Both the position numbers and the translations under genes were made by a program. From a virus (Duplodnaviria > Caudoviricetes), in IMG/VR virus record IMGVR_UViG_3300028797_000135, positions 1-64,000 of that record: DNA of 64,000 nt, one strand, 5' to 3'. The notes below the pieces were generated by a model. It was given only the letters and a program-made list of their open reading frames with translations, had not been told where the DNA came from and did no database searches. Positions within the stretch are counted from its first letter, which is position 1; each line of letters starts with the position of its first letter. Positions 1-64,000 of the stretch are shown here, piece after piece.

Positions 1-17
1 ATAAAAGGAGATACCTT

Positions 18-227
18 ATGATTAACGCTATCGACCTATACACACACGAGCTGTTGGTTTATACCGCAGCAATAACCTCCGTTTCTTTAATTGTGCTTGT
101 CGTCCTTGTGATATTCATGTACAAGGTGTCGAAGAAACTCCATTCAATTGAATCCTCTTGGCATTCATTCCTTCTCGGGTCGCACAGGCATAAAGAAAGA
201 TATCCCGTTCACCATCATCACCATTAA
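18..227 (+). CDS. small membrane protein, His-rich C-terminus
   Basis: AGGAG RBS upstream; hydrophobic segment; followed by terminator. Confidence 0.55.
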   Translation: MINAIDLYTHELLVYTAAITSVSLIVLVVLVIFMYKVSKKLHSIESSWHSFLLGSHRHKERYPVHHHHH

Positions 228-256
228 AAAAGGCCGCCGATTAAGGCGGTCTTTTC
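226..256. terminator. bidirectional intrinsic terminator
   Basis: AAAAAGGCCGCC-gattaa-GGCGGTCTTTT hairpin between convergent genes. Confidence 0.7.
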
Positions 257-271
257 CGTTAAGGAGAGTTT

Positions 272-1534
272 TTAAACTGATGTCAGAGAGAAGATGCAAC
301 CTGGCTCAATCACAGGTTCAACCCGAATTCTAGTATCGGACAGTGCCGCTCCAATCACGTCGTCCATGTCCATGTACTTATACAGTCCAAGACGGCCAGT
401 TGGAACAAACAACGCAGGAAGATAACCAAGTATCTTCTGGTACTTTTCATTCTCGCTTGCAAGAGGATAGTATTGTTCGCACTTGCCACGCTCGTACTTC
501 ACAGGGTACTCGTAAGTAACAAGCGTCTTTTGTTCATCAAGCTGTTCATTGTTGAAGAACTTGTGTTCAATACTCCTCGTGTACGCTACTTCTGGCGAAG
601 TGTAGTTCACAACAGCATTTCCCTGCCAGTTGTCAGTAGGAAGCAGCTTCTCTTCAAACTTCAATGAACGCCAGTCAAGCCAGTAATCGTCAAACCCGTC
701 CTCGTGGACAAGTCCAGCAAGCAGTTTGCTGTAGTTCATCAAAGAGTTCAACAGGTCTGATACATCACCAGAATAGAACACCTGTGTAAACTTGTTCTTG
801 CTCACTCCATGTACACTGTGGTTGAATATATCTTCGCAGAAATCTTCACCATAGTGAATAGGATGACCTTCGAACATGTTCTCAATCCATTTGGTATATC
901 CTTCCTCGGGAATACCCTGATAGATGTCATTGAAGTAGTTGTTGTCGTATGTGAACCTTAGCGGCAGACGCTTGATTATCCACGGCTCCAACTCTGTACA
1001 CGGTTTCCCCCACTGCTTTTCAGTGTAGTGCTTAATCAGCTTTTCATACACGGTAGTTCCAACAAGGGAGATTGCCTGTTCTTCAAGGTTCCTTGGAGAT
1101 TCAAACGGGTGTTCCTTCTTATACTTGTTGATTTCGTGGTTAATAATACCTTTTACAATGCTAGGAGACACCATCTTCACGCCAAGATTCTGTTCAAACA
1201 AGCGAACAAATGTGTTCATGTTGAACGGGAGATTATAGGTCTCCGATTCCTCACTAGCCTGATTGTAATACACGGCAATCGGACTGTTCACAAAGTTGTT
1301 GAACGTAGCGAACTTGTTCGCAAACTTCCATACAACAGGGTCAGAAGTATGGAAGATATGTGCGCCATACTTGTGAACAGTGATGCCATCCATCTTTTCG
1401 GTATAGCAGTTGCCACCGAGGTGCTCACGCTTCTCGATGATAGTGATGTCAAGTGGATTAACACCGAACTCGTGAATCAAACGCTGATAGATTACAGCGT
1501 TGTAGAGACCAGCACCAACTAACAAATACTTCAT
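272..1534 (-). CDS. glf: UDP-galactopyranose mutase
   Basis: GAGLYNA FAD-binding start, GGNCY, HKYGAHIFHT, RLPLRFTYDNNYFND.YQGIP..GY, GRLG.YKY.DMD motifs. Confidence 0.93.
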   Translation of the reverse strand: MKYLLVGAGLYNAVIYQRLIHEFGVNPLDITIIEKREHLGGNCYTEKMDGITVHKYGAHIFHTSDPVVWKFANKFATFNNFVNSPIAVYYNQASEESETYNLPFNMNTFVRLFEQNLGVKMVSPSIVKGIINHEINKYKKEHPFESPRNLEEQAISLVGTTVYEKLIKHYTEKQWGKPCTELEPWIIKRLPLRFTYDNNYFNDIYQGIPEEGYTKWIENMFEGHPIHYGEDFCEDIFNHSVHGVSKNKFTQVFYSGDVSDLLNSLMNYSKLLAGLVHEDGFDDYWLDWRSLKFEEKLLPTDNWQGNAVVNYTSPEVAYTRSIEHKFFNNEQLDEQKTLVTYEYPVKYERGKCEQYYPLASENEKYQKILGYLPALFVPTGRLGLYKYMDMDDVIGAALSDTRIRVEPVIEPGCIFSLTSV

Positions 1535-2433
1535 TCTTCCGCCTCCGCATAAAGGATGGTCGGATTGTCCTTGTGGACACCCGCAGTGAACTCGCCAACC
1601 GTCATGTTGAACCCAGCGATGTCAATCTTGTCATTAACCTTGCGGTAATTCCTTTCCATGACATAGACATCTTCGTCGGTCAAGTACGGATGGTCGTCAG
1701 ATTCTTCAATTTGTTCCTCACCACGAAGGAAAGTGTTCAGCGTGGCGATGGGCAGCTTGTTCTCGACAGCCCACGTCAAGACGGCATGCATCATGCGGAA
1801 CTCTTCTGTCGGGCAAGCAACCACGCCTTCCTCGATGTAGTTAGCCGCATTGAACGGATGGACAATCAGGTGAATGCCAGTCCTTGACGGAATCTTGGCA
1901 ACAATCATGTCCTCTGGGGCAATCTTCATGTTCATCCCAGGCTTCATAATCTCGGCTTCAAAAGCCTTTACGATAGGGCTGTCAAACGTGCAATCATCCA
2001 AGTCGATAAGCCATGTGGTAGTGGCTCTCGGTTCTGAATTGACCTTTCCACAGGCCGTACTCATTGCACGGAACGGGTTACGCTGCGGGTCCTGCTGATG
2101 ATGTTCGAACTGCTTGGTATCGTTCTCCTTTGCACGGTAAATAAATTCCCTTACATAGTGCCAACCGATTGCAGCATAGTTCCTGCGGTTGAGACGGATG
2201 TATGCACGGGCGTTGAACTCGTGGCACAGCTTGATGATTTCATCACGGAGTTCTTCCAGATGACCTTCGTGGTTCAGGAGGATTTCACGGATGGTCCTGT
2301 CCCCGTTATTGTGCTTGCCCCGCACATTGTTTCCATCCTTGGCTCTGAGCAGGATTTCTAGGTAGTAGCAGTCCCCAGTCCTTTCGAACTTCAGGAGCTT
2401 GCTGATGATGTTGAAGTTGTCTATGATTTTCAT
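1531..2433 (-). CDS. hypothetical protein, possible AEP/primase-polymerase-like fold
   Basis: WLIDLDD and SRTGIHL resemble AEP DxD and SxxGxH motifs; start moved to MKIIDNF. Confidence 0.45.
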   Translation of the reverse strand: MKIIDNFNIISKLLKFERTGDCYYLEILLRAKDGNNVRGKHNNGDRTIREILLNHEGHLEELRDEIIKLCHEFNARAYIRLNRRNYAAIGWHYVREFIYRAKENDTKQFEHHQQDPQRNPFRAMSTACGKVNSEPRATTTWLIDLDDCTFDSPIVKAFEAEIMKPGMNMKIAPEDMIVAKIPSRTGIHLIVHPFNAANYIEEGVVACPTEEFRMMHAVLTWAVENKLPIATLNTFLRGEEQIEESDDHPYLTDEDVYVMERNYRKVNDKIDIAGFNMTVGEFTAGVHKDNPTILYAEAEE

Positions 2434-2783
2434 GATTGTCTTCTCACGTATTCGGTTGAAAGGTCTAAGTGATGGTCTGTTATGTTGTACCCTACAATAG
2501 GAAGAACGTCGCAAATCCTAACCTCGTCCGTGTCCCTTCTGATGTAAATGAATTTCTTTTCACTCAGGGGAATATCGGAGGGTTTCATGTAAGGACGGGG
2601 AGGAAGTATCAGGCGGAACCCCATCGGTGGGGTGCCGTCATGAACTATCTCCCTAACCCTGCTCGGGTCGTAGTTTACGTCAGGAAGAGTGATGAACTCA
2701 GGTTCAACATACTCGTCCTCTCCGTAATCGTAGTCCTCGGCAAGGTCTGTACAGTCTTCCTCGAATACAATTAAGGATTCCAT
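2430..2783 (-). CDS. hypothetical protein (acidic N-terminus)
   Basis: ORF tightly packed in minus-strand operon. Confidence 0.55.
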   Translation of the reverse strand: MESLIVFEEDCTDLAEDYDYGEDEYVEPEFITLPDVNYDPSRVREIVHDGTPPMGFRLILPPRPYMKPSDIPLSEKKFIYIRRDTDEVRICDVLPIVGYNITDHHLDLSTEYVRRQS

Positions 2784-3070
2784 TGGCGGATTTCCTGCAT
2801 TTTCGGTTCATTAGGAGGCGGAGGCACAACGGTTCCATCCTTTGCTGCGTCATTGCTATTCGTGTACAGCGTGTGGGTTGCAAAGTCGTACCGAACATGG
2901 CTGACAGCATGCTTTGCAAAGCGGATTGTAAGCGTGGTGTCGGGGAACTGGTATGTACCGATGTAACCGTTTTCAGTCTTTACGCTACCAGTACGGACAC
3001 CGTACTTGACATCCCCTTCACTGGCAAAGGCGAGAATTGCAGCAAAAATGATTGCGAAAACCGTTTTCAT
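2771..3070 (-). CDS. secreted hypothetical protein
   Basis: signal peptide MKTVFAIIFAAILAFA. Confidence 0.6.
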   Translation of the reverse strand: MKTVFAIIFAAILAFASEGDVKYGVRTGSVKTENGYIGTYQFPDTTLTIRFAKHAVSHVRYDFATHTLYTNSNDAAKDGTVVPPPPNEPKMQEIRQWNP

Positions 3071-3246
3071 TATGCCCCCTTCTTGGAACGGGCATCGTGC
3101 CTTTCCTTAGCCATCTTTGCCAAACCCTTGTTCAGCTTCTTCATGGAGCTTTCCATGCGGCCAATGTTTACACCAGCCTTCTTTTCACGGAAAGTCTGGG
3201 TCGGGGTGAACTTGCCTGTGGTCTTGATATCGTAAATGCTTTTCAT
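3070..3246 (-). CDS. small basic hypothetical protein (58 aa)
   Basis: MKSIYDIKTTG…; AGAGG RBS; stop overlaps next start; below ORF-track cutoff. Confidence 0.5.
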   Translation of the reverse strand: MKSIYDIKTTGKFTPTQTFREKKAGVNIGRMESSMKKLNKGLAKMAKERHDARSKKGA

Positions 3247-3296
3247 AATATCCTCTATTTGATAACTATTTCGTCGTCAAATATAGTATATTTTTT

Positions 3297-3719
3297 CTAC
3301 TTTGCAAGAGGGTCTACGACCTGTTTTTGTAAGATTGCGGCAGCCTCTTCTGGTGTAATCACCCTTAGGGCAGGACCGCTAACCTTTTCCATTTCGTTCA
3401 CCCGTCTCGGACTATTCCTAAATGTCTGCATCGTCCACGGGTTATGGCCTACCGTCTTGAACTCTTCCTTCACTTTCTGAAGCACTTCCCAAAGCATAGG
3501 ATAGGACGTACGGTATAGAACCCTTCTGTCTACCACGACCGTGTAGTGAACAACCACCCTATCGTAAAGAGGTTCCAGTCGGACATCCATCACTTTAAGG
3601 CCATGTTCATACATATCCATAATCCCTTCCTTAACGGCGATGTATTCAGAAACCGCATCGAGGGTGTTATATTGATTGAACAGTTCAGTCCTCAATGAAT
3701 TGACAAACGCTTCGTCCAT
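3297..3719 (-). CDS. hypothetical protein
   Basis: GGAGG RBS; operon packing. Confidence 0.6.
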   Translation of the reverse strand: MDEAFVNSLRTELFNQYNTLDAVSEYIAVKEGIMDMYEHGLKVMDVRLEPLYDRVVVHYTVVVDRRVLYRTSYPMLWEVLQKVKEEFKTVGHNPWTMQTFRNSPRRVNEMEKVSGPALRVITPEEAAAILQKQVVDPLAK

Positions 3720-3721
3720 AG

Positions 3722-4030
3722 TTACCTCCTAAGATAAGGAGAAACATCAGTTTCGGCAGGCTTGATGCGTTTGTCGTCATCAGCAGCAGAAGCGGCTTGC
3801 TTCTTCTTTTCACGCTCAGCCCTGTCCAGTCTATCACGCATATCCCTACGGCGATAGAACGTGCGCATGAACTCGGCACCTTCGATGAACCCCTTCATAT
3901 ACCCAGTCTGGAAACCAGACATCTCGTTAGTATCACGGAACGGCTTGTTGTCCATCTCTTTGAGAGCCATTCGTTCGGCAGCCGCTTCGATTACGGGGGT
4001 ATCGGGTGTACAGTCTACTTGGTTCAACAT
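3722..4030 (-). CDS. hypothetical protein
   Basis: AAGGAG RBS before MLNQ start. Confidence 0.55.
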   Translation of the reverse strand: MLNQVDCTPDTPVIEAAAERMALKEMDNKPFRDTNEMSGFQTGYMKGFIEGAEFMRTFYRRRDMRDRLDRAEREKKKQAASAADDDKRIKPAETDVSPYLRR

Positions 4031-4031
4031 A

Positions 4032-4313
4032 TCAATCTCCTTGAATTTCACATTCATCAAGCTTCTTGTCAAGCTTAATCTTTTGTTTTTCCTTGAACGT
4101 CCTAACACTTTCGTCGCATCGGACCTTAGTGTTGGATTCAGTCAGGCTGCACATCCTGTAATAATCGTCCATAGTAAAGCCATACTCTTTCAAGACCCTA
4201 TCACGATGTGCAGCCCATTCGGCAACAGTAACCCTTCTCGGAATAACCGAGTCGATTTCCTTCAGACACTTTTGCAGTCTGTTGTAGTATCTATCCTTTT
4301 GCGAATTTTTCAT
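4032..4313 (-). CDS. hypothetical protein
   Basis: operon packing; start MKNSQK. Confidence 0.5.
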   Translation of the reverse strand: MKNSQKDRYYNRLQKCLKEIDSVIPRRVTVAEWAAHRDRVLKEYGFTMDDYYRMCSLTESNTKVRCDESVRTFKEKQKIKLDKKLDECEIQGD

Positions 4314-4329
4314 TAAGAAACCTTCCGTG

Positions 4330-4554
4330 CTATTTGATTTTGAATCCCTTTGATTTAAACTTGTAGCCGAACGCCTTGCCATCATTGGCGCAACCAACTT
4401 CGCCCGCCATGATATACATTCGCTCCTGTATCGAATGAACTAAATCCTTCTCAACTGCTTTCACAAGCTCATCATCCGAAAGTCCGAAACTGCTGTAAGT
4501 TTCAACTTCAAGGTCTATTACCACTCGTTTCTTAATCAATATCGGTTTTGGCAT
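4330..4554 (-). CDS. hypothetical protein
   Basis: AAGGA RBS; operon packing. Confidence 0.55.
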   Translation of the reverse strand: MPKPILIKKRVVIDLEVETYSSFGLSDDELVKAVEKDLVHSIQERMYIMAGEVGCANDGKAFGYKFKSKGFKIK

Positions 4555-4566
4555 AAATAAATCCTT

Positions 4567-5094
4567 TTAGGCAAGCAGAACAAGTTCCGCCATTTCCTTA
4601 CACTTTTCATTAAGCTTGCGCTTCAACAGGAGTTCGCACACATTGCGGTACATCCTGTTCAAAGCCTTTTCACCAGGCTGGTCATACGAGTTGTAGACCA
4701 TATCGGCAAGCTTGATGAGCAGAGCGTCTTCGCTCATTTTGAGCAGCTTTTCCGTAATGTAGGCTTCCTTGCCCATTTCTTCCTTACGGATTTCATTGTT
4801 CCTGAGTTCCGTGCAGAGGTCGGCACACTTTTCGGAATGAGTTACTTTCATGATTTCAAGATAGGAGGTTTCCGTATCTTCGAGCAAGTCGTGTGCCAAG
4901 GCGGCATTAATCTGGTCGATAGTGCCACCGTGTTCCATGACGATATACGCTACGCCACGGGGATGAACAAAGTAAGGAAACCCAGAACCCTTGCGTTCCT
5001 GATGGGCATGCCGTCCCTTGCTGAAATAGTACATCCCCCTGCACTCCAACGGAAAATCCTGCGACTTGATTCTTTTGAACATCGCCTCGTACAT
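4567..5094 (-). CDS. HD-domain hydrolase, SpoT/Mesh1-like (putative small alarmone hydrolase)
   Basis: H..Q.RK.SG.PY..HP..VA, AAL.HD..EDT, IKLAD..YN motifs; no synthetase domain. Confidence 0.85.
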   Translation of the reverse strand: MYEAMFKRIKSQDFPLECRGMYYFSKGRHAHQERKGSGFPYFVHPRGVAYIVMEHGGTIDQINAALAHDLLEDTETSYLEIMKVTHSEKCADLCTELRNNEIRKEEMGKEAYITEKLLKMSEDALLIKLADMVYNSYDQPGEKALNRMYRNVCELLLKRKLNEKCKEMAELVLLA

Positions 5095-5097
5095 AGG

Positions 5098-5661
5098 CTA
5101 CTCCTTTTTATCTTGTTGTTCTTTTTGTTTGTCAACCAGAACAGCCAACTCTCTCATGATGGAGCCAGTTGTATTCCATTCCGTTCCGTTATAGATATCG
5201 CAAGCAAAACCTGCCTGACTAGATGTCCAACACTTGTCGTAAACAGTATGCCAGAACTTGTCACGCTGTTCCCAATCGGGCAAATCAAATCCGTCATCAG
5301 TCTGGTTTTCATACCAGAACTCCCTCAGCTTCACGTTCTCTTTCAAGAACTTGGCGACAGGCCTGCTCGGAAAAAATTGCAATGCGATGTAATTGATTCC
5401 ATCAACTTCTCGGGCAAACATCACGCACTGAAGCTGATAATCCCAGACGCCACCAATTTCTGGGTCCTGCGTATCCTTTTCAAGCTTCTCCATCTGTTCG
5501 GCACGGCTAAGCTTCATGATGGTAGTCCACTTTATCATGTCGGTCGGAACCCACTTGATGAACTTCTCTCGCAAGTCGTTGATGTACTGTCTAGCTTCTT
5601 GGATGTCTTTGAATTCTGCGTTTTCCTTGAACAGATACGCATGGAACACTTTCATACTCAT
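5098..5661 (-). CDS. hypothetical protein
   Basis: 187-aa ORF in operon. Confidence 0.6.
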   Translation of the reverse strand: MSMKVFHAYLFKENAEFKDIQEARQYINDLREKFIKWVPTDMIKWTTIMKLSRAEQMEKLEKDTQDPEIGGVWDYQLQCVMFAREVDGINYIALQFFPSRPVAKFLKENVKLREFWYENQTDDGFDLPDWEQRDKFWHTVYDKCWTSSQAGFACDIYNGTEWNTTGSIMRELAVLVDKQKEQQDKKE

Positions 5662-5951
5662 ACTTTTTCCTCTTTGTTTAATGAGTTTGCAATTTCAGGG
5701 AAGTCATCAAGCTTGACCACCCGTTTCGGGAACATGTAGTCAAGCAATGCTTCCGCACATTTTCGCTTGTCAGACGGTAACGAGTTCGTCACAATATCGT
5801 ATGTTGGTGCATTCTTGCCGAAGAAATGCAACGCTGTCCACTCTGCATATTCTTCAACAAAAATCTCCATCTGGTTCAGTTTCGCAACAACAATAAACGC
5901 ACACGCAACCCGATGACCAAGAAGACCTTCCAATACTTCAAGGGCAGTCAT
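5658..5951 (-). CDS. hypothetical protein
   Basis: ATGA overlap with next gene. Confidence 0.55.
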   Translation of the reverse strand: MTALEVLEGLLGHRVACAFIVVAKLNQMEIFVEEYAEWTALHFFGKNAPTYDIVTNSLPSDKRKCAEALLDYMFPKRVVKLDDFPEIANSLNKEEKV

Positions 5952-5956
5952 TGCTG

Positions 5957-6730
5957 TTAAATCTCCACGGTAAAATCGTCTGCGGACAGGTTGTGCAAGG
6001 CGTACGGATTTTCTTCATGGCTTCCATAACCAAGAGGATTCAGCATGACCTGCATATTGCCAATCATCAGCTTGTGTGCATCGTGAGTATGGCCGCATCC
6101 CCAGTATTTGATACCAGAGTAGTCATAATGGTCAATGTTGAAATAGAAATACTGGTTTTTCTTAGAACCTTGATATTTCGGGTTCGTACTGCACTGCCAC
6201 GGCGCAAAATGAGTCAATACAATATGGGGCTTGGCCGAGGTAACTATTTCAAGACGATTCATTTCGTCACTCTTTATCTTCAGGAGGTCAACATCCTTTC
6301 CCCAATATTTACCGTCAAACCAATGCATCCGCCACTCATACTGGGTGAACGTGTCCTCTACATGGAAACCCCATAGACCCATCGTTCCCCCAATAAGAAT
6401 ATCGTCAACCATCGTAAGATGCTTGTCATAACCCAAGAGGGTAGCATTGTCCAACGTACTTGCAAAGTCTGCGATACGCTTTACCTTCTCAGCAGTGCTG
6501 TCGATGTCCTTATCCCATTCTACGGTCAAGTCGTGGTTTCCGAGAACGAATACAAAACGCTTGCACGATTTGGAGATAACATTCAGGCACTCCTTGATTG
6601 TTTCGAGAGAATTTCCGAAGTCACCAGAAATCAACAGCAAGTCAGCATCCTTGCCGTACGCTTCTATTTGCTTTTGTTTTTCCTCACGAGCGGAGTCGTA
6701 ATGAATGTCTGATAGAAATTTTGCTTTCAT
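5957..6730 (-). CDS. calcineurin-like metallophosphoesterase
   Basis: SDIH, GD, GNHD, THFAP, GHTH motifs; GGAGG RBS before MKAKF. Confidence 0.88.
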   Translation of the reverse strand: MKAKFLSDIHYDSAREEKQKQIEAYGKDADLLLISGDFGNSLETIKECLNVISKSCKRFVFVLGNHDLTVEWDKDIDSTAEKVKRIADFASTLDNATLLGYDKHLTMVDDILIGGTMGLWGFHVEDTFTQYEWRMHWFDGKYWGKDVDLLKIKSDEMNRLEIVTSAKPHIVLTHFAPWQCSTNPKYQGSKKNQYFYFNIDHYDYSGIKYWGCGHTHDAHKLMIGNMQVMLNPLGYGSHEENPYALHNLSADDFTVEI

Positions 6731-6738
6731 AGAACCTC

Positions 6739-6894
6739 CTACATACGGGTCTTTTCGATGATTTTGAAGTGCTCCCAAGGACGCTTTCTGGAACGAATCT
6801 CCTTCATGCACGCCCTGTATGTACCAGTGACATGGTGGTGCGTATCATGGAAATCGTCGCCAATGAAAGCGTGAATGTCATACTGATGTTGCAT
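6739..6894 (-). CDS. small hypothetical protein
   Basis: AGGAG RBS before MQHQY; first gene after early promoter. Confidence 0.45.
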   Translation of the reverse strand: MQHQYDIHAFIGDDFHDTHHHVTGTYRACMKEIRSRKRPWEHFKIIEKTRM

Positions 6895-6935
6895 TATTTC
6901 TACTCCTGTTTGGATAAGATTGGTTGACATAGATA

Positions 6936-6964
6936 AATATAAATAATTATTTCATACTTGTCAA
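6936..6964 (-). promoter_or_regulatory. sigma70-type (early) promoter
   Basis: TTGACA-N17-TATATT. Confidence 0.75.
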
Positions 6965-7252
6965 TGGGGTTATGAATATTTTTAATTAAATCAAATGTAA
7001 ATCTTTGGTTACAAATCTACCGAAATCCCGACTCGGAATAACCCGATAAACTATATGTATGGACCATGGCAAAACAATAATGAAGATTCAGATGTTGGTC
7101 ATAGGGGCCTACATACTGAGAAAACGAGGGGAGGGCGTCGAGGAATCATCGAACGACCTAGCCCGCCGTTGGATTGACAACCATGGATTAGAGTTCAGGA
7201 AGCTATTTCAGACCGTTACCAGACATCATAAATAATTATTTATATTGACCCC

Positions 7253-7281
7253 TTGACAGGGGCATTTTAATTTTGTATATT
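7253..7281 (+). promoter_or_regulatory. sigma70-type (early) promoter
   Basis: TTGACA-N17-TATATT. Confidence 0.75.
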
Positions 7282-7312
7282 AGGGGGGTAAACATATAAA
7301 TTGAGGTACACT

Positions 7313-7864
7313 ATGCAAAATGAACCTGATATCAAAAAGACCAATATTAATGGGTCCACTGAAGTATCAAGTGGAGCCGAAGCGTCTACACAAAACAACG
7401 AACCAAAAAAGAGAGGGCGCAAAAAAGGTTACCATCACTCCGAAGCGACAAAGGCAGCCATGAGGCGGGCCCGCACAGGTGTACACCCATCAAAGGAAAC
7501 CAAGGACAAAATTTCCAAGGCCAAGGAAGGGAAGAACCAGTCTGCAACGGCTAAGTTGAAGATGAGCGACACCCGTCGTTACAACTTCCTCCGAAAGGCG
7601 CTTGAAGCAGCAAATGCTAACATGTGGCATCTTGCTGACTTGGTCGATTTCTTCAAGGAAAAGATGGACAAGAAAGAAACAATGTCCGAGTTTGCACAAA
7701 AGATTTACAGCATGGCTCAGGAAAAAATCACCGAGCTTGCCAAAATCCCGACAGACACCGCAGTTCAACATGCTGCATACACACAACTTATCACAAAAAT
7801 CAAGGAGCTTTACAATGTGCGAATCAAAGAACTCTCCGCAACAGAGCCCGTCGAATACCGATAG
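7313..7864 (+). CDS. NUMOD3-repeat DNA-binding protein (no nuclease domain seen)
   Basis: three G..HS.ETK.K(I/M)S-like repeats. Confidence 0.65.
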   Translation: MQNEPDIKKTNINGSTEVSSGAEASTQNNEPKKRGRKKGYHHSEATKAAMRRARTGVHPSKETKDKISKAKEGKNQSATAKLKMSDTRRYNFLRKALEAANANMWHLADLVDFFKEKMDKKETMSEFAQKIYSMAQEKITELAKIPTDTAVQHAAYTQLITKIKELYNVRIKELSATEPVEYR

Positions 7865-8501
7865 TCAGTACGATGACGAAAACGAAAAAGTCGTATTCGA
7901 CGAAATGGGATTTCCCAAAAGAGAACGCCCGAATTCCCTTGCCGAACTGAAACGGTTCTGCAAGGCCAGACTCGGAAAGAACGCCGAGTTCGCATATTGG
8001 GATGAACACTTCTTTCCTGCTTGTTCATACTACAAGGCATTCCTTGGCATCCTCGGAAACGGCATCCTCGCATACGACAAAGAGGAAATGATTGCACAAT
8101 GTGCGGAAGACTGCGACATGTCATACCTCCAAGCACTGGAAGCCCTGGATTACAACACGTTCTGCTGCTACATGGGCGATAAAACACCTGCCCACATCAA
8201 TCCCGTCAAGTATCCTGATGACCCCGAAGGTGAGCTGAAGGAAATTGAAGGCGAGCTTATCACCTATATTCCTGATTGTGATAACGCCCTTGTCGGATTC
8301 ATGACAGGTATCGAGGGTAACCCCGTCTGCGTGTACAACAAGAAGCTCCTCCCCGATTGCGTGAAGAACAGCAAGTACATGAGAAAGGAACTCCTGCTCG
8401 ACCCGTACGAGAAAATCCCGTTCGACAAGAAAGCGCTGAAAAAGAAGCTTGAAGCAGCCAAGGCCAAGAAAGCCAAGAAAAAAGCCAAGAAGAAACACTG
8501 A
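7815..8501 (+). CDS. hypothetical phage protein, Lys-rich tail (start uncertain)
   Basis: long ORF with phage-like codon usage. Confidence 0.55.
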   Translation: MCESKNSPQQSPSNTDSQYDDENEKVVFDEMGFPKRERPNSLAELKRFCKARLGKNAEFAYWDEHFFPACSYYKAFLGILGNGILAYDKEEMIAQCAEDCDMSYLQALEALDYNTFCCYMGDKTPAHINPVKYPDDPEGELKEIEGELITYIPDCDNALVGFMTGIEGNPVCVYNKKLLPDCVKNSKYMRKELLLDPYEKIPFDKKALKKKLEAAKAKKAKKKAKKKH

Positions 8502-8525
8502 GCTTCCTGATAAACTATAGAAGGA

Positions 8526-8936
8526 ATGTTGGATTATGAAATGACCTACGAGAAATTTTGTAATATAATGAAAAAGAGCAGACTGCTTTCCAGAGTTAAC
8601 ATCACTAACTCGGGAAGGCGCTACTCCATAATAGATGGGACCCCATCGCATCGGAATATCACCATATCCCCGTCAGACGATGATAAGATTTCCATCGCCT
8701 TCACCAACATCGACATCAGCGGATATCCGTTCAAGGCACTCCACCTGTCATTCTACGCCAATACTGTAACCGTCAACATCCCTCTTAGGGACTTGAAGAC
8801 AAGCATCGACGTAAAAGTTCTACTCTATTGGGTGATAGCGGAGTGCTTCCTCGGGTTGCCTAAACGCAGCCTGCCTAAAAGAATATGGATATGGCTGGTC
8901 AGGATGTGGCAGCACTTTCTCATCAAGTTCGCATAA
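8526..8936 (+). CDS. hypothetical protein
   Basis: preceded by ATAAACTAT motif at 8510. Confidence 0.5.
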   Translation: MLDYEMTYEKFCNIMKKSRLLSRVNITNSGRRYSIIDGTPSHRNITISPSDDDKISIAFTNIDISGYPFKALHLSFYANTVTVNIPLRDLKTSIDVKVLLYWVIAECFLGLPKRSLPKRIWIWLVRMWQHFLIKFA

Positions 8937-8956
8937 CAGTTACACGAGAGGCAAAA

Positions 8957-9277
8957 ATGATTGCGAATCCCCTATATTGGTGGAAGTATTTGACAGGACC
9001 TACGGCCAACAACGCAGAGCATTGGCGCATGTCAGACATGCGTCATGTTAAGTATGTCGGCCCAAAAAACGAATGCTATTATGTATTGACATTCAACGAT
9101 GACGATACATGCGTTCTGGATTCAAGCACGGAGAATACATACGTTTTCAATCCAGTGCATAAGCTGATTCCAATGTCAGCCCTGCTCAAAACGCTAAAAG
9201 AAGAAGGCCTCCTTGAAAACTGGAAGCCTACTTGGTTGAGTTACACTGACGACGAACTTAAACTGCTTACCGCCTAA
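8957..9277 (+). CDS. hypothetical protein
   Basis: GAGG RBS before MIANP. Confidence 0.5.
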   Translation: MIANPLYWWKYLTGPTANNAEHWRMSDMRHVKYVGPKNECYYVLTFNDDDTCVLDSSTENTYVFNPVHKLIPMSALLKTLKEEGLLENWKPTWLSYTDDELKLLTA

Positions 9278-10329
9278 ACAGTTCCAAAGAACTGTTCATT
9301 GGTCTGTATCACTGGCGCCTGAGGGTACATCGCCTTGGCAATCTCGTGGAAACGCTTGCCTGTAACCTTGTCGCCAGCATACCAGTAGCAACAACTGAGC
9401 CAAACAAGACTCAGGAAAGTGTAGTCCGTGCTATCAGCAAAATACTCGCTGGTTGTTCCCAACCCGTTTACAACCGCAAGGAAATACATTGTCGCCTCGT
9501 GGTATTTCTTTGCGTGATAAAGTCCCAATCCACACATGTACAGAAGGCGATTGTTCATACCATACTTGAGAATTGATTGTGAAAGGAAGCCTATCATTTC
9601 ATCCAGCTTCCCTTCCTTTTCAAGAATGTCAGCCTTCATACGAGCCGCTTCTATTCTATCTTCTACCCACGCATTAGGCTGGTCGAAGAATTTATTGAAC
9701 CATATACTGGCATTCTCGTTGTCCCCATTCCAATACAGTTCTTTCGCATAATATAGGATATCCCTTGTACTGAACTGGACATTTTCTTTCAGCTTCTCTT
9801 GGAAAATCCTCAGATTCCTTCCGCTATCACGCTCTACACTTGAAGTCGGCTTGCTGTGGGTGATTGTAAAGTCCAAACAGATTCGTTTTGAAGTAGATGC
9901 GAGGTACTCGTGAACGAAACCTTCCCACTGGCATGCACCTCTTTTAATGATACGAGTTACCATCGTTGTCATGGAACCGCCGACATCGTATTTCGCCATG
10001 AACGTATCGCAATCGAGCGATGGTATAGCCTCTTTCCACTTACATATCGTCTTCTGATTAGCCTCGTCGATTATATCGTCACAGTCCAACCACATGACAT
10101 AATCCATTGTGGCCTTGCTGAAACTGAAATTCCTTGCGGCGGAAAAATCATTTATCCACTTGAAGTCGAACACCTTGTCGGTGAACTTGGATGCGATTTC
10201 CTTCGTGTTGTCGGTCGAACCCGTATCAACAACGACAATCTCATCGGCAAACGACTTTACACATTCAAGGCACCTTCCGATTACCTCAGATTCATTCTTA
10301 GCAATGATGCAAACGCTCAATGTACTCAT
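9274..10329 (-). CDS. glycosyltransferase family 2 with TPR-like C-terminus
   Basis: SVCIIAKNE, VVVDTGSTD.T, DFSAARN, WLDCDD, W.G.VHE motifs. Confidence 0.9.
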   Translation of the reverse strand: MSTLSVCIIAKNESEVIGRCLECVKSFADEIVVVDTGSTDNTKEIASKFTDKVFDFKWINDFSAARNFSFSKATMDYVMWLDCDDIIDEANQKTICKWKEAIPSLDCDTFMAKYDVGGSMTTMVTRIIKRGACQWEGFVHEYLASTSKRICLDFTITHSKPTSSVERDSGRNLRIFQEKLKENVQFSTRDILYYAKELYWNGDNENASIWFNKFFDQPNAWVEDRIEAARMKADILEKEGKLDEMIGFLSQSILKYGMNNRLLYMCGLGLYHAKKYHEATMYFLAVVNGLGTTSEYFADSTDYTFLSLVWLSCCYWYAGDKVTGKRFHEIAKAMYPQAPVIQTNEQFFGTV

Positions 10330-10427
10330 GTTAATCCAATTAGTTTCGAACTACCAGTAAAATACATTTTTAACAAGAAAGCCCGCCAGCAGATGCTGAC
10401 GGGCCTGTTCTCTCTCACCAAAAAATA

Positions 10428-10688
10428 TTAGACGGTTTCCCAGTCTTCGGCAAGCATGTCGGTCTGGCTCGGTGTCCACGGTACACGGCCCTTCGGTGCA
10501 TTAGGATTCGTCGTCTGCAAGCCGAGGGTGTCGATGTAGATGTACGGCTGGGTCATCTTGGACTTCTTATCAGGGGTCTGAAGCGAGATACAGATACCGA
10601 CTCCGTTCCAACCCTTACGACGTACGCTCTTTCCTTCCTTCAAGTTTTGAAGTGCCTTACCAAACGAATATGTTTTCTTTGCTGCCAT
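10428..10688 (-). CDS. DUF2829 protein, Tad2-like anti-defence sponge candidate
   Basis: F..AL..LK.GK.V.RKGWNG…PYIYI…VPW.PSQTDMLAEDW signature. Confidence 0.85.
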   Translation of the reverse strand: MAAKKTYSFGKALQNLKEGKSVRRKGWNGVGICISLQTPDKKSKMTQPYIYIDTLGLQTTNPNAPKGRVPWTPSQTDMLAEDWETV

Positions 10689-10893
10689 ATTTACTCCTTA
10701 TTGCAGTTGTTGATTAACTCATGTATTAAAATATATTTTTCAAGAACTGCTTTTGGTTTCCGACTTTTCTTCATCTTCAAATACGGCGTCGTAGGCTTCG
10801 TCGATAGCCTTTGCAAACTCTGGTGGTACATCAAGAAGGCGGTAGCCCATCTTTTCAGCGCACTGTCTCAACTTGTCCATCACTGGCATAGCA

Positions 10894-11292
10894 TCAAGTC
10901 CTGTTCCATTCAATATGGACAAGCATATACGCTGCTTCATCAGTACCAGGGCATCCGTTTATGCAAATGTAATTGTCAAACATGACAGACCAATACTTTA
11001 TCGTTCCAGACGAATATTCAATCGACACCTTGTCGAATGAAGCTGCAAGAGGAGAGCCGCTAAACAGTTTCAAATCATCCATCTTCTGCAACAGGGTGCT
11101 ATTATCCGATACACAGTAATTACTAAGGAAGTGACCGATAACCCTACGCAAGTAGTCATGCATATCCTTGTCGTCCTTCGGACGGTACGAATCGACGTGT
11201 TCAATATTGGGTGCCTTGTAGTACATGGCGATGGAATAGTAACCATTACTGCAATCAATTACGTTTTCGTTTTTTTCTTTCTTTTCAGCCAT
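10894..11292 (-). CDS. hypothetical protein
   Basis: AAGGA RBS before MAEKK. Confidence 0.5.
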   Translation of the reverse strand: MAEKKEKNENVIDCSNGYYSIAMYYKAPNIEHVDSYRPKDDKDMHDYLRRVIGHFLSNYCVSDNSTLLQKMDDLKLFSGSPLAASFDKVSIEYSSGTIKYWSVMFDNYICINGCPGTDEAAYMLVHIEWNRT

Positions 11293-11317
11293 AATATGTC
11301 CTTTGTATTTGGTTGTG

Positions 11318-11791
11318 TTATTTTGTTTCAAGATACTTGTTCAGCAATTCGGCAATATCCTTGAACGCCTTTTCGCACTGGGCGTAATCATAGAACCAGA
11401 ATTCGTTTCTAGGATAGAGAGGGTCGCTCGGGTCTGCAGCAACACCAAGCTCAGGCCTCAGTTCGGTAGCGATATGGGCACAAGGCTTGCCAGACCCATA
11501 AAACCCGCCAACGCAGCATGGCCCAGGTTCTGCCGCACAGTCGGGGAACACTATATACTTATCACATACGGCAACGTGATACCCACGGATGTCTACCACC
11601 CGAAATCCTGCCTCGGTCGCAGCAAGGTCAAATTCCTCACGGGTAAGTGGCTTTTCGGCAGTATCTTCAAGCTCCTTCTGGCGCTTTTTAATCTTATCCT
11701 GTTTCAGCTTGTCCTCGGCGAAAATTTTATCGAGGATTTTCTGAGCAGTGGCATTTCTTTCGGCTATTTCTTGTGCAGTTAATGGTTTCAT
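11318..11791 (-). CDS. hypothetical protein (possibly leaderless mRNA)
   Basis: ATG 7 nt below a -10 box. Confidence 0.6.
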   Translation of the reverse strand: MKPLTAQEIAERNATAQKILDKIFAEDKLKQDKIKKRQKELEDTAEKPLTREEFDLAATEAGFRVVDIRGYHVAVCDKYIVFPDCAAEPGPCCVGGFYGSGKPCAHIATELRPELGVAADPSDPLYPRNEFWFYDYAQCEKAFKDIAELLNKYLETK

Positions 11792-11798
11792 GCTATCA

Positions 11799-11904
11799 AA
11801 TATAGTTACTTATTTCAAGATTGTCAATCAAAAAATGCATTTTTTTAACTTTTTATATTTTTTCTCAAAAACCTCTTGACAATCTTGGTTTAATTATGTA
11901 TATT
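11799..11904. promoter_or_regulatory. divergent pair of sigma70-type promoters
   Basis: TTGACA-N17-TATATT on minus (11799-11827) and plus (11876-11904). Confidence 0.75.
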
Positions 11905-11930
11905 GATATCATAAACCAAAAGGAGTACAT

Positions 11931-12591
11931 CATGAAACAAACACTCATCCTCTTAATCTGCATCCTTGCGACCTCACTGTTCGCTGATACGGAAAAGCGC
12001 AAAATAACAAAGGTATACGGCACAGGCATCGCATTCAACGAGCACTACATCGTTACATCAGGCGATGTCGCACGAGCATCCGAACAGCTGGATTCCATCG
12101 TCGTGATGGTAAACGACCTCCCCATCATCGCAAGGGTTGAATACGCCGCAGACACCGTGTTTGACAAAGAAAAGAACGAATATGCCAACTTGGCTATCGT
12201 ACAGGTTGACAACAAGGTATTCCTTAACGCATGCAAAATCGAAGACCGTCCTGTAAAATCGGGTGAACCCGTAACCGTAACAGGGTTCAACGAGTTCAGC
12301 CCCAAGGTCCAGTCACAGGCGTTTCCCGCAAAGGTCGTTGCCGATTCGACATTTCCTGAGTATGTCGCCCGTGCATTGAATGTCCGATTGCCAGGTGGTT
12401 TCAGCGGAGCCGCAATTTCCAGTCACGGAAAAGTAATCGGAATGACATTCAGAAACAGCAATCGCAAATCCGACTTGTCTTTCTTCTATGACGGCATGCT
12501 CCTTTCTGGATTCGTGAAGCAAAACCGTCCCAATACGACCGATATGGCAAAATGCACATATCAGGTCCGAAGCTATGTGACTGTACAATAA
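11931..12591 (+). CDS. secreted trypsin-like protease homologue, probably catalytically dead
   Basis: signal peptide; GTG..F, GFSGA retained but His (TSGDV) and Asp (NLAIV) substituted; paralog of 18188-18847. Confidence 0.7.
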
Positions 12592-12657
12592 ATCGAACTC
12601 ATCAAAATAAAGCCCTTCCAATCGGAAGGGCTTTTCGTTAATTTAAAGAGCAGTTGA

Positions 12658-13194
12658 TTAAGCCTGTTTCTTGGAGTCCAGATACTGCTGATATGCAGCA
12701 GCGGTTTCCTTACCCCACTTTCCATCGACCGCAAGATTGAGGCCAAGCGTCTTGTTAAGGAAATTCTGCCAACGCATGTTACGCTGACGTGCCTCTTCAT
12801 TGTAAACATTGTTGTGGTAGTTTCCGTTGGCGGCATTACTGCCTGCATTCATGATAGCCTTGTAGTCACCCTTGCTAACCTTGGCAACGCCCCTGCTACC
12901 CTTGTTGTTCATCATCTTCTGCAGAAGAGGATTGTCTGTCTTCAAATGCTCCTTCATCTGAACGTCAGTCCACATGTTGGTATCTTGGAAAGAACCCTTC
13001 TGCTGCCTGTTTTCAGACGGAGCGGCTTCCTCAGGCTGCTTAGTGACATTAGGCTCAGTGCCAGTCTCTGCGTTTGTTGCAGTTTCATCGGCTTCAAAGC
13101 AAGCCTGAAAACAATTCGTTACAGCTTCCAACTGAGGCTTGCTCAAATTCAGTTGAGAGGCATAGTATTTAAACATATCGACTTGATTGGACAT
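12658..13194 (-). CDS. leader-motif protein with C-terminal peptidoglycan-binding-like motif
   Basis: N-terminal F…LNL…QLEAV…ACFE leader; C-terminal LAVDGKWGKET..A. Confidence 0.6.
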   Translation of the reverse strand: MSNQVDMFKYYASQLNLSKPQLEAVTNCFQACFEADETATNAETGTEPNVTKQPEEAAPSENRQQKGSFQDTNMWTDVQMKEHLKTDNPLLQKMMNNKGSRGVAKVSKGDYKAIMNAGSNAANGNYHNNVYNEEARQRNMRWQNFLNKTLGLNLAVDGKWGKETAAAYQQYLDSKKQA

Positions 13195-13302
13195 TTTTGC
13201 ATCCTACAATGGTGATTTCGTATATAGTTTATACAGTCACTTCCATATCCGCATTCATAATAAGGTTATAAACTATTGGTAAATATAACCACTTGGTATA
13301 TT

Positions 13303-14133
13303 ATGAAATTCATTGAAGATTACAAGAATTTGTTTGACTTGGTCGCCGACCTTCCTGAAGACGACCCTTGCGGCAGTTACACGAGCCTCATGAGGCCAGT
13401 CGAATTGAAGAAGACCCCCGAAGCAAAAAAGTTTGATGGAGGTGATGAAGACGACCCAGCAAGTGCATCGTTCATCGAGACCGAAGAAAAGAAGGACTTC
13501 AAGGAAGTGAAGCCCAGCAAGGAGACTGCTCTTAAACCCAAGGTTTCTGGTGCAGCCGATGTAATGAAGAAGAACGGCGTTGTCACCGATTCCGACATCC
13601 CAGAATCTGTCAAAGAAAGCGTCAAGGAAGAACTCACCAAAATCCGCAATGACTCTTCCGACGAAAAATCATGGGACAACAAGGCAAACCAAGTCAAGAA
13701 CATGTTTAACGACAATGTTGCAAAGGTAGCAAAGCCTAGACAAACAAGAAACATCATCAACGCAGTCAATGACACCGAGACCGACGACAAAAAGTTTCCG
13801 AAAATAAAGAACAACCCAGAATTCCTGAAGGTCAAGGACATACAGCCAGTCACCAAGGTGAAGGTGGAAAAGATGAAGGCCGTGAACAACAATATGGTGG
13901 GCTATGACGAGCTTGATATTCCAGTCAACACAAAGTTCATCTGCGATGACTGGGACAAGAACGCAAAGGATGCCATCAAGCAGTTCCGTGCAACCGTTGA
14001 CAAGATGAAGGGTATGTCAAAGTATACTGACGAATACAAGAACCGTTGTGCCAACCTACTATACAAGTACAAGGACCTTCCTAAGTCACAGTTCGAATCT
14101 CTTTGCAAGATAATGGAAAATGTGAACCGATAA
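13303..14133 (+). CDS. hypothetical late protein
   Basis: TATAAACTAT at 13267 upstream; terminator at ~14153-14182. Confidence 0.6.
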   Translation: MKFIEDYKNLFDLVADLPEDDPCGSYTSLMRPVELKKTPEAKKFDGGDEDDPASASFIETEEKKDFKEVKPSKETALKPKVSGAADVMKKNGVVTDSDIPESVKESVKEELTKIRNDSSDEKSWDNKANQVKNMFNDNVAKVAKPRQTRNIINAVNDTETDDKKFPKIKNNPEFLKVKDIQPVTKVKVEKMKAVNNNMVGYDELDIPVNTKFICDDWDKNAKDAIKQFRATVDKMKGMSKYTDEYKNRCANLLYKYKDLPKSQFESLCKIMENVNR

Positions 14134-14184
14134 GGAACAACATTTGAAACAGAAAAGCAATCGGATTTCCGATTGCTTTTTCAT

Positions 14185-14601
14185 TTATGACTGGCTCGTA
14201 CTCGTGTCCGCACAGATGTTTTCGTTCGAGAGCGCAGAACTCTTACCGAGGACCGTGCGGCCAGGTCCGCCCCATGTTCCAACCCGATAACCCATCTGGC
14301 TCTCCTTTGACGAGGCAATCAGGTTCTTAACCGTCGGGTCCTTCGTCGCCACCTTGCTCTCTGGGAACCACTCGGAGTTGAAATTGCCGTAGCCAACCTC
14401 CTTCTTACCAATAAGGCTAGGAAGGCGGTTTATCTGTCCAGTATGCCTCCAAGGGATAGGAGATTCTGGATTAGGCTTTGCGTTGACATCGAAGGCGACC
14501 TGTTCAAAACACGCCTTGTGAATACCAGCAATGCACTCGAACATGGCTTCATCCAGTCCGAGCTGCTTGATAGTATCGACAAATGTTGAATGCTTATCCA
14601 T
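14185..14601 (-). CDS. leader-motif protein, paralog of 38188-38721
   Basis: F…IKQLGL…IHKACFE leader; shared FP..K…DP.V..LI segment. Confidence 0.6.
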   Translation of the reverse strand: MDKHSTFVDTIKQLGLDEAMFECIAGIHKACFEQVAFDVNAKPNPESPIPWRHTGQINRLPSLIGKKEVGYGNFNSEWFPESKVATKDPTVKNLIASSKESQMGYRVGTWGGPGRTVLGKSSALSNENICADTSTSQS

Positions 14602-15338
14602 TAGAAAGTTGCACCTGCATCAGAAGTGTTGAACTGGAAGTTGACCGTATCGAGACCTTCGGAATCAGAAATGTCTCCACGAATATCCTGTGCATGCCAG
14701 CACTTCGGTCCGTTGTTACGTCCACCGCCAACGGGAACATATCCGTTCGCAATCACGTCGAAATGACCATTGCTGTATTCCACGATGGTAGCATCATGCT
14801 GTTCCGTAGGAACCGCAGCAACGATGCGCTTCGGGTGAAGGGCAATCTCAGGCGGGTCTGGCGGAGGCGGCGGAAGCGGTCTCGGTGGAATAGGCGGCAT
14901 CGGGCCAATTGGATTCGGCCAGATAGGTCTAGGATGGCATCCACAACCATGAGGATGACGCGGCATAGGCATCATCGGGCCCATACAGCCGCATACAGGA
15001 GCCTGTTGAGGCATACACTGGTAATGGAAGGTCGGACCGCCAAAATAAGGCTGGTGCCACGGATGCGGCCAAAAGTGGGGGTACGGAGGAGGAATGTGCG
15101 GGCGAGGTCCGCATCCACATGGAGGAGGGCCTGGGTACATCCTCGACGGGGTGTATTCCCACGGGCCTGCCTGTCTAGGCGGAGGCGGGAAGCACGGTCC
15201 AAACCAAGGAGGCGGCTGGAACGGCATAAACAGCGGAGGAGGCGGAGGGCAGCAATGATGATGCGTAGGGGTCTGCCTCATGTAAGGCATCCTGTCATAA
15301 ACCTCGTTCGGAATCCCGTTGTTGCAACCGCAGCTCAT
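14601..15338 (-). CDS. Pro/Cys/His-rich low-complexity protein
   Basis: GGGGAG RBS; stop overlaps next start; CGC and poly-Pro tracts. Confidence 0.6.
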   Translation of the reverse strand: MSCGCNNGIPNEVYDRMPYMRQTPTHHHCCPPPPPLFMPFQPPPWFGPCFPPPPRQAGPWEYTPSRMYPGPPPCGCGPRPHIPPPYPHFWPHPWHQPYFGGPTFHYQCMPQQAPVCGCMGPMMPMPRHPHGCGCHPRPIWPNPIGPMPPIPPRPLPPPPPDPPEIALHPKRIVAAVPTEQHDATIVEYSNGHFDVIANGYVPVGGGRNNGPKCWHAQDIRGDISDSEGLDTVNFQFNTSDAGATF

Positions 15339-15354
15339 ATCTCCCCCATCAAAA

Positions 15355-15780
15355 TTAGTTATCTACTCCTTCAAGCCTTTCAATACGCTTTTCAATCGTG
15401 TTCAGCGATGTAGTTAAGGTAGATTTGATACCCGAGAGCGTTTCGTTAATAGCGTTCAAAGCAGTAGTTATCTGCTCTAGTTTATAGTCTACCGTCTTCA
15501 AGCGGTCCTTTACACCATCGACATCCTTCTGTGTCAGAGAAATCTTGTTTTCAAGAACAGTCAGCTGTTGCCTGTACTCAAATTCCTTCTTCTGGTATTC
15601 CAGTTGCATTTCAAGGAACTTCTTGTCCACTTGACTGAATTGCTCGTTACGTTTAACTCCTGTATCTTTCCTTTGTGTTTCAATCCGCTTGATGAGATAA
15701 AACAATCCAGCAGCTATCAACGTGAATATAAGCAACGCTGGACTATTCGTCTTCAAAGCCGCTATCCACATTTCCGCCAT
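15355..15780 (-). CDS. membrane-anchored coiled-coil protein (holin-like)
   Basis: single N-terminal TM helix then heptad-like C-terminus; late motif at 15812. Confidence 0.45.
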   Translation of the reverse strand: MAEMWIAALKTNSPALLIFTLIAAGLFYLIKRIETQRKDTGVKRNEQFSQVDKKFLEMQLEYQKKEFEYRQQLTVLENKISLTQKDVDGVKDRLKTVDYKLEQITTALNAINETLSGIKSTLTTSLNTIEKRIERLEGVDN

Positions 15781-15838
15781 AAACCTATCCTCGGGTATCT
15801 AACCATACCCTTAGTTTATAGATTTTGGGGTGTCCAGA

Positions 15839-16231
15839 CTAAAAATTTTGAATAGCTTTTTCTCTTAAATCTCGTACAATTTCCTTATAAATTTCAAGTA
15901 CATTACGAACAAGTTCAACTATGTTCACATCATGCTTGAACACGCTTCCCACAAGGGATATTCCGCCCATCTTATTGAAGTTTAACAAGCCATGGTAGTC
16001 GGCGCAAAACTGCTCGTAATACTCGTAGAACTCGTCATCTACACTGATGCTTTCGCTTGAATCAAGCCATTCCTTGTCTTGCTCGTCATCCCAGCAAATG
16101 AAGGGATAGCAGTAGATTGCGGGTTTCCCGTTTGAGTCCAGTTTGCCGAATGTGATATTATCATAGATTATCATCCCATCCCTGGTCACCGTAAGGCCCA
16201 TGGAGGTAAGCGATTTGATTAGCTCTTTCAT
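15839..16231 (-). CDS. hypothetical protein
   Basis: AAGGAG RBS. Confidence 0.6.
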   Translation of the reverse strand: MKELIKSLTSMGLTVTRDGMIIYDNITFGKLDSNGKPAIYCYPFICWDDEQDKEWLDSSESISVDDEFYEYYEQFCADYHGLLNFNKMGGISLVGSVFKHDVNIVELVRNVLEIYKEIVRDLREKAIQNF

Positions 16232-16442
16232 GAGGGCTCCTTTGCACCTACTAAGGGTTTATATATTTTAAGGAGCTACCATACAAAAACAGGGGCCCCC
16301 AGATTGCTCTGACGACCCCAGAAACCTTTTCTACACTAGCAGATAGGCTAAAAAGTAAGTGCCAGCGACGGTCCCATGCCTATATGATGGCGACGCAATT
16401 CGCTAGCACTCACTTTAATGTTTATACATCTAAAATTTCCGA

Positions 16443-16880
16443 CTAATTTTTGCCCGTGGAGCCAAAACCGCCACGGTCCTTACCAGTCAGTTCACCTTCG
16501 ACAAAGTTAATCTTCGGCTGATTTTCAATGATGCGGAACTGGGCGATACGGTCACCCTTCTTGATTGTGGTGTCTTCCGTTGCGTAAACAGTAAGCTTCC
16601 ACCAGTCGTTCGGTCCACAGTAGGAACCGTCAACCACACCGACACTGTTGGTCTGGAGAATCTTGAAGTTCTTGTACGTAGAGCTGCGAGGTGCGATATG
16701 CGCTTCGTAACCTGCGGGAAGCTCCATAGCTACACCAAGGTGAATAAGCTTGAATTCGCCCTTCTTCAATACCACATCTTCTGCTGCGGACAAGTCAATC
16801 CAGTCGGACTTGCCATCAACGTAGGTAAGGCGCTTGATACTGTCATCAAGATACTTGATTTTGATTTGTACTTCTTTCAT
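16443..16880 (-). CDS. dut: dUTPase (trimeric)
   Basis: [31 protein letters not shown] motifs. Confidence 0.93.
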
Positions 16881-16895
16881 TTTAATCCTCTTCGG

Positions 16896-17282
16896 TTAAT
16901 AAAGGTCAGACGAATCCGTTTCGTCACTATCTTCCTTGGGAGCATACTTTCCTTCGATGGTTGCAGTGAAGTCAAACATCGAAGTAACACTTACGTCCAC
17001 ATTGGAATATTCCACATCGTACTGATTAAGTACGTCTTCAAGGTCGGAACCAATCTTCTCTTTCAGATACTCTTCAAGAGCATTTTCCGTCTCAAAAATC
17101 TTTCCGTCAGGGTTTGCAACAGACCATTCCTTCGAATGGTAGCCTACCGTGATGACAACATCGCTATCGTCATCCCCTTCGGTTTCGCTTTCGACACTCA
17201 TGCAGTCGCAATCAAGTTCGACTTGGTCTTGAAACCATTCCTTGACATCGACGCTCAAATCTTTAAGTTCTTCGTCATTCAT
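16896..17282 (-). CDS. highly acidic hypothetical protein
   Basis: GGAGG RBS; D/E-rich. Confidence 0.6.
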   Translation of the reverse strand: MNDEELKDLSVDVKEWFQDQVELDCDCMSVESETEGDDDSDVVITVGYHSKEWSVANPDGKIFETENALEEYLKEKIGSDLEDVLNQYDVEYSNVDVSVTSMFDFTATIEGKYAPKEDSDETDSSDLY

Positions 17283-17294
17283 GAGAACCTCCGT

Positions 17295-18188
17295 CTACAA
17301 TATAGTATTTACACCCTTTTCTTTCAAGAGGGCAAAGAACTTTTCTGGCGTAATAATTTTCACGCCGAGCTGTTTTGCCTTCTTCGACTTGGTAGAGGTA
17401 GAGTTTTCGTCAGCCTGCACGAGATAATCAAGCTTTGCACTGACACTGCCCTTTACAAGCCCACCAAACGCCTTCACGGTGCGTTCAAGGTCGTCACGAT
17501 TGTATTCCATCGCACCAGTGAAACAGAAAGACAATCCGCCAAGAGCATCCATTTCCACAGACTTCTTGAACGTGAACTTCCCGAGTTCAACAGTTCCCGT
17601 GATTTCATCAATGGCGTCAAACATCTGGGTAAACAGATTCAACTTGACTTCGTAAGCGCTGAACCCAGGGATGACCAACATGGCCAGCTTTTCAGGCGTA
17701 TATGAACGGATGGTCGCCAATGTGGACATCGGGTTGTCATACCATCCGCCAAACACTTCAAGGCGTTCCAAACCAGACAGTTTCGCTTCGGAGAACCCAT
17801 CAAAGTCAAACAGAGACAGGAACTTGCTCATGGAAATCGGTTCGTTCATCGCAGCCAACATGTTCTTACGGAGCTTCGCACCGTTCACTTGGCTATTCAT
17901 TGCCTTGGAGAGCCCGTTCCCGCCAGATACGGCATCGTAAATCAGGTCAGGAATCTTCTTCATGCCGACTTCATTAACAAGGGCAGAAACACAGCTATCT
18001 CCCGCACCGTCAATCGCCAAGACATCGAAGAAGTTGGCAAACTTATGGACAATCTTTTGAGGGCAGGACGGGTTCACGCAGCAAACCATCCCGTTGTCCA
18101 ACACATTCAACTCACCGTGGCAGACAGGGCATTCCTTCGGGAAAGCAATGTTCGATGCCACATATTCTTTGTATTTTTCAGGAATCAT
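17295..18188 (-). CDS. ligA: NAD+-dependent DNA ligase, C-terminal part (Zn finger, HhH, BRCT)
   Basis: FPKECPVC…C.NPSCP; FCFTG…RDDL…GG.V..SVS.KLDYLV…K.KKAKQLGV.II BRCT; ATG overlaps protease stop. Confidence 0.85.
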   Translation of the reverse strand: MIPEKYKEYVASNIAFPKECPVCHGELNVLDNGMVCCVNPSCPQKIVHKFANFFDVLAIDGAGDSCVSALVNEVGMKKIPDLIYDAVSGGNGLSKAMNSQVNGAKLRKNMLAAMNEPISMSKFLSLFDFDGFSEAKLSGLERLEVFGGWYDNPMSTLATIRSYTPEKLAMLVIPGFSAYEVKLNLFTQMFDAIDEITGTVELGKFTFKKSVEMDALGGLSFCFTGAMEYNRDDLERTVKAFGGLVKGSVSAKLDYLVQADENSTSTKSKKAKQLGVKIITPEKFFALLKEKGVNTIL

Positions 18189-18847
18189 TAGTAACCCCAT
18201 TTTTGACGAGCAGACTTGAACTCTGAATCCGAACTCAAGATGCTTATAACACATTTCTTCACATTCTTTGTATTAGGATATTCCGTTACACCATTCTTAC
18301 GGAGAATACGAACCAATTCGGTAGACTTAACCACATTGCTAGTATTCTGTTCCACAATTATAGACTTGCTCATTCCGCCGATTCGACCGTCCCTAGTAAA
18401 GTTAGGCCCGCCAGACATTCCACTCCGCAGCGTTCCTGTCATTCGATAGAAACTGTAATTGCCATCATACCGATACTGCATGCGAATACTCAGCGGGATA
18501 ACAGTCAAATCAGGTTCGTTAATCGGGTCAGGATAGCCATACGACATCAGCTTTTCCCCGATAGGCAATTCACCGTGAGCAAGACGGCATACCATAGGCA
18601 TTTCCACAGGTTCCTCATCAAGCTTCAACAAGGCAACATCCGAGTCAACCGTATAATCAACGACGTGAGCCTTGAAACATGTATCATTCTTTATGTCGTA
18701 ATAGCAGATATTTTCATAGCCATCAACGACATGATATGCAGTCACGAGATACTCGCTGTTTACGAAGAATCCAGTTCCACCGTACACATCGTATTTTGCA
18801 AACACCATTGCGGCGAAAACAAGAATGATACTGATAAGCTTTTTCAT
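18188..18847 (-). CDS. secreted trypsin-like serine protease
   Basis: signal peptide; GTGFFV, TAYHVV (His), DVALLKL (Asp), GMSGGP (Ser). Confidence 0.85.
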   Translation of the reverse strand: MKKLISIILVFAAMVFAKYDVYGGTGFFVNSEYLVTAYHVVDGYENICYYDIKNDTCFKAHVVDYTVDSDVALLKLDEEPVEMPMVCRLAHGELPIGEKLMSYGYPDPINEPDLTVIPLSIRMQYRYDGNYSFYRMTGTLRSGMSGGPNFTRDGRIGGMSKSIIVEQNTSNVVKSTELVRILRKNGVTEYPNTKNVKKCVISILSSDSEFKSARQKWGY

Positions 18848-18873
18848 GATGTTACCTCTTTGTTTGTATCTAA

Positions 18874-18902
18874 AATATACCTAATTAAATGCTTCTTGGC
18901 AA
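18874..18902 (-). promoter_or_regulatory. sigma70-type promoter inside split ligase locus
   Basis: TTGCCA-N17-TATATT. Confidence 0.65.
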
Positions 18903-18919
18903 CACCTTTATTGTAAAAA

Positions 18920-20260
18920 TTATTTTACAACACTATCGACCTGAGGAATAACTTCACCATGACGGGAAATCTGCACCTTGCAACCAATCTGAATGCCCAT
19001 TTGCTGCATCTTGTTCAGGTTAGAGAGGGAAGCTCGCTCGACAGTAACCCCATCCAGTTCAGTCGGGGTCAGGATAGCAACAGGAGAAAGATACCTGCCC
19101 TTGCAGCTCCATTCTATTCCAATCAGAGTGGTCACAGCAGTTTCCAGTTCAAACTTGATAGCACACTGCGTCATCGGGGTCTTGCGGCGAAGGTCGTCAT
19201 AGTCGATGTCATTTATCTTGACCACAATGCCGTCACAGCCATAGTCGATAGATTTCTTTCGGCTCGCAAACACCTTTTCACGGAACGCATTGACCTGTTC
19301 AAGCGTATCGACAAGTTCATACATAGGAACTTCAAATCCGCAGGATTCCAGCCACTGCATCTTTTCCAATTCGGTCTTGAACTGGGTCGGAGCCCTGTTG
19401 AGAACATCGTAGGCGACAAAGGACATATCCTCTGAACCCTTGCCGTCAAGACGTTTCGACAAACCAGAGCTAGCGTTTCTGGCAGTCTTCATCGTCTGGG
19501 AATACTTTTCGAGGAATACGCTTTCCTTCAACATGAACTCACCACGGATTGAACCCGTGAAGTTCGGAATTTCGTGAACAAGGCCCTTCCATTTCAAAGC
19601 GGATTGAGTTATATCTTCACCTTGGAACCCGTCACCACGGGAAATCGCTTGGAGAATCTTGCCGTCCTGATACATGACTTCGCTACCAGCACCATCGCAT
19701 TTGCCATTCAGCATAAGGCGATGCTTGCCACCATACTGCGGGAACCATTCATCCTTGAATGCGTCCATGTTGGCATACTTCTGCTGAGTACCCGTAACGA
19801 GGTAATGCTGGAATTTCTTTCGGCCCGTATCGTCGGCTGCGGCCAACCCACCCGCAGCCAACGGGTTCTTCGGATTGATAGACCGAAGTTCCATTACGAG
19901 ACCGTCATACGAATCGTCAGACGCCTTTTCATGACCGTTGTAGTATTCCTTGGCGAGATATTCAATAACCTCGCACAGCAACGACTCACGGTCCAAGGCC
20001 TTTCCTTTCTTAGAGTTAGATGTGACCGCAATATCGGATGCGGCACTCACGGATGCCCTCAGTTCATTTTCGAACTCGTTCGGGCGGAACCCAGATGCAC
20101 GAAGGAGAATTGAATACTTGTAGTAAACGTCTTCTTCGTCGTTTCCATACTTTGCAAAATCAGATTCATTTAGGATGTTTTCTACCACTAAATCCATAGC
20201 GGGTTGTACACCGTCAGTCAGTTTTGCGGAAAGAGTTTCAATAAAGTCAGTGTTCTGCAT
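18920..20260 (-). CDS. ligA: NAD+-dependent DNA ligase, N-terminal part (adenylation + OB)
   Basis: YY.G…SD..YD.L..EL, KCDG adenylation motif, SRGDG..GEDIT, RGE, DGIVVK, AIKF, ASL.N, GEVIP then stop. Confidence 0.88.
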   Translation of the reverse strand: MQNTDFIETLSAKLTDGVQPAMDLVVENILNESDFAKYGNDEEDVYYKYSILLRASGFRPNEFENELRASVSAASDIAVTSNSKKGKALDRESLLCEVIEYLAKEYYNGHEKASDDSYDGLVMELRSINPKNPLAAGGLAAADDTGRKKFQHYLVTGTQQKYANMDAFKDEWFPQYGGKHRLMLNGKCDGAGSEVMYQDGKILQAISRGDGFQGEDITQSALKWKGLVHEIPNFTGSIRGEFMLKESVFLEKYSQTMKTARNASSGLSKRLDGKGSEDMSFVAYDVLNRAPTQFKTELEKMQWLESCGFEVPMYELVDTLEQVNAFREKVFASRKKSIDYGCDGIVVKINDIDYDDLRRKTPMTQCAIKFELETAVTTLIGIEWSCKGRYLSPVAILTPTELDGVTVERASLSNLNKMQQMGIQIGCKVQISRHGEVIPQVDSVVK

Positions 20261-20282
20261 AGAATTTCCTTGCTTGCTAGAA

Positions 20283-20311
20283 AATATAGTAAAATAACTC
20301 CCGTCTGTCAA
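20283..20311 (-). promoter_or_regulatory. sigma70-type promoter
   Basis: TTGACA-N17-TATATT. Confidence 0.7.
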
Positions 20312-20374
20312 CTAAAAAAGCCCGTCTTCCAGTCGGGGCAATATAAACTAGAGTTATACGTATTTGGACTGAGA

Positions 20375-22486
20375 ATGAACACCCTGTTTAACCATTACGC
20401 TTCCAAGCTAGATTTAACACTTCCGCAATACGAAGCGGTATGTGCATTGGCTAATTCATTGTTTGAAGATGCTGCATCCACAGCAAAACACAAGACAAAA
20501 AGAACCATACGCAATGTATTTCCTCAATATAATGAGCTTTTCGATGAAATCGCAACAGACGACGAAAACAATCCGATATTGACTGAAAGAGGCAATACAC
20601 AGTCAATAATCGAATATCTTGAACATAATGTGAGGAATACATTCTTCCACGACGGGATAACAAGCATAAAGTTCGAGCCAGGAGCCGCTAGAATTGCTTA
20701 CGGCGAACTTGGCATGCAAGCAAACGAGGATACTAGAAAACTTACTCTCCTTAAAAAGATACTACAAGAAATTTCGATAGCTCATGAAACCGAATACGAC
20801 TCCAACTTAAACGGCATGACGTTCGATGAACTTAAAGACCGATTCGGGGCATCAATACATAAAGCCGATGCCGAAACACAAGAAAAGCTAAAAAACAAGA
20901 CCTACGATAAAAGTGATTACACCATCAAATGGATTCCAGATTTCAGTACAGCACAACACTATCGTCAATACACTGACCATGGAAACGTCAACGAATGCTG
21001 GTGTTTGACTCGTGACGAAAGAATGTGGCAGTCATACACGGGCCAGCATAACGAAAACAAAGTATATTTCTGCCATGTTCCTAATTTCGAATCCGTTCCG
21101 AGAGAAACTGGCCCTAATGCGCCGCTTGATACCTATGGCCTTAGTTTGATTTCAGTTATAGTAACGCCAGATAAACAATTGCGAGCAGTAACATCTCGAT
21201 GGAATCATATTAACGGTGGCTCTGATGGCGTAATGAACGAGGAGCAATTATCCAATTTGCTTGGAGGATACGTATTTGACCTTTGCCCCCCTTACAGCAG
21301 AGAAGAAGTCACCAAAAGAGGATACATCTACCTTGACGAAGTCCAGCAAATGCTCGATGATGGTATTGACCTGAGTGAATATATGATTCATGTAAATATT
21401 ATTCAGATTAACGATAAACAGAATATTGTTCTACCTGGGCGGAAACTTTTGTCCGACCAATGGTTTGATGGGATAAGTGAATTCGATGATGGATTCGCTA
21501 AGGTCGTCTTGAATGGAAAACAGAACTACATCGACACAGAAGGAAATATACTATTTGACCAATGGTTTGATTGGATAGATGATTTCTATGATGGATTCGC
21601 TACGGTCAGATTGAATGGAAAATATAACTTCATTGACCCAGAAGAAAATATACTATTTGACCAATGGTTTGATGGGATGGGTAATTTCATTAATGGATTC
21701 GCTACGGTCAGATTGAATGGAAAACATAACTTCATCGACACAAAAGGAAATATACTATCTGACCAATGGTTTGATTGGATAGGTGAATTCAATAATGGAT
21801 TCGCTAAGGTCTGCTCGAATGGAAAACAGAACTTCATCGACACAAAAGGAAATATACTATATGACCAATGGTTTGATGATGCATATAGCTTCAATAATGG
21901 ATTCGCTAAGGTCAGATTGAATGGAAAAGACAACTTCATCGACACAGAAGGAAATATACTATCTGACCAAGGGTTTGATGGGGTAGTTGAATTCAAGAAT
22001 GGATTCGCTAAGGTCTGCTCGAATGGAAAAGACAACTTCATCGACACAAAAGGAAATATACTATCTGACCAATGGTTTGATGATGCGGATAGCTTCACTA
22101 ATGGATTCGCTAAGGTAAGCTTGAATGGAAAACAGAACTTCATCGACACAGAAGGAAATATACTATTTGACCAATGGTTTGATGATGCATATAGCTTAGA
22201 TAATGGATTCGCTAGGGTCAGCTTGAATGGAAAAGCGAACTTCATCGACGCAAAAGGAAATATACTATTTGACCAATGGTTTGATGCGATAACTAAATTC
22301 TATCATGGAGTCGCCAAGGTTTACTTGAATGGAAAAGAAAACTTCATCGACACAGAAGGAAATATACTATTTGACCAATGGTTTGATAGGATACGTGAAT
22401 TCCATGATGGATTCGCCGAGGTTTACTTGAATGGAACATGGTACAACATCGACACAAAAGGAAACATTAGTCCGAAGGACGAGTAG
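20375..22486 (+). CDS. leader-motif protein with ten 34-aa WG/KWG-like repeats
   Basis: TATAAACTA at 20342; N-terminal leader; repeats DQWFD…F.NGFAKV.LNGK.NFIDT.GN. Confidence 0.8.
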   Translation: MNTLFNHYASKLDLTLPQYEAVCALANSLFEDAASTAKHKTKRTIRNVFPQYNELFDEIATDDENNPILTERGNTQSIIEYLEHNVRNTFFHDGITSIKFEPGAARIAYGELGMQANEDTRKLTLLKKILQEISIAHETEYDSNLNGMTFDELKDRFGASIHKADAETQEKLKNKTYDKSDYTIKWIPDFSTAQHYRQYTDHGNVNECWCLTRDERMWQSYTGQHNENKVYFCHVPNFESVPRETGPNAPLDTYGLSLISVIVTPDKQLRAVTSRWNHINGGSDGVMNEEQLSNLLGGYVFDLCPPYSREEVTKRGYIYLDEVQQMLDDGIDLSEYMIHVNIIQINDKQNIVLPGRKLLSDQWFDGISEFDDGFAKVVLNGKQNYIDTEGNILFDQWFDWIDDFYDGFATVRLNGKYNFIDPEENILFDQWFDGMGNFINGFATVRLNGKHNFIDTKGNILSDQWFDWIGEFNNGFAKVCSNGKQNFIDTKGNILYDQWFDDAYSFNNGFAKVRLNGKDNFIDTEGNILSDQGFDGVVEFKNGFAKVCSNGKDNFIDTKGNILSDQWFDDADSFTNGFAKVSLNGKQNFIDTEGNILFDQWFDDAYSLDNGFARVSLNGKANFIDAKGNILFDQWFDAITKFYHGVAKVYLNGKENFIDTEGNILFDQWFDRIREFHDGFAEVYLNGTWYNIDTKGNISPKDE
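21445..22470 (+). repeat. 102-bp coding tandem repeat x10
   Basis: GACCAATGGTTTGAT recurring every 102 bp. Confidence 0.9.
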
Positions 22487-22491
22487 TCAAC

Positions 22492-22523
22492 AAAAAAGGC
22501 CCGACTGAAAACCAGTCGGGCCT
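22492..22523. terminator. intrinsic terminator ending the tRNA operon
   Basis: AAAAAAGGCCCGACTG-aaaac-CAGTCGGGCCT; U-tract on minus strand. Confidence 0.7.
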
Positions 22524-22552
22524 GAGATTTTATCTTTCGGCTTTGCAATTAG

Positions 22553-22627
22553 TACCCGAGACAGGATTCGAACCTTGTGACCCTCTGCTTAGAAGGCAGA
22601 CGCTCTGTCCAGCTGAGCTACTCGGGC
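22553..22627 (-). tRNA. tRNA-Arg(TCT)
   Basis: cloverleaf; loop CT-TCT-AA. Confidence 0.9.
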
Positions 22628-22638
22628 AAGTTCATTCG

Positions 22639-22712
22639 TCGGCAGAGTGGGACTCGAACCCACAAAATCTTGGGTTTGAACCAAGCACGTATACCAGTTC
22701 CATCACCTGCCG
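22639..22712 (-). tRNA. tRNA-Leu(CAA), lacks long variable arm
   Basis: loop TT-CAA-AC; Leu-type D arm; 5-nt variable loop. Confidence 0.75.
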
Positions 22713-22719
22713 AATTTAG

Positions 22720-22803
22720 TCGGTAAGGGGGGACTCGAACCCCCACGTCCTTACGGACACCAGCCCCTCAAGCTGGTGCGCCTACCAGTTCCGCCACCTA
22801 CCG
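22720..22803 (-). tRNA. tRNA-Leu(GAG)
   Basis: cloverleaf with long variable arm. Confidence 0.9.
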
Positions 22804-22817
22804 ATGCGAGAAAATAA

Positions 22818-22900
22818 TCGGCAAGGTGGGACTCGAACCCACACGCCCTTTCGAGCACCAGCTCCTAAGGCTGGAGTGTCTTCCATTCCACCACTAACCG
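22818..22900 (-). tRNA. tRNA-Leu(TAG)
   Basis: cloverleaf with long variable arm. Confidence 0.9.
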
Positions 22901-22909
22901 AAATTTTAG

Positions 22910-22982
22910 CAGGGCGTGATGGACTCGAACCACCGAGTAACAGTTTTGGAGACTGCAGACCTACCAACTGGTCGAACGCCCT
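22910..22982 (-). tRNA. tRNA-Trp(CCA)
   Basis: loop CT-CCA-AA. Confidence 0.88.
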
Positions 22983-23031
22983 AAAAAGCGGATGGCCTTT
23001 CGGCCACCCTAATGTCTAACGAACAAAGAAA

Positions 23032-24372
23032 TTACTCTTCGCTCTTTGCACCCATCTTCTCGTACTCAGCGATGTACTTGAAGATACCGTCGCTGAATCC
23101 GTTGATGTGGATGAAGTCACCGTAAGAGATTCCGAACTGGTGCGGAGCCACGTTCACGATGTACTTGTGCGGGATGCGGAGAACATCCTTGGTGAAAGAA
23201 CCACCAATAGACTGCTCGTCGGTGATGATAATCACACGGTCAAACGGTCTGGTGTTAGCTCTAACAGCACTGTTTGTACAACCGTAAAGGTCAGTACCGC
23301 CAACGCAACGAGCACAACGGTCGGCAAGCGCAAAGCCCTTGGATGTGGTTGCGTGTGCATCCATATCGAAGGTGTAAACCTTGTCAAACTCACAGACCTC
23401 ATCCATGATGGCAGCGAGAGATGCGGCAGCCTCTCCACGAGTGACTTCGCTCTTACCTGCCAAATGGTTGTCCATAGAACCCGACGTATCGACCATGAAC
23501 AGGGTGTTACCCTCCAACTTGTCGAACGTCTCACGAGCGGCCTTCAACATTGCTGCCTCAAGCTGCTTGGAGTAGGTTCCGTCGCTGTACTTGTTTGCTG
23601 TGTAGAAGTTGTACGGCATGATGCCCTTCACGTTCAACTTCGAGATGCCATCCACGATTGCTCGCTGTGACACCTTTGCCTGCTCCATGTTGCGGAGGTT
23701 CCTCAACAGGGCGAGGGCACCCAGCTTGTTCGTTGAAAGAAGGTTCTCGAAGACCGTCTTCTTGTCCTTACCAGCGCTCAACTCGGTCTCCCAAGTAAGC
23801 GGAGTAGCAAGGCTGTTGTCTACAATCTTCTTGTAGAGAGCGTTCTTCTCGTCATTCGGTGCCTTCGGGTGGCACAGCATGACTGCATCCTTCAATGACA
23901 CATTCTTCTTGTTACCCTTGTACTTACCGAACTGGTACTCGTCGAACTTGTCGAACGACATAGCCAAGCCCTTCTGCAACTGCTTCGGAAGTGTCTTCTT
24001 CTTGCCGTCTGCGAGGTACATGGCGAGCAACTCGGTGATGTCATCAACACGGGTTACCGTCGAGTAAACAAGTTCCTTAGTCAGCTTACCCTGACTTGCG
24101 AGCACAGTAAGCATGAACAACGGGGTATGACGAAGGTGATACTCGTGCTTGGCCTTGTTCAGAGTTGCGATTGCAAACTCGTTGCTGACCTTGCCCATGT
24201 ATTCCTTGATGCGGTCCTTGATGGACTCTCCGTCCTCATAGAACGTATCCTCGTTCAGGAGGCAGCACAGCACAGTACGCTGCAACTTCTCCTCGAAACC
24301 GATGTGTGAAGCCTTTCCACCCTCGTGAGTGAACACAGGGGTAGATACCTTTCTCTTGTTAATCGACGCCAT
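23032..24372 (-). CDS. Ro60/Rsr TROVE-domain RNA-binding protein with vWA domain
   Basis: THEGG…L.R..LCCLL.E.TFYE, FD.YQF.KY…SLKD…HPK, TWE.ELS, ALLRNLRN, DTSGSM MIDAS, GGTD, IIITDEQ. Confidence 0.92.
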   Translation of the reverse strand: MASINKRKVSTPVFTHEGGKASHIGFEEKLQRTVLCCLLNEDTFYEDGESIKDRIKEYMGKVSNEFAIATLNKAKHEYHLRHTPLFMLTVLASQGKLTKELVYSTVTRVDDITELLAMYLADGKKKTLPKQLQKGLAMSFDKFDEYQFGKYKGNKKNVSLKDAVMLCHPKAPNDEKNALYKKIVDNSLATPLTWETELSAGKDKKTVFENLLSTNKLGALALLRNLRNMEQAKVSQRAIVDGISKLNVKGIMPYNFYTANKYSDGTYSKQLEAAMLKAARETFDKLEGNTLFMVDTSGSMDNHLAGKSEVTRGEAAASLAAIMDEVCEFDKVYTFDMDAHATTSKGFALADRCARCVGGTDLYGCTNSAVRANTRPFDRVIIITDEQSIGGSFTKDVLRIPHKYIVNVAPHQFGISYGDFIHINGFSDGIFKYIAEYEKMGAKSEE

Positions 24373-24423
24373 AATCATCTCCTTTGTTGTGATTAGGAAT
24401 TGTTGTTGATGTTAAAAAAGTAT

Positions 24424-24559
24424 TGCCAGATGTCGGACTCGGACCGACAACCTCCTGGATGATTCCTAAGTAACACATTTCATACACCACAATCCATGGG
24501 ATTGGGAAAAGCGAAAGTGCTGTTTTTGGCCTGGAGCTCTACCATTGAGCTAATCTGGC
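24424..24559 (-). ncRNA. tRNA-Y-module chimera 1 (no anticodon loop)
   Basis: acceptor GCCAGAT/ATCTGGC, D and T arms; anticodon loop replaced by CACTTTCGCTTTTCC-CAATCC-cat-GGATTG-T-GG-TGTAT-GAAATGTG-TTACTT module. Confidence 0.75.
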
Positions 24560-24572
24560 GTAAAGAAAAACA

Positions 24573-24724
24573 TGCCGACGGAAAGAGTCGAACTTTCAAA
24601 AGATTAATGTTATGGCAATCTAAGTAACTCTCACGTCGCAACGATTTTCACCGAGAAAGTTGTAAGAGGAACCCTCCCCTACCGTTAATCAACCTGTCGC
24701 CAGATTGACGGGGAGGCGTCGGCA
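24573..24724 (-). ncRNA. tRNA-Y-module chimera 2 (extended D-like arm)
   Basis: acceptor TGCCGACG/CGTCGGCA, T arm GAAAG-TTCGACT-CTTTC; module CTCTTAC…CGGT-GAAA-ATCG-T-TG…GTGAGAG-TTACTT. Confidence 0.65.
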
Positions 24725-24731
24725 TGTGTTA

Positions 24732-24806
24732 AGTGGTTAATGGGATTTGAACCCATGTCTTCAGCATGGCAAGCTGACACATTAGACCAGACTATGTTAC
24801 AACCAC
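24732..24806 (-). tRNA. tRNA-Gly(GCC)
   Basis: loop TT-GCC-AT; U73. Confidence 0.88.
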
Positions 24807-24820
24807 GAAAAAATTATTAG

Positions 24821-24954
24821 TCCCACAGGCAGGATTTGAACCTACGACATCCAGTCACCATTATCGAAGTAAGCCATCCATACGTCACCTTTGCAGGGAA
24901 AAAAGCGAAAGGCTATTCATTTACTAGCGCTCTACCAGACTGAGCTACTGTGGG
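24821..24954 (-). ncRNA. tRNA-Y-module chimera 3 (no anticodon loop)
   Basis: acceptor CCCACAG/CTGTGGG, D and T arms; module AGCCTTTCGCTTTTTTC-CCT-GCAA-AGG-T-GA-CGTAT-GGATGGC-TTACTT. Confidence 0.75.
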
Positions 24955-24962
24955 AAAATTAG

Positions 24963-25046
24963 AGGAGGGAACAGGGTTCGAACCTGCGTGTCGTCACCGA
25001 CAAAGCTTTAGCAAAGCTCCGCTTTTACCAATTCAGCCATCCCTCC
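24963..25046 (-). tRNA. tRNA-Ser(GCT)
   Basis: cloverleaf with long variable arm. Confidence 0.88.
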
Positions 25047-25051
25047 ATTAG

Positions 25052-25125
25052 TGTGCTTGGCCAGAATCGAACTGGCGACCTACAGTTTAGGAAACTGTTG
25101 CTCTATCCAACTGAGCTACAAGCAC
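25052..25125 (-). tRNA. tRNA-Arg(CCT)
   Basis: loop TT-CCT-AA. Confidence 0.9.
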
Positions 25126-25133
25126 AATCGGAA

Positions 25134-25439
25134 TTACTGTTTCGGACCGACAACGTGTTTAATCGTGACCTTTTCCTTTCCAGCAAAAACTTCAACAGAT
25201 AGCGTACATGTGTGCGTATCCTTGTCGAAAGTGTCCCAAGCACGCCACATCTTGACACCGTTGTTTATTGTCGCCTTACGATAAATGTCGTAAACGGCAT
25301 CGAGAACTTCACGCCTAGACGCTTCGCCATCCTTGAACAATAGTTTGTTTTCGCAAAGCTTTTCCACTTGCGGTTCTACGATAGCCTTTACTGCGGCGAG
25401 AGCCTGTGAAGCATGCACTTTATCCAATGTTGTACTCAT
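25134..25439 (-). CDS. hypothetical protein, paralog A in tRNA operon
   Basis: GGAG RBS; G.K.WR.WD.F.KDTHT.T..VE.F.GK motif shared with neighbour. Confidence 0.7.
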   Translation of the reverse strand: MSTTLDKVHASQALAAVKAIVEPQVEKLCENKLLFKDGEASRREVLDAVYDIYRKATINNGVKMWRAWDTFDKDTHTCTLSVEVFAGKEKVTIKHVVGPKQ

Positions 25440-25456
25440 AGAGTCTCCATTACTGT

Positions 25457-25750
25457 TTAATCAACATCGGCAGGTTTAGCCGTGTGTTCCAGCACGAGCT
25501 TATTCTTGCCCTTGAAGATTTCCACCGTCACCGTGTAGGTGTGGGTGTCCTTGTTGAACTTATCCCAGACACGCCAGAGCTTGGCTCCATGGGCAGCGGC
25601 TGCGGGCTGATACAGGTCGTAGACCTTGTTCAGAATATCCCTGTTGGGCGATGTAGCATTCTTGAAGATAGCCTTATCTTCAAGAATCTTTGTCATCTTG
25701 TATTCAACAAGAGATGGTGCGAAATCCACATCTTTCTTCGAGAAATTCAT
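25457..25750 (-). CDS. hypothetical protein, paralog B in tRNA operon
   Basis: AAGGAG RBS before MNFSKK; same motif as paralog A. Confidence 0.7.
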   Translation of the reverse strand: MNFSKKDVDFAPSLVEYKMTKILEDKAIFKNATSPNRDILNKVYDLYQPAAAAHGAKLWRVWDKFNKDTHTYTVTVEIFKGKNKLVLEHTAKPADVD

Positions 25751-25778
25751 AGAATCTCCTTTGATTTTGAAAATGTTA

Positions 25779-25864
25779 AGCACAAGGTAAGATTCGGACT
25801 TACGTGAGCCTTTCGGCCTAGAGGTTTTGCAGACCTCCCCCTTCGACCACTTGGGTACTTGCGC
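25779..25864 (-). tRNA. tRNA-Cys(GCA) with atypical long variable arm
   Basis: loop CT-GCA-AA; U73; variable arm GGCC-GAAA-GGCT. Confidence 0.75.
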
Positions 25865-25867
25865 TAA

Positions 25868-26465
25868 AATCCATTCTCTTTCGTAACGAGCTGAATGGTA
25901 AGCCGTGCCATTGTATGGCAATCATCCGCACCTATGCGCAAATCAACACGGCCAGTTTTCGGTTTCACCGCAGGGAACAGTACCTGATTGAAAACATGAA
26001 GTCGTCTGTTATCTTGACATAATGCACCTCTTGCAGCAACATTGCTGTACCCGCCCTCATTAAGGACCTGCCTCTATTCGGAACGGCGGCTGCAATTCTT
26101 TGTCGGCGCATGCGGGCTTTAATACCTGCATCCCTTCAAGCAATATATCCTGTTAGAAAGAACAGGAACTTGTGCATCATCTTCTTCCCTTGGCTTCCAC
26201 ACCTTGAATGAGAGCAGTCTGCCCTCACCGATTTGGGTTTAACTAATCGGGATGATGCATCGGGAATCACACGGATAGTAGCATGCCAGTCACGGTGAAC
26301 TATCTGCGTCCTATCCATAACTACCGCCAACTGCATTGTGGCGAAGACGGCAGTCATTTTTAGTGATTGTGGAAAATCTTGTCGGCACCCGTTATGTGGC
26401 TTTCGCCGCAACCTTTGGATTTTACAACGTGTCGTGAAACACATGACCATCTTTCAGTGCCTATT
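25868..26465 (-). ncRNA. candidate ~600-nt highly structured ncRNA
   Basis: no credible ORF; many nested helices (GGCAC/GTGCC, GGC-GAAA-GCC, TGCATCATC/GATGATGCA, ATGACTGCCG/CGGTAGTTAT). Confidence 0.5.
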
Positions 26466-26468
26466 TAG

Positions 26469-26541
26469 TTGGGGTAGCTGGACTCGAACCAACGAATATG
26501 GGAATCAAAATCCCATGTCTTACCAACTTGACGATACCCCA
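26469..26541 (-). tRNA. tRNA-Gln(TTG)
   Basis: loop TT-TTG-AT. Confidence 0.9.
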
Positions 26542-26551
26542 GTAAATGTAG

Positions 26552-26627
26552 TGCTCCATCAAGGACTCGAACCTTGGACCCGATGCTTAAGAGGCAACTG
26601 CTCTAACCAAAACTGAGCTAATGAAGC
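26552..26627 (-). tRNA. tRNA-Lys(CTT)
   Basis: loop CT-CTT-AA. Confidence 0.88.
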
Positions 26628-26636
26628 GAAACTTCG

Positions 26637-26709
<73 letters not shown>

Positions 26710-26713
26710 ATAG

Positions 26714-26786
26714 AGCGGATAATGGGACTCGAACCCACAACAACCTGCTTGGAGGGCAGGAACTCTACCAATTGAGCTACATCCGC
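26714..26786 (-). tRNA. tRNA-Gly(TCC)
   Basis: loop CC-TCC-AA; U73. Confidence 0.88.
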
Positions 26787-26793
26787 ATATTAG

Positions 26794-26863
26794 TTAACCT
26801 TCATGAAATCGAATCATGACACAGGACGAACCGAAGTCCGAACTGCACCAAACCTGGAGGCTA
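26794..26863 (-). pseudogene. degenerate tRNA-like element
   Basis: T arm CATGA-TTCGATT-TCATG, weak acceptor TAGCCTC/AAGGTTA, CTA trailer; D arm collapsed. Confidence 0.35.
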
Positions 26864-27112
26864 GGATATGTACACTTTCCATTGTGCAATCAGCTCTTTG
26901 GGACGCTGACACCCCACCTTCATCTCGGGACGGTGCGAAACGCTATCTACTGGCCACTCGCCAAGGCATAGAATTACTCCTTATGTGAAGTTCACCCGCA
27001 TTACCAGATACGGTTTGCGACGCCATATCCTTCCTGCCCTTTTTACTTCCAACTTTAGAGGCCGTTTGCTTCACATGTCTGCACAGCAAACAAACGGTAA
27101 GAAAGCAAGCTC

Positions 27113-27186
27113 TGGGACCTCTCGGACTTGAACCGAGAACCGACGGGTTATGAGTCCGTAGCTCTCACCAATTGAGCTAAAGTCCC
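27113..27186 (-). tRNA. tRNA-Ile2/Met(CAT), probably Ile2
   Basis: loop CT-CAT-AA; GGG acceptor start. Confidence 0.8.
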
Positions 27187-27457
27187 TAACTCGCATTTGT
27201 TCCTTCGCATTTCGACAATGGCGTTTGTCAATCTGCTATCATAATCCCTTTTACATTTGTTTTCTGAAAGGGAACTTGCGCTGTGCGAAACAGCCGTTTA
27301 CAAAACAGAAACTTCATCGGAGCGACCGATATATCCGCAAGAATCACCGTATGTCATTTCACCACATCCAGCCACGGAATGGATACTCCGACGGTTCAGT
27401 GTGCCACCTGCGATTTGGCACCGTTTGCTGCTACGCTGAAACGGAAAGATTGTTTAG

Positions 27458-27583
27458 ACCCAGCGACAGGACTCGAACCTGTGACCACGAGTTTTGCAGA
27501 CTAAGTAACCCACTCTATCACAACCCTTGCGGGAGAAAAAGCGAACAGGTTTTTACGGGCTCTACCAACTGAGCTACACTGGG
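27458..27583 (-). ncRNA. tRNA-Cys(GCA) interrupted by 53-nt Y-module between positions 28 and 29
   Basis: removing 27503-27555 gives 73-nt tRNA with CGAGT-CTGCAAA-ACTCG arm and U73. Confidence 0.8.
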
Positions 27584-27586
27584 GAA

Positions 27587-27676
27587 ATCCAGGTAAAAAG
27601 GCGAAACCGATTACGCCCGTTAGGGCAAATCTGTGTGAAAGACAGAGCGAAGTAACGGTTTCTATCGACACTGGAT
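27587..27676 (-). ncRNA. free Y-RNA-like ncRNA A
   Basis: 5'/3' ends pair: ATCCAG-T-GT-CGATA-GAAACCG-TTACTT … CGGTTTC-GCCTTTTT-AC-CTGGAT. Confidence 0.7.
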
Positions 27677-27688
27677 GAAATTTATTAG

Positions 27689-27819
27689 TACCAGGAGCAG
27701 GACTCGAACCTACGACCCCGAGCTTAACAGGCTAAGTAACCCAACCAAAACGCCACCCTTGTACAGGGGAAAATTAGGACAGGTATTTTACGTGCTCTAA
27801 CCAACTGAGCTATCCTGGA
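27689..27819 (-). ncRNA. tRNA-Asn(GTT) interrupted by 57-nt Y-module between positions 28 and 29
   Basis: removing 27734-27790 gives 74-nt tRNA with CGAGC-CTGTTAA-GCTCG arm. Confidence 0.8.
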
Positions 27820-27826
27820 ATAAAAG

Positions 27827-27903
27827 AAGTCAGGTAAAAAGCGAAAGCGTGTTCTTTTTGCAGAGAATTCATCCTAAGTAACGCTTTCTAGCGACACTGA
27901 CTT
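27827..27903 (-). ncRNA. free Y-RNA-like ncRNA B
   Basis: AAGTCAG-T-GT-CGCTA-GAAAGCG-TTACTT … CGCTTTC-GCTTTTT-AC-CTGACTT. Confidence 0.7.
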
Positions 27904-27907
27904 TTAA

Positions 27908-27996
27908 TGGGTTGGATAGGAGTCGAACCTACAATGTTTACCCTAAGGGACCAGTTTTACAGACTGGTGCGAAACCACCATCCTCGCAGCCAACCC
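27908..27996 (-). tRNA. tRNA-Tyr(GTA)
   Basis: loop CT-GTA-AA; variable arm. Confidence 0.85.
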
Positions 27997-28239
27997 AAAG
28001 AAAAAGAAATAATGATACTCGACCCGAGGGGACTCATGTTTGCCTAACCTGCAGGTTAACCGCCCACTGTCGCACCGCACACCTGTGGCCCACATCGATT
28101 CAGCATACATTAACGGTCGCCCAGTCAGTCAATCGGCAGAATATCTCTGTCTCGGACTAGCACATCCAAAGCCGATTTAATCGCCACCGACTATTGTTGC
28201 TCCAATGAATCGGTTGTATGCTTGTATCATTAATTTTAG

Positions 28240-28312
28240 TGGAGCCATCGGGACTCGAACCCGAAACACCCAGCTTGCAAAGCTGGTACTCTACCAATTG
28301 AGCTATGACCCC
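28240..28312 (-). tRNA. tRNA-Ala(TGC)
   Basis: G3:U70; loop TT-TGC-AA. Confidence 0.92.
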
Positions 28313-28372
28313 ATAATTGCAAAACCGAACTGTCAAATTGCGAGCTAACATCTCGTGTCAACCACGTTCGGA

Positions 28373-28401
28373 AATATAGAAAGATAATTGACAACTGTCA
28401 A
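28373..28401 (-). promoter_or_regulatory. sigma70-type promoter driving the Y-RNA/Ro60 half of the operon
   Basis: TTGACA-N17-TATATT. Confidence 0.75.
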
Positions 28402-28464
28402 CCCGTTTTGTCAAAAAAGTTGAAAATTTGACAAAAATCTTTGTTTGTCAAAAACTTGTCAGCG

Positions 28465-28546
28465 TCGGGTTAGTGAGACTCGAACTCACACTCCTCTCAG
28501 AACACCGCCCTGAACGGTGAGCGTCTACCAATTCCGCCACAACCCG
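28465..28546 (-). tRNA. tRNA-Leu(CAG)
   Basis: cloverleaf with variable arm. Confidence 0.9.
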
Positions 28547-28552
28547 ATTTAA

Positions 28553-28625
28553 TTGCGGAGAACGGACTTGAACCGTTGACACACGGATTATGATTCCGTT
28601 GCTCTACCAACTGAGCTACACCGCA
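28553..28625 (-). tRNA. tRNA-Met(CAT) elongator
   Basis: loop AT-CAT-AA. Confidence 0.8.
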
Positions 28626-28800
28626 TTAAGTAATAACGCTTTTAGGCGCACTTGCCATTCATATCAGGTACGTTACCGTGAGCAATCTCAAACGTCTTCC
28701 GTTGTCGTCGATTGCAACCTCGGGTTCGTAAAGACCTCGCATCTTTCAACCCGTCACTAGCTCTTTTGCGAGAAGAACACTAATGGACCTTTAAACTTAG

Positions 28801-28885
28801 CGGAAGATGAGGGAGTCGAACCCCCAAGCAGTTTTACCCACGGCGGTTTTCAAGACCGCTGCCTTACCAGTTAGGCTAATCTTCC
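28801..28885 (-). tRNA. tRNA-Ser(TGA)
   Basis: long variable arm; G73. Confidence 0.9.
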
Positions 28886-28901
28886 AATGAAAAAAATCTA
28901 G

Positions 28902-28975
28902 TGCTCTCGGCAGGACTCGAACCTGCAACCTCACGGTTCGTAGCCGTGCGCTCTATCCAGTTGAGCTACGAGAGC
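28902..28975 (-). tRNA. tRNA-Arg(ACG)
   Basis: loop CT-ACG-AA. Confidence 0.92.
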
Positions 28976-29145
28976 ATAAAATGGCGGCGTTTTAGCCTGT
29001 CACCGAGCAGGGGTCACGTTCTCCGACATCCCATGTCCGTCTCGACATGATTGACTTAATTGACGGAGACCGCCTTGCAAGAGCAAAAACTTGCCATAGA
29101 ACAGCGGATAAACTATGACCATTTTTATACTGTTTTTGATTTTAG

Positions 29146-29216
29146 TCCGCCAGTCGAGATTCGAACCCGAACTAAGGGAATCACAATCCCTTGTGCTACC
29201 GTTACACCACTGAGGG
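29146..29216 (-). tRNA. tRNA-His(GTG), atypical (A73, no G-1)
   Basis: loop TT-GTG-AT. Confidence 0.75.
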
Positions 29217-29226
29217 GGTAAATTCG

Positions 29227-29299
29227 TACTCCCGAGAGGGTTTGAACCTCTGACCCCTTGTGTGTAAAACAAGCGCTCTCCCAACTGAGCTACGAGAGT
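29227..29299 (-). tRNA. tRNA-Val(TAC)
   Basis: loop TT-TAC-AC. Confidence 0.92.
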
Positions 29300-29306
29300 A
29301 TATTAG

Positions 29307-29389
29307 CGCAACCAGCGAGACTTGAACTCGCACGCCCATAGGACACCAGCGTGACAGGCTGGCCTGGCTACCAATTTCAGCATGGCTGC
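29307..29389 (-). tRNA. tRNA-Asp(GTC) with atypical long variable arm
   Basis: loop CT-GTC-AC; G73; variable arm TGTCC-TAT-GGGCG. Confidence 0.75.
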
Positions 29390-29398
29390 AAAAAAGAA

Positions 29399-29518
29399 GG
29401 TGCTTACTATACGTTTTGACTGGACTCGAACCAGCATTCCCTCCACCAACACCGTTGGCAGCTTTCAGTTATCGTAGATAACTTTTATAAAAGCGCAAAA
29501 TAGAATATAATAAGCACC
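29399..29518 (-). ncRNA. tRNA-like ncRNA with extended terminal stem
   Basis: GGTGCTTA/TAAGCACC ends; T arm GCTGG-TTCGAGT-CCAGT; two further hairpins. Confidence 0.5.
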
Positions 29519-29529
29519 AGATTTTATAA

Positions 29530-29603
29530 TAGCTCCATCGGGGCTCGAACCCGAATTTCCGCCTTGAGAGGGCGGCGAACTAAGCCAGTTATTCTATGGA
29601 GCC
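29530..29603 (-). tRNA. tRNA-Glu(CTC)
   Basis: loop CT-CTC-AA. Confidence 0.88.
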
Positions 29604-29885
29604 GAAATTTATTTAAACACAAACTTACAGGCGTCCTAATTTCAAGGACGGATTAAGGAGCACACTTGGTGGTTAACCCAAAGTTTATCTCCCCCATTCT
29701 TATTTCAAATGGTCTCACGTGGCATATTTTAGTAGAGCCAATACTACACCTCTGCGACCATCATTCTGGTATTCATCTAATTCGCAGAGACAGATTCCTC
29801 ATCCCAGAGTTTTCCCCATCTGGGTTAGCCCGCTAGCATGAAATCAAGAATGATGCAACACGGGTTCTACTCATTTGTGTTTTAG

Positions 29886-29959
29886 TCGGAATGGCAGGAT
29901 TTGAACCTACGACCTCTTGCTCCCGAAGCAAGCGCTCTACCAGACTGAGCTAGATTCCG
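29886..29959 (-). tRNA. tRNA-Pro(CGG)
   Basis: loop TT-CGG-GA. Confidence 0.9.
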
Positions 29960-30192
29960 AAAGTTTGATGAATTCGAGGAGCTGCGGGGGTTACGGCATC
30001 CTTTCCGCTTGTCGCCGAGGCCATCGGTTTGTCATCTATGTTGCGAACGGGCTCACCTACTAGCCCTTACATAGACCGAAGATGGTTATCGTTACCATTT
30101 AATAGCAGGCTTCATCACGCCTCCCGTCCATCGATATCCGAACGAAACGGGTCTGGCCCTCAATGACGGACATTTAGCCAGATGTTTTCTAA

Positions 30193-30265
30193 CTCCGACA
30201 GTAAGACTCGAACTTACGACCTGAGCTTTACGAAAGCCCTGCTCTACCAGCTGAGCTACGTCGGA
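30193..30265 (-). tRNA. tRNA-Thr(CGT)
   Basis: loop TT-CGT-AA. Confidence 0.88.
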
Positions 30266-30271
30266 ATGTAG

Positions 30272-30345
30272 TAGCGCCAACGGGACTCGAACCCGTATTG
30301 CCGCCTTGAAAGGGCGATGAACTAGGCCAGTTATTCGATAGCGCC
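30272..30345 (-). tRNA. tRNA-Glu(TTC)
   Basis: loop CT-TTC-AA. Confidence 0.88.
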
Positions 30346-30356
30346 AAAAAATGTAG

Positions 30357-30430
30357 TCCGCAACCCTGGACTCGAACCAGGAACCTCCACCTTATCAGAG
30401 TGGCTATCTAACCAATTGCTATAGCTGCGG
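30357..30430 (-). tRNA. tRNA-Ile(GAT)
   Basis: loop CT-GAT-AA. Confidence 0.85.
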
Positions 30431-30508
30431 ATAAACGCATAGGTGGGTGGTTTAGAACCACCAAAATCCCACACGGTGGGCACCTACTTTATTTCACCTA
30501 TGGTTTAG

Positions 30509-30582
30509 TGCCGCCGAGAGGAGTCGAACCTCTGACGCTAGGTGCTTCAAACCTACGCTCTACCAAACTGAGCTACAGCGGC
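30509..30582 (-). tRNA. tRNA-Phe(GAA)
   Basis: loop TT-GAA-GC. Confidence 0.88.
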
Positions 30583-30684
30583 AAAAATGATTGTCCAAGA
30601 ATCGTGAAGGAATTTAACCTTCCACTTGATAGGCTTCGAACTTTACCAAATGCCGTCATGACGACCCTTGGACAATCGAATTAG

Positions 30685-30758
30685 TAGCGGGGGCAGGACT
30701 CGAACGCTGCGACCTTTGGGTTATGAGCCCAACAAGCTACCAACTGCTCCACCCCGCA
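30685..30758 (-). tRNA. initiator tRNA-fMet(CAT)
   Basis: GGG/CCC anticodon stem; 1:72 mismatch. Confidence 0.85.
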
Positions 30759-30771
30759 AATTTCTTCATAG

Positions 30772-30844
30772 TTGCCGATGAGCGGTTCGAACGCCCGAAT
30801 ACAGGAGTCAGAGTCCTGTGCCTTACCAGCTTGGCGAATCGGCA
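30772..30844 (-). tRNA. tRNA-Gln(CTG)
   Basis: loop CT-CTG-AC. Confidence 0.9.
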
Positions 30845-30852
30845 ATAAATAG

Positions 30853-30923
30853 CTCACGTTAAAGGAATCGAACCTTTGTTTCCCGCTGCAGACAGGCAAC
30901 TCTTCCAGTTAAGCTAAACGTGA
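30853..30923 (-). tRNA. tRNA-like gene with aberrant anticodon arm (undetermined)
   Basis: perfect acceptor TCACGTT/AACGTGA, D and T arms; arm CCTGT-CTGCA-GCGGG has 5-nt loop. Confidence 0.55.
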
Positions 30924-30938
30924 ATAAAAATAAATTAG

Positions 30939-31011
30939 CGCCTGCGGAGAGGCTCGAACTCCCGACCCGCTCATTACAAATGAGCCGCTCTACCAACTGA
31001 GCTACCCAGGC
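30939..31011 (-). tRNA. tRNA-Thr(TGT)
   Basis: loop TT-TGT-AA. Confidence 0.88.
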
Positions 31012-31291
31012 AAAAATGTGAAGAACGGTCGATATCCGCACAAGTGGACAAAAAACTTCACTGATGCATGGTCTATCTGACTTATACAAGCATTGGACGC
31101 CAGGACCTTCATCTTCTCCGCAGAGCAAATGCTAAACACCTGCGAAGCCCCGTTTTTAAATGCTCAGGCTACTAAACAGCTCTTTTCGGATGGGTTCCCA
31201 CGGCGTAGCGACCGCCACGATTATCACACCCTATTAGGAGCCGTTTTTCACCTGCGGACTTCTCTGGGAGCTACCCAAAGTTCCAATTTAG

Positions 31292-31364
31292 CTGGCAAGA
31301 CAGGACTCGAACCTGTGACCAAGCGATTAACAGTCGCCCCCTCTACCAACTGAGGTACATGCCA
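31292..31364 (-). tRNA. tRNA-Asn(GTT), intact
   Basis: loop CT-GTT-AA; G73. Confidence 0.9.
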
Positions 31365-31676
31365 ATAATATCCACGGGCACCACCCCTTTCACGTGTTGT
31401 CACGGGTGCGACAGGATTGGTCGCAGAGAGCTTTACTCAAAACTCACGAACCTACCATAATTAACGAGTGATAACCCCGTATGGAGGCAACAGACCAGCC
31501 ATTCAACCCTGTACCATAATATTCAGTTTGTTTTAGGTGATGGTCTCGGCATCCCATGGTTAACCACATAGGAGCCGCCAAACTGACAAAACCACTTTTC
31601 CACAAGCGCATGGCCGAAGTGCCATGCGCAGTAGTCATCATTATGGTGGAGAAATCTCCACCATGCTGAAATCTTA

Positions 31677-32234
31677 TTAGAGACCTAACGTCGGGTCACG
31701 AGCAATATCCTTGAAGAACTTCGGGGTCTTCGGATTCATACCAAGGTCCCTATCTTTACCTAAACCAAGGTATTTATTATACTCACTGGCAGCTTCTTTG
31801 TCAACATCAACAGGAGCAACCTTCAATGCACTAATATTATAGTGATAGTCTCCATATCCATTTGGTTTCTTTGATGAGCTCAATGTAACAACCATATTTG
31901 GTTCATCAACGATAACTTCATGGTTTGGGATGCTTTTAAAATAGTCAATGCGCTTTTCGAATTCATCTGGGCGGAACGGTTCTCTATACCACGTATCAAG
32001 ATGGTTCATAATTTCATTTACATCCAATTCTTCCCGTGGCTTTTTTGACAAAAAGTTCTGAGATGCAAAATACAAGCCATCACCCTCATGATATTTCTGA
32101 GGTTCAGCCAAGCCTTCCGCTTCACACAATGCCTTAAAGCCCTCTTTCAGAGCTGGCAGAGCTGGCATGCAGTTAAACTCATTACATACGCTTTCCATAA
32201 AAGCAGTATATTCCTTTTTTTGACGGTAATCCAT
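31677..32234 (-). CDS. late hypothetical protein with variant leader
   Basis: GGAG RBS; TATAAACTAT at 32264-32273; FMESVC…FKALCE. Confidence 0.65.
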   Translation of the reverse strand: MDYRQKKEYTAFMESVCNEFNCMPALPALKEGFKALCEAEGLAEPQKYHEGDGLYFASQNFLSKKPREELDVNEIMNHLDTWYREPFRPDEFEKRIDYFKSIPNHEVIVDEPNMVVTLSSSKKPNGYGDYHYNISALKVAPVDVDKEAASEYNKYLGLGKDRDLGMNPKTPKFFKDIARDPTLGL

Positions 32235-32415
32235 GATTACTCTCCATAAATGTAATTACACACATAGTTTATAATCATGAATCATCCGAGTAGCGCATTA
32301 CTGGGCCATCCATACAGCCTTCCCAGCCTCTATCCCGCAACTTATGCTACTGCACTAGCCCCAAAAGGATATACCTTGGACGGGCTTACTTGTATCATCT
32401 CCACTCGAACAATAG

Positions 32416-32489
32416 TCGGGGTAGCCAGATTCGAACTGACGACATCCTGCTCCCAAAGCAGGCGCTCTACCAGACTGAGCTACACCCCG
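32416..32489 (-). tRNA. tRNA-Pro(TGG)
   Basis: loop TT-TGG-GA. Confidence 0.92.
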
Positions 32490-32876
32490 CAAGTTTTTAA
32501 GGTGCTTCCAGCACCACCGTTGTACGGTATAGCGGTTATTAGCCGCTAGGAAACGTGAGCGTTTCCCTATTTAGACCCCTCCATATGAAGGAGCCTAAAA
32601 AAGAAAACGCAAGAACGATGCCTTCCGACCTGTATCGAACAAGGCGTCTTCAACATTGCTGCTGACGGTTCCCTCACCTACGGGTACACCGTTCTCAACG
32701 TTATGATTGTTTAAATCACCCAACACAGTCCATTGCCAAGACTATCATGTGTGAGTAAGGTTATCAACCTAGCAACTTTTGCAAAGCCGAAATGTCAATC
32801 TTCTGAAAGGACTCACGGTCCAATCTGACGCAGGAAAGTAGGTTTGAAACCTTGACCGTTCCCGTTTACGTCGTCA

Positions 32877-32905
32877 ATTATAGAAATATTCAAAATCTTT
32901 GTCAA
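32877..32905 (-). promoter_or_regulatory. consensus sigma70 promoter heading the tRNA operon
   Basis: TTGACA-N17-TATAAT. Confidence 0.8.
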
Positions 32906-32933
32906 GGGGTAATTCGATATTTTTTTAACTTTT

Positions 32934-33548
32934 TTATCGAATTTCTTGTGTCGCCCTGAAAGCTATTAGTTCGTAATGGTCTTTATCGCATTCTCGAACG
33001 TACTTTTTGAACGACTCAAAGGATTTGAACATCTCGCCAAGACTTAGGAACATGTATTCTCCGACTTCGAAATCGGGCGCCCTTAGCTTGGTCTTGCCGC
33101 AGATATCAATGATTTCTTCCATCGATAGCTGTCGGTTACTGTTTCTGTCCACCACGTTCACTACGTTGTAATCGTAGACTGGTTGTCGATATGTTCCCTT
33201 GTAGGGGCAATCGATTCGGATGAACTTCAACGTTGCCATTATAGTAATTTCGTAACCGCTTGGCAAGTGTTCTTCGATAAGATGTCCAAATTTTTTGGCG
33301 ATATCGGAACACACGTTGTAGTCATCCCCTTCTGGCGGTGTAAAGTTAGCCAACTTTGCAGCTCGTCTAACCTTCTTCCACCACAGATGCCCTGTTTGTT
33401 CCAATACCGTATTATACTTCAATTCAAGACCGATGTCAGTACGCTGGAACCAGAAGTGCTTGTTTACGTTGTTCGTAAAGAACTCTGAAAGGGCAGCCTC
33501 ATCCAGAATGGACAGGTTGATGACATTCATATCTTCGTAAACACTCAT
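32934..33548 (-). CDS. hypothetical protein
   Basis: GGAG RBS. Confidence 0.6.
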   Translation of the reverse strand: MSVYEDMNVINLSILDEAALSEFFTNNVNKHFWFQRTDIGLELKYNTVLEQTGHLWWKKVRRAAKLANFTPPEGDDYNVCSDIAKKFGHLIEEHLPSGYEITIMATLKFIRIDCPYKGTYRQPVYDYNVVNVVDRNSNRQLSMEEIIDICGKTKLRAPDFEVGEYMFLSLGEMFKSFESFKKYVRECDKDHYELIAFRATQEIR

Positions 33549-33565
33549 GATGTCTCCCTCTCAGG

Positions 33566-34222
33566 TTAATGGTTAAACAAGTCTAACTGGTCTTTGGAAG
33601 CGATTTGATTCAACAGCGATTCCATCGACTTTGTTATATGTTTATATGTTGACTGTTCCGCCGAAATTTTTTTGAGACAGTCATTTATGGTTCTAGCGGC
33701 ATTTTCGATGATAATATCACGTTTATCGGGCCACGCTTTCTTGTATTGTGCCTGCTTTTTTTCCTCTGCAATCAGCGGATTAAGCTCTGCAATGCGTTCC
33801 TTAGCATAGCAAATCACCGCTTCATACTGCTTGATTCGACCACCATCCGTGGTCTCCTTCATGAGGATGTTGTCGAGAATCATCGCATCCTTCGGGCAAA
33901 GCTTGTATTCGTCGATAATCTCATCGACCCTTGCTCCCGTCGGTTCCAAGACTGCAACTGGCCATGTCACACCAGTCTTAATCTGGCGGATGCGCTCGGA
34001 GGCGATATGTACGATTTTCTCGTAGTCGAGCTTCCTTGCTTCGTTCTGGGTCATGCCGCCTTCCGCCTTGGTGCGGAGCGTCCTCTTGGCGAGGTCTGCA
34101 TCGAACGGGTTCAACTGGAACTCAATCCATACATCCCACGGCTGGATTTTATGTTTTGCGTAGTCAGAGTTGCCTACATTGTGATTTCTCACGCTGTCGG
34201 TAGAATTGTTCACTTCTTGCAT
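33566..34222 (-). CDS. DUF3310-like protein
   Basis: NVG.SDY.K.KIQPWD…LNPF…K…R.K…D.EK..H motif. Confidence 0.55.
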   Translation of the reverse strand: MQEVNNSTDSVRNHNVGNSDYAKHKIQPWDVWIEFQLNPFDADLAKRTLRTKAEGGMTQNEARKLDYEKIVHIASERIRQIKTGVTWPVAVLEPTGARVDEIIDEYKLCPKDAMILDNILMKETTDGGRIKQYEAVICYAKERIAELNPLIAEEKKQAQYKKAWPDKRDIIIENAARTINDCLKKISAEQSTYKHITKSMESLLNQIASKDQLDLFNH

Positions 34223-34244
34223 TTGAGTCTCCTTGATTCGATTA

Positions 34245-35045
34245 CTAAAATAAATTATTGTGAGGCAAATCTATCACGAAATCTTCTTTTTTCAAAGAAT
34301 TGAACTCGTAGGGTTTCTCATCGGGATATCCCAACGGGTTGATATAGAGGTTCCCAACGTGGTATGCGGTATGTGTATGGCCCGCACACCAGATGGACCC
34401 TGGTTTCAACATTTTGATATACTCAGGCGAGAAATAGTAGTAGACCGAGTTGAACTTGGCATGCTCGTCTGGCAGGCGGAAATTTATCGGGGCATAGTGA
34501 GTAACCATCACGTCGGGCTTCAATGCGAGGACGGACCTGCACTGCTGGTTCAACCTCTCCCTGATACGGGTGATGTCATTGTTCATGTAGTTCCAGAACC
34601 TGCCGTCATAAGTGTTCGCAACCCAGTTGCTGTCAACTTCCTGCTGGGTATGGGGCGTATCGAGGTATCTAAGGTAGGTATAGTCCCAGATGCCAGTACA
34701 TCCACCAATGGTCACGCCGCAGATGGTTTCCGCATTGCCGTCCAGCAAGTGGAGGTTGCCGATGGAGTCAGCCAGTTGGTGAAAACATTCAATCTTTTCT
34801 TCGGTTGTCTTGAACTTGCCGTAATCGACATGGGTTGTCATGTCGTGGTTTCCGAGACAGAAAACGACATGACTGTACATGTCGCATAGCCGTTTTAGAA
34901 TTTCTTTTGCAGCATTAAACTTGCTTGCTATATCGCCTGGGACAATCAGCATGTCAGCAGGGAGGAACTTGGACACAAACGTGTCCATAGACATCTCCTT
35001 CCTGTAATAGTCATAGTGAAAATCCGAAAAAATAAAGGCCTTCAT
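34245..35045 (-). CDS. calcineurin-like metallophosphoesterase (paralog of 5957-6730)
   Basis: SDFH, GD, GNHD, THYAP, GHTH, NPLGY. Confidence 0.88.
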   Translation of the reverse strand: MKAFIFSDFHYDYYRKEMSMDTFVSKFLPADMLIVPGDIASKFNAAKEILKRLCDMYSHVVFCLGNHDMTTHVDYGKFKTTEEKIECFHQLADSIGNLHLLDGNAETICGVTIGGCTGIWDYTYLRYLDTPHTQQEVDSNWVANTYDGRFWNYMNNDITRIRERLNQQCRSVLALKPDVMVTHYAPINFRLPDEHAKFNSVYYYFSPEYIKMLKPGSIWCAGHTHTAYHVGNLYINPLGYPDEKPYEFNSLKKEDFVIDLPHNNLF

Positions 35046-35090
35046 ACCTCAAAGATAGGATATGAAGGCCGTTTTGTCAATGGTGTTATT

Positions 35091-35945
35091 TTAACGACGG
35101 GGAGGTAGCTTCGAGAACATGTCAGAATCTCGACCGAAGCGTTTCTTGGTGAACGCCTTCTTTCCGCCTGGAATCCTGTGCCACCCGAACCATATCTCGT
35201 CTGGGCCATCAAGATACATTGAAGGAATTTTTCCATTGAACTTGACATCTTCTATGTATGCCATCCTGTTGGACAGGTCTGCATATTTCCGTTTAGTCTC
35301 TGGATTGTCAGCCTGTTCCAGCCCTGTCATGAACGGGTGCATGAGAGCCTTTTCCAAGCAATACTTTCCTACAAGCTCGGCTGTTCCGCCGTGGTTAAGG
35401 GCCTCGTTGATTTCAGGGTCATTCTTGTATGCTGAAATACCAGCACCACGAGACGGAAACTTCATCCGTAGGCAATCACGTTCCCATTGGAGATACCTTC
35501 TGAAGTCCGACCTATCCTTCTGTCTACGGTCAAACATCATGTTGAGCCAAGCCTTGGCCTGTGCATCGGAGTCATACCTTTTTTCTTCCTCGCTGTACAC
35601 GCTATCTTCGTCCAAGTGCTTAATTCTAGGAATCCACGTCAGGGAGTGCAGGTCAACATCGAACCAGTTGTCCTCAGGTACTCTCAAATTGTATTTATCC
35701 CTAAGCTCATGCCATTTCTTATTCACTTTCGCAAAGAACTCTTCCTTGCTGTGAGGCATAGAACTAAGGTAGTTCGCATAAGCGTCCATCCGTTCGTTAA
35801 CCTCGTTGATGACATCTCCCATGTTCTCGCCGTTAATCTTCGGGCGGTTTGCACTAATCTTGTACAAATTGCTGAGAGCTTCCAATTGCGGCGTGGTAAG
35901 GTCCAGCTTGGAGATGGCTTCCATGAAAATCTTGTAATTATCCAT
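35091..35945 (-). CDS. leader-motif protein
   Basis: FMEAISKLDLTTPQLEAL leader; ATAAACTG at ~35971. Confidence 0.65.
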   Translation of the reverse strand: MDNYKIFMEAISKLDLTTPQLEALSNLYKISANRPKINGENMGDVINEVNERMDAYANYLSSMPHSKEEFFAKVNKKWHELRDKYNLRVPEDNWFDVDLHSLTWIPRIKHLDEDSVYSEEEKRYDSDAQAKAWLNMMFDRRQKDRSDFRRYLQWERDCLRMKFPSRGAGISAYKNDPEINEALNHGGTAELVGKYCLEKALMHPFMTGLEQADNPETKRKYADLSNRMAYIEDVKFNGKIPSMYLDGPDEIWFGWHRIPGGKKAFTKKRFGRDSDMFSKLPPRR

Positions 35946-35967
35946 ATTTGACACCAATCAAATTCAT

Positions 35968-36321
35968 CTACAGTTTATCGGTTTCCTTTTCCAGCAAATG
36001 TTGCAGATGGGTATCAATGAACATTATCTCCCAGTGGTAGGAGTTCACAATCCCGTCCATAATGGTTGCAACGAGCGTACCAGTACGGTTGCGATACACC
36101 GCAAAATGCCGTTTCATCCTGTCTGACAGGATAGTGACGACTGAATCCTGATAGCATATCCCGTGCATCTTCTTGCCTAGCAGCTCAACTTCCTTGACGT
36201 TCTTGCCGAAACGTTTCAGGACATCGACCGCCCTCTGTATCATTTCGGCAACATCGTAGTTGATTAGCAGCTTCGGTGCGTTCTGGTCTATTACTTGTTT
36301 GTTTTGCATCATTGCTTGCAT
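35968..36321 (-). CDS. hypothetical protein
   Basis: GGAGG RBS; behind palindromic late motif. Confidence 0.55.
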   Translation of the reverse strand: MQAMMQNKQVIDQNAPKLLINYDVAEMIQRAVDVLKRFGKNVKEVELLGKKMHGICYQDSVVTILSDRMKRHFAVYRNRTGTLVATIMDGIVNSYHWEIMFIDTHLQHLLEKETDKL

Positions 36322-36340
36322 AGTGGCCTCCTAGCAATAC

Positions 36341-36360
36341 ATACAGTTTATAAACTGTAT
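36341..36360. promoter_or_regulatory. palindromic back-to-back late-promoter-like motif
   Basis: perfect 20-bp palindrome ATACAGTTTATAAACTGTAT between divergent genes. Confidence 0.65.
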
Positions 36361-36378
36361 GAAGATAGAGGTCGTAAA

Positions 36379-37158
36379 ATGAAATCTCTTTTTGAACGCA
36401 TCGACAAGCTCGATACAAACCTTAGGATAACCAGCGAGTGGGCCAAACGGAAGTACAACGAGTTAAATTCCCGTTTCTTCGGTGGAAGGCTCCCGAAGGA
36501 CATCCAGTTCGAGATGTCTGGAACGCAAAACGCTGTCGGCGACGCATCCTGTGTCGTCAGCAACATGCCGTCAGCGGGAAGCATACAGGTTGGCGACAAC
36601 TACGTTGGCAAACTCAAAATCCGTCTGTCCAGCTATTTCAACGACATCACCGAAACCGAGGCAGAGGAAGTCCTGCTCCACGAGATGATTCACATCTGGC
36701 AGTACGTAAGCATTCCGAAGTCCCAGTGGGGTGCCAACATGCACGGAGCGTCGTTCACAAACAAGATGAACGAAATCAACCGTATGTCAGGCGGCAAATA
36801 CAACGTGACAACGACAAACGATTCCAGCATGAAGGCTCGCCACGCTGACGACCTCATGAAGAACAAGAAGGAATACGACGAGCTTAGAGACTCCAGACTA
36901 ATGTTCATCAAGGACAAGAACAACGACAGCAAGGTGGACGTAATCCGTTTCAAGGACGAAGCCGACATGAAACAGTTTGCAGAACAGTTTGTCCCGATGC
37001 ACGAACTTGAAGTTACTGGAACCGCAGCACCTCATGACATCGACGCTTATCGGTACAGGTTCGGTGCATTGAAGAACAACACGGAAGAGAACCGTAACGG
37101 CTACTACATTATGAACAAGAGAGATATCGACGAGGCAAAACGTCTCGGAGCAATCTAG
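36379..37158 (+). CDS. SprT-like zinc metalloprotease
   Basis: Y..LN.RFF.G.LP, I.LS, VLLHEMIH, HG..F…M..IN. Confidence 0.85.
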   Translation: MKSLFERIDKLDTNLRITSEWAKRKYNELNSRFFGGRLPKDIQFEMSGTQNAVGDASCVVSNMPSAGSIQVGDNYVGKLKIRLSSYFNDITETEAEEVLLHEMIHIWQYVSIPKSQWGANMHGASFTNKMNEINRMSGGKYNVTTTNDSSMKARHADDLMKNKKEYDELRDSRLMFIKDKNNDSKVDVIRFKDEADMKQFAEQFVPMHELEVTGTAAPHDIDAYRYRFGALKNNTEENRNGYYIMNKRDIDEAKRLGAI

Positions 37159-37167
37159 GAGGACAAC

Positions 37168-37365
37168 ATGTCATTGAAGAAGCAAATGTTCGAATCAGAA
37201 ATCAGAAAGTTGAACCTGCCAGCGGCAATGGAATCGGTCATCAACGAACTTCACGACGTAGCGTTCCAAGAGGATGGTGACGACGAGCCTCAATACGTCG
37301 AGAAGGACTGGAAGTCCGTTGACAAGGACAACGGCGACGGAACGTCGTCTGTCGAAACTACATGA
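37168..37365 (+). CDS. small leader-motif protein
   Basis: GGAGG RBS; FESEIRKLNL…LHDVAFQE followed by short acidic tail. Confidence 0.6.
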   Translation: MSLKKQMFESEIRKLNLPAAMESVINELHDVAFQEDGDDEPQYVEKDWKSVDKDNGDGTSSVETT

Positions 37366-37457
37366 TTGGTCCAATGATAACTTTCGCAATCGTCGTCATA
37401 ACAATTCTACTGATAACGGGCAAGGTATGAAAAAGGCGGGTTCAACACCCGCTTTCT

Positions 37458-38186
37458 TCATATCCGTTCGACATAGTTGAGTAAAACCCACCCGTCAGTG
37501 GTTCGGCCCCATCCACGCCTTTCAGCATAGATATTTATCTGGGTGCCCTTCTCATACTTAGTGACAACATTTCCTACGATGGGAGCTTCACGACAATTCA
37601 GATTTGCCGTTGTCGTTCCTGAATACAACGGGTTTCTAGGAAGCTTTTCCTTACCGATGATTTTAAGAAAGTCATACCAGTTGGACAGGCATTCTTCGTT
37701 CCTCACCCACGGCTGCGGGCATTGCTTTCCGCTAATGCAGTGATGCATGATGACATGGTCGAGTGGAATATCGTATTCTTCCATGAGCTTCTTGGCGAGC
37801 AATGCGGTACGTTCGACAACCTTATCCGAAATACTCCAATCAGTATCAGTTACTTTGAGTGACTTGGTATTCTTCTTGTCAGAACACATCTCAATCGAGA
37901 TACAGTTTGCATTACGAGCGGTCTTGTACAACGTTCCACCAAGCGATGTGGAAAATTTATTGTAAATCTTATCACCAACAGCCCAGCAATACTGGTTCCT
38001 GATGTCTGGATTGAACTGAACAACTTCATCTTGGTCCACGATAAAGTCGGCACTCGCCTTCGTATCCTGCTTCCCGAAATAAGTTGCAATACGCTTTGCG
38101 GTTCCGCCCTTGGAACTCGTGCCCGCAGTGTAATGAATAACAAGATATTCTATCGGGCGGTTCTTTTTAACAGTTACGTTGTACAT
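37458..38186 (-). CDS. N-acetylmuramoyl-L-alanine amidase (Amidase_2) with SH3b domain
   Basis: IEYLVIHYTA, ASADFIVD, N.NCISIEMC, V.MH…GKQCP; C-terminal LNCR..P…GW…GWV..NY. Confidence 0.88.
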   Translation of the reverse strand: MYNVTVKKNRPIEYLVIHYTAGTSSKGGTAKRIATYFGKQDTKASADFIVDQDEVVQFNPDIRNQYCWAVGDKIYNKFSTSLGGTLYKTARNANCISIEMCSDKKNTKSLKVTDTDWSISDKVVERTALLAKKLMEEYDIPLDHVIMHHCISGKQCPQPWVRNEECLSNWYDFLKIIGKEKLPRNPLYSGTTTANLNCREAPIVGNVVTKYEKGTQINIYAERRGWGRTTDGWVLLNYVERI

Positions 38187-38187
38187 A

Positions 38188-38721
38188 CTATACCGCAGGA
38201 CCACCAGCAGCGGCAGCTCCGCCTCCGCCACCACCATCGTAGCAACCAACGGCACAACCCTGCTTGTACGGAGAGTAGTTCATCCTGTTGGGAGCAGCGA
38301 ATCCACATGCCATCGGCTGTGCGCTTGCGTTATAATTAAGGACTGGATAATTCTGCTTGATGTGGCCCTGTGCGGTCTTTATCATTTCCTGAATTTTCGG
38401 GTCAGTCTTAATCTTTTCCCTCTTCCATACAATCTTGCCAGGGAAGCATTCCTTCATTTCCTTCTTAGGGTCTCGGTTTGCGTTCGGGTTTGTTGAAAGG
38501 GTCATCGGGTGCTGTTGAGCGCCAACTTCGTTCGAGTGGGAACTGTTCGTAGCCATCGGCGTCTGAATAGCATCATGAATGTTATGGTTATCAGCCATCG
38601 GCAACATCAGGTTTCGTTCAAAGCCCTCGAAACACGCCTTGTGAAGACGCTTGATGGCTTCCAACTGGGCCTCGGAAAGGCCGAGCTTTCCGATAGATTC
38701 AAAAAACAGTTTCGTTTCCAT
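38188..38721 (-). CDS. leader-motif protein, paralog of 14185-14601
   Basis: FFESIGKLGLSEAQLEAIKRLHKACFE. Confidence 0.65.
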   Translation of the reverse strand: METKLFFESIGKLGLSEAQLEAIKRLHKACFEGFERNLMLPMADNHNIHDAIQTPMATNSSHSNEVGAQQHPMTLSTNPNANRDPKKEMKECFPGKIVWKREKIKTDPKIQEMIKTAQGHIKQNYPVLNYNASAQPMACGFAAPNRMNYSPYKQGCAVGCYDGGGGGGAAAAGGPAV

Positions 38722-38725
38722 ACAC

Positions 38726-38741
38726 ATAGTTTATAAACTAT
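38726..38741. promoter_or_regulatory. palindromic back-to-back late-promoter-like motif
   Basis: ATAGTTTATAAACTAT between divergent genes. Confidence 0.65.
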
Positions 38742-38745
38742 TTGC

Positions 38746-39771
38746 ATGAAGGTAAACGGATTCATCATACCCGTAAGGGGTAACTGCCGAGCTATGAACG
38801 AGGAGCGAAAGAACTTCTCGGTACTGACGCACGTTTCCGAACATCTGTGGAACGACAGGATTGGAGCCTATGTCGAACGGTCTGAAAAGGCCCAGATTAA
38901 CAACCCAGTCATGTCCCGTGACAGGAACCTCGGGGTGAGGTTCCACTACCGCAGGCACAACGCATTCCTTGACCAAGAGCGTTATGACAGGATGTCATCG
39001 GACTTTGTAAAGCGTCAGGGTGTATTCATCAAGTATTACACCGTGACGATGGACGTGGACAGCAACTCATTGTTCCACGAGGACAACTTGCGTACTGTTG
39101 ACAGGGAGTTCGACTTCCAAGTTCTAATCGGGTTCCAGCCGCAGAAGGAACTGTACGACAGGTACGGCATCCAGTTCGACGGAAAGATGGAACTGCAATT
39201 CCTGATGACCTACTTCCTCGAATGCAACTACCAGTCACTGAGAGAACATGGCATCAAGCCTATGTGCGCCCCGACAGAGCACAACCCCATCTGGTATCAG
39301 CGTGGTTATGAAGACTTCCGTTACTATGGTTATACCGCACAGCAGATTTTCCCCAAGGCTGGCGATATGCTCAAATTCGAGTTCAACAACATCTTGTATC
39401 AGGTGACCAAGATTTCCGACGAGCAGCCTGAATACGAGTACAAGCAAAGAAAGTATTGGTGGAAGGTTTTCGTGGATACGGCAGTGGATTCTGGACAGAA
39501 GGTATCGGACGACGTTTTGATGAAGCCCGAACAGGAGAACTTCATCAACAACCTCCTCGGAAAGACAACCTACGAGAAGGGAGAAATGGAATCGGGTGCG
39601 GATGCGGCAAAGCCGACAACACAAGCGGAATACCCGTTCGCTGTCAACGCAACTATCGACGAACTCAAAAAGGATGTCCTGTTCAGGCCTCCCGAAGTTC
39701 CAGAATGCGTGGACAATGTTACCGAGTCCCCGTCCTATCAACCTTGCGAGAAACTTCTTGGTGGTTGGTAA
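38746..39771 (+). CDS. neck/head-completion protein, T4 gp14-like
   Basis: LFHED…F…GF…YG.Q…F…PK.GD.L.F…LYQV..I pattern. Confidence 0.55.
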   Translation: MKVNGFIIPVRGNCRAMNEERKNFSVLTHVSEHLWNDRIGAYVERSEKAQINNPVMSRDRNLGVRFHYRRHNAFLDQERYDRMSSDFVKRQGVFIKYYTVTMDVDSNSLFHEDNLRTVDREFDFQVLIGFQPQKELYDRYGIQFDGKMELQFLMTYFLECNYQSLREHGIKPMCAPTEHNPIWYQRGYEDFRYYGYTAQQIFPKAGDMLKFEFNNILYQVTKISDEQPEYEYKQRKYWWKVFVDTAVDSGQKVSDDVLMKPEQENFINNLLGKTTYEKGEMESGADAAKPTTQAEYPFAVNATIDELKKDVLFRPPEVPECVDNVTESPSYQPCEKLLGGW

Positions 39772-40160
39772 CGCAAAAAGCTCCGTTCAAACGGAGCTTT
39801 CTTCTTATTTGTGGTATTCCCATTGGTATCTTACATTGGCATCTGGATTTTCTGCTTGAATCCGTTCCTTTTGGTGACACAGGCCAAGCTTTACCAATAG
39901 CCGTACGATTGGGTCGAAAATTCCATTGTCGATGACAATTTCCATCTTCGGTCGTTCAGGACATTTAATATTCATTTGCGACATTAGATATTCTCCTATT
40001 AGTACACGACAACGACTTTCTCTTCTCGACCGTCGTCATAATACTTAATGCCTTCAAATACCTCTTCAAACTCCATCTTGTTCATATCTACTACGGGCAA
40101 GTCCTGAGGCATCTTTTTCAGCTCTTCAGCCAAGTCTGCTACTGTCTTTATTGCCATGTA

Positions 40161-40499
40161 TCACCCCAGTTTGAACAATTCGTCAGCACACGTCTTGTAG
40201 TACGCATCACGCATGATTTTCACCATGCTGGTTTCTTCAATTTGATGAGCCTGTTCAAGCTTTTTCAATTCATACAAGAAATTCTTTAAATTCTCCATCT
40301 TGTTAGGAATGTATCTTACCCATTCACTGTTCCTAAGATGAAGCCCACGAGTGTGACTTACTGTGGTGAAATCATTGAATTCAATCTTCGTACCGCATTC
40401 CTTGCAGTATTTTTCAGATTGATAGACAGCGTGACCGCATTTGGGACACACCGCACAAATCCACGGAGAACCATTCCGAACATAGACGTGAGCTTCCAT
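40161..40499 (-). CDS. zinc-ribbon protein
   Basis: CPKCG…YCKECG. Confidence 0.65.
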   Translation of the reverse strand: MEAHVYVRNGSPWICAVCPKCGHAVYQSEKYCKECGTKIEFNDFTTVSHTRGLHLRNSEWVRYIPNKMENLKNFLYELKKLEQAHQIEETSMVKIMRDAYYKTCADELFKLG

Positions 40500-40811
40500 T
40501 ATTCCCTCGGTTTCTTTTTCTGTTTTACACTCACTGAAAACGACACGGTAATCTCGCCGTAATTATCAGGGTCAATACCCTTGCGGTCGCACTCCCGTAT
40601 AAAGGCGGTTTCCATCCATTCCCATATATCGAGCAGGTCATGGCTACACACAAAATCATCTTTCATTCTCATCATTTCTCGGCATCCTCCATAAATTTAT
40701 GAATAGCAGTCGAGAAAGCCATGCCAATGGCAAAGCCCAAGCTCAGGATTTTCAACCCGAGCATGAGGGCTTGTGCCTTAGCCTTGGTAGAGCGAAAGAT
40801 GCCCTTTATGC

Positions 40812-41411
40812 TCATACTGCTTCCTTAGCCTGACCCTTACCTTTCACATAGAAGAACATCCAGTCACGGGCGTTGTTCTTGTCGGTAATAGGCAATTCCT
40901 TTGTACACACAGCGTTAGCCGCAGTCATACTTTCAACAATCATCGGCTTCAAGGTAGCCATCGCAGTATCCTTGTGGGAAATTTCACGGCCATGGAACTG
41001 TACCGCAATCTTGACGGGATGACCTGCTTCAATGAATTCTGCAGCCTTGTTCATCTTCGTCTTGAAATCGTTTTCGCCAATGTTCGGACCAAAGGTGATG
41101 GTCTTTTCTTCGGAACGGCGAGCGTTTTCACGGTTCTTCTTGTCCTGTTCCTTCTGAGCCTTCTTTTTCAGGTACTCTTCCTTCTTTTGGTCGCCAAGCT
41201 TGAATACGGCAGCCTTTTCGTTCACGACAACGACATCCAATCCTTGGTCTTGTGCCAGCTTTTCAGCCTGACCATAGGTCATTTGTTCGATTGAACCATC
41301 ATCCTTCTTCAATCGGATGGTGGCATTACGGTCGAAAGTCTTCGTTTCGTTAAAATCACGGGCATCCTTGCGCTTGTAGCCGAAGTTGCCGTTATTGTAG
41401 GATTTGTACAT
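40812..41411 (-). CDS. infC: translation initiation factor IF-3
   Basis: IRL…A..LA…GLD.V.V; K…F.PNIGE.DF.TK…A..F…G..VK…FHGRE. Confidence 0.88.
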   Translation of the reverse strand: MYKSYNNGNFGYKRKDARDFNETKTFDRNATIRLKKDDGSIEQMTYGQAEKLAQDQGLDVVVVNEKAAVFKLGDQKKEEYLKKKAQKEQDKKNRENARRSEEKTITFGPNIGENDFKTKMNKAAEFIEAGHPVKIAVQFHGREISHKDTAMATLKPMIVESMTAANAVCTKELPITDKNNARDWMFFYVKGKGQAKEAV

Positions 41412-41464
41412 TTAATTTCCTTGTTTTAATGTTTGGTCGGAGGCTGTTTACCCCAGACTACCAG

Positions 41465-41493
41465 AATATAGATTATTAAATCCCCCTTGTCAA
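41465..41493 (-). promoter_or_regulatory. sigma70-type promoter for infC
   Basis: TTGACA-N17-TATATT. Confidence 0.75.
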
Positions 41494-41532
41494 GGGGGAT
41501 TCTAAAATGTAAATGTAAAAGATATTTTACAA

Positions 41533-44500
41533 TCAGTCCTCGTAACCTGGATTTAGGTAGCCGTCTGCCGCTATCGCAACATACTTAGTAGAGCTACCTT
41601 CGGGGTCTGGCTCATTGTCTACAACGGGACCGTAGGAGATTGAGTCTAGCAAGATTACTGACGGGTAACCATCCATGTCACCAAGGTCCTTAATCCAATA
41701 CTCCTTTTTCTCAGGGTCGTCATCATCGTCCGCAAGGATAAGCACACCATCGACAGGGTATACACACTGCGGTTTCGTCGCATTGTACAAATCGACAAAT
41801 TCCTGAACGGATATCGGCGTATTGTAGAACCTGAAATCATAAGACATAGGTATCTTAACTTTTGTCGTGTTCGATTTGATAGTCCAGCTTTCGTCGATTG
41901 TTCTCCATGTGAGAGCATTGCCGACAGCGACACGGATAGGATAGCGTTTCTTCTCGACCGTTTCAACCAATTCCCCATCCTCTACATGTCGGGTGACCAC
42001 ATCATAGGTAGGCACTTCATGACTCAGGCAAGCCTCATACGTTATATAATTTTCATCCTCTTTATCAACCGTTATAGTAAACGGTATCGGGCGTATTTGC
42101 CCCTTAGTTGAATAGGCATAATAGGTCTTGCCAACCGTGAGACGGCCACTTACAGGAACAACCAATTCATAATAATCCTTACTTTCATAGGTGGATTTAT
42201 ACGTCAACGGATAGTCGGCACTTCCGCTGAAAACCCATGAAGGGTCACTGATTTCAATGCCATACCCGACCATCTTGTGGCGATAAATCTCCACATAGTA
42301 GTCATCTTTGTTGAATCCAGCATGTAGGGTAATGTCAGCAGTTGCAACACCATTTTCAATACGGGTTACTTTGGCCCGCATCTTCTCTTCCATCACATTT
42401 CCGTTCGACACATTCAGCACGTCGCCTACCTGAACATCGTCAACATAATCGTTTACAGGCAAATTGAATGTAATCATATCAGCCGCAATGTTAGCGCCAG
42501 TTATTGGAACCGCCCTGAAATAAGTGTTTTCACCATCATCGTAGGACACTGGCAAAAGTTCGAACCAGTCGGTCACATCGACCATTTCAACTGTCGCCGC
42601 ACCAACTTGCTGTATGCGGTATGCAACATATTCTTTCGGGTTCTTAGACGTGCGGGCAACAAGAGCATACATAGTCCAGTAGTCAACACGGTCATCGTCC
42701 ATTGTCGCCTGCCAGAACACCATACTGAATCCAGTGCCATCAGCGCTGTTGTACTTGCCATCTTCCCCCTTGGAGAATGCGGCGTACTCGTGGTCACAAA
42801 TCGCACCCTCATTACAGTTCGGGTAGATAGCGTCTTGTATGCAGCTTCCTTGCTGAACAACATCTTCCAAGTCAAATCTGTATTGCTTGTCAAAGGACTC
42901 AACATTTTTTACGCACTCATCTATCAGCGGGTCGCCGCTGCTACCTGGCATCAATCCCTTGTCAACTTCGGTCTTCACCTGATAGTCAGTTATGCGGATT
43001 CGCTTGCCAGGAACAAGGGTTCCGTCCTTTTCACCGCACTTACCTACAACCTTCACTGTCCTTGTCGCCGTATTCAGAACGCAAGAACCATTGAGGTAGT
43101 AATACCAGATGTGGTAAACTCCGCACTTGCAGAAATCAATGTCGTTGTAGGTGACGATATCATTGGACATATCGACGCTATTGCCGCTATACGGGCCAGC
43201 TTCACCCAGATACTTCCATTCGCCACACATGATGCGATACAGGCCGTTCTGCCCGTCATCCTGATTCTGCAGGTTGACAATCATACCGCTTCTCAGATTG
43301 ACTGTTCCAAGCCAGTAGTTGCCATACCTTCTTCCTACATTGGTATCTATTGTAGCAGACACCGTCTCTGTTACACGAGCACCAAGGTCAATAAACGTAT
43401 CTTCGGTAACATCGCCGTAATACTCCCAGTCACCCTTCTTCACAATCCATAATCCGTTTTCGTTTACGGATTTTCCATCTTCGGATTCCTTGATGAACTG
43501 CGATGTAAGCCATACCAAGTCGTTTTCCTGCAACTTAATTCCGTTAAGAGTCAGCTCACCGTGCTTGTATTGGAGATACTCGTTGTATTTCACCTTGACT
43601 GAAAGGTATCTCATCGCACAGCATGACTCTGGGCTACGCAGCTTGACGTACATATCCTTGCCGTAGCTCTTTGCTGGCGTATTTGAATCACCTTGGTAGT
43701 CATCCGTGTTCAATTCGATTGGGGACGTATAAATGCAGTTCGCACCAGTCGTATACTTTCCATCATCTTTAGAACCGTCATAAACGTAACGTATGACAGG
43801 GAAATCAACACGGTATGCTGGTTGGTCTTCACCACAGCCCTTTCCGCTGATAACGATGTTGCTCTTTCCGCATACCTCACGCCCACGCTCGTCCACAGGG
43901 AACATTCCCTGCATCAGATTTATCTTGATTTGGTTGTTATCCAAGTCAAGTTCATACACAGGCACATTGGCCGTGCTGACACCATCGTATAGCTGCAACT
44001 CGGTACAGGCGGTACTTGAACCTTCTACGATAAAGTCGTTATGACACTGGTCGATAGGGAACTTCAGCAGGCCGATTTCTTCAATGTTCTGTCCGATTAC
44101 GACACTTCCATCCATGAGCAATGTCGTAAACTGTTCCCCGTTAGGAGACTTCAAACCTATTACCGATTCAAGTGTCAACCGTACGGTTGAATCAAAGTCA
44201 ACTTTCCAAACTTTGTACTCAACACCGTCAACCCTCACGTTGCCGACAACATCCTTTCCGAACGTACCGACAAGTACGCCATCCACATAGAATTTCGCCT
44301 TACCCTTGATGTTGCCCTTGCTCATGATATAGATGTGGGACAACGTGTCGAAGGTTCCGCTTACCATAGACTTGCCGACTTCGACATAATCATGGTATGA
44401 ACCATTCGGTATGACCTTGGTCGTAAACTTCCTGTCATCAGTAGCATCCTTATCGACAGGCATTTCGAGGGTAAGCGTATTGTCGTTCTGGACATACTTA

Positions 44501-45249
44501 ACCTTAATCGGGCCAGTTATCTTTGTTCCGTCTTTGTAAATGGCAGACTTGTCAATGACATAGTATATGTCGTTTCCGTATTCATCGACACCAACCTTGT
44601 ATTTAAGGGTCAGCACATCACCTGGGCTGAACATGTCCTTGATTTTGTATCGGGAAGGTATCTTGATGCTCTGATAGAACATCTGGCAGAAACGGGTCTC
44701 GAACGAAGCGTGTTCCGCAACGGACTTTTCACCCTCGTTTTCGAAGAGCACATGGAAATATGCGAGCAAATCAGACAGGTCTACAGATGACGGGTCGAAT
44801 CCCTTTTCGCATGATGTTTTGCCATTAGCGTCAAGTACGGGAAGCATATTGAAATCAAGGACGAGCTGCTTTCCAAATGTATTCGCTTCCGTCGCCGCAT
44901 TCTTGACATGGCCTGGAATGACCGTGTATATAGGGAAGGTGCATGTTTCCTCATACTCGTTTACACGGACACGAAGGTTCAACTCGTTTACAACTGGGCA
45001 TTCACATGTCTGGACATTGATAAGGGCACATCTGTTCAATGATAGGTTATATACAATAGGACCATCCTCATCGGCTAACACAACATCCAGAGGATTAAAA
45101 AGACCATCTTCATCCACAACTTCAAGGCTTGTAACAGCCTTATCCAGAACGAGTATGCGAGAAACAAACTGACCTGTATAGTTTCGGCCAAAGATAATAA
45201 ACGGGGTTTCTATCTTAATTTTATCCTTTATTTCATCGCAAAACGCCAT
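41533..45249 (-). CDS. large putative virion structural protein
   Basis: beta-rich; two L.G..L…D.V.L..Q…NGL…G.W repeats; late motif at 45277. Confidence 0.55.
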   Translation of the reverse strand: MAFCDEIKDKIKIETPFIIFGRNYTGQFVSRILVLDKAVTSLEVVDEDGLFNPLDVVLADEDGPIVYNLSLNRCALINVQTCECPVVNELNLRVRVNEYEETCTFPIYTVIPGHVKNAATEANTFGKQLVLDFNMLPVLDANGKTSCEKGFDPSSVDLSDLLAYFHVLFENEGEKSVAEHASFETRFCQMFYQSIKIPSRYKIKDMFSPGDVLTLKYKVGVDEYGNDIYYVIDKSAIYKDGTKITGPIKVKYVQNDNTLTLEMPVDKDATDDRKFTTKVIPNGSYHDYVEVGKSMVSGTFDTLSHIYIMSKGNIKGKAKFYVDGVLVGTFGKDVVGNVRVDGVEYKVWKVDFDSTVRLTLESVIGLKSPNGEQFTTLLMDGSVVIGQNIEEIGLLKFPIDQCHNDFIVEGSSTACTELQLYDGVSTANVPVYELDLDNNQIKINLMQGMFPVDERGREVCGKSNIVISGKGCGEDQPAYRVDFPVIRYVYDGSKDDGKYTTGANCIYTSPIELNTDDYQGDSNTPAKSYGKDMYVKLRSPESCCAMRYLSVKVKYNEYLQYKHGELTLNGIKLQENDLVWLTSQFIKESEDGKSVNENGLWIVKKGDWEYYGDVTEDTFIDLGARVTETVSATIDTNVGRRYGNYWLGTVNLRSGMIVNLQNQDDGQNGLYRIMCGEWKYLGEAGPYSGNSVDMSNDIVTYNDIDFCKCGVYHIWYYYLNGSCVLNTATRTVKVVGKCGEKDGTLVPGKRIRITDYQVKTEVDKGLMPGSSGDPLIDECVKNVESFDKQYRFDLEDVVQQGSCIQDAIYPNCNEGAICDHEYAAFSKGEDGKYNSADGTGFSMVFWQATMDDDRVDYWTMYALVARTSKNPKEYVAYRIQQVGAATVEMVDVTDWFELLPVSYDDGENTYFRAVPITGANIAADMITFNLPVNDYVDDVQVGDVLNVSNGNVMEEKMRAKVTRIENGVATADITLHAGFNKDDYYVEIYRHKMVGYGIEISDPSWVFSGSADYPLTYKSTYESKDYYELVVPVSGRLTVGKTYYAYSTKGQIRPIPFTITVDKEDENYITYEACLSHEVPTYDVVTRHVEDGELVETVEKKRYPIRVAVGNALTWRTIDESWTIKSNTTKVKIPMSYDFRFYNTPISVQEFVDLYNATKPQCVYPVDGVLILADDDDDPEKKEYWIKDLGDMDGYPSVILLDSISYGPVVDNEPDPEGSSTKYVAIAADGYLNPGYED

Positions 45250-45281
45250 CGAGCTAAACCACTGATTCAATCATCAATAGT

Positions 45282-45836
45282 TTATACCCCGTCCAGCTCT
45301 GAGAAGGACAGGTCAGGCAGCGAAGTGGCCGACGGTTCGGGCTTCTTTCCGACATCCTCATACGCCTTATCGCAAGGATATAGCAGAATGTTCTTGTATA
45401 TCTCCCACAGGAGGTCAGGAACCTCGGTAGTATGAGCTCGGGGAACACCTATCCAGCACCGTCCATCTTCAACAAGCCCATAATTAATCCACTGCTTGCA
45501 CTTCAATTTGGCGAAAAGATTGTCCATCCTGAACTTATACATGGATTTATCGCCCTTGAATGTATGCCTTCCTTTACTGTACTCACTTTTGAAGGTCAAG
45601 CAAATCTGAACCCTTCCCCTATCCAGCACATTGATTATGATTCCTATGGTGAGGTCATGCAGCTTTTTCTCGGACTTCACGCTAATGACTTCCATTAAAG
45701 CCATGTTCTTCCACTCGTCAACGGACGCATAGCGTTCAAAACCAGATGCGGTGGTCTTCTTATTCCACCGTTCGAGGTGATACCCGCTGATGTCATTCAG
45801 GAGGTCTGGAAAGTTGTATTCTTCGGAAGTTCTCAT
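45282..45836 (-). CDS. hypothetical protein (possibly leaderless)
   Basis: TTGCCA-N17-TATATT at 45844-45872, ATG 7 nt below. Confidence 0.55.
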   Translation of the reverse strand: MRTSEEYNFPDLLNDISGYHLERWNKKTTASGFERYASVDEWKNMALMEVISVKSEKKLHDLTIGIIINVLDRGRVQICLTFKSEYSKGRHTFKGDKSMYKFRMDNLFAKLKCKQWINYGLVEDGRCWIGVPRAHTTEVPDLLWEIYKNILLYPCDKAYEDVGKKPEPSATSLPDLSFSELDGV

Positions 45837-45920
45837 AAAAGCAAATATAATCCATATTTGCGTTTTTGGCAAGGCTTAACGAATATATAAACTAAATGAG
45901 AAGTCATAAAAGGATTCTTT

Positions 45921-46403
45921 ATGGGTACACTAAAATCTTCTGAATACGCTTATCGCAGTGCTGGTGACAACTTCGACACACATCCAGACTATCGCCACGA
46001 CATGTTCACGATGTGTCAGGAATATGCCAAGAACGTGAGCGACATTTCCAGCGGCAAGGCAAAGAAGTTCCTTGACCGTGCCTACAACCAGAACTACTGG
46101 CATACCGCAGACAGGCTTGCCGCAGAACAGGACAAGTTCCTTGAAGACGACATGGTAAACAACACCCCAGGTCGTGGTTACCGCAACTATCGCCGTATGG
46201 AATACGACATCCCGAAGGATGCCAGCAACATCGGCAAGTCCGCTCAGAAGGACCGTGAAGCCGCAGAGGAGCGCAAGATATGGGACAAGGACGAACTGCT
46301 TAGGGCACTAAGGCAGAACAGGTTCGCCATCTGCTCTACTGCATCGGCAACATCTGACAAGCCGATTACCCAGAAGGACTACAAGGACCAGATTAAGCTT
46401 TAG
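45921..46403 (+). CDS. late hypothetical protein
   Basis: TATAAACTA at 45886; AAGGA RBS; terminator after. Confidence 0.65.
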   Translation: MGTLKSSEYAYRSAGDNFDTHPDYRHDMFTMCQEYAKNVSDISSGKAKKFLDRAYNQNYWHTADRLAAEQDKFLEDDMVNNTPGRGYRNYRRMEYDIPKDASNIGKSAQKDREAAEERKIWDKDELLRALRQNRFAICSTASATSDKPITQKDYKDQIKL

Positions 46404-46483
46404 TTGTGGTGAATTGCCTCCTTATAGCCACAACAAAGGAGCCTCCCATTTGGGGAGGCTTTCTTATTTAATTATGTAATTTA

Positions 46484-47131
46484 TTACTTTGCTTTCTTGG
46501 CCGAACCAGTCTTCTTGGTTTCCTTTTTCGGTTTTTTCTCATCAAGTTTGAGAACATGCTTGTTGACAAATTCCTTGGTGAGAATAGGCTTTTCCTTCTC
46601 TGCCTTTTTCTTGCCTTTTTTCTTTGCCTTTTCTTCGGCAGCCTGAGCTTCGTATTTCTTGATTTCAGGGTCTTCAATCTTTTGCCTCGGAGCGTACTTC
46701 ACCTTCCAAAGGCGCTCATGACAACAAATTTTCATTCCTTCAAGAAGTGCGATGATTGTTCTGTACAAGGACGGAACATTGCAGTCAAGCTCCTGTGCAG
46801 CATGGCCATCGCCATCGGAGTTGAGCTTCACGGCATCAATCTCGCTCATGACGTTACGGGAACTTGCAAGCAGGTCGCTAGCGACTTTGCTGAACCCTTC
46901 GCCTACGGACTGTTCAACCGCTTCAAGGAAGGCATACACCTTGCCATAGTCTTCCTGTGTCAGCTTATCGCTGAGTCTGGTCAGGGCACGGCCCAAGATG
47001 TCAAAGCTTCCGATTGAATATTCGTTTTCGGGGCCCTTTTTGCCACGACCGAATACTTGGTCGAGAAATTCCTTCTTTTCGTCGATGTTAACCTTGAGGT
47101 CAACTGCATGCAGGGTTAATGTATGTTTCAT
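46484..47131 (-). CDS. hypothetical protein, Lys-rich tail
   Basis: 215-aa ORF. Confidence 0.6.
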   Translation of the reverse strand: MKHTLTLHAVDLKVNIDEKKEFLDQVFGRGKKGPENEYSIGSFDILGRALTRLSDKLTQEDYGKVYAFLEAVEQSVGEGFSKVASDLLASSRNVMSEIDAVKLNSDGDGHAAQELDCNVPSLYRTIIALLEGMKICCHERLWKVKYAPRQKIEDPEIKKYEAQAAEEKAKKKGKKKAEKEKPILTKEFVNKHVLKLDEKKPKKETKKTGSAKKAK

Positions 47132-47245
47132 TGGGTATACCTATTTGTTAAACTACTGTTAAAATACATTTTTCAAAAGGTATTTTTATACCGAAACGTT
47201 TTATTTCCACCCTGATAAACTATAAACGAAAACCCGTGAGCCAAT

Positions 47246-50200
47246 ATGTTCGATTTCAGCAAGTATTACAAAAAGATGTCAGGAAAGACTGACGCCAAAA
47301 TAGAGCTAAAAGATGTACCAATCAAGTCAGATTCGTCCGCATCCACCGATGACGGCGATACCACGCTGAACGAATATGTCACCCGCAACATCGACTACAT
47401 CATCACGGGCATCGCCCTTGGTGATTACAGCCGTTATTATGGAACGACAAGGTATTTCGACGGAAGCAACGATGACAAGAAGAGCATGCTTGTCCAAAGT
47501 TGTTCTGTTATCGACGAGGACGGAAATGAAAGCGAAGACAGATACGCTTTCAGGGTCGGTTCATCTCTCGGTGATGCGGAATACGAAGTTCCCAGACCTG
47601 GCGGAACCTTGATATCCTCTGTTCAGGGTTTTGCACACTACGATGATGACGCCAGTGTAGACCAGAAAGTTCCTCTTGTTATGAGCGTCGTCCCAAAATA
47701 CACCTTAATTGCAAACCCGCAACCAGTGGCGACAGACGAGGACGTGTATGCACACGCAATGGCCATGTTCGGTCTTCTTGGTAGCGGATGTGAAACCCTT
47801 AAATGGGCAACATCAGGCAAGTACAAGAAGAAAAATTGCGTACTGTCCTACTCCACGCTAGAACGCCGAATGAGCAAGGTCGCACGGGATGTTAGGGAAA
47901 ACAAGTTCGAGGTAGAGGTATCTACATACTATGACCTCGTAGACCCGAACGCAGCACCTCCTCCGCAAGGACAGAACCCTGTTGACGTAACGGTTCCAAG
48001 CCCAGTCCTCCCGAGAACGATGACTGCATCAACCATAGTCAAGGGAGCTAATACGGCAGCATTCTGCACACGCATGCAGAACTACGGCTACATGATTGAT
48101 TGCACTGGCGACAACAAGACCCCGTTCTTGCCATCTCTTCGTGATGCCTTCGAAGCATATTATCCAAAAGAAGAAGTTGCCGAAGATTTTGAAGACGCAT
48201 TTGAGGACGTTCTTGAAGGAATCAAGAGTCTATGGGTATTGAAAAAGTCGTTGAAATCATCTACACGAAGCAAGATTAAGGCAGTATCTGCACAAGATTT
48301 CCGCAACGCAACCGCAGAAGAAATCAATTTCACAGCACCTGGCGAGACGTTCCTTATTGACATTGAATCATTGAAATGCAAGTATGAAGGAGACGGATGG
48401 AATAGATACGTCAGCATTGTATCACCATATTATGCGAATGGAACATACAAATTCCGAAGGTACTTGTTTAACCGAGTTGATACTTCGGTTGGAAAATATG
48501 TTTATGTTGACATGAGTGTTGATATTGGTAAAACTATTGGTAGCTTAAAAGACGCATACGGTGATTCTAACTTTGAACACGCTATGCTATCTTACACCGA
48601 ATATTCCATGCAAGATTTCTACACGTTGTTGGTTGAAACCTATGACCAATCGGTACAGCCACGCCCGTCAGGTGTTACTAGGTGCGAATATCTTGCTAAC
48701 ATACTCAACCATGTTATAGTAGGAATGACAACCCCAGTGGAAAACGCCAAATACAGTTCGTTTAGCGTTCCACCAGTTATGACTGCCGTTGTGGTCAATG
48801 GACAGGTTGATGAAGCACAGACAGCAGCTATGATGGAAAGTTGGGTCAACTCTCATGCTGATATGAAAGTAAAAGTTGTAGACTGGTATAAAGGAGCCGA
48901 CCTTGACGAAGATAAAGAGTGGTCTACATCAACTAAACGTTCAGATATGGTCCCATTGTTACAGCAAGATTCTTCAATCACTGCAACGAATTTGTCCTTG
49001 AAGTTAAAAATAGTAGATGATGTCGATGACATTGTAGATAAGTTTGATGCAGCAATCATCGCAATGGCATTTTTCCAACCAGCAGCTGCCGCCCTATTGA
49101 GGATAAAGTTAAACTCGTTGAAGCGTAGCGTTGATGAGTTCAATCGTGTAGTAAACAGGATAAAATACTTCGAGTATTATACCGCAGATTCAGTGTTTGA
49201 AAGCAAGGAAAGGATTCTAAGCGACTCCCAGTGCTATCGAGTAGAAAACGGAATTCCCATCACGGCAAAGTTCCCCGCAAGAATGCTGATTGCAACCCGC
49301 CTTTACAAAAAGGTAAAGAAAAGAAAGCGTTTCCTTTGTTTCTGGCGTACGATAACCAAGACAAAGTTCATCGGTGTCCGCTGGACGGAAATCAGGTTTA
49401 TCAACGTCGGCCTGTACAGCAAGTACCCCAAAGACATGAGAATACCCGAAAGGATGATTCCATTCGAGTCAAGCTATACTTATGGTTCAACCGTCATCGT
49501 AACCAACGAGATTCCTAGCGACCTCGAAGCAGGCAAGAAGGTTACGCTGAAAGTTTCAGGGTACAATGATGAAGTCGCAGGTACGATAACTGATGCACAT
49601 ACCATAACTCTCGACAAGGCAGAAGGCATCCCTAAGACAGGTACGACACAATACTTCAAGGTCGGTCTCGACGATACGAAGAGTGGTGACGAGACCACCC
49701 AAGTGAACATTGAGTACAACCTTCCGTACTTCCCCTACGATGAGGAAATCCGTGGTTACGCATTTGGCTCTTACGGACCGTTCGACCAGTCGAGATACGC
49801 AATCAAGGACCGTAGCGGTAGCTTCGGTTCTGGAAAGGACGGATGGAAAATCTTCTTCGATACCAGCAAGGAGATTTCAAGCCTTAGAAAGGGTATAAAT
49901 ATATATCCTACCGTAGCACACCTCATCAGAATTCTTCGAGACGAGTTCGGTGAGAACAGGGTAGAGCTGGTGGAAACGACACGCTCTGTCGATGACCAGA
50001 GGGCAAGATGCCTTGGCGGAAGCGAGAGCGCTTTCCTCTCGTGGCATAACTATGGCCTAGCCGCCAAGATAATGATTTATGGCGACGACAACAAGACTCC
50101 TATCAAGGATGGCAGCGATGATATGATGAAGCTCATCGAGATTGCTCGCACTTTCACAGACGACTGTCTCAAAGGCAAGTATGGAGCGAGATTCAATGTT

Positions 50201-51529
50201 GTCTGGTGCGGTCGCCTGACTGTTGGTGCAGACCTGTTCGACTGGGAGTTCCTCCCAATCGGTGTCAATCACAAGGATGCCCCGAAGTTCAGGGACAGCT
50301 TGATTTCCCAGAGAGACCCGATAGTTGACTTCTCCTATGTTCCCGCAACGAAATATGCAAAGACTCCTTCTTCTGAACTATTAAAGGACAAGAACACACC
50401 GTGGTTCCCAAAGAATTCGGCTGTATACAATGAAGCAGACAGCTATGGTGGAGTAAAATACGTCAACCCCAAGTCCATCCGCAACTTCAAGTTCCCGAAG
50501 AACCTTCCTCTGATTAACCTGATTGAATACATCAGGATGATTCAGTTGAAGATGGATGCATACGGAACGAAGATGCCGAACAAGGGCGACATGTACGAAT
50601 GGATTAACAAGAACAAGACTGCATATCAGCAACTTCTTGTGTATTTCGGAATGATGGGAAACCTTCAATCCTTCCGTGCATTGCTCGCAGGTGAATACAT
50701 CACCAGATACAAGCCAGTCGTTTCAAGTTACTATTCTACCGACCCGATTGCATTTGTCAAGAATTTCCTTGGAGAAGAATACGAGAAAGTGCAAATCAGG
50801 GCACAGGATATGATTGATGCTTCCTACATAACGCTCGCAGACGGCAGGCTGCACATCCCGTGCGGTGACGGAAGACCAAATCTTCCTCTGTCTGTAGACA
50901 ACATGTACGACCAGAAGCAAGTCACCAAGGATAACTACGAAAGGGGCCGCTGGGTTGATGGTCTATTCGTTCCTGCAACGAAGGAAGATGAATACGTTTC
51001 CCAGACTTCTGTAATCGGAGGTTACAACAACTTTGTTGCAGTCGGCGGTGACGCATACATCCTGCATTCGTTCATAGCAGACCAGATTAAACAGGAGTTC
51101 GATGCCATCGTCAAGATGTTCGAAGGATATAACGGTGAACTCATGTTCGACTCGTTCTACAACGGACCGTATGCAGACAAGTTCGAACAGCTTGAAAACG
51201 AATTTGGAATCATCGCAAAACAAGACCTAATCGACTTCGACCAGTTGAAGGGAATGCTTACCGTCGCCGACCTGAACGAGCAGACCAACGGAACGGCAAT
51301 CACAACAAAGACTGGCGATGATGGAACCGAGTACAAGGATATCTACGAAAAGGTTATATCAAATGCAGAAGTCGCTGGAATGAAGCTCGCTTCACTCAGC
51401 TCTGCACACCTCGAAGTGAATCCTCCGAAAGCGGAAACTGTCACGATAGAAGATGTCTACAAGATTTTGAACAACGGAAATGCCCCTACGGCAAACGACA
51501 TTGTCAACTTTAGAAGGAACAGGGATTAA
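47246..51529 (+). CDS. large virion protein with degenerate M15-type peptidase-like segment
   Basis: ETTRS…Q…SWHNYGLA; late motif at 47215. Confidence 0.6.
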   Translation: MFDFSKYYKKMSGKTDAKIELKDVPIKSDSSASTDDGDTTLNEYVTRNIDYIITGIALGDYSRYYGTTRYFDGSNDDKKSMLVQSCSVIDEDGNESEDRYAFRVGSSLGDAEYEVPRPGGTLISSVQGFAHYDDDASVDQKVPLVMSVVPKYTLIANPQPVATDEDVYAHAMAMFGLLGSGCETLKWATSGKYKKKNCVLSYSTLERRMSKVARDVRENKFEVEVSTYYDLVDPNAAPPPQGQNPVDVTVPSPVLPRTMTASTIVKGANTAAFCTRMQNYGYMIDCTGDNKTPFLPSLRDAFEAYYPKEEVAEDFEDAFEDVLEGIKSLWVLKKSLKSSTRSKIKAVSAQDFRNATAEEINFTAPGETFLIDIESLKCKYEGDGWNRYVSIVSPYYANGTYKFRRYLFNRVDTSVGKYVYVDMSVDIGKTIGSLKDAYGDSNFEHAMLSYTEYSMQDFYTLLVETYDQSVQPRPSGVTRCEYLANILNHVIVGMTTPVENAKYSSFSVPPVMTAVVVNGQVDEAQTAAMMESWVNSHADMKVKVVDWYKGADLDEDKEWSTSTKRSDMVPLLQQDSSITATNLSLKLKIVDDVDDIVDKFDAAIIAMAFFQPAAAALLRIKLNSLKRSVDEFNRVVNRIKYFEYYTADSVFESKERILSDSQCYRVENGIPITAKFPARMLIATRLYKKVKKRKRFLCFWRTITKTKFIGVRWTEIRFINVGLYSKYPKDMRIPERMIPFESSYTYGSTVIVTNEIPSDLEAGKKVTLKVSGYNDEVAGTITDAHTITLDKAEGIPKTGTTQYFKVGLDDTKSGDETTQVNIEYNLPYFPYDEEIRGYAFGSYGPFDQSRYAIKDRSGSFGSGKDGWKIFFDTSKEISSLRKGINIYPTVAHLIRILRDEFGENRVELVETTRSVDDQRARCLGGSESAFLSWHNYGLAAKIMIYGDDNKTPIKDGSDDMMKLIEIARTFTDDCLKGKYGARFNVVWCGRLTVGADLFDWEFLPIGVNHKDAPKFRDSLISQRDPIVDFSYVPATKYAKTPSSELLKDKNTPWFPKNSAVYNEADSYGGVKYVNPKSIRNFKFPKNLPLINLIEYIRMIQLKMDAYGTKMPNKGDMYEWINKNKTAYQQLLVYFGMMGNLQSFRALLAGEYITRYKPVVSSYYSTDPIAFVKNFLGEEYEKVQIRAQDMIDASYITLADGRLHIPCGDGRPNLPLSVDNMYDQKQVTKDNYERGRWVDGLFVPATKEDEYVSQTSVIGGYNNFVAVGGDAYILHSFIADQIKQEFDAIVKMFEGYNGELMFDSFYNGPYADKFEQLENEFGIIAKQDLIDFDQLKGMLTVADLNEQTNGTAITTKTGDDGTEYKDIYEKVISNAEVAGMKLASLSSAHLEVNPPKAETVTIEDVYKILNNGNAPTANDIVNFRRNRD

Positions 51530-52626
51530 GCCAATGCGTTGAAGTTGCCAGCGTTTTCCTTGGCCTTTCTACGTTCTTCCTTTTCGATAGCACGCATCTT
51601 CGCATTGACTTCCTGACGGTGCTTCACGTTAGCTTGGTGGATGCTACGTCTTACCTTACGGTTGTATTCAAGTTTTTTGGGCGTTACGTGACCGTTCTCA
51701 ACGAAGTCCTCAGGGTTCATACCAAGGACTTCACCCACCATGATTTCTTCGTCAGACATTGTACATAGTGCGTTCTTTCTGGCGGTAGCGTTCACACGGG
51801 CCTCGTCCACTCGCTTCTTGATGTTGTCGAAGATTCCATACATCACATTGAAGTTCTTTTGCAAATACTGCACGAGCTTGGCACCATTCATCGGAGTCGT
51901 AGAAATAAGGCCTTCTGGGACAACCCTTCGGTCCATCCACAGCTTCTTCTTAACCTCGCACGGAACTATGACGAAAAGGCCATCTGCGGTTATTTTCACC
52001 AATGTGATATGCTCTGGGTTTGCCGCCCAGCAAATGCTTCTCTCCTCCATGTGACCGTTAGAGTCATACTTGATACTAACCGTCTCGTCGCAAGTGAAGA
52101 TAACACCCCAGTAATAACCCTGTGTGTCCCTTGGTCTGACCGAAGCCAACTTCCTAGCGTAGACGTAACCGTTACGACGACCACCGACTTCCTCTGGCTT
52201 GGAGTTTGTCTCGATTTTCATAAATGAGTTCAAGTTAGGATTGCCATGATACACCTGTGTCTCGACAATGTTCCTAGCCTTCACCTCGGACTTCATCATA
52301 TCTATGTACCAGATATTTGGCGGTTCTTCATGATAACCCGTCGTATGGTAGAAGATGTTTAGTGTACCGTTTACGAAATCTATCCATTTCTGGTCACTCG
52401 ATGTCTGGAAGTCAAACTTTTTGAACCAGTCCTCATATTCTTTCTGCACAGCGGTTGGCAGGGATTCTACTGTAACGAAACCCTGTAACTTATCGGGAGA
52501 ACGGTTATATTGAGGTGCAACATTCTTTATCCAATAGTCAAGAATGATATCCTTATGGTCCTTCCAGTTGATACCATCGTTCAAATAGTTGAATAAGCGG
52601 ATGCCAGCAAGTTTCTTCGATTTCAT
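51526..52626 (-). CDS. late hypothetical protein
   Basis: TATAAACTAT at 52647-52656. Confidence 0.6.
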   Translation of the reverse strand: MKSKKLAGIRLFNYLNDGINWKDHKDIILDYWIKNVAPQYNRSPDKLQGFVTVESLPTAVQKEYEDWFKKFDFQTSSDQKWIDFVNGTLNIFYHTTGYHEEPPNIWYIDMMKSEVKARNIVETQVYHGNPNLNSFMKIETNSKPEEVGGRRNGYVYARKLASVRPRDTQGYYWGVIFTCDETVSIKYDSNGHMEERSICWAANPEHITLVKITADGLFVIVPCEVKKKLWMDRRVVPEGLISTTPMNGAKLVQYLQKNFNVMYGIFDNIKKRVDEARVNATARKNALCTMSDEEIMVGEVLGMNPEDFVENGHVTPKKLEYNRKVRRSIHQANVKHRQEVNAKMRAIEKEERRKAKENAGNFNALA

Positions 52627-52712
52627 AGATAAACCTTCTTTCACTAATAGTTTATACTTCCGCCCAATCGTGAACTGTATAAACTATATGTGAATTCAAT
52701 AGGAATACAACA

Positions 52713-53666
52713 ATGTACAGCAACGACGAACTTTCCATTTTTGAATCACAGGCTCAGTTCGAGGAGTTGAACCAGCAGTGCAAGGCCATTGCCAATCTCC
52801 CCCCAGAAGAGGAAGAAAACACCCCTGAGGATGAAGATACGATGGCACTCATCGTACAGGCAAGCCCGTACGACGACGCAACCGAACCCCTCTACAAGGC
52901 ATACGGCATTTCGGGCAAGGAAATCAACGCCAAGAAAGGCCCTCTGTTTAGTTCGACTGACGACGGGAAGCTTTCAAAGGAAGAAAAGCTTGCCATCTGT
53001 GAAGCTGGTCTTGGTCTAAACACCATGAACACAATCCATGCAATGAAGAACATCAACGCCCTTGAATCCCTTGGTTTCGAGGCTCCGTACAATGTAGGCG
53101 ATACAGTTCAGTTGAAAAACAAGGACATCCCTCACATCTTCATCATCGTTTCTAATGACGGTGACGGTTACGAGCTGGCAAAGCCGACGAACAACCGTGC
53201 TGAAATGCGTACCTGCGGCGATGGATGCTGGCCGAGAATGCACTGTTCTGGTGATGAAATTGACCAAAGAACAATGTTCGACCTCACGGGTATCGACCAT
53301 ATCCTGAGGCAGAACGAGAAACTCGACAGCGAAATGCGTGAAAAGCTCTGCCCGACACTGGTCCCAGAATATGACACTGGTCGTCTAGGAATGCACCAGC
53401 TCCACGAAGCACAGATATCTCGTGTTGACAGCCGTGGACAAAAGCTTGCAAAGCAGAACCGCAACGCCATCATGCACCAAGACATGAAGACCCTGCACGA
53501 CAACCAGATAATGGATGACCAAGGTCACCTGAAACCGAACAACAAGGAACTGTTCAAGGGTATCGCCCAACGAATGGACGAAATCTTCGGTACTGGCTAC
53601 AAGGACAAGTACGTGTATGACGGCGGTCCAGAAGTGCAGTGGTCCGACGAACCAATCAAGGCGTAA
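52713..53666 (+). CDS. late hypothetical protein
   Basis: TATAAACTAT at 52678; AGGA RBS. Confidence 0.65.
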   Translation: MYSNDELSIFESQAQFEELNQQCKAIANLPPEEEENTPEDEDTMALIVQASPYDDATEPLYKAYGISGKEINAKKGPLFSSTDDGKLSKEEKLAICEAGLGLNTMNTIHAMKNINALESLGFEAPYNVGDTVQLKNKDIPHIFIIVSNDGDGYELAKPTNNRAEMRTCGDGCWPRMHCSGDEIDQRTMFDLTGIDHILRQNEKLDSEMREKLCPTLVPEYDTGRLGMHQLHEAQISRVDSRGQKLAKQNRNAIMHQDMKTLHDNQIMDDQGHLKPNNKELFKGIAQRMDEIFGTGYKDKYVYDGGPEVQWSDEPIKA

Positions 53667-53686
53667 GCTTATTCAAAGGAGAGAGC

Positions 53687-54022
53687 ATGACGTTGAAACC
53701 TAAAATCTACTACGATGCCAGTTGCCCTATTTGCAGCAGCTACATCCGAGTCATCAAAAAGAAAGTCAGCGAAAATGATGTTGACTACATTGATGCAGGC
53801 TCGGATGCAAAGGACTTCAAGTACACGGATTCTAACGGCTCGACATATACAGGAACAATGGCAATCGACCGCATGACAAAGGATTTCCCAGCAATTCTCG
53901 ACTTCATGTGGGTTCTGCCACCATCGTTACGAACAAAAGGCTTGAAGGCCGTGTACAAAGCCAGCAGCGTCGTACGACGGACATTACCCAAAGTCAAGAA
54001 AGGTTGCAACTGCGGACATTAA
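53687..54022 (+). CDS. DCC1/DUF393-like thiol-disulfide oxidoreductase
   Basis: IYYDASCPIC motif; AAGGAG RBS. Confidence 0.75.
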   Translation: MTLKPKIYYDASCPICSSYIRVIKKKVSENDVDYIDAGSDAKDFKYTDSNGSTYTGTMAIDRMTKDFPAILDFMWVLPPSLRTKGLKAVYKASSVVRRTLPKVKKGCNCGH

Positions 54023-54071
54023 ACAAAAAACCCACTGAACATTCAGTGGGCTTTTTCATATAGGAGACTAA

Positions 54072-54563
54072 TTATCCATTAGTTCCTTCATCCGTTTGTT
54101 CACCAATTTCGCCACCAGCTGGTTCAACTTGTTCGTCACTAGCAGGTGTAACCGTCCCATCGCCAACAGTAATTGGCTGTTCGCCGCTATCAGGCTTTTT
54201 CTTGACCGCAATAGTGCAAAGGCCATTCTTTACCGTCGCCGTTGCATGTGCTACATCGTAGGCGCACGGGAAAGCCCATGAGAACGTGAAGTTCGGCCTC
54301 TTGATGTAATCATAGTAGGTGACATAGTTTTCTGGGTCTGGCGGTGCTGCTGCCGTAACCTTAATCAAGTTACCCGATGCAGTAACCGTGACATTCTCGT
54401 TAGAGCAACCGACAACGGCAATCTCTATAATCAAGACTTCTTCATCATTGATGATAGCCTTCTTAAAGGCATAGGGGAAAATCGGGCGACCGAATCTCTT
54501 TGGGTCAAAGATGTCGAATACATTTTCAATCATACTGTTCAATACAGGAAGTGTTCCGTACAT
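54072..54563 (-). CDS. small heat-shock protein (Hsp20-like)
   Basis: IEIAVVG…V.V…I.V…F..SW.FP…ATVKNGL.TI; AGGAG RBS before MYGTL. Confidence 0.75.
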   Translation of the reverse strand: MYGTLPVLNSMIENVFDIFDPKRFGRPIFPYAFKKAIINDEEVLIIEIAVVGCSNENVTVTASGNLIKVTAAAPPDPENYVTYYDYIKRPNFTFSWAFPCAYDVAHATATVKNGLCTIAVKKKPDSGEQPITVGDGTVTPASDEQVEPAGGEIGEQTDEGTNG

Positions 54564-54714
54564 AGTTATTCTCCTGTCGGCGGTTTGCCGACCGTTGAGT
54601 GAATGAAGGTTCCAACAGTTTGTCGAAACCTCCGTACCGTCAGGAGTTTCCGTCAGGTACAATAGAAAAAGGGAGCCACTGCGGCCCCCTTCTTCCTATT
54701 CTAGTTTATATCTG

Positions 54715-55068
54715 TTAGAGTTCTTCTTCGTTGAACGATGCCGTGGTTTCCGACTGGTCTTCATACGACTTGATTCTCTGGTCGTTTGCAGCAACCGTTC
54801 CCACAAGGGCCGCATCGACCCCTTCGGCATTCAGGAACTCGACAATCTTCATGAGTCCACGCTGGATTTCTGCAGGTGTCTTCTTGGTGGAAACCGCAGT
54901 CAGGAGCTGTTTTACAGTCCTGATTTCGGTAGCCCTACGCCACACCCTCCATTCGTAGTCTGTCATGTCGCCACGTTCCGTAATCATGTAGCCCATGTTC
55001 GTATCTCGTAGGAGAGGAACTAGGACATACTTCGCATTGATTATTTCCGCTACGGTCTTCATAGTCAC
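54715..55068 (-). CDS. hypothetical protein
   Basis: GGAGG RBS; operon with sigma factor. Confidence 0.55.
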   Translation of the reverse strand: MTMKTVAEIINAKYVLVPLLRDTNMGYMITERGDMTDYEWRVWRRATEIRTVKQLLTAVSTKKTPAEIQRGLMKIVEFLNAEGVDAALVGTVAANDQRIKSYEDQSETTASFNEEEL

Positions 55069-55071
55069 CTC

Positions 55072-55953
55072 CTAGATGCCAACGGCTACGCTCACACCCT
55101 TTTCGCTTGACAGGATGTTGATGGTAACATGCAACTGGCCGTTTTCCAACTTGGCCTTCACATTGTCCTCATCGACAGGCTTGGCGAACGGGAACGTGAA
55201 CTTGAAGTGGTTCAACAAGTATGCAGGCACACTCGACTGTGCAGCCAGCACCTTGACTCTCTTGTTCTTCTTTCCAGCAGCAGGAGAATCTGAATGGAGC
55301 TTACGGACACCGCTAACTTCCAGACTGTTCTGCACGACCCTTACTTTAAGGTCGCTCTGAGGAACCCCAGGTAGGTCGATGTAGCATTCGTACACTTGGT
55401 CGCTCGTCACATACATTTCAGAGAACGGTGCTCCAAAGCCATCGCTCATCTGAGGAGGCTGCTGGACAGGCTGCATCTGCTGCATAGGCTGCATCTGCAT
55501 CGGCTGCTGCGGGTAGTAATAGCCAGCTGGCGGAACCTGCGGCTGTGGCTGGTAATACTGCTGCGGCTGGTAATACTGCGGTTGTGGCGGTGGTGGCGGA
55601 GCGATAGGCTGTTGCGGTTGTTGCGGCAACGGCTGTGCCACCATCTGTGCAGGAGCAACACGCTGTACCTGATTCACAGGCGGCTGCTGATAGTTGTTAT
55701 ACTGTGTCACAGGGCCGTTCGGGCGTGGTGCTGGGCGTTGTGGCTGCTTGCGGTTGACCTGACCAGGGATTACTCCAAGAGCGTTCCTGTTGGCCATTTC
55801 CGCCATTTCCTGAACTTGCCTTGCAGCTTCGTTGTTTGACATTGTAGGTGCGCCATTCGGTACATCACCAACGGACTGACCTGACATAGCAAGGGTTGGT
55901 TCCTCTTCCATATTTTTGCCTCCATTAAATAATTTCTTGATAAAATTGAACAT
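55072..55953 (-). CDS. Hsp20/alpha-crystallin protein with long Q/P-rich N-terminal region
   Basis: IDLPGV…L.V.V….LEVSG.R…F…F.F…VD…VKAKLENG.L.V. Confidence 0.8.
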   Translation of the reverse strand: MFNFIKKLFNGGKNMEEEPTLAMSGQSVGDVPNGAPTMSNNEAARQVQEMAEMANRNALGVIPGQVNRKQPQRPAPRPNGPVTQYNNYQQPPVNQVQRVAPAQMVAQPLPQQPQQPIAPPPPPQPQYYQPQQYYQPQPQVPPAGYYYPQQPMQMQPMQQMQPVQQPPQMSDGFGAPFSEMYVTSDQVYECYIDLPGVPQSDLKVRVVQNSLEVSGVRKLHSDSPAAGKKNKRVKVLAAQSSVPAYLLNHFKFTFPFAKPVDEDNVKAKLENGQLHVTINILSSEKGVSVAVGI

Positions 55954-56747
55954 TACGAATTTACCGTCTCTTTAAGGAGACTATAAAATTCCTTGTTTTT
56001 GGCTATCTTCTCGTATGCCGCCTTCTTGATTTTCTGGAACTCCGTTTTCTTCATGTTGAGGTTTGCCGCAATATCGGCTGCGGGAAGGATAACATCGTCC
56101 TTCAATCCGAACGAATACCTCATTATGTAGAGTTCCTTCTTATCAAGGCTATTTTCCAGCATCTTCCACAGGGTAGCCTTCATGTTGTCGTGTTCGAGTT
56201 CTGCAATGCCGTCCGAGTTGACATCAGGCGCCTCGTTATGGAAGCCATCCTGTTCATCCTCAGTTGAAGCCCTGACCGACTGTTTCAGGTTGGTCATAAC
56301 TTCCTTTGCATGGTCCTCTCTTTCAGTGTAATCCGTCTCGTTGAGGCGACGCTTCTTGGCGACATTTGCCTTCAATGCGATAGGAATCCTGATTAAATCA
56401 TCGTCTGACACAAATGTGTTCAACGCACGGCGTACATACCACACGACAAACGAGATGAATTTCGTGCCCACATGGGGGTCGTACTTGTTAAAGGCTTCAA
56501 TCAGGCCGATTTTCGCCTCGGAGAACAAGTCATCAATGGACTTGTTGCAAACCTTGGCCTTTTCACTGGCCATCTTGAATGCAAACTTCAGGTTAGCCAA
56601 GATAATCTTGTCGAAGATTTCCTTCTTTCGGGCTTCATCCGTGCTATTTGCATACTCGTCAAACAGACGGGCTTCCTCCTCCCGACTCATTTTAACCGAT
56701 TTGTTAAGTTCTGCCTTTATGCATGGTGTAATCTTACAGTAATCCAC
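55953..56747 (-). CDS. sigma-70 family RNA polymerase sigma factor
   Basis: EE..L, ILANLKFA…A, DDL.SE..IGL..A..KYDP..G.KF.SF..W..R, region 4 E..I.R..FGL. Confidence 0.88.
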   Translation of the reverse strand: MDYCKITPCIKAELNKSVKMSREEEARLFDEYANSTDEARKKEIFDKIILANLKFAFKMASEKAKVCNKSIDDLFSEAKIGLIEAFNKYDPHVGTKFISFVVWYVRRALNTFVSDDDLIRIPIALKANVAKKRRLNETDYTEREDHAKEVMTNLKQSVRASTEDEQDGFHNEAPDVNSDGIAELEHDNMKATLWKMLENSLDKKELYIMRYSFGLKDDVILPAADIAANLNMKKTEFQKIKKAAYEKIAKNKEFYSLLKETVNS

Positions 56748-56835
56748 AAAACAACCATTGTTTCGAGTATAATCTAATATATATTATTTGACAGCAATTC
56801 CCTCAAACTAATTTGAGGGAACCGCATTTTCTTCA

Positions 56836-59800
56836 CTATTTACGCTCATTCGATACAGGATAGCCCAGCAATCGGAAGTCTTCCTCTGTTGCCAACCTTG
56901 CCAAGAAATGTTCGTTATCCATTCCATTAGCCGACTTGATGTTATCCAACAGCTTTACCTTGACTGGACCAGAGTTTTTGTCTGCGACAAACTTATCCTT
57001 TTCAGGTATATACTTCAACTTACGACATCTCAGCTCCTCGCATCCAATGTTGTTCAGACCGTCTCTTACTCTCTGGCTCATTCTCTTCTTGGGAACGATA
57101 TTGCCTAGCACAAATGCGAACTGGTTAGAGTTCTCACGGGCAGGCAATGTAAGGATATACACCTTTTCAGGAGAATCTACTGAATTGGTATCTTCCTTAA
57201 TTTTCCTAACAATACGGTTCAATCCACTTTCAAGAGACATGTCAAGGTCTTTGGATTGCATCGTAATTCCATTAAGTTCGTTTATCTTGGCTGCGATAGC
57301 GTCTTTCTTATTTAGGCCCTTTGTATTTCCAGAAACCGCCCTATGGACGATGCTAAGCAAATCTGGGTCGCCAGCTGAGTGCTTTGTAAGGAAGATATAA
57401 CCCATCTTGTAGATACCATCCTTGCTGCAATCAACAACCTTTCTCTCAAACTCTCCTTTGCCATCATCACCAGTCCATTGCTTAGTGCGAGTAGATACAA
57501 TAGCTTTACCGACACTATCCACGACAGGTGTTGTATATGCATACCTGTTACGTTCAGTTTGCACAACCATACCGCCATCTTTATCGAGATAGGCCGTTAC
57601 GATGCTATCATATGTATCAACATCACTGATGTTATTCTTACTCGTATCAGTGTCCAAGAACAGGCTAACTTGACGTTTGTTGTTGTTACTAATAGTCCTC
57701 ATCTGGTCAAGGGTCAGCTTAAACGGAGTCATCGTACCATCCTTGATGTAGCAAAGCTGCACGAAGTCCTCGCCGAACTTGTTTGCGGTGTTATATTTGT
57801 AACAGTCGCCATAACCGTTATCATCCAAGAACTTCAAATACTGCCTCAATGTAATTACACCAGAAAGATACGTCTTAAAATCAACATCCTGACCAGGGTT
57901 GGTTTTCTTCTTTCTGGCGATTGCACTATGGTCCAATATGACGTTAGGACACTTCAACATAACAATTCTGCCATATTTCGTAACAGCATTTCCAGCCTCG
58001 TCACGAGTTTCTTTGATTGCACCGACCAAGAATCCACCAATCGGGTCCCATATAGTCTTTTTCAACTCTGGTTTCGGTACAACGTCACCGTTTTCCTTCA
58101 TTTCCATGAACACACTCGGGTCCATCAAGACAGAAGACGTGCTCTTCAAGAAATCGTCGATGAGGGTTTTCGAATCATATACACTCAGGTCTTTCAAGGC
58201 ATCGCTAGTATCTCCTGCCTTAAACTGGTCATATCTTTCAAACGGCGTTTGACGTTTATCATCAGTACCAAATGAATTATGCGTACGATTCAATCTACGT
58301 GCAGTAGCATTCAAATCAGAGCAGTCACCAACCAATATAGTGGTTGGCTTGATATACCGACTCAGCAAACCAGATTCCCTTTCGTTTAGAGTATACGGCA
58401 AGCAGGTATTCATCCTCATGTTGCTACGGACATACGCCACGTCATCGCCTTCACTTGCGATTTCCGAACCCTGTATCTGGGCACCGCCTTCAATAAACAC
58501 CCTACCAGTTAGTACAATATTTCCACTCTCACTGTCTGAGTCAGAGTTGCCTAGCACAGTGGGGTGATTGGTTCCGTGTTCGATTCGAATGAACTCAGGA
58601 CTATTGCCGCCAGGATTTGTAGTAACCGCTGTCAAATCAGTGGACTTATATTCTGCCTCAACATGAGCGCCATAACCTACCGTTATGCCACTCAATTTAC
58701 ATGTTCTGATTTTGCACGGTCCATTGACAATAGCATTATTCAAGACAGTACCGCTACATACAATATTACCTGTACTAGAATTGAGAACAACATTGCCAAC
58801 AAGATTCGTTGTCACGTCGCCTTGTAGCCATGTGCGATAACCATATTTTCCTTTTATAGGACTCTTTTTGTACTCACCACGATAGTTCGCATGTCCAGTT
58901 ATGGTAATCTTTTTGTCACCAGCAAATTCAACATTGCTAGCATCATCAGTTCTCCAACCGTTGAACACTTTCACACCAGCATTGCTGACATTCAATTTAC
59001 TGATGACAGAATGCACTATCTGTGCATATCCATTTTCAATACTTGAATCGGAAACAATAGAGTCCTCTATGACTACACCTCGAACACCGTCAACCGTCTC
59101 TGCTATCGCCCTGTTATTCGGCAAAACCTGTGTTGCGCCGTTGTTTCCAACAGCGATGTAGGTATTCGTAACCTCCGTCTTACTAGGACTTGCTACACCC
59201 GCTACATCACTTTTCAGTGAACCAATGCTTACATATCCAGTGCTTTTGGATATGTCTACCTGACTCAGTAAACACTCGAATATGTTAAAATCGCCTACTT
59301 TTTCCAAATTACAACCATTTGTAATAGTAGCGAATCCATATATGGTGGGTTTCGGTCCAGTAAGACCATCTTTACCGACAATCCTAGTTATAGAATCACC
59401 TGGCTTGCAGCACGAGTCGTCAAATACAGCAACCAGCCTAGGAATCAGCCTACCCTTTCCATCACGCAGCATAACCAGCGGGTGGTATTCATAACCGCCA
59501 CTTACCGTTCCGTCTGCGGCATTCATCTCACCACCAATCGTCAGGGTATTTTTACCAGCGATATAGTTGTAGAACTTTCCGTCAGCACGGGCACCATACG
59601 CAGCTTTAAGCTTCTTAATAGTATCATCAGTCAGAACATATTTGTCCTTATCACCGTCAAACTTCCATTCGATGTTTTCAACCCAGCCATTTTCATCGTG
59701 GCCATACACATTCGAACCAGTCCTATCGGACTGACCAAATTCAGTAAACTGCTTGTACTCTTTGGAAATGATGTTGTTCAAGTTTCCAACATCATAACGC

Positions 59801-60993
59801 TTTACCTGATTCTCAATAGACGGGTCGTTGACGCTCTTGATATACTTATCATAGTTAGCGTCATCCATATACACATATTTGGGGTCACTTTCAATGCCCT
59901 CGATTGGGCCAACCTTTGGAACTTGGTAAATGGTGCTAGAAACGACTTTCCTCGACCCTGGTTCCAACAACAGCTTGAACATATCCTGAGTCTGGGCCCA
60001 CTCAGCCAGCTTCGATGTGCTAATCGTAGCCGTCTTCTTGGAGCCAAAGTGTGGACGTGCTTCACGCAGGTCCTTATCACTGATACCAGACATGGAGGCA
60101 TCCCTAGTAACATCATAGATAAAGCCAGTGTTCTCATCCATGTAATACTGGTCGTTAGCATCCGTCCATTCCTTCAACACTACCTTATAAAGGCTTTCGA
60201 CTGGCAAACCATATAACTGGCTCAACTCATTCTTCTTCGCTTCATTCGTCTGGGTAAGACCAGACGTTATGTCACGGTCGTCAATAGAAGTAGAAAGAAC
60301 TGTCGCCGACGGGTTAACCTCGACCTTACATTGAAGTCCAATGTTCGGAGCTTCCTCACCAGTACGGTGAACAGCATTGCCAAGAACCAAACGCTTGATG
60401 TCAATGAACGGAATGTCTTTCAAGTCACCTATGCCAGGATAGCCATTTTCTTCATAGTATGTAAGTATCCTATTGTATACATCATTGCTCATGACCACAG
60501 GGTTTGTTGCCGTCGCATGTCCATACTTCGGCACACCTTCTTCGCCTTCTGCGGTAATCTCGTACGGAACTGTACCAGCACGGAAGTACGTCGGCTTTCC
60601 ATTCGGGGTCGGAATCATGAACTCAACATTGTCAAAACCGTTATTGAAGTTCAAGCCAAAATCAGAAAACCTCGGCTCAGTCTTTACCCACTTCAACGCC
60701 ATGCTCCATGCACTGTCGAACGGAATCTTAGCCTTGGTCATCAGGTCGCTAGGATTGTATTCCTTCTTTGTCTCAACAGGGGTTTCTGGTTTCGGTTCAT
60801 CGCCAAACTTCTCTTCAACTTCACCCACTTCAAAATCATCGGCAGGCAGTTCTTCACCACCGCCGAGGTCATCAAGAAAGTCGTCTATGCCTTCAAACAG
60901 GACGCCATTGATGTCCTTAACCGCCTCCAAAGCAGTCTTGTTCAAACCCAACCGTCCCAAATAGCTCTCAAAAACCTGTTTCTTGCTAAACAT
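56836..60993 (-). CDS. large leader-motif virion protein (central beta-helix-like region)
   Basis: FESYLGRLGL…LEAV…VLFE leader; TATAAACTAT at 61023-61032. Confidence 0.65.
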   Translation of the reverse strand: MFSKKQVFESYLGRLGLNKTALEAVKDINGVLFEGIDDFLDDLGGGEELPADDFEVGEVEEKFGDEPKPETPVETKKEYNPSDLMTKAKIPFDSAWSMALKWVKTEPRFSDFGLNFNNGFDNVEFMIPTPNGKPTYFRAGTVPYEITAEGEEGVPKYGHATATNPVVMSNDVYNRILTYYEENGYPGIGDLKDIPFIDIKRLVLGNAVHRTGEEAPNIGLQCKVEVNPSATVLSTSIDDRDITSGLTQTNEAKKNELSQLYGLPVESLYKVVLKEWTDANDQYYMDENTGFIYDVTRDASMSGISDKDLREARPHFGSKKTATISTSKLAEWAQTQDMFKLLLEPGSRKVVSSTIYQVPKVGPIEGIESDPKYVYMDDANYDKYIKSVNDPSIENQVKRYDVGNLNNIISKEYKQFTEFGQSDRTGSNVYGHDENGWVENIEWKFDGDKDKYVLTDDTIKKLKAAYGARADGKFYNYIAGKNTLTIGGEMNAADGTVSGGYEYHPLVMLRDGKGRLIPRLVAVFDDSCCKPGDSITRIVGKDGLTGPKPTIYGFATITNGCNLEKVGDFNIFECLLSQVDISKSTGYVSIGSLKSDVAGVASPSKTEVTNTYIAVGNNGATQVLPNNRAIAETVDGVRGVVIEDSIVSDSSIENGYAQIVHSVISKLNVSNAGVKVFNGWRTDDASNVEFAGDKKITITGHANYRGEYKKSPIKGKYGYRTWLQGDVTTNLVGNVVLNSSTGNIVCSGTVLNNAIVNGPCKIRTCKLSGITVGYGAHVEAEYKSTDLTAVTTNPGGNSPEFIRIEHGTNHPTVLGNSDSDSESGNIVLTGRVFIEGGAQIQGSEIASEGDDVAYVRSNMRMNTCLPYTLNERESGLLSRYIKPTTILVGDCSDLNATARRLNRTHNSFGTDDKRQTPFERYDQFKAGDTSDALKDLSVYDSKTLIDDFLKSTSSVLMDPSVFMEMKENGDVVPKPELKKTIWDPIGGFLVGAIKETRDEAGNAVTKYGRIVMLKCPNVILDHSAIARKKKTNPGQDVDFKTYLSGVITLRQYLKFLDDNGYGDCYKYNTANKFGEDFVQLCYIKDGTMTPFKLTLDQMRTISNNNKRQVSLFLDTDTSKNNISDVDTYDSIVTAYLDKDGGMVVQTERNRYAYTTPVVDSVGKAIVSTRTKQWTGDDGKGEFERKVVDCSKDGIYKMGYIFLTKHSAGDPDLLSIVHRAVSGNTKGLNKKDAIAAKINELNGITMQSKDLDMSLESGLNRIVRKIKEDTNSVDSPEKVYILTLPARENSNQFAFVLGNIVPKKRMSQRVRDGLNNIGCEELRCRKLKYIPEKDKFVADKNSGPVKVKLLDNIKSANGMDNEHFLARLATEEDFRLLGYPVSNERK

Positions 60994-61092
60994 GATAGCC
61001 TACATTAGGTTAATTTTCATGTATAGTTTATAACGTATAAAGGCATCATGCACACGCATGATGCCAAACACACGGCTCAATTGACACTACAA

Positions 61093-61740
61093 CTAGGTAT
61101 TCTCTTCCATTGTAAATATCAGGTCTTCGTCAGACGCATATTCGATGGCATCAGCCGCATCAAGCATGTCGATATACTTCTGCTTGCGTTCCTCGGTAAG
61201 GAACGGGTCTGTGTCAAGAGCCTGAAATACGGTCTTCGCCTCACGGAATGAGCCCGTCAACACAAGAGTGTACGCCTGTGCCAGTTTTGCCGCAATCTCC
61301 AATGGAGTAATTCCACTGAATTTTGTCAGACGGCATTCTTCCTTGAACAACGCAATCATCTCATTGCCAATATCTATGTTGTATATGACTTCACCGATTG
61401 TTCCATCAATCGCATTGATACGGTTGATATTCGTGTTCAATTCATCCACATACCTATCGTAAGGAACCGCCCTTCCAATAAAGTCCAACACCTCGTGTTC
61501 AGAATAGTTTTCTGGGGTCAACGGATTCTGTACAGCGGTTTTCGACCAGTATTCCCTGTTGTTGTAAATACATACCCCATCGACATGGGTAATGGTTGAT
61601 ATATACCTCATACCAAACTCCTGAAATAAGATGTAATCATTGATATCCTCATGCGCCTGTTCCAACATAAGGTCTAGCACCTGTTTGTTAGTCGCACGGA
61701 ATTTAACCTTTTCGGTTGATTTATTCATCGCATAAATCAT
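61093..61740 (-). CDS. tail-fibre-associated hypothetical protein
   Basis: downstream of collagen-like fibre gene; GAGG RBS. Confidence 0.5.
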   Translation of the reverse strand: MIYAMNKSTEKVKFRATNKQVLDLMLEQAHEDINDYILFQEFGMRYISTITHVDGVCIYNNREYWSKTAVQNPLTPENYSEHEVLDFIGRAVPYDRYVDELNTNINRINAIDGTIGEVIYNIDIGNEMIALFKEECRLTKFSGITPLEIAAKLAQAYTLVLTGSFREAKTVFQALDTDPFLTEERKQKYIDMLDAADAIEYASDEDLIFTMEENT

Positions 61741-61742
61741 TG

Positions 61743-63329
61743 CTAAACCTCTCGATTATTGACCTTCAAATAAAATTTCTTGTTAGACGAATCTAACAAC
61801 GTATTTTTAAATTCGAGCGTCGCTTGCGATACTGCTGAAATTTTGCTGAAAGCTGCGTTTTTCACATCGCCAGTGCTATCAGAGGCGACATCGCCAAAGG
61901 CAACTGATGATGCCATATTGTTTGTCGTAACATTATTATTATTCGAATCCTTGTAGCGTTCGAATATATTGCCCAAAGATGTTGCTACTTCCCATACAGG
62001 AGTACTGCTGGATGACGTATTTATCACGATAGCTTCCTTTGTAATCGGATTTCCACCCGAGTCCAACCAGCCATCAGCTGCGGTGGTTGCACCCTTGTAG
62101 TATATCCCTAGCCAACCTATTCCGCTGGTAGGTTCCTGAGTTATCGGTGTTAATGAAGTAATATGATTATTACTATTGTTAACAGCTTTATATACATTCT
62201 CTCGCTGGAAATATCCAGAATAGTCTCCCCCGATGTCATTATAATCCATGTACGCAAATAGTTTACCTGGGGTATTTCCTATTAGCATATAAAGTTTAGC
62301 CATCTTTTGGGCATAACTCAGGCCATTAAAAAAATTGGCATCAACAAAACCTAAAAATCCAATTAAAGATACATTCGCTATATACAATACGTCGTCGTTA
62401 AACCCAGAACTTTGATAACCACCTTTCCAGTAGAATATGTTATTCAAATCAACTACGGATAGCGATTCGCCACTGGTAAGCTTTCCCATGTAAACATTGG
62501 ATGCCGATTGGTAGTTTGCCGTCCTTTTATAGAACTTACTTGAATTGTCATTTGCTTCTTTATCAAACATCACGTCATTGGCACGCATGGTAAAGAACTT
62601 TGTATATAGATTGTTCTGCCGTTCAGGGTTGGATTCTTCGGATGAATTATCAACTTCCCCTACATACAAAGCTACGCTTGGGTCAGTCGAGCTAACTGGG
62701 TATGAACTTGTTCTACCACTAACCGCATCATAATTGAAGGTAGAAGAGTAAAACGCTTTACCCGACTCATACTTCATTGCAGTATCCCAGTCCATGGTGG
62801 AAAGTTCTCCCATATATTCATATAGACCGCAGTCGGATACTAACGTGTCTATGTTTCCATCCAAGCATATCTTTTTATAATTACCCACCTCACCTTGATA
62901 ATACGCAAAATAATCAGGAGTTGAATCCGTCGTAGCCCACTGACCGTGTTTCCAGCAGATATAATAAGTATGCCCCTCATAAAATTTCAAATTTGAAAAC
63001 GTATGAGTCCTTAGATAACCTTGACAGCCATATATCTCTGTTGCGTTTGAGCCCTGTGTCGTAGATTTGGCTACGCAATGATTGTCCTCCATTATCCACA
63101 TAACGCCATCATTGGTAGTTCTATCAAGAAACACGCTTATGCTTGACACATTTTCAGTTAGCTTTGCTTCATATTCAATACATACCCACCGCTCATCGCC
63201 CATGATTAAGTTAAAAACTTTCTCCCAGACAAGAACATTGCCATAATACACCGCATCAACAGGGATATTACCATAGAATATCCCATCAGTATTATGTCGG
63301 TTGAATGCTATAAGTCCATTTATCGCCAT
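61743..63329 (-). CDS. putative tail fibre/receptor-binding accessory protein
   Basis: I.YG…V.AVYYG..LVW N-terminus; visibly AT-richer than flanks. Confidence 0.5.
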   Translation of the reverse strand: MAINGLIAFNRHNTDGIFYGNIPVDAVYYGNVLVWEKVFNLIMGDERWVCIEYEAKLTENVSSISVFLDRTTNDGVMWIMEDNHCVAKSTTQGSNATEIYGCQGYLRTHTFSNLKFYEGHTYYICWKHGQWATTDSTPDYFAYYQGEVGNYKKICLDGNIDTLVSDCGLYEYMGELSTMDWDTAMKYESGKAFYSSTFNYDAVSGRTSSYPVSSTDPSVALYVGEVDNSSEESNPERQNNLYTKFFTMRANDVMFDKEANDNSSKFYKRTANYQSASNVYMGKLTSGESLSVVDLNNIFYWKGGYQSSGFNDDVLYIANVSLIGFLGFVDANFFNGLSYAQKMAKLYMLIGNTPGKLFAYMDYNDIGGDYSGYFQRENVYKAVNNSNNHITSLTPITQEPTSGIGWLGIYYKGATTAADGWLDSGGNPITKEAIVINTSSSSTPVWEVATSLGNIFERYKDSNNNNVTTNNMASSVAFGDVASDSTGDVKNAAFSKISAVSQATLEFKNTLLDSSNKKFYLKVNNREV

Positions 63330-63350
63330 CATCCAACTCCCGTTGTCACA

Positions 63351-64000
63351 CTAATTTGATGACACTGTACCCGTACTGAGAACAAAGTGAAGGATTCCAT
63401 CGTCAACCGATGGAGTCCATCCAGCGTCCTCAACCCGTGCCTCAATATAGTAGAACGTGCCGTTTTCAGCCCGTTGATGGTAATTGCTTGCGAGAGTAAA
63501 TTCTGTACCCGTTGCACCTGTTGCGCCTGTGGCACCCGTTGCACCAGTTGCACCCGTGGGGCCTGTGGCTCCCGTAGGACCTGTTGCACCCGTTGGGCCA
63601 GTTGCACCTGTTGGGCCTGTGGCTCCCGTAGGACCTGTTGCACCCGTAGGACCTGTTGCACCTGTTGGGCCAGTAGCTCCCGTTGGGCCAGTAGCTCCTG
63701 TTGGTCCAGTAGAACCCGTAGGACCTGTTGCACCCGTAGGACCTGTGGCTCCCGTTGAGCCTGTGGCACCTGTTGGGCCAGTTGCACCTGTTGGGCCAGT
63801 TGCTCCCGTAGGACCTGTTGCACCCGTAGGACCTGTTGCACCCGTAGGACCTGTGGCTCCCGTTGGGCCAGTTGCACCCGTAGGACCTGTTGCACCCGTT
63901 GGGCCTGTTGCTCCCGTAGGACCTGTGGCACCTGTTGGGCCTGTGGCTCCCGTAGGACCCGTTGCACCTGTTGGGCCAGTTGCTCCCGTAGGACCTGTTG
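63351..64000 (-). CDS. collagen-like (G-P-T/G-A-T)n fibre protein, 3' part (runs off window)
   Basis: frame ACA GGT CCT ACG GGA GCA… = TGPTGATG…, ends EFTLASNY…VSSN-TAG. Confidence 0.85.
63505..64000 (-). repeat. 9/18-bp collagen-coding tandem repeat
   Basis: recurring cccgtaggacctgttgca-type units. Confidence 0.9.

Follow-up and report, generated by a model that had tools for sequence, protein, structure and literature searches.

A leader of 33-38 residues, shared by the N-termini of late proteins with otherwise unrelated cargo, was found in an uncultured giant T4-type phage of about 420 kb. The significance of the family, the conserved end of the leader and the genes around it suggest that it is probably a capsid (prohead-core) targeting propeptide that is cut after Glu; it is most likely a functional analogue of the capsid-targeting sequence (CTS) of T4, three times longer and not related to it in sequence. 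The window analysed (the whole stretch of 64,000 nt) is part of the 99,064-bp record IMGVR_UViG_3300028797_000135, and profile scans were run over the whole record; coordinates refer to the window unless the record is named. A Megablast search with 22 kb of the DNA revealed no match to cultured phages, and the closest cultured counterpart of the capsid protein was ~30% identical.

Significance and extent of the leader family

Eight N-termini had been aligned in an earlier note, and all of them were found in the sequence at the positions given there. Seven (proteins A to G, see below) aligned without gaps and formed a significant family, while the eighth, described there as weaker (Candidate X, 185 aa; 31677..32234, minus strand), had no statistical support: it scored ~0 bits with the leader HMM, failed the leave-one-out test and retrieved nothing with jackhmmer. 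Since profile, leave-one-out and jackhmmer all failed, Candidate X was rejected as a family member and kept only as a look-alike at the pattern level, with F-M-E-S near the start, L-C-E↓A at residue 38 (the arrow marks the putative cut, here and below) and a late box. When the HMM, seeded with the seven confirmed N-termini, was searched against all six-frame ORFs of the record, as the earlier note had proposed, the seeds and two new N-terminal members were recovered, both outside the window (73436-74170 of the record, minus strand, E 1e-6; 89162-90304 of the record, plus strand, E 6e-7); the next best ORF had an E value of 0.56. In the leave-one-out test, each omitted member outranked every non-family ORF (E 2e-12 to 0.05), and each of the seven also scored above the best of 300 shuffles of its own N-terminus, so that the alignment withstood the comparison by which it could have been dismissed. 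The leader core started 4-8 residues after Met in the nine members of the record.

Two complete relatives of ~420 kb carried 15-17 copies each; in one of them (G001), the core of the 17 members started at residue 4-18. A search of 1.84 billion proteins gave 38 matches at E<=1e-3, about 32 of which were genuine and nearly all of these located at residues 5-37. No leader was found on capsid, portal, baseplate or tail-fibre proteins. Between orthologues, the leader was 70-100% identical, and the next 40 residues were 5-50% identical in groups A, I and G. Selection acts on the protein, because leader-leader DNA identity was low (41-62%) and identical residues used the same codon in 37% of cases. 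In distant relatives (G004 and G005; 253-kb genomes with a protease ~55% identical), no significant leader family was detected with the A1 and A1b profiles, single-sequence jackhmmer or a helix-2-only profile, and the cut-site motif was raised only about two-fold at residues 15-44; the leader system is therefore not general to the lineage.

Leader proteins and their cargo

Leader protein A (178 aa; 12658..13194, minus strand) scored 57 bits with the HMM and had a leave-one-out E value of 2e-8. Its leader (residues 1-34; 13093-13194, minus strand), with the predicted cut C-F-E↓A, precedes a linker rich in indels and, at the C-terminus, a peptidoglycan-binding-like domain; conservation in the alignment of this protein (A3) stops at the cut site, and residues 82-175 gave a weak match to an endolysin PHROG. 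Leader protein B (138 aa; 14185..14601, minus strand; 55 bits, leave-one-out E 6.5e-6) has a leader of residues 1-33 (14503-14601, minus strand; predicted cut C-F-E↓Q), and was assigned to an operon, because the preceding ORF ends within the start of this gene. Leader protein C (703 aa, counted from the ATG at 20375; 20375..22486, plus strand; 49 bits) carries WG beta repeats as its cargo (Pfam WG_beta_rep, E 2e-45) behind a leader of residues 1-31 (20375-20467, plus strand; predicted cut L-F-E↓D). In leader protein D (284 aa; 35091..35945, minus strand; 49 bits, leave-one-out E 1.3e-5), the leader (residues 1-33) is without the terminal F-E, and in its orthologues P0024, P0025 and P0036, N-G-E↓N is retained a few residues downstream. 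Leader protein E (65 aa; 37168..37365, plus strand; 53 bits) consists of the leader (residues 1-35, F-Q-E↓D) and a 30-residue acidic tail; its gene comes second in an operon, after that of a SprT-like protein. Protein E was the weakest member in the leave-one-out test (E 0.05; 9.0 bits versus 5.5 for the best shuffle), and it shares 90% identity with its orthologue in G001. Leader protein F (177 aa, counted from the ATG at 38721; 38188..38721, minus strand; 57 bits, leave-one-out E 2e-12) has a leader of residues 1-32 (38626-38721, minus strand; predicted cut C-F-E↓G). Leader protein G (1385 aa; 56836..60993, minus strand; 45 bits, leave-one-out E 0.003) has a leader of residues 1-34 (60892-60993, minus strand; predicted cut L-F-E↓G), with a net charge of -14 over the 40 residues after it, and its cargo had no match in Pfam, PHROG or ESM Atlas.

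The downstream parts were unrelated, as the earlier note had described, and its one exception, a paralog pair, did not reappear: the best BLASTP E value between cargos was 0.2 (13194 versus 38721). By eye, a short internal K-T-D-x-P motif is seen in the proteins at 13194, 14601 and 38721, and is not significant. At least 20 cargo groups were distinguished across three genomes, none of them repeated within a genome. Cargo domains above the Pfam cut-offs were SLT, PG_binding_1, NUDIX and WG_beta_rep, and PG_binding_3 was also found; cargos of the relatives include an SLT transglycosylase, peptidoglycan-binding domains, a NUDIX hydrolase and WG repeats. It is plausible that the cargo enzymes are ejected proteins; peptidoglycan-directed cargo could also fit a role in the tail or in lysis. 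P0010 and P0018 bear an A-type leader on unrelated cargo, a possible sign of cargo swapping at one locus; they could be fragments, and no related locus was found.

The genes of the family were said to lie at, or in an operon behind, an ATAAACT motif, and this holds for the seven confirmed members: the late-promoter-like box T-A-T-A-A-A-C-T-A directly precedes five, and those at 14601 (minus strand) and 37168 (plus strand) are in operons behind one. The core occurs, for example, at 13226..13232 (minus strand), and the box is found at 20343 (plus strand; 32 nt upstream of the ATG) before protein C, at 35978 (minus strand) before protein D, at 38734 (minus strand; palindrome 38728-38739, shared with the divergent gene at 38746) before protein F, and at 61031 (minus strand) before protein G. 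The operon of protein E is served by a box at 36350 (plus strand) and that of protein B by boxes at 15485 and 15819 (minus strand); Candidate X has one at 32272 (minus strand). The core had 36 matches versus ~18 expected, and ~25 copies were located 7-47 nt upstream of gene starts, including those of the head-module genes of the record.

Leader structure and putative cut site

A helix-loop-helix is predicted for the leader, whose terminal (C/L)-(F/L/M)-E precedes A/G/S. It is amphipathic and charged, without a hydrophobic core or lipobox. The AF2 model of protein A consists of helix 2-12, helix 19-38, a disordered stretch (38-59) and a folded C-terminal domain; Foldseek found no structural match for this model. 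Among 35 non-redundant leaders, P1 was Glu in 28/32, P1' was A/G/S in 22/28, P2 was F/L/M in 28/32, and P3 was C/L in 27/33 (Cys in 21, Leu in 6 and Ile in 2). Glu at P1 and the small residue at P1' are the best-kept features of the leader end, and conservation ceases at the predicted cut site, where the disordered linker begins. The leader end has a form that would fit the cleavage previously suggested after F-E; the motif is C/L-F-E, as opposed to L/I-x-E in T4 or S/A/G-x-E in phiKZ, and protein D is without F-E. Six of the nine members in the record also have an earlier F-x-E↓S/A near residue 10. In the proteins of the record, the motif of two hydrophobic residues, E and (after the cut) a small residue occurred 0.62 times per 100 aa at residues 0-14 and 0.54 times at residues 30-44, with a background of ~0.16.

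Association with T4-type head genes

A protease of the T4 gp21 family (Peptidase_S77, Pfam PF03420; 72407-73153 of the record, minus strand) was identified by 52.6 bits against PF03420 (cut-off 27), by PHROG 207 (E 6.5e-31) and by T4 gp21 (PDB 5jbl; E 1e-7), and its catalytic His (in E-L-N-H-P) and Ser (in G-x-S-x-R-G) align with His85 and Ser140 of T4. The record has an 870-aa gene, then the genes of leader protein H, a 64-aa protein and the protease, and last a coiled-coil gene of 320 aa, an arrangement that parallels the order 67-68-21-22 of T4. The coiled-coil gene adjoining the protease gene, the putative scaffold, carries the cut-site motif three times (0.94 per 100 aa; 3 versus 0.6 expected) at partly conserved sites, an apparent enrichment that is modest; T4 gp22 carries I-F-E↓S and V-F-E↓A. 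A cut-site-like motif is also found at the predicted end of the capsid propeptide. In the relatives, genes for a gp23-type capsid protein and a gp20-type portal are flanked by leader genes; in G001, such leader genes occur both in the interval that separates the portal gene from the capsid gene (both T4-type) and immediately behind the latter. Two assignments in the record were rejected: the 779-aa gene after the scaffold as the capsid protein (no match in the PDB, and a C-terminus resembling glycosyltransferases; in the relatives, the genuine capsid and portal genes of T4 type are located elsewhere) and the 870-aa gene as a T4-type portal (not detectable as such).

Alternative explanations

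If the leader were an uncleaved, retained docking or oligomerisation module, its common partner would be located in the tail lumen, baseplate, neck or an assembly complex. Tailspikes have shared N-terminal anchors, and a compact two-helix module on diverse late proteins, some with SLT and peptidoglycan-binding cargo that suits tail-associated lysins, is consistent with such a role. We nevertheless regard it as unlikely: a conserved end of Glu plus a small residue is needless for a docking helix, a disordered and fast-evolving linker follows the leader directly, leader genes cluster with portal, capsid, protease and scaffold genes rather than tail genes, and the NUDIX cargo and the 65-aa protein would make poor tail appendages. 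Similarity by chance, or as a functionless remnant of recent DNA duplication or of a recombination cassette, was tested and rejected, and we give it next to no weight; the segments are short (30 residues) and often accompanied by a common upstream promoter box, but they stood out in the leave-one-out and shuffle tests, recurred independently at the same N-terminal position in the relatives and the protein library, and are conserved as protein at low DNA identity.

An inhibitory or regulatory pro-domain, or a chaperone tag of late proteins with no role in capsid sorting, would agree with a removable pro-piece that has a protease site, on SLT and NUDIX cargos that could harm the producing cell. 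This is quite improbable, however, for a 30-residue hairpin that a long disordered linker separates from the cargo and that is unlikely to inhibit more than 20 unrelated folds, some members (65 aa) being nearly without cargo; furthermore, cleavage by the S77 protease would itself imply packaging, since the T4-type enzyme is active only inside proheads by the T4 precedent (PMC9026906). An export or lysis-related signal, by which cell-wall enzymes would reach the periplasm as infection ends, might be read from the SLT, PG_binding_1 and PG_binding_3 cargo and the endolysin PHROG match of protein A, but is highly improbable given the character of the leader (charged, with neither hydrophobic core nor lipobox) and the many cargos not related to the wall (NUDIX, WG repeats, the 1385-aa protein and the protease-adjacent gene). 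All sequence-level tests agreed with the proposal of a modular head-targeting tag cut after Glu, which had been put forward in the earlier note and which they support circumstantially.

Comparison with known systems

Work by Mullaney and Black of 1996 is reportedly the source for the T4 CTS. Like the CTS, the leader is an N-terminal tag common to unrelated cargo, and its putative cut site has a similar form (hydrophobic-x-Glu before a small residue); the setting is also alike, with co-occurrence of an S77 protease, a gp22-like scaffold and a gp23-type capsid protein, late expression, and a cargo repertoire that varies between relatives. In T4, IPI, IPII, IPIII and Alt carry the CTS, which gp21 cleaves off (reviewed in PMC9026906 and PMC5694885); this protease cuts after L/I-x-E at Glu-Ala bonds (PMC9026906). 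The leader differs in its length (33-38 residues and two predicted helices, versus 10-19 residues in T4), in P3 (mostly Cys, versus Leu/Ile in T4), in the number of proteins per genome (15-17 in the relatives versus about four), and in its cargos (up to 1385 aa, with cell-wall enzymes and a NUDIX hydrolase among them). The leader HMM matched none of the N-termini of T4 IPI, IPII and IPIII, gp67, gp68 and gp22, and the leader had no detectable similarity to the CTS M-K-T-Y-Q-E-F-I-A-E; homology to the CTS or to gp67/gp68 was rejected for want of an HMM signal. The N-terminus and acidic tail of gp67 visually resemble the 65-aa member, which is speculation only.

The giant phages phiKZ, 201phi2-1 and SPN3US have a protease related to gp21 that cleaves many of their internal head proteins after Glu, and the propeptides, for which a CTS-like role has been proposed, are mostly 80-160 residues long, shared only among paralogues, and end in S/A/G-x-E (PMC5694885, PMC7411985, PMC10052503). 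In contrast, the leader has ~35 residues, occurs across non-homologous cargo and has C/L rather than S/A/G at P3, so that it differs from these propeptides in both motif and paralogue-only sharing; the capsid and portal proteins here are T4-type. In phage P1, ~30 N-terminal residues of the very large protein DarB suffice for entry into the capsid, whether of DarB itself or of a reporter (PMC9024508). The leader can be likened to this signal by description, as an N-terminal stretch of ~30 residues, but the P1 signal is known for one protein and no family, and a protease-site end is not described for it. To our knowledge, P1 has no S77 system.

Proposed role and implications

During prohead assembly, the leader would bind the scaffold core and carry its cargo inside, where the gp21-like protease would cut after the Glu of the leader and free the cargo; in six of nine members, an additional cut after F-x-E near residue 10 may occur. 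The freed cargo would stay in the head and leave with the DNA at infection, and the lytic transglycosylase, peptidoglycan binders, NUDIX hydrolase and large uncharacterised proteins would be suited to act in the periplasm or cytoplasm once a new cell has been infected. A fuller reading, to which we give about even chances, is that of a portable, self-contained helix-loop-helix tag (33-38 residues) recognised by the scaffold core, which would load at least 20 proteins for injection, with cargos of up to 1385 aa that include wall-degrading and nucleotide-hydrolysing enzymes. Two cleavage steps would remove it, one behind F-x-E near residue 10 and one behind C-F-E near residue 34; as a relative of the T4 CTS, it would be structured and of high capacity, and would use a recognition code of its own.

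If this is true, the T4 logic of "tag, load, clip" would extend to a longer, folded tag with many more and much larger cargos, with a bearing on how giant heads are filled and on phage heads engineered as protein carriers, for which a portable tag may be usable. The leader profile (alignment A1) provides a simple means to find such cargo in related metagenomic phages. The leader cargos, most of which have no known function, would be candidates for roles in breaching the cell wall, host takeover and counter-defence, and the head-carried, host-delivered protein set of a very large uncultured phage would become readable from its sequence alone.

Leader family and its distribution

All eight N-termini quoted in the earlier note were found in the sequence, and seven of them (leader proteins A to G, starting at window positions 13194(-), 14601(-), 20375(+), 35945(-), 37168(+), 38721(-), and 60993(-), respectively) aligned as a family without gaps. 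The eighth (31677-32234) scored about zero in every test and was rejected as a leader protein. When all six-frame ORFs of the record were searched with an HMM built from the seven members, the seeds scored 43-57 bits and the best unrelated ORF reached E 0.56. Two further proteins, both beyond the window, matched at their N-termini with E ~1e-6: leader proteins H (record 73436-74170 (-), 244 aa) and I (record 89162-90304 (+), 380 aa). In leave-one-out searches, every omitted member outranked all unrelated ORFs, and each member outscored all 300 shuffled versions of its own sequence. The shared leader was thus confirmed for seven of the eight proteins and extended to two more. On the other hand, since the cargo parts (the remainder of each protein) had no significant similarity to one another, the single paralog pair proposed among them was not confirmed.

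The window covers the initial 64 kb of a 99,064-bp IMG/VR record, which CheckV estimated to be 24% complete, giving a genome of ~400 kb. No near relative was found among cultured phages, and most proteins of the record had no PHROG or Pfam match; metagenomic relatives included two complete genomes with terminal repeats, G001 (419,423 bp) and G002 (422,150 bp). The leader profile yielded 38 matches at E<=1e-3 among 1.84 billion representative proteins; about 32 were genuine, nearly all at residues 5-37 of proteins 59-1377 aa long. Whole-record searches detected 17 copies in G001 (17/17 N-terminal, most behind the late box described below), 15 in G002, and nine weaker ones in a 277-kb fragment, and none in two 253-kb relatives, in which the protease was only ~55% identical; further profile searches on one of the latter found no leader family. 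The leader proteins of three close genomes carried at least 20 cargo groups, with no group occurring twice in one genome. Orthologous leaders were 70-100% identical, the next 40 residues 5-50% in groups A, I, and G, and conservation in the alignment of protein A orthologues ended exactly at the predicted cut.

Structure of the leader

The conserved core starts 4-8 residues past the start Met. In the leader alignment and in 35 leaders non-redundant at 80% identity, its features were an invariant Phe, L-G-L closing a short first helix, S/T/N as a cap, Q-L-E-A-V within a second helix, and the end (C/L)-(F/L/M)-E followed by A/G/S. In the non-redundant set, P1 was Glu in 28/32 leaders and P1' was A/G/S in 22/28; P3 was mostly Cys. 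Member D had no F-E end. Near residue 10, six of the nine record members also carried F-x-E with S/A next to it on the C-terminal side. Among the record's proteins, the pattern hydrophobic-hydrophobic-E-small peaked at residues 0-14 (0.62 per 100 residues) and 30-44 (0.54), compared with ~0.16 elsewhere. AlphaFold2, given protein A and ten homologues, predicted helices at 2-12 and 19-38 joined by a loop, a disordered region at 38-59, and a confident C-terminal domain. The sequence after the leader was often strongly acidic; in G and I, the net charge of 40 residues was -13 to -14.

Late box and expression

The promoter-like box noted earlier was borne out: of the seven confirmed members in the window, five had T-A-T-A-A-A-C-T-A directly in front of them, and the remaining two were in operons behind one. 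It was located 7-47 nt upstream of ~25 gene starts, including head-module genes. Between divergent genes (window 38728-38739 and 36345-36356), the box was a perfect palindrome, A-G-T-T-T-A-T-A-A-A-C-T, so that one site could serve both strands. Since start codons lay within 6-13 nt on either side of 38728-38739, leaderless or nearly leaderless late mRNAs are suggested. A sigma-factor-like protein (window 55953-56747 (-); PHROG 351, E 1.5e-25), whose gene directly follows that of the 1385-aa leader protein G on the same strand, may act as a late sigma for this box.

Head genes

A prohead protease of the Peptidase_S77 (T4 gp21) family was identified at record 72407-73153 (-) (Pfam 52.6 bits, cut-off 27; PHROG 207; PDB 5jbl, E 1e-7), with 26% identity to T4 gp21 and the catalytic His and Ser aligned. 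The local order (870-aa gene, leader protein H, 64-aa gene, protease, and 320-aa coiled-coil protein) recalls 67-68-21-22 of T4. The cargo of H, encoded just before the protease (record 73436-74170 (-), corresponding to L002:10436-11170), was 73-80% identical across close relatives and contained C-x-C ... C-x-H, resembling a SWIM-type zinc finger.

The record contained no capsid gene. A 779-aa protein encoded after the scaffold gene (record 69027-71366 (-), L002:6027-8366) was considered and rejected as the capsid protein; it was ~90% conserved in close relatives, its C-terminus was weakly glycosyltransferase-like (Pfam Glyco_tranf_2_5, E 1.5e-4), and one Atlas neighbour cluster was named glycosyltransferase. 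In G001, T4-type portal (Portal_T4, 231 bits) and capsid (Gp23, 218 bits) genes occurred together, with one leader gene between them and another, for a NUDIX hydrolase (G001:200860-201444, L053:2931-3515; Pfam 39.9 bits), directly after the capsid gene. G001 and G002 showed 99% conservation of this hydrolase, an unusual level for an enzyme presumed to be packaged. The capsid protein shared ~30% identity with its counterparts in cultured T4-like phages, and its N-terminal region had a conserved ...E|S-A-N-V-S junction where expected. The 320-aa scaffold candidate contained three hydrophobic-hydrophobic-E|A sites (0.6 expected), partly conserved in relatives; T4 gp22 itself carries I-F-E|S and V-F-E|A.

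Cargo and neighbouring genes

Cargo domains above Pfam cut-offs were WG beta repeats (window protein C), SLT lytic transglycosylase, PG_binding_1, and NUDIX; weak evidence points to a peptidoglycan-binding-like domain at the C-terminal end of protein A. Domain and profile searches assigned no function to protein G and most other cargos. The leader was absent from capsid, portal, baseplate, and collagen-like tail-fibre proteins. Numerous tail-fibre PHROGs (E down to 1e-126) were matched by a 658-aa collagen-like repeat protein (record 63351-65327 (-), window 63351-64000 and beyond).

In the operon of the 65-aa leader protein E, the first gene (window 36379-37158 (+)) codes for a 259-aa protein in which an H-E-M-I-H motif and an SprT-like N-terminal region were recognized by eye; a second, zinc-type protease candidate thus adjoins a leader gene. 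Leader protein B is immediately preceded by a very Pro-rich 245-aa ORF with Cys pairs (window 14601-15338 (-)), whose stop overlaps the start codon of B. A 448-aa protein (window 23032-24378 (-)) matched PHROG 850, "RNA-binding protein" (E 7e-39), and is followed by ~7 kb almost without long ORFs (24400-31650).

Comparison with known systems and interpretation

The T4 capsid targeting sequence (CTS) is an N-terminal propeptide of 10-19 residues that binds the core and is later removed, gp21 cleaving after L/I-x-E; in giant phiKZ-like phages, many head proteins are cut after Glu, but the propeptides are long (PMC9026906, PMC5694885). P1 DarB has an N-terminal signal of 30 residues (PMC9024508). 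Although the leader would work like the T4 CTS, it does not belong to that sequence family: there was no profile similarity, it is 3x longer, and it has two helices and mostly Cys at P3. The propeptides of phiKZ/SPN3US differ from it in length and motif. The T4 prohead-core protein gp67 (80 aa; gene 67, L056:8782-9024), in which a poly-acidic tail comes after a helical N-terminus, has the same layout as leader protein E (window 37168-37365) and the acidic leader protein adjoining the G001 capsid gene; no significant sequence similarity to these was detected. The literature searched contained no description of so long a leader common to many cargos.

Chance similarity or a DNA cassette was tested and rejected as the origin of the leader, and retains practically no likelihood. 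Leader-coding DNA within the genome was only 41-62% identical, and identical residues used the same codon in 37%, indicating that the similarity is kept at the protein level and does not reflect recent duplication. A docking module retained on the mature protein is unlikely, a pro-domain with no role in sorting is more doubtful still, and an export or lysis signal is highly improbable. The family, its N-terminal position and conserved end, the S77 protease, gene neighbourhoods, and cargo diversity give circumstantial support to the earlier proposal of a head-targeting tag cut after Glu. The most economical reading, which we consider probable, is that the leader is a capsid-targeting propeptide in a very large phage distantly placed within the T4 superfamily. 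Such a leader would attach to the scaffold core, and its cargo would become enclosed in the head. The S77 protease would then cleave behind the conserved Glu and possibly behind the earlier F-x-E as well, and delivery of the cargo would accompany that of the DNA.

What the first reader, a model, noticed from the sequence alone, without database searches (positions are those of the whole stretch)
27458..27819. tRNA-Cys and tRNA-Asn interrupted at the same non-canonical site (28/29) by the Y-like module
Seen: both genes read D-arm, N, CG, [TAAAA…GGGTTACTT], AG(T/C), 7-nt anticodon loop. Deleting 27503-27555 (53 nt) gives a 73-nt tRNA with CGAGT-CT GCA AA-ACTCG and the Cys discriminator U73. Deleting 27734-27790 (57 nt) gives a 74-nt tRNA with CGAGC-CT GTT AA-GCTCG. 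The insert boundaries are identical in the two genes. Established: bacterial tRNA introns are mostly large self-splicing introns in or near the anticodon loop, and these short inserts do not look like those. Inference: they are either a new class of small protein-spliced intron or permanent three-way-junction tRNAs presenting an anticodon plus a Ro60 handle. Intact Cys and Asn tRNAs exist elsewhere in the operon (25779, 31292), which favours a non-decoding role.
Basis: partly seen in the sequence, partly recalled or inferred. Interest (0 to 1): 0.88.

Follow-up and report, generated by a model that had tools for sequence, protein, structure and literature searches.

The report
tRNA-shaped Ro60 partner RNAs in phage
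The two "interrupted tRNA genes" are most likely not tRNAs with introns but permanent small RNAs: a complete tRNA body, still carrying an anticodon-like hairpin, with the binding handle for the phage's own Ro60 protein built into its anticodon stem. This layout recurs in many unrelated phages, including the cultured gut phage crAss001.

Summary
Observation confirmed. On the minus strand, 27458-27583 (A) and 27689-27819 (B) are full cloverleaves. Their anticodon stem is split between positions 28 and 29 by a 53- or 57-nt structured insert. Deleting the insert gives ARAGORN tRNA-Cys(GCA) and tRNA-Asn(GUU).

The insert matches the Ro60 (Rsr)-binding module of YrlA-type Y RNAs. A Ro60 gene (23032-24378) lies inside the same tRNA array.

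A and B are tandem paralogues of each other (82% identical once the insert is removed). So the shared insertion site reflects common descent, not two separate insertions.

The same layout occurs in at least eight other phage lineages, with anticodon-like loops resembling Asn, Lys, Glu, Arg and His. One is an unannotated RNA next to the TROVE gene of crAss001.

Across 77 phage YrlA-like RNAs, pairs 27-43 and 28-42 both form in 69. Shuffles give 21.5 on average. The hairpin loop carries the anticodon-loop signature: 7 nt, U33 in 54 of 54, purine 37 in 53 of 54. So the published "V stem-loop" of YrlA reads as a split anticodon arm. A and B are YrlA with the opposite circular permutation and free acceptor ends.

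The intron reading is poorly supported: no bulge-helix-bulge motif, no splicing endonuclease, and tRNA identity elements drift between orthologues.

Verdict: a new variant of a known kind. This scan has noted similar tRNA-shaped Ro60 partner RNAs on other DNA.

The parts
27458..27583 (-). RNA A: tRNA-topology Y RNA (126 nt) with a GCA anticodon-like loop. Insert at 27503-27555, hairpin loop at 27493-27499, bridging pairs C27 G28 (27557-27556) with C42 G43 (27489-27488).
   Evidence: ARAGORN Cys after deletion; eight orthologues; model R1, 126.9 bits.
27689..27819 (-). RNA B: tRNA-topology Y RNA (131 nt) with a GUU anticodon-like loop. Insert at 27734-27790, hairpin loop at 27724-27730, U1.U72 mismatch.
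   Evidence: loop CUGUUAA invariant in eight genomes; 123.7 bits.
27503..27555 (-). Insert of A, the Rsr-binding-type module. Order: U-rich strand, GNRA-capped hairpin (CCC GCAA GGG), strand carrying G-U-G-A-U-A-G, then GGGUUACUU.
   Evidence: helix with G-U to G-C changes; strand consensus shared with permuted YrlA-like RNAs.
27734..27790 (-). Insert of B, the same module with G-G-C-G-U-U-U-U-G-G followed by GGGUUACUU.
27588..27675 (-). S1: free-standing Y-RNA-like stem-loop (YrlB-like). It has the same two strands in the opposite order, with the ends in the handle.
27830..27903 (-). S2: second free-standing Y-RNA-like stem-loop.
24821..24954 (-). RNA C: tRNA body with an intact 5-bp anticodon stem whose loop is replaced by the module. 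No conserved anticodon hairpin.
   Evidence: Rfam tRNA 46.9 bits with a 67-nt insert; 82.3 bits.
24424..24559 (-). RNA D: tRNA body with the module and a degenerate 6-nt-loop hairpin, directly upstream of the Ro60 start codon.
   Evidence: 45.6 bits; 68.1 bits.
24573..24724 (-). S3: third free-standing module region, between C/tRNA-Gly and D.
23032..24378 (-). Ro60/Rsr orthologue (448 aa, TROVE domain).
   Evidence: PF05731, 58 bits; 5843 homologues; phage phiLo Ro60 structures 9KOP/9L5Y, E 7e-24 over residues 12-438.
25778..25865 (-). The array's own tRNA-Cys(GCA), 88 nt. Not the parent of A.
31291..31364 (-). The array's own tRNA-Asn(GUU), 74 nt.
   Evidence: 73-74% identical to A and B without insert.

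Best explanation
A and B are mature, non-decoding Y RNAs of the YrlA kind, built in tRNA topology.

They are transcribed with the tRNA array. The enzymes that mature tRNAs cut them out: RNase P at the 5' end, then 3' trimming and CCA addition. The result is RNAs of about 126 and 131 nt that keep the insert.

The insert is a closed stem-loop carrying the Ro60-binding strand, and it binds the phage's Rsr. The tRNA body has a free acceptor end, an elbow, and a composite 5-bp anticodon stem with a 7-nt loop. It serves as the stable effector module that docks a tRNA-recognising partner, or gates the Ro60 ring.

Relative to published YrlA the molecule is circularly permuted. The acceptor stem is open instead of closed. 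The far end of the handle is closed by a hairpin instead of holding the termini.

Shown: the anatomy, its conservation and covariation, the neighbouring Ro60 gene, and the match to the YrlA handle.
Inferred: Rsr binding, processing, retention of the insert in the mature RNA, and the partner.
For: 1. Ro60 gene in the array. A Ro60-like gene lies within the held stretch for 9 of 13 tRNA-topology loci and 37 of 56 permuted loci.

2. Insert strand consensus G-K-K-G-Y-G-W-A-G followed by GUUACUU is shared with permuted YrlA-like RNAs. It resembles the GNCGAAN0-1G motif that Chen et al. 2014 (PMC4201824) tie to Rsr contact.

3. In more than 60 permuted relatives the same junction is part of an RNA whose ends lie in the handle. 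[quoted passage not shown]

4. The structure holds across 22 tRNA-topology RNAs: 93.5% of cells paired, against 68.6% shuffled and about 43% slid; 23 of 29 pairs show compensatory change; all 7 acceptor pairs covary.

5. Decoding constraints are relaxed. A's discriminator is U, A or G. A's loop is 8 nt in four relatives. B has U1.U72. C and D have lost the hairpin.

6. A, B and C carry the same N73-CUA trailer as most of the array's tRNAs. Complete relatives encode a CCA-adding-family enzyme.

7. Contigs from an RNA library bridge A with the insert in place (records 17 and 18; DNA carry-over not excluded).
Against: No direct evidence for the mature RNA size, for Rsr binding or for the absence of charging.

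The anticodon-like loops keep a full anticodon-loop signature. Two lineages encode CCA after the discriminator. That fits an RNA still handled as a tRNA.

RtcB, the ligase of protein-dependent tRNA splicing, is present in complete relatives.

Three fragmentary records with such RNAs show no TROVE gene, but they are only 12-46% complete.

Rfam's YrlA model does not match A or B. It also fails on canonical phage YrlAs such as those of CcrColossus.
Confidence: 0.72

Rival explanations
1. Small protein-spliced introns. An unknown endonuclease cuts at 28/29 on both sides of the insert, RtcB joins the halves, and ordinary decoding tRNA-Cys and tRNA-Asn result.
For: Exact deletion gives canonical cloverleaves here and in seven other lineages. 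RtcB is encoded by complete relatives. The anticodon loops look functional.
Against: - The junction is a three-way junction, not a bulge-helix-bulge.
- No EndA-family gene in two complete genomes.
- The insert is conserved in sequence as a Ro60 handle.
- In permuted relatives the same module holds the RNA termini.
- A's discriminator and loop drift.
- Intact Cys and Asn tRNAs already exist.
- RtcB lies about 39 kb from the locus and is common in jumbo phages as a repair enzyme (PMC7824862).
Confidence: 0.06
2. Unspliced but decoding. The RNAs are charged and used on the ribosome with the extra arm in place, possibly carrying Ro60 along.
For: Full acceptor stems with discriminator. CCA encoded in L101 and L129. 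Anticodon-loop signature U33 and R37. B's loop invariant in eight genomes.
Against: - A roughly 55-nt helix leaving the anticodon stem at 28/29 should clash with the 30S subunit. This is inference from known ribosome-tRNA contacts, not tested.
- B has a U1.U72 mismatch.
- A's U73, the main CysRS determinant (established knowledge), is not conserved.
- 8- and 9-nt loops occur in orthologues.
Confidence: 0.06
3. Processing shells only. The tRNA body merely recruits RNase P and 3' processing to release and stabilise the handle. The hairpin is a relic with no partner of its own.
For: C and D, and one RNA in L129, work without the hairpin. Free-standing modules lie between tRNA-like units, so tRNA processing would release them. 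Chen et al. 2014 also propose nuclease protection as a role of the tRNA fold.
Against: The hairpin keeps 7-nt loops with invariant U33, and the bridging pairs covary across 77 RNAs. A relic would not do so. Loops are conserved within clades.
Confidence: 0.14

Closest known systems
YrlA, the tRNA-like bacterial and phage Y RNA bound by Rsr/Ro60 (Rfam RF02553; Chen et al. 2014, PMC4201824; Wang et al. 2018, bioRxiv 10.1101/312249)
   Same: Encoded next to Ro60. Handle with the conserved purine-rich strand followed by UACUU. D arm, T arm, 5-nt variable loop and acceptor helix with tRNA tertiary nucleotides. The handle leaves the body at the anticodon stem.
   Different: Circular permutation. YrlA has its ends in the handle and a closed acceptor stem-loop, and is described as lacking a free CCA end and an anticodon loop. 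A and B have free acceptor ends, a hairpin-closed handle and an anticodon-like stem-loop. RF02553 does not match them.
[quoted passage not shown]
   Same: Ends up with open acceptor ends and a CCA tail while still bound to Rsr. This shows that a Y RNA can be handled as a tRNA.
   Different: It becomes a two-piece RNA held together by the handle. A and B would be one continuous chain.
The 'V' stem-loop of YrlA RNAs, interpreted as a class II variable arm (PMC4201824; 10.1101/312249)
   Same: Same hairpin in the same place, between UACUU and the T arm.
   Different: Here it is followed by two nucleotides that pair with 27-28, then by an ordinary 5-nt variable loop. Its loop is 7 nt with U33 and R37. 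It therefore reads as the lower part of a split anticodon arm, not as a variable arm.
Thermus phage phiLo Ro60 with Yrl1 and Yrl2 (PMC12135203; PDB 9KOP, 9L5Y)
   Same: Phage Ro60 with RNAs encoded just upstream, shown to bind in vitro. It is the closest solved relative of the window's protein.
   Different: Yrl1 and Yrl2 are plain stem-bulge-stem RNAs with ends in the stem, like S1-S3 here. No tRNA body is reported.
Archaeal bulge-helix-bulge tRNA introns at non-canonical positions, and permuted or split tRNA genes (own knowledge, not tested against a reference here)
   Same: Short inserts inside tRNA stems. Ligation by RtcB.
   Different: They need a bulge-helix-bulge motif and an EndA endonuclease. 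Neither is present (and inspection of the junction). No bacterial or phage example is known to me.
D. radiodurans Yrn1 (PMC4201824)
   Same: Y RNA with T-arm-like and D-arm-like parts and a possible anticodon arm.
   Different: Its ends lie in a handle that takes the acceptor position. It has a 6-nt loop and no variable arm.

Membership tests
YrlA-type Y RNA | Encoded beside an Rsr/Ro60 (TROVE) gene | tested here: met
   rsr at 23032-24378, with A-D and S1-S3 within 3.5 kb upstream on the same strand. 9 of 13 tRNA-topology loci hold an Rsr-like gene.
YrlA-type Y RNA | Handle whose purine-rich strand carries the GNCGAAN0-1G-like motif | tested here: inconclusive
   A has G-U-G-A-U-A-G and B has G-G-C-G-U-U-U-U-G. 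The family consensus here is G-Y-G-W-A-G, which is close to but not identical with the published motif. 51 of 77 strands fit G-N-Y-G-N2-4-G.
YrlA-type Y RNA | tRNA-like domain with D and T arms and tertiary nucleotides | tested here: met
   U8, A14, G18 G19, G15 with C48, and T-loop UUCGAGU all read directly. Model R1 and the pair counts agree.
YrlA-type Y RNA | 5' and 3' ends in the handle, acceptor stem closed by a loop | tested here: not met
   Opposite arrangement. The handle is closed by a hairpin, and the covarying 7-bp acceptor stem joins the two ends of the unit.
YrlA-type Y RNA | Match to Rfam RF02553 at its gathering score | tested here: not met
   No match over A or B even at E up to 10. 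The model also fails on CcrColossus and 14 other loci, so it is a weak criterion.
YrlA-type Y RNA | Bound by Rsr in cells | not testable with these tools
   Needs pull-down or gel-shift experiments.
Decoding tRNA | Contiguous cloverleaf recognised by tRNA finders | tested here: not met
   ARAGORN finds nothing in the native sequences. Rfam tRNA scores 16.4 and 21.2 bits, below 29.
Decoding tRNA | Identity elements conserved among orthologues | tested here: not met
   A's discriminator is U, A or G, and its loop is GCA or an 8-nt loop. B has U1.U72.
Protein-spliced (bulge-helix-bulge) tRNA intron | Two 3-nt bulges separated by 4 bp, each holding a splice site | tested here: not met
   By inspection and alignment A1. 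The 5' boundary lies at a helix end with no bulge. The A-rich bulge lies 3' of the short basal helix and is not conserved (absent in L013).
Protein-spliced (bulge-helix-bulge) tRNA intron | Splicing endonuclease (PF01974) and a ligase in the genome | tested here: not met
   No PF01974 in two complete relatives. RtcB is present. No PF09414 ligase.
Group I or group II self-splicing intron | Catalytic core of hundreds of nucleotides | tested here: not met
   Inserts are 53 and 57 nt. No intron family in the Rfam scans.

The most novel reading that the evidence does not exclude
The RNAs are live tRNA mimics with a purpose. CCA-tailed and perhaps charged, each shows a specific anticodon arm (Asn-, Cys-, Lys-, Glu-, Arg-like in different phages) on a Ro60 particle. 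The phage could then soak up or sense host enzymes that attack anticodon loops (anticodon nucleases) or modify them, or bring Ro60 and an exonuclease to tRNA-handling machinery.

If so, the published 'variable arm' of YrlA is an anticodon arm throughout the family. YrlA would then have arisen from such interrupted tRNAs by tandem duplication and circular permutation.
Probability: 0.22. Interest if true: 0.85.

Novelty: new variant of a known kind. Interest (0 to 1): 0.64.

Why it matters
What the tRNA-like half of bacterial Y RNAs is for has been open since 2014. The published accounts state that YrlA has neither a free CCA end nor an anticodon loop.

These phage RNAs have both. The covariation found here suggests the anticodon arm was present across the family all along, labelled as a variable arm. 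That turns a vague "tRNA mimic" into precise, testable questions:
- Are they CCA-tailed or charged?
- Which enzyme reads the loop?
- Do they protect the phage from tRNA-cleaving defence systems?

There is a cultured system to test this in, crAss001 on Bacteroides intestinalis. The finding also offers a simple origin for YrlA: an interrupted tRNA, then tandem duplication, then permutation. Practically, annotators will miss these genes or miscall them as tRNAs with long inserts.

Tried and rejected
- **Single-sequence folding of A and B.** z-scores of -0.78 and -0.08. Uninformative, so comparative analysis was used instead.
- **Rfam YrlA model.** No match at A or B. The only matches in the array region were weak, spurious ones spanning adjacent tRNAs. 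It also misses canonical phage YrlAs, so its silence means little.
- **Sliding the deletion boundaries by up to 3 nt.** ARAGORN still calls tRNAs for most variants. The program cannot fix the boundary; the 5-bp composite stem and the covariation do.
- **Metatranscriptome contigs from four RNA runs.** No joint removing exactly 27503-27555 or 27734-27790. The joint 27724->27792 carries eight foreign letters and only 21 letters on one side, so it is probably another organism's tRNA. The joint 27541->27779 is an A/B recombinant in a relative. Contigs cannot show small RNAs or rare forms, so the absence of spliced forms is not evidence.
- **RtcB in the 99-kb record.** Absent, but the record is only 24% complete. 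It is present in complete relatives.
- **TROVE in the records of L017, L022 and L101.** None found, but these are 12-46% complete fragments.
- **D-arm sequence as a family hallmark.** 13 of the 35 ordinary tRNAs in the array share it. Not discriminating.
- **An alternative G28-C pairing (GUAA with UUAC) that would make the hairpin a variable arm.** Rejected. Position 28 covaries with 42 (G-C, U-A, C-G, A-U) while the C of UUACUU stays fixed.
- **Literature.** Two Y-RNA reviews (PMC10870794, PMC6047535) are not held. I therefore cannot exclude that the tRNA-topology form is mentioned there.
- **BLAST of the region against cultured phages.** Only the neighbouring tRNA-Tyr matched.

Full report
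**Setting.** The window is the first 64 kb of a 99-kb virus record, estimated 24% complete. The closest relatives are 419- and 422-kb records with terminal repeats, so this is a jumbo phage. Public runs that hold the DNA are bovine and sheep gut metagenomes. The minus strand between 22.5 and 32.5 kb carries 35 ARAGORN tRNAs. Inside that array sits a 448-aa ORF (23032-24378) with a TROVE domain (58 bits). It has thousands of Ro60/Rsr homologues. Its closest solved relative is the Ro60 of Thermus phage phiLo, a protein shown to bind Y-RNA-like RNAs (PMC12135203).

On the minus strand, A (27583->27458) and B (27819->27689) each read in this order: 7-bp acceptor stem, D arm, N26, C27 G28, an insert of 53 or 57 nt, three nucleotides, a 7-nt loop (CUGCAAA or CUGUUAA), three pairing nucleotides, C42 G43, a 5-nt variable loop, T arm, acceptor 3' strand, discriminator. 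All the usual tertiary nucleotides are present. ARAGORN sees nothing in the native sequences. After the exact deletions it calls tRNA-Cys(gca) and tRNA-Asn(gtt). Rfam's tRNA model scores the native RNAs below threshold.

**Two further tRNA-like genes carry the same module.** C (24821-24954) and D (24424-24559) have the module in place of the anticodon loop. Three free-standing stem-loops (S1, S2, S3) carry the same two strands in the opposite order.

**A and B are paralogues, not two hits on two tRNAs.** Without the insert they are 82% identical to each other, and only 73-74% identical to the array's tRNA-Asn. A is unrelated to the array's 88-nt tRNA-Cys. The shared insertion site is therefore inherited.

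**Orthologues show which parts are constrained.** Seven related phage records (Rsr 84-97% identical) keep A, B, C, D and S1-S3 in the same order.
- B's loop is invariant.
- A's loop is CUGCAAA in four genomes and an 8-nt AUUAGGAA in the other four.
- A's discriminator is U, A or G.
- B has a U1.U72 mismatch throughout.
- The hairpins of C and D vary in length.

These are not the constraints of decoding tRNAs.

**The insert matches the YrlA handle.** A scan of viral contigs for GTTACTT followed by a T arm returned more than 117 stretches. Most are YrlA-like RNAs in the published, permuted order: purine-rich strand, GUUACUU, hairpin, variable loop, T arm, closed acceptor hairpin, D arm, U-rich strand. 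CcrColossus, named in the literature as having Y RNAs, has six such units upstream of its Ro60 gene. The strand consensus G-K-K-G-Y-G-W-A-G ... GUUACUU is the same in the permuted and the tRNA-topology RNAs. It resembles the GNCGAAN0-1G motif linked to Rsr contact (PMC4201824). An Rsr-like gene lies within the held DNA for 37 of 56 permuted loci and 9 of 13 tRNA-topology loci.

**The tRNA topology is widespread.** Units with a covarying 7-bp acceptor stem, a D arm, pairs 27-28, the module, a 3-bp hairpin, pairs 42-43, a variable loop and a T arm occur in L013, L017, L022, L065, L074, L079, L101, L129 and crAss001. L013 lies directly upstream of an Rsr that is 45% identical to the window's.
- Removing their inserts gives ARAGORN tRNAs with Glu, Asn (twice), Lys (twice), Arg and His anticodons.
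- L101 and L129 encode CCA after the discriminator.
- The crAss001 RNA lies in an unannotated gap after the TROVE gene gp96. Rfam scores it as a 144-nt tRNA.
- I found no paper describing it. The TROVE gene is reported as an early gene (PMC8375218).

**The hairpin is a split anticodon arm.** Over 77 non-redundant RNAs, pairs 27-43 and 28-42 both form in 69 when the variable loop is taken as 5 nt. In slid registers they form in 6-27. Shuffles give 21.5 +/- 3.5, with a maximum of 33. At least nine pair combinations occur.
- The hairpin has a 7-nt loop in 54 of 58 cases.
- U33 is present in 54 of 54, a purine at 37 in 53 of 54, and A38 in 50 of 54.
- U36 always goes with A37, and G36 always with G37, as in real tRNAs.

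On 22 tRNA-topology RNAs aligned to model R1, 93.5% of cells pair, against 68.6% shuffled and about 43% slid. 23 of 29 pairs show compensatory change. That alignment was fitted to the model, which favours the structure. The published accounts call this hairpin 'V', a variable arm, and state that YrlA lacks an anticodon loop and a free CCA end. My reading differs on the first point for the phage RNAs examined here. I have not tested the bacterial set.

**Intron or permanent?**

Against splicing:
- The junction is a three-way junction without bulge-helix-bulge geometry.
- Two complete relatives lack an EndA-family gene.
- The module is conserved as a protein handle.
- In the permuted relatives the module holds the RNA's ends.

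For splicing:
- RtcB is present in complete relatives. However, RtcB is a common repair enzyme of jumbo phages.

Metatranscriptome contigs bridge unspliced A and show no excision joint. Contigs cannot settle this.

**Most likely working.** The RNAs are cut from the array transcript by tRNA-processing enzymes. A, B and C share the N73-CUA trailer with most of the array's tRNAs, and relatives encode a CCA-adding-family enzyme. They keep the insert, bind Rsr through it, and present a tRNA body with an anticodon-like arm to a partner that is still unknown. Binding, processing and partner are inferences.

A tandem pair of such units, read from the handle of the first to the handle of the second, gives exactly the published YrlA order. 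That suggests how the two topologies are related. The direction of change is untested.

**Prior notes in this scan.** The scan has recorded tRNA-shaped Ro60 partner RNAs on other DNA and the whole locus on this window. Those are unchecked notes. What I tested myself is stated above.

Noticed in passing
window 25868-26465 (and 26904-27400): Metatranscriptome contigs cover 25912-26283 at depths of 526-1288 (X13) and 239-532 (X22), against about 56-60 over the start of the Ro60 gene (24300-24423). 26904-27400 is also high, at 350-1100. The non-coding stretch between tRNA-Gln and tRNA-Cys that another note flags as an ornate RNA therefore appears strongly transcribed.
   Followed up: no
window 25778-25865, 27907-27997, 29306-29389: Oddly long tRNAs: Cys(GCA) of 88 nt with a long variable arm, Tyr(GUA) of 91 nt that Rfam scores best as tRNA-Sec-like (34.6 bits, below cut-off), and Asp(GUC) of 84 nt.
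   Followed up: no
window 27541-27779: One RNA-library contig (run X13, depth 384) joins A's 3' part to B's 5' part with four other letters between. So a relative carries a single A/B recombinant unit and lacks S1. L003 and L007 also carry an A-type insert inside B. The paralogues exchange sequence.
   Followed up: partly
L133 (crAss001, MH675552.1) 4088-4231 and about 4340-4490: Two unannotated RNAs lie downstream of TROVE gene gp96. The first is a full tRNA-topology unit with a 9-nt hairpin loop. The second keeps the acceptor and T arms but has no ordinary D arm.
   Followed up: partly
L129 3650-4214: An unrelated small viral contig repeats the whole locus plan: Ro60 gene, three free-standing handle RNAs, then two tRNA-topology units (one without the hairpin, one with it). 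The latter ends in discriminator C plus an encoded CCA.
   Followed up: partly
L134 (Caulobacter phage CcrColossus) 1500-2400: Six tandem YrlA-like units lie upstream of the Ro60 gene. One was annotated as tRNA-Gln in the record. None reaches Rfam's YrlA gathering score.
   Followed up: partly
window 22552-32489: Most of the array's tRNAs are followed by the same trailer, C-U-A after the discriminator. This may be a shared 3'-processing signal.
   Followed up: no

What the first reader, a model, noticed from the sequence alone, without database searches (positions are those of the whole stretch)
27587..27903. Two free-standing Y-like RNAs are circular permutations of the tRNA-embedded module
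Seen: in 27587-27676 and 27827-27903 the module halves come in reverse order. 5' CAG-U-GU-CG(A/C)UA-GAAA(C/G)CG-UUACUU comes first and CG(G/C)UUUC-GC(C)UUUUU-AC-CUG last, so the 5' and 3' ends form the bulged helix. The tRNA body is replaced by one or two small hairpins. Each sits directly upstream of an interrupted tRNA, giving a duplicated [free Y + tRNA-Y] unit. The 5'-strand GUCGAUAG resembles, from memory, the GNCGAANG-type motif described for bacterial Y RNAs. Inference: one locus preserves both topologies and so illustrates how Y RNAs and tRNAs could interconvert.
Basis: partly seen in the sequence, partly recalled or inferred. Interest (0 to 1): 0.8.

Follow-up and report, generated by a model that had tools for sequence, protein, structure and literature searches.

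The report
Phage Y RNAs beside Ro60 gene
Two small RNAs in the tRNA cluster of a giant rumen phage are most likely ordinary-shaped Y RNAs, partners of the phage's own Ro60 protein, and the same Ro60 "handle" is also grafted, back to front, into neighbouring tRNA-shaped RNAs.

Summary
At 27587-27676 and 27827-27903 (minus strand) lie two 77-90 nt RNAs whose ends pair into a bulged helix: a 6-7 bp stem, a 5 x 7-8 nt internal loop, a 7 bp second helix, then UUACUU. The same two strands occur in reverse order, capped by a small hairpin, inside neighbouring tRNA-shaped RNAs. This is far beyond chance: 5 elements against 0.075 expected.

A TROVE/Ro60 gene lies 3.2-3.5 kb downstream on the same strand, with no terminator-like site in between. 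The 5' strand (GUCGAUAG, 6 nt, UUACUU) matches the published GNCGAAN0-1G...YUAY signature of bacterial Y RNAs. It also matches RNAs next to Ro60 in unrelated phages. Two clades of about 420 kb rumen phages keep both RNAs, with compensatory changes in both helices.

My reading is that these are canonical-topology Y RNAs (YrlB/Yrl-like), released from the tRNA operon by tRNA processing and bound by phage Ro60. The free copies have the normal Y topology; the tRNA-embedded copies are the unusual, permuted ones. "Interconversion" is plausible, by tandem duplication, but not shown.

crAss001 shows the same free-plus-embedded pairing. Earlier notes of this scan describe similar two-topology handles in other phages. 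Binding, RNA ends and expression remain untested.

The parts
27587..27676 (-). Free Y-like RNA Y1 (90 nt with the extended terminal helix). It has a terminal helix, an internal loop, a second helix, two apical hairpins and a 3' strand.
   Evidence: Sequence. Fold at -28.8 kcal/mol, z -3.9. Model R1 scores 93 bits, E 4.6e-25 (self-match). Nine distinct orthologues.
27827..27903 (-). Free Y-like RNA Y2 (77 nt). It has the same terminal module and one weak apical hairpin with the loop CUGCAAAA.
   Evidence: Sequence. Fold at -18.0 kcal/mol, z -1.7. Six distinct orthologues. Consensus fold is the terminal bulged helix.
27662..27669 (-). Y1 5'-strand motif GUCGAUAG (GNCGAAN0-1G-like), running from the end of the terminal stem through the 5 nt internal loop into the second helix.
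   Evidence: Motif definition in PMC4201824: 7 of 8 positions fit. The equivalent motifs in other Ro60 phages are GGUGUAG, GGCGAAG, UGCGAAAG and GUGCAUAG.
27650..27655 (-). Y1 UUACUU (the YUAY element plus UU) directly after the 7 bp second helix.
   Evidence: This block is almost invariant (UUACUU, CUACUU or UUACAU) beside Ro60 in the six other phage loci examined.
27593..27609 (-). Y1 3' strand: CGGUUUC (second helix), GCCUUUUU (U-rich 8 nt loop side) and AC.
27615..27646 (-). Y1 apical part: hairpin UCUGU-CUUUCAC-ACAGA (5 bp stem, 7 nt loop, 6 of 7 loop letters as in the phage tRNA-Glu UUC loop) and hairpin GCCC-UAAC-GGGC.
   Evidence: The sequence is not conserved in the second clade, which has two other hairpins.
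27888..27895 (-). Y2 5'-strand motif GUCGCUAG.
   Evidence: Relatives carry GUCGUUUG or GUCGUUAG.
27876..27881 (-). Y2 UUACUU.
27834..27849 (-). Y2 3' strand: CGCUUUC, GCUUUUU and AC.
   Evidence: L037 has GUG/CAC in place of GCG/CGC, a compensatory change.
27689..27819 (-). E2: a tRNA-Asn(GUU)-shaped RNA with the same handle inserted in permuted order between positions 28 and 29. It lies directly downstream of Y2.
   Evidence: Removing the insert gives a perfect 5 bp anticodon stem (CG+AGC with GCUCG).
27458..27583 (-). E1: a tRNA-Cys(GCA)-shaped RNA with the handle inserted at the same site. It lies directly downstream of Y1.
   Evidence: The discriminator is U, as expected for tRNA-Cys (established knowledge).
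23032..24378 (-). TROVE + vWA (Ro60/Rsr-like) gene, 448 aa, the presumed protein partner.
   Evidence: Pfam TROVE, E 1.2e-15. Full-length match to Thermus phage phiLo Ro60 (PDB 9L5Y/9KOP), E 7e-24, residues 12-438, with DTSGS at the MIDAS position.
27907..27997 (-). tRNA-Tyr. Its 3' processing site lies 3 nt upstream of the Y2 terminal helix.
   Evidence: ARAGORN. Sequence.
28373..28401 (-). Sigma-70-like promoter (TTGACA, 17 nt, TATATT; 11 of 12). It is the nearest candidate start for the transcript that carries tRNA-Ala, tRNA-Tyr, Y2, E2, Y1 and E1.
   Evidence: This is a consensus match only. On this strand the next terminator-like site with a good stem is at 23009-22990, after the Ro60 gene.

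Best explanation
Y1 and Y2 are phage-encoded Y RNAs of the simple type, like YrlB, Yrn2 or phiLo Yrl1/2. They have a Ro60-binding handle but no tRNA-like domain.

Shown:
- Each RNA closes its 5' and 3' ends into a conserved helix made of a 6-7 bp stem with a bulged U, a 5 x 7-8 nt internal loop and a 7 bp second helix.
- The 5' strand carries G-U-C-G-N-U-N-G, then 6 nt, then UUACUU.
- The same handle sits, with strand order reversed and a hairpin cap, in five neighbouring tRNA-shaped RNAs.
- An intact Ro60 gene lies downstream on the same strand.

Inferred:
- The RNAs are made as part of one polycistronic tRNA-operon transcript.
- They are cut out by the enzymes that mature the flanking tRNAs: 3' processing of tRNA-Tyr or E2 just upstream, and RNase P at the 5' end of E2 or E1 3-8 nt downstream.
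- The terminal helix then docks on the outer face of the phage Ro60 ring through its 5' strand.
- The variable apical hairpins serve as the effector or gate module, for example tethering a host exoribonuclease such as PNPase as in known Ro60-Y RNA-PNPase particles.

Free and tRNA-grafted handles would thus give one Ro60 several alternative RNA partners during infection.
For: Structure:
- The terminal helix is the MFE and centroid fold of both RNAs and the RNAalifold consensus of both orthologue sets.
- On 15 distinct sequences, 85% of cells pair, against 23-45% when partners are slid. Four pairs change on both sides (UA/GC, CG/UA, CG/GC, CG/UA). None of 500 shuffles reach the covariation score.

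Conservation:
- The Y2-E2-Y1-E1 unit is kept in two clades of rumen phages (Ro60 84-97% identical). The ends are conserved and the middles diverge.
- There are exactly two copies per complete 419 or 422 kb genome, both at this locus.

Context:
- The RNAs lie 3.2-3.5 kb upstream of the TROVE gene on the same strand. This meets the 4 kb, same-strand criterion of PMC4201824.
- No strong terminator-like site lies between them and the gene.

Signature:
- GNCGAAN0-1G followed by YUAY is present.
- The 6 bp / 5 nt loop / 7 bp / YUAY layout with an 8 nt 3' loop equals the structure line of Rfam YrlA.
- The same 5' strand precedes UUACUU or CUACUU next to Ro60 in phages of Xanthomonas, Rhizobium, Microcystis, Brevundimonas and Bacteroides (crAss001) and in an IMG/VR phage.
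- A model built only from those phages ranks E3, Y1 and E1 as the top 3 of 128 kb searched.

Precedent:
- A free, tRNA-less version with a U-rich 3' loop exists in Xanthomonas phage Usaquen (L045:3462-3545).
- The closest solved homologue, phiLo Ro60, binds two free Y-like RNAs encoded upstream of its gene (PMC12135203).

RNA libraries: contigs from rumen metatranscriptomes of three studies cover the stretch. This shows presence in RNA libraries only.
Against: - There is no binding, end-mapping or expression datum. The RNA-library evidence is assembled contigs, which could stem from DNA carry-over and say nothing about ends.
- No Rfam family reaches threshold on either RNA.
- The GNCGAAN0-1G match is imperfect: U for A in Y1, CU for AA in Y2, UUU in relatives.
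- Most pairs are invariant, and the four covarying pairs reflect few events (three between the paralogues, one in L037).
- Y2 alone folds only modestly better than shuffles (z -1.7).
- The individual E-values of the cross-phage model are weak (0.044-0.66), and Y2 is not among its hits.
Confidence: 0.68

Rival explanations
1. The two elements are not independent RNAs. Each stays joined to the interrupted tRNA that follows it, giving a composite RNA with two handles (free-type plus grafted) that could bind two Ro60 rings. Alternatively, each acts as a structured 5' leader that guides processing of that tRNA.
For: - Only 3-8 nt separate the terminal helix from the tRNA 5' end, and [Y + tRNA-Y] is inherited as one unit in all relatives.
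- phiLo Ro60 forms dimeric assemblies on a Y-like RNA (PMC12135203).
- It is unknown whether the interrupted tRNAs are RNase P substrates.
Against: - E1 and E2 have regular 7 bp acceptor stems and D and T arms, the usual RNase P determinants.
- In other phages the free type stands without a following interrupted tRNA (L045:3462-3545).
- The Y terminal helix is self-contained.
Confidence: 0.12
2. They are decaying by-products of tandem duplication and recombination among the tRNA-handle chimeras, transcribed as spacer and without a function of their own.
For: - The middle parts resemble anticodon arms of the chimeras or of phage tRNAs. The Y2 loop CUGCAAA equals the loop of E1 and of tRNA-Cys; the Y1 loop CUUUCAC compares with the tRNA-Glu loop CUUUCAA.
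- One RNA-library contig joins 27541 to 27779, which would remove Y1.
- The middles diverge fast.
Against: - Both handle strands are almost invariant across clades whose Ro60 proteins differ by 16%, while the interior drifts.
- Compensatory changes keep both helices.
- Both copies are retained in both complete genomes.
- The same free type recurs in unrelated Ro60 phages.
Confidence: 0.08
3. The handle is real, but its partner is not Ro60. It would be another protein of the phage or host, for example an RNA repair or processing factor such as RtcB, RNase P protein, PNPase or an Hfq-like binder of the U-rich loop.
For: - The U-rich 3' loop (GCUUUUU) differs from the A-rich 3' loop of the Rfam YrlA consensus.
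- Complete relatives encode RtcB about 38 kb away.
- No binding data exist.
Against: - The handle's 5' strand tracks the Ro60 gene across very different phages.
- That strand matches the motif tied to Rsr binding in the literature.
- In these genomes the two free copies occur only at the Ro60 locus.
Confidence: 0.07

Closest known systems
Simple bacterial and phage Y RNAs: S. Typhimurium and M. smegmatis YrlB, D. radiodurans Yrn2 (Chen et al. 2014, PMC4201824), and Yrl1/Yrl2 of Thermus phage phiLo (PMC12135203)
   Same: - Small RNAs encoded upstream of a Ro60/Rsr gene on the same strand.
- A stem formed by the 5' and 3' ends flanks a large internal loop that carries a CGA-type motif.
- They coexist at the locus with a tRNA-like Y RNA.
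- At least in M. smegmatis they are processed from a common precursor.
- The phiLo Ro60 that binds Yrl1/2 is the best solved match of this Ro60.
   Different: - No detectable sequence homology beyond the short motifs.
- Here the RNAs sit inside a tRNA array of about 40 genes, bracketed by tRNA processing sites.
- The motif is GUCG(A/C/U)U(A/U)G rather than GNCGAA(N)G, and the 3' loop is U-rich.
- Binding is untested here.
YrlA (Rfam RF02553), the tRNA-mimicking Y RNA
   Same: - The handle layout is the same: a 6 bp stem, a 5 nt 5' loop, a 7 bp helix, YUAY and an 8 nt 3' loop (structure line).
- The motif order and spacing are the same.
- Sub-threshold YrlA hits lie beside Ro60 in related phage loci.
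   Different: - Y1 and Y2 lack the T arm, acceptor-like stem and D arm that define YrlA, and they get no YrlA hit.
- In this phage the tRNA-like partners (E1-E5) have tRNA-type ends and a closed handle, the circular permutation of YrlA, so the YrlA model misses them too.
Ro60-adjacent RNAs of Bacteroides phage crAss001 (NC_049977, unannotated region after gp96)
   Same: Downstream of its TROVE gene (34% identical) lie at least four RNAs with ...GUGUA.AAUAGA(G/C)UUACUUCAA. One is free, with the ends in the stem (L043:5908-5990). One is an interrupted tRNA with the handle in reverse order (L043:6084-6227). One is tRNA-like without a D arm (L043:6338-6478). This is the same two-topology set.
   Different: - The sequences are too diverged for the free-Y covariance model R1.
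- They lie downstream, not upstream, of the gene.
- The papers I could search give no description of these RNAs.
Metazoan Y RNAs (hY1-5, Xenopus Y3)
   Same: The terminal stem is formed by both ends, with a bulged nucleotide. A conserved 5'-strand motif (GGUCCGA, as quoted in PMC4201824) is contacted by Ro60. The apical region is variable.
   Different: They are Pol III transcripts with an oligo-U/La-binding 3' end. No sequence homology was tested here; the resemblance is by layout only.

Membership tests
Y RNA (Ro60/Rsr partner RNA, functional class) | Encoded close to a Ro60/Rsr gene on the same strand (within 4 kb in PMC4201824) | tested here: met
   Y1 ends 3,209 nt and Y2 starts 3,525 nt upstream of the TROVE gene start (24378). 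All lie on the minus strand.
Y RNA (Ro60/Rsr partner RNA, functional class) | The 5' and 3' ends pair into a stem interrupted by a bulge or internal loop | tested here: met
   Single-sequence folds, consensus folds and pair counts with 4 covarying pairs.
Y RNA (Ro60/Rsr partner RNA, functional class) | GNCGAAN0-1G (CGAA-type) motif on the 5' strand | tested here: inconclusive
   GUCGAUAG fits 7 of 8 positions, GUCGCUAG fits 6 of 8, and relatives carry GUCGUUUG. Other Ro60 phages show the same looseness at these positions (GGUGUAG, GUGCAUAG, UGCGAAAG).
Y RNA (Ro60/Rsr partner RNA, functional class) | Physical binding to Ro60, and Ro60-dependent accumulation | not testable with these tools
   No RNA-protein assay or suitable dataset was available. 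The RNA-library contigs only show presence.
YrlA (RF02553) | tRNA-like domain (T arm, acceptor-like stem-loop, D arm) between the two handle strands | tested here: not met
   No T or D arm lies in 27587-27676 or 27827-27903, and there is no tRNA or YrlA match there even at E<=10.
YrlA (RF02553) | Score at or above the Rfam gathering threshold (69 bits) | tested here: not met
   There are no hits on the two RNAs. The weak YrlA hits in the window (16-25 bits) straddle junctions of adjacent tRNAs, pairing the T arm of one with the D arm of the next.
YrlA (RF02553) | Conserved YUAY after the handle's second helix | tested here: met
   UUAC is at nt 22-25 of the folded 90 nt Y1 (nt 20-23 counted from CCAG) and at nt 23-26 of Y2. 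Relatives carry AUAC. The published position is nt 22-25 in S. Typhimurium YrlA.
YrlB/Yrn2-type simple Y RNA | [quoted passage not shown] | tested here: inconclusive
   Neither RNA has a tRNA module. Y2 is roughly one long interrupted hairpin. Y1 is a three-way junction with two hairpins. No sequence model of YrlB was available.
tRNA (RF00005) | Cloverleaf with acceptor, D, anticodon and T arms | tested here: not met
   ARAGORN and Infernal find nothing in the two intervals. Only an anticodon-arm-like hairpin is present.

The most novel reading that the evidence does not exclude
The locus, like that of crAss001, would be a natural experiment in RNA circular permutation. One Ro60 handle is used both as a free Y RNA and as a graft in the anticodon stem of otherwise decodable tRNAs (Cys GCA, Asn GUU).

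The free forms keep an anticodon-stem-loop mimic. The whole set would work with phage Ro60 and RtcB as a tRNA surveillance, repair or decoy system against host anticodon nucleases.

As a variant of this reading, the grafted handles are excised and become Y RNAs of the free topology.
Probability: 0.1. Interest if true: 0.85.

Novelty: new variant of a known kind. Interest (0 to 1): 0.5.

Why it matters
Y RNAs are known as Ro60 tethers and gates, and bacterial YrlA is known to mimic tRNA. How handle and tRNA body came together is open.

Here the free RNAs themselves are ordinary: new, Rfam-invisible members of the Y RNA class. What is useful is that they give the reference topology at a locus where the same handle is also grafted into tRNA-shaped RNAs in the opposite strand order. 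The same duality is present in the cultivable phage crAss001.

That makes several questions testable:
- Does Ro60 care whether its handle is open-ended or loop-capped?
- Are handle-bearing tRNAs charged or decoded?
- Do tRNA-processing enzymes mature Y RNAs?

It also supplies a sequence signature (G.YG..[AU]G, 6 nt, YUACUU) for annotating partner RNAs beside phage Ro60 genes, which are currently left blank.

Tried and rejected
- **Rfam.** Searches at gathering and at E<=10 gave nothing on either RNA. A plus-strand c-di-GMP-I-GGC hit (13.9 bits, E 1.5) is noise.
- **YrlA hits in the window.** The weak hits at 26684-26743, 24929-24988 and 24536-24599 pair the T arm of one tRNA with the D arm of the next, so they are not YrlA genes.
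- **IMG/VR pattern scans.** Apart from the relatives, they returned only chance matches inside coding sequence (L011, L015-L018, L020-L022, L024, L027 and L028).
- **Free-Y covariance model R1.** It finds only this phage group. It does not hit crAss001 or the Brevundimonas, Microcystis, Xanthomonas, Rhizobium or L010 loci.
- **A third helix (UUAC/GUAA).** Only 45% of cells pair, so I dropped it.
- **Intrinsic-terminator reading of stem plus GCUUUUU.** The scan does not flag it, the loop is 33-46 nt, and in the embedded copies the U-tract precedes the hairpin.
- **Own promoter for Y1 or Y2.** None was found.
- **Ribozyme or group I intron reading.** No Rfam support. A bulge-helix-bulge intron reading of E1/E2 finds no fitting motif by eye.
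- **RNA-library contigs.** They cannot give ends, strand or level, no silent control stretch was laid, and uncovered bins mean nothing.
- **RtcB.** It is absent from this 99 kb fragment but present in the complete relatives.
- **Papers.** Two reviews (PMC10870794 and PMC6047535) are not held.
- **Not run.** A genome-contig scan for hosts or prophages.

Full report
**Setting**

The window is the first 64 kb of a 99 kb IMG/VR virus contig, about 24% of a genome by CheckV. ARAGORN finds 35 tRNA genes, all on the minus strand, between 22.5 and 32.5 kb. Inside this array lies a 448 aa TROVE-domain gene (23032-24378, minus strand; Pfam E 1.2e-15). It aligns over residues 12-438 with the Ro60 of Thermus phage phiLo (PDB 9L5Y/9KOP, E 7e-24) and keeps a DTSGS MIDAS-type motif.

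Close relatives have Ro60 proteins 84-97% identical and fall into two clades. They include two complete genomes of 419 and 422 kb with terminal repeats. DNA and RNA-library holders of the stretch are bovine and sheep gut samples. So this is a jumbo phage of the rumen.

**The observation**

- Y1 (27676->27587): AUCCAG-U-GU-CGAUA-GAAACCG-UUACUU, then two hairpins, then GUAA-U-CGGUUUC-GCCUUUUU-AC-CUGGAU.
- Y2 (27903->27827): AAGUCAG-U-GU-CGCUA-GAAAGCG-UUACUU, then a weakly structured middle, then CGCUUUC-GCUUUUU-AC-CUGACUU.

The ends pair into a 6-7 bp stem with a bulged U and two more pairs. A 5 x 7-8 nt internal loop follows, then a 7 bp second helix. This is the MFE and centroid fold of both RNAs (Y1 -28.8 kcal/mol, z -3.9; Y2 -18.0 kcal/mol, z -1.7).

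Each RNA is followed within 3-8 nt by an interrupted tRNA: E2 at 27819-27689 and E1 at 27583-27458. In these, and in three more tRNA-shaped RNAs just upstream of the Ro60 gene (24954-24821, 24724-24573 and 24559-24424), the same two strands occur in the opposite order. They are joined by a short hairpin, GCAA-capped in E1 and E3.

The co-occurrence of the two diagnostic blocks is far beyond chance. Five elements carry both blocks, against a mean of 0.075 (max 2) in 200 dinucleotide shuffles of the contig. The spacing is +38 and +52 nt in the free RNAs and -35, -35 and -40 nt in the embedded ones.

**Conservation and structure**

The Y2-E2-Y1-E1 block is present in every relative that reaches this far. 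In both RNAs the two handle strands are nearly invariant, while the interior is rewritten between clades.

RNAalifold returns the terminal bulged helix as the consensus of both orthologue sets. On the joint alignment of 15 distinct sequences, 85% of cells pair, against 23-45% when partners are slid by 1-3 columns. Four pairs change on both sides, and no shuffle of 500 reaches the covariation score.

These four pairs reflect few events: three differences between the paralogues and one GCG/CGC to GUG/CAC change in L037. The support is therefore real but modest. A third helix (UUAC/GUAA) is not conserved.

Model R1, built from these RNAs, finds exactly two copies in each complete genome, both at this locus.

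**What they are**

Chen et al. 2014 (PMC4201824) defined bacterial Y RNAs by four features:
- proximity to rsr on the same strand;
- a GNCGAAN0-1G motif near the 5' end;
- a conserved YUAY;
- in YrlA, a tRNA-like T/acceptor/D domain.

They also noted that each species studied has a second, simpler Y RNA (YrlB, Yrn2), processed in M. smegmatis from the same precursor.

Y1 and Y2 meet the position criterion, at 3.2-3.5 kb on the same strand. They carry GUCGAUAG or GUCGCUAG followed after six nucleotides by UUAC. Their layout (6 bp stem, 5 nt loop, 7 bp helix, YUAY, 8 nt 3' loop) equals the structure line of the Rfam YrlA model. They lack any T or D arm and get no YrlA or tRNA hit.

An independent check came from other phages with Ro60 genes 26-41% identical to this one. 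Beside the gene, these have sub-threshold YrlA hits and a strikingly uniform 5' strand: G(G/U)(C/U)G..(A/U)G, 5-6 nt, G(U/C)UAC(U/A)UC. A sequence-only model built from 18 such strands, none from this phage group, puts its three best hits in the whole window (128 kb of both strands) on E3, Y1 and E1. Each E-value is weak (0.044-0.66), and Y2 is missed.

Xanthomonas phage Usaquen has a free, tRNA-less RNA of the same design, including a U-rich 3' loop (L045:3462-3545). phiLo Ro60 has been shown to bind two free Y-like RNAs encoded upstream of its gene (PMC12135203).

I therefore read Y1 and Y2 as simple Y RNAs, partners of the phage Ro60.

**How they probably work**

The nearest promoter-like site on this strand is at 28401-28373 (11 of 12 matches). 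No strong terminator-like site follows until after the Ro60 gene. So the RNAs are probably part of one tRNA-operon transcript.

The Y2 terminal helix starts 3 nt after the tRNA-Tyr discriminator and ends 8 nt before the E2 5' end. The Y1 helix starts 12 nt after E2 and ends 3 nt before E1. Maturation of the flanking tRNAs would thus release both RNAs with almost flush ends. This is inference.

Binding of the 5' strand of the handle to the outer face of the Ro60 ring follows from the Xenopus and bacterial precedents quoted in the two papers. So does use of the apical part as tether or gate. Neither is tested here.

The apical hairpins look like anticodon arms. The Y2 loop CUGCAAA equals the loop of E1 and of the phage tRNA-Cys. 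The Y1 loop CUUUCAC compares with CUUUCAA of tRNA-Glu. Only the Y2 loop is partly conserved.

**The permutation claim**

The relation is real, but its polarity needs restating. The free RNAs have the topology of all known Y RNAs. The tRNA-shaped RNAs are the permuted form, with tRNA-type ends and a closed handle. This is also the circular permutation of YrlA.

In E1 and E2 the handle is inserted between tRNA positions 28 and 29. Removing it restores perfect anticodon stems with GCA and GUU loops.

Tandem tRNA-handle genes automatically contain the YrlA order. Reading from mid-E5 to mid-E4 gives strand A, UUAC, a hairpin, a T arm, the two acceptor strands, a D arm and strand B. Tandem duplication followed by trimming is therefore a plausible route between the topologies. 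Nothing here shows which came first.

The same free-plus-grafted set exists downstream of the TROVE gene of crAss001: free at L043:5908-5990, an interrupted tRNA at 6084-6227 and a D-arm-less form at 6338-6478. So the duality is not an accident of one lineage. Earlier notes of this scan report comparable two-topology handles in other phages. I did not test those.

**Limits**

- Contigs from RNA libraries of three studies cover the region, and one spans Y1. Contigs cannot show transcription, strand or ends.
- No literature I could search describes handle-bearing tRNAs or this permutation, but the two main reviews are not held.

**Verdict**

The RNAs are most likely genuine phage Y RNAs of the simple type, and as such they are new members of a known class. 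The noteworthy part is their pairing with permuted, tRNA-grafted copies of the same handle.

Noticed in passing
window 28100-28222 (-): The spacer between tRNA-Ala and tRNA-Tyr folds much better than shuffles (-41 kcal/mol, z -3.4). It contains GGUGGCGAUUAAAUCGG, which resembles the handle's 5' strand but lacks UUACUU. The cross-phage model R2 gives a weak hit at 28171-28193 (E 4.4).
   Followed up: partly
window 27541 / 27779 (joint in an RNA-library contig): One rumen metatranscriptome contig joins 27541 to 27779 with 4 other letters between. This gives a single unit (Y2 plus a hybrid E2/E1 tRNA) without Y1. It is either a natural copy-number variant made by recombination between E2 and E1, or an assembly collapse.
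   Followed up: no
L005/L008/L009 (orthologues of E1), aligned to window 27458-27583: In the second clade the tRNA-shaped RNA orthologous to E1 has the anticodon loop AUUAGGA (UAG) instead of CUGCAAA (GCA). The body and handle are kept. This is an anticodon switch within one handle-bearing tRNA.
   Followed up: no
L043 (Bacteroides phage crAss001, NC_049977) 5900-6600: The unannotated 900 nt after the TROVE gene gp96 holds at least four RNAs with ...AAUAGA(G/C)UUACUUCAA. They include a 144 nt interrupted tRNA (Rfam tRNA 46.6 bits) and a free Y-like RNA.
   Followed up: partly
L045 (Xanthomonas phage Usaquen) 3300-3910: Four handle-bearing RNAs lie in tandem just upstream of the TROVE gene. Three are YrlA-like (50, 39.6 and 25.8 bits, all below the Rfam threshold) and one is free of any tRNA domain. 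None is annotated.
   Followed up: partly
window 25778-25865 (-): The regular phage tRNA-Cys(GCA) is 88 nt long and has a long extra arm (GGCCGAAAGGCU), which is unusual for tRNA-Cys.
   Followed up: no
window 32905-32877, 31804-31776 (-): Two perfect 12 of 12 sigma-70 consensus promoters (TTGACA, 17 nt, TATAAT) head parts of the tRNA array. This hints at a host with a classical sigma-70 promoter type.
   Followed up: no
G001 347254-348321 and G002 62994-64061 (complete relatives): An RtcB RNA ligase gene of about 400 aa lies about 38 kb from the Ro60 gene in both complete relatives. The corresponding part is beyond the end of this contig.
   Followed up: partly
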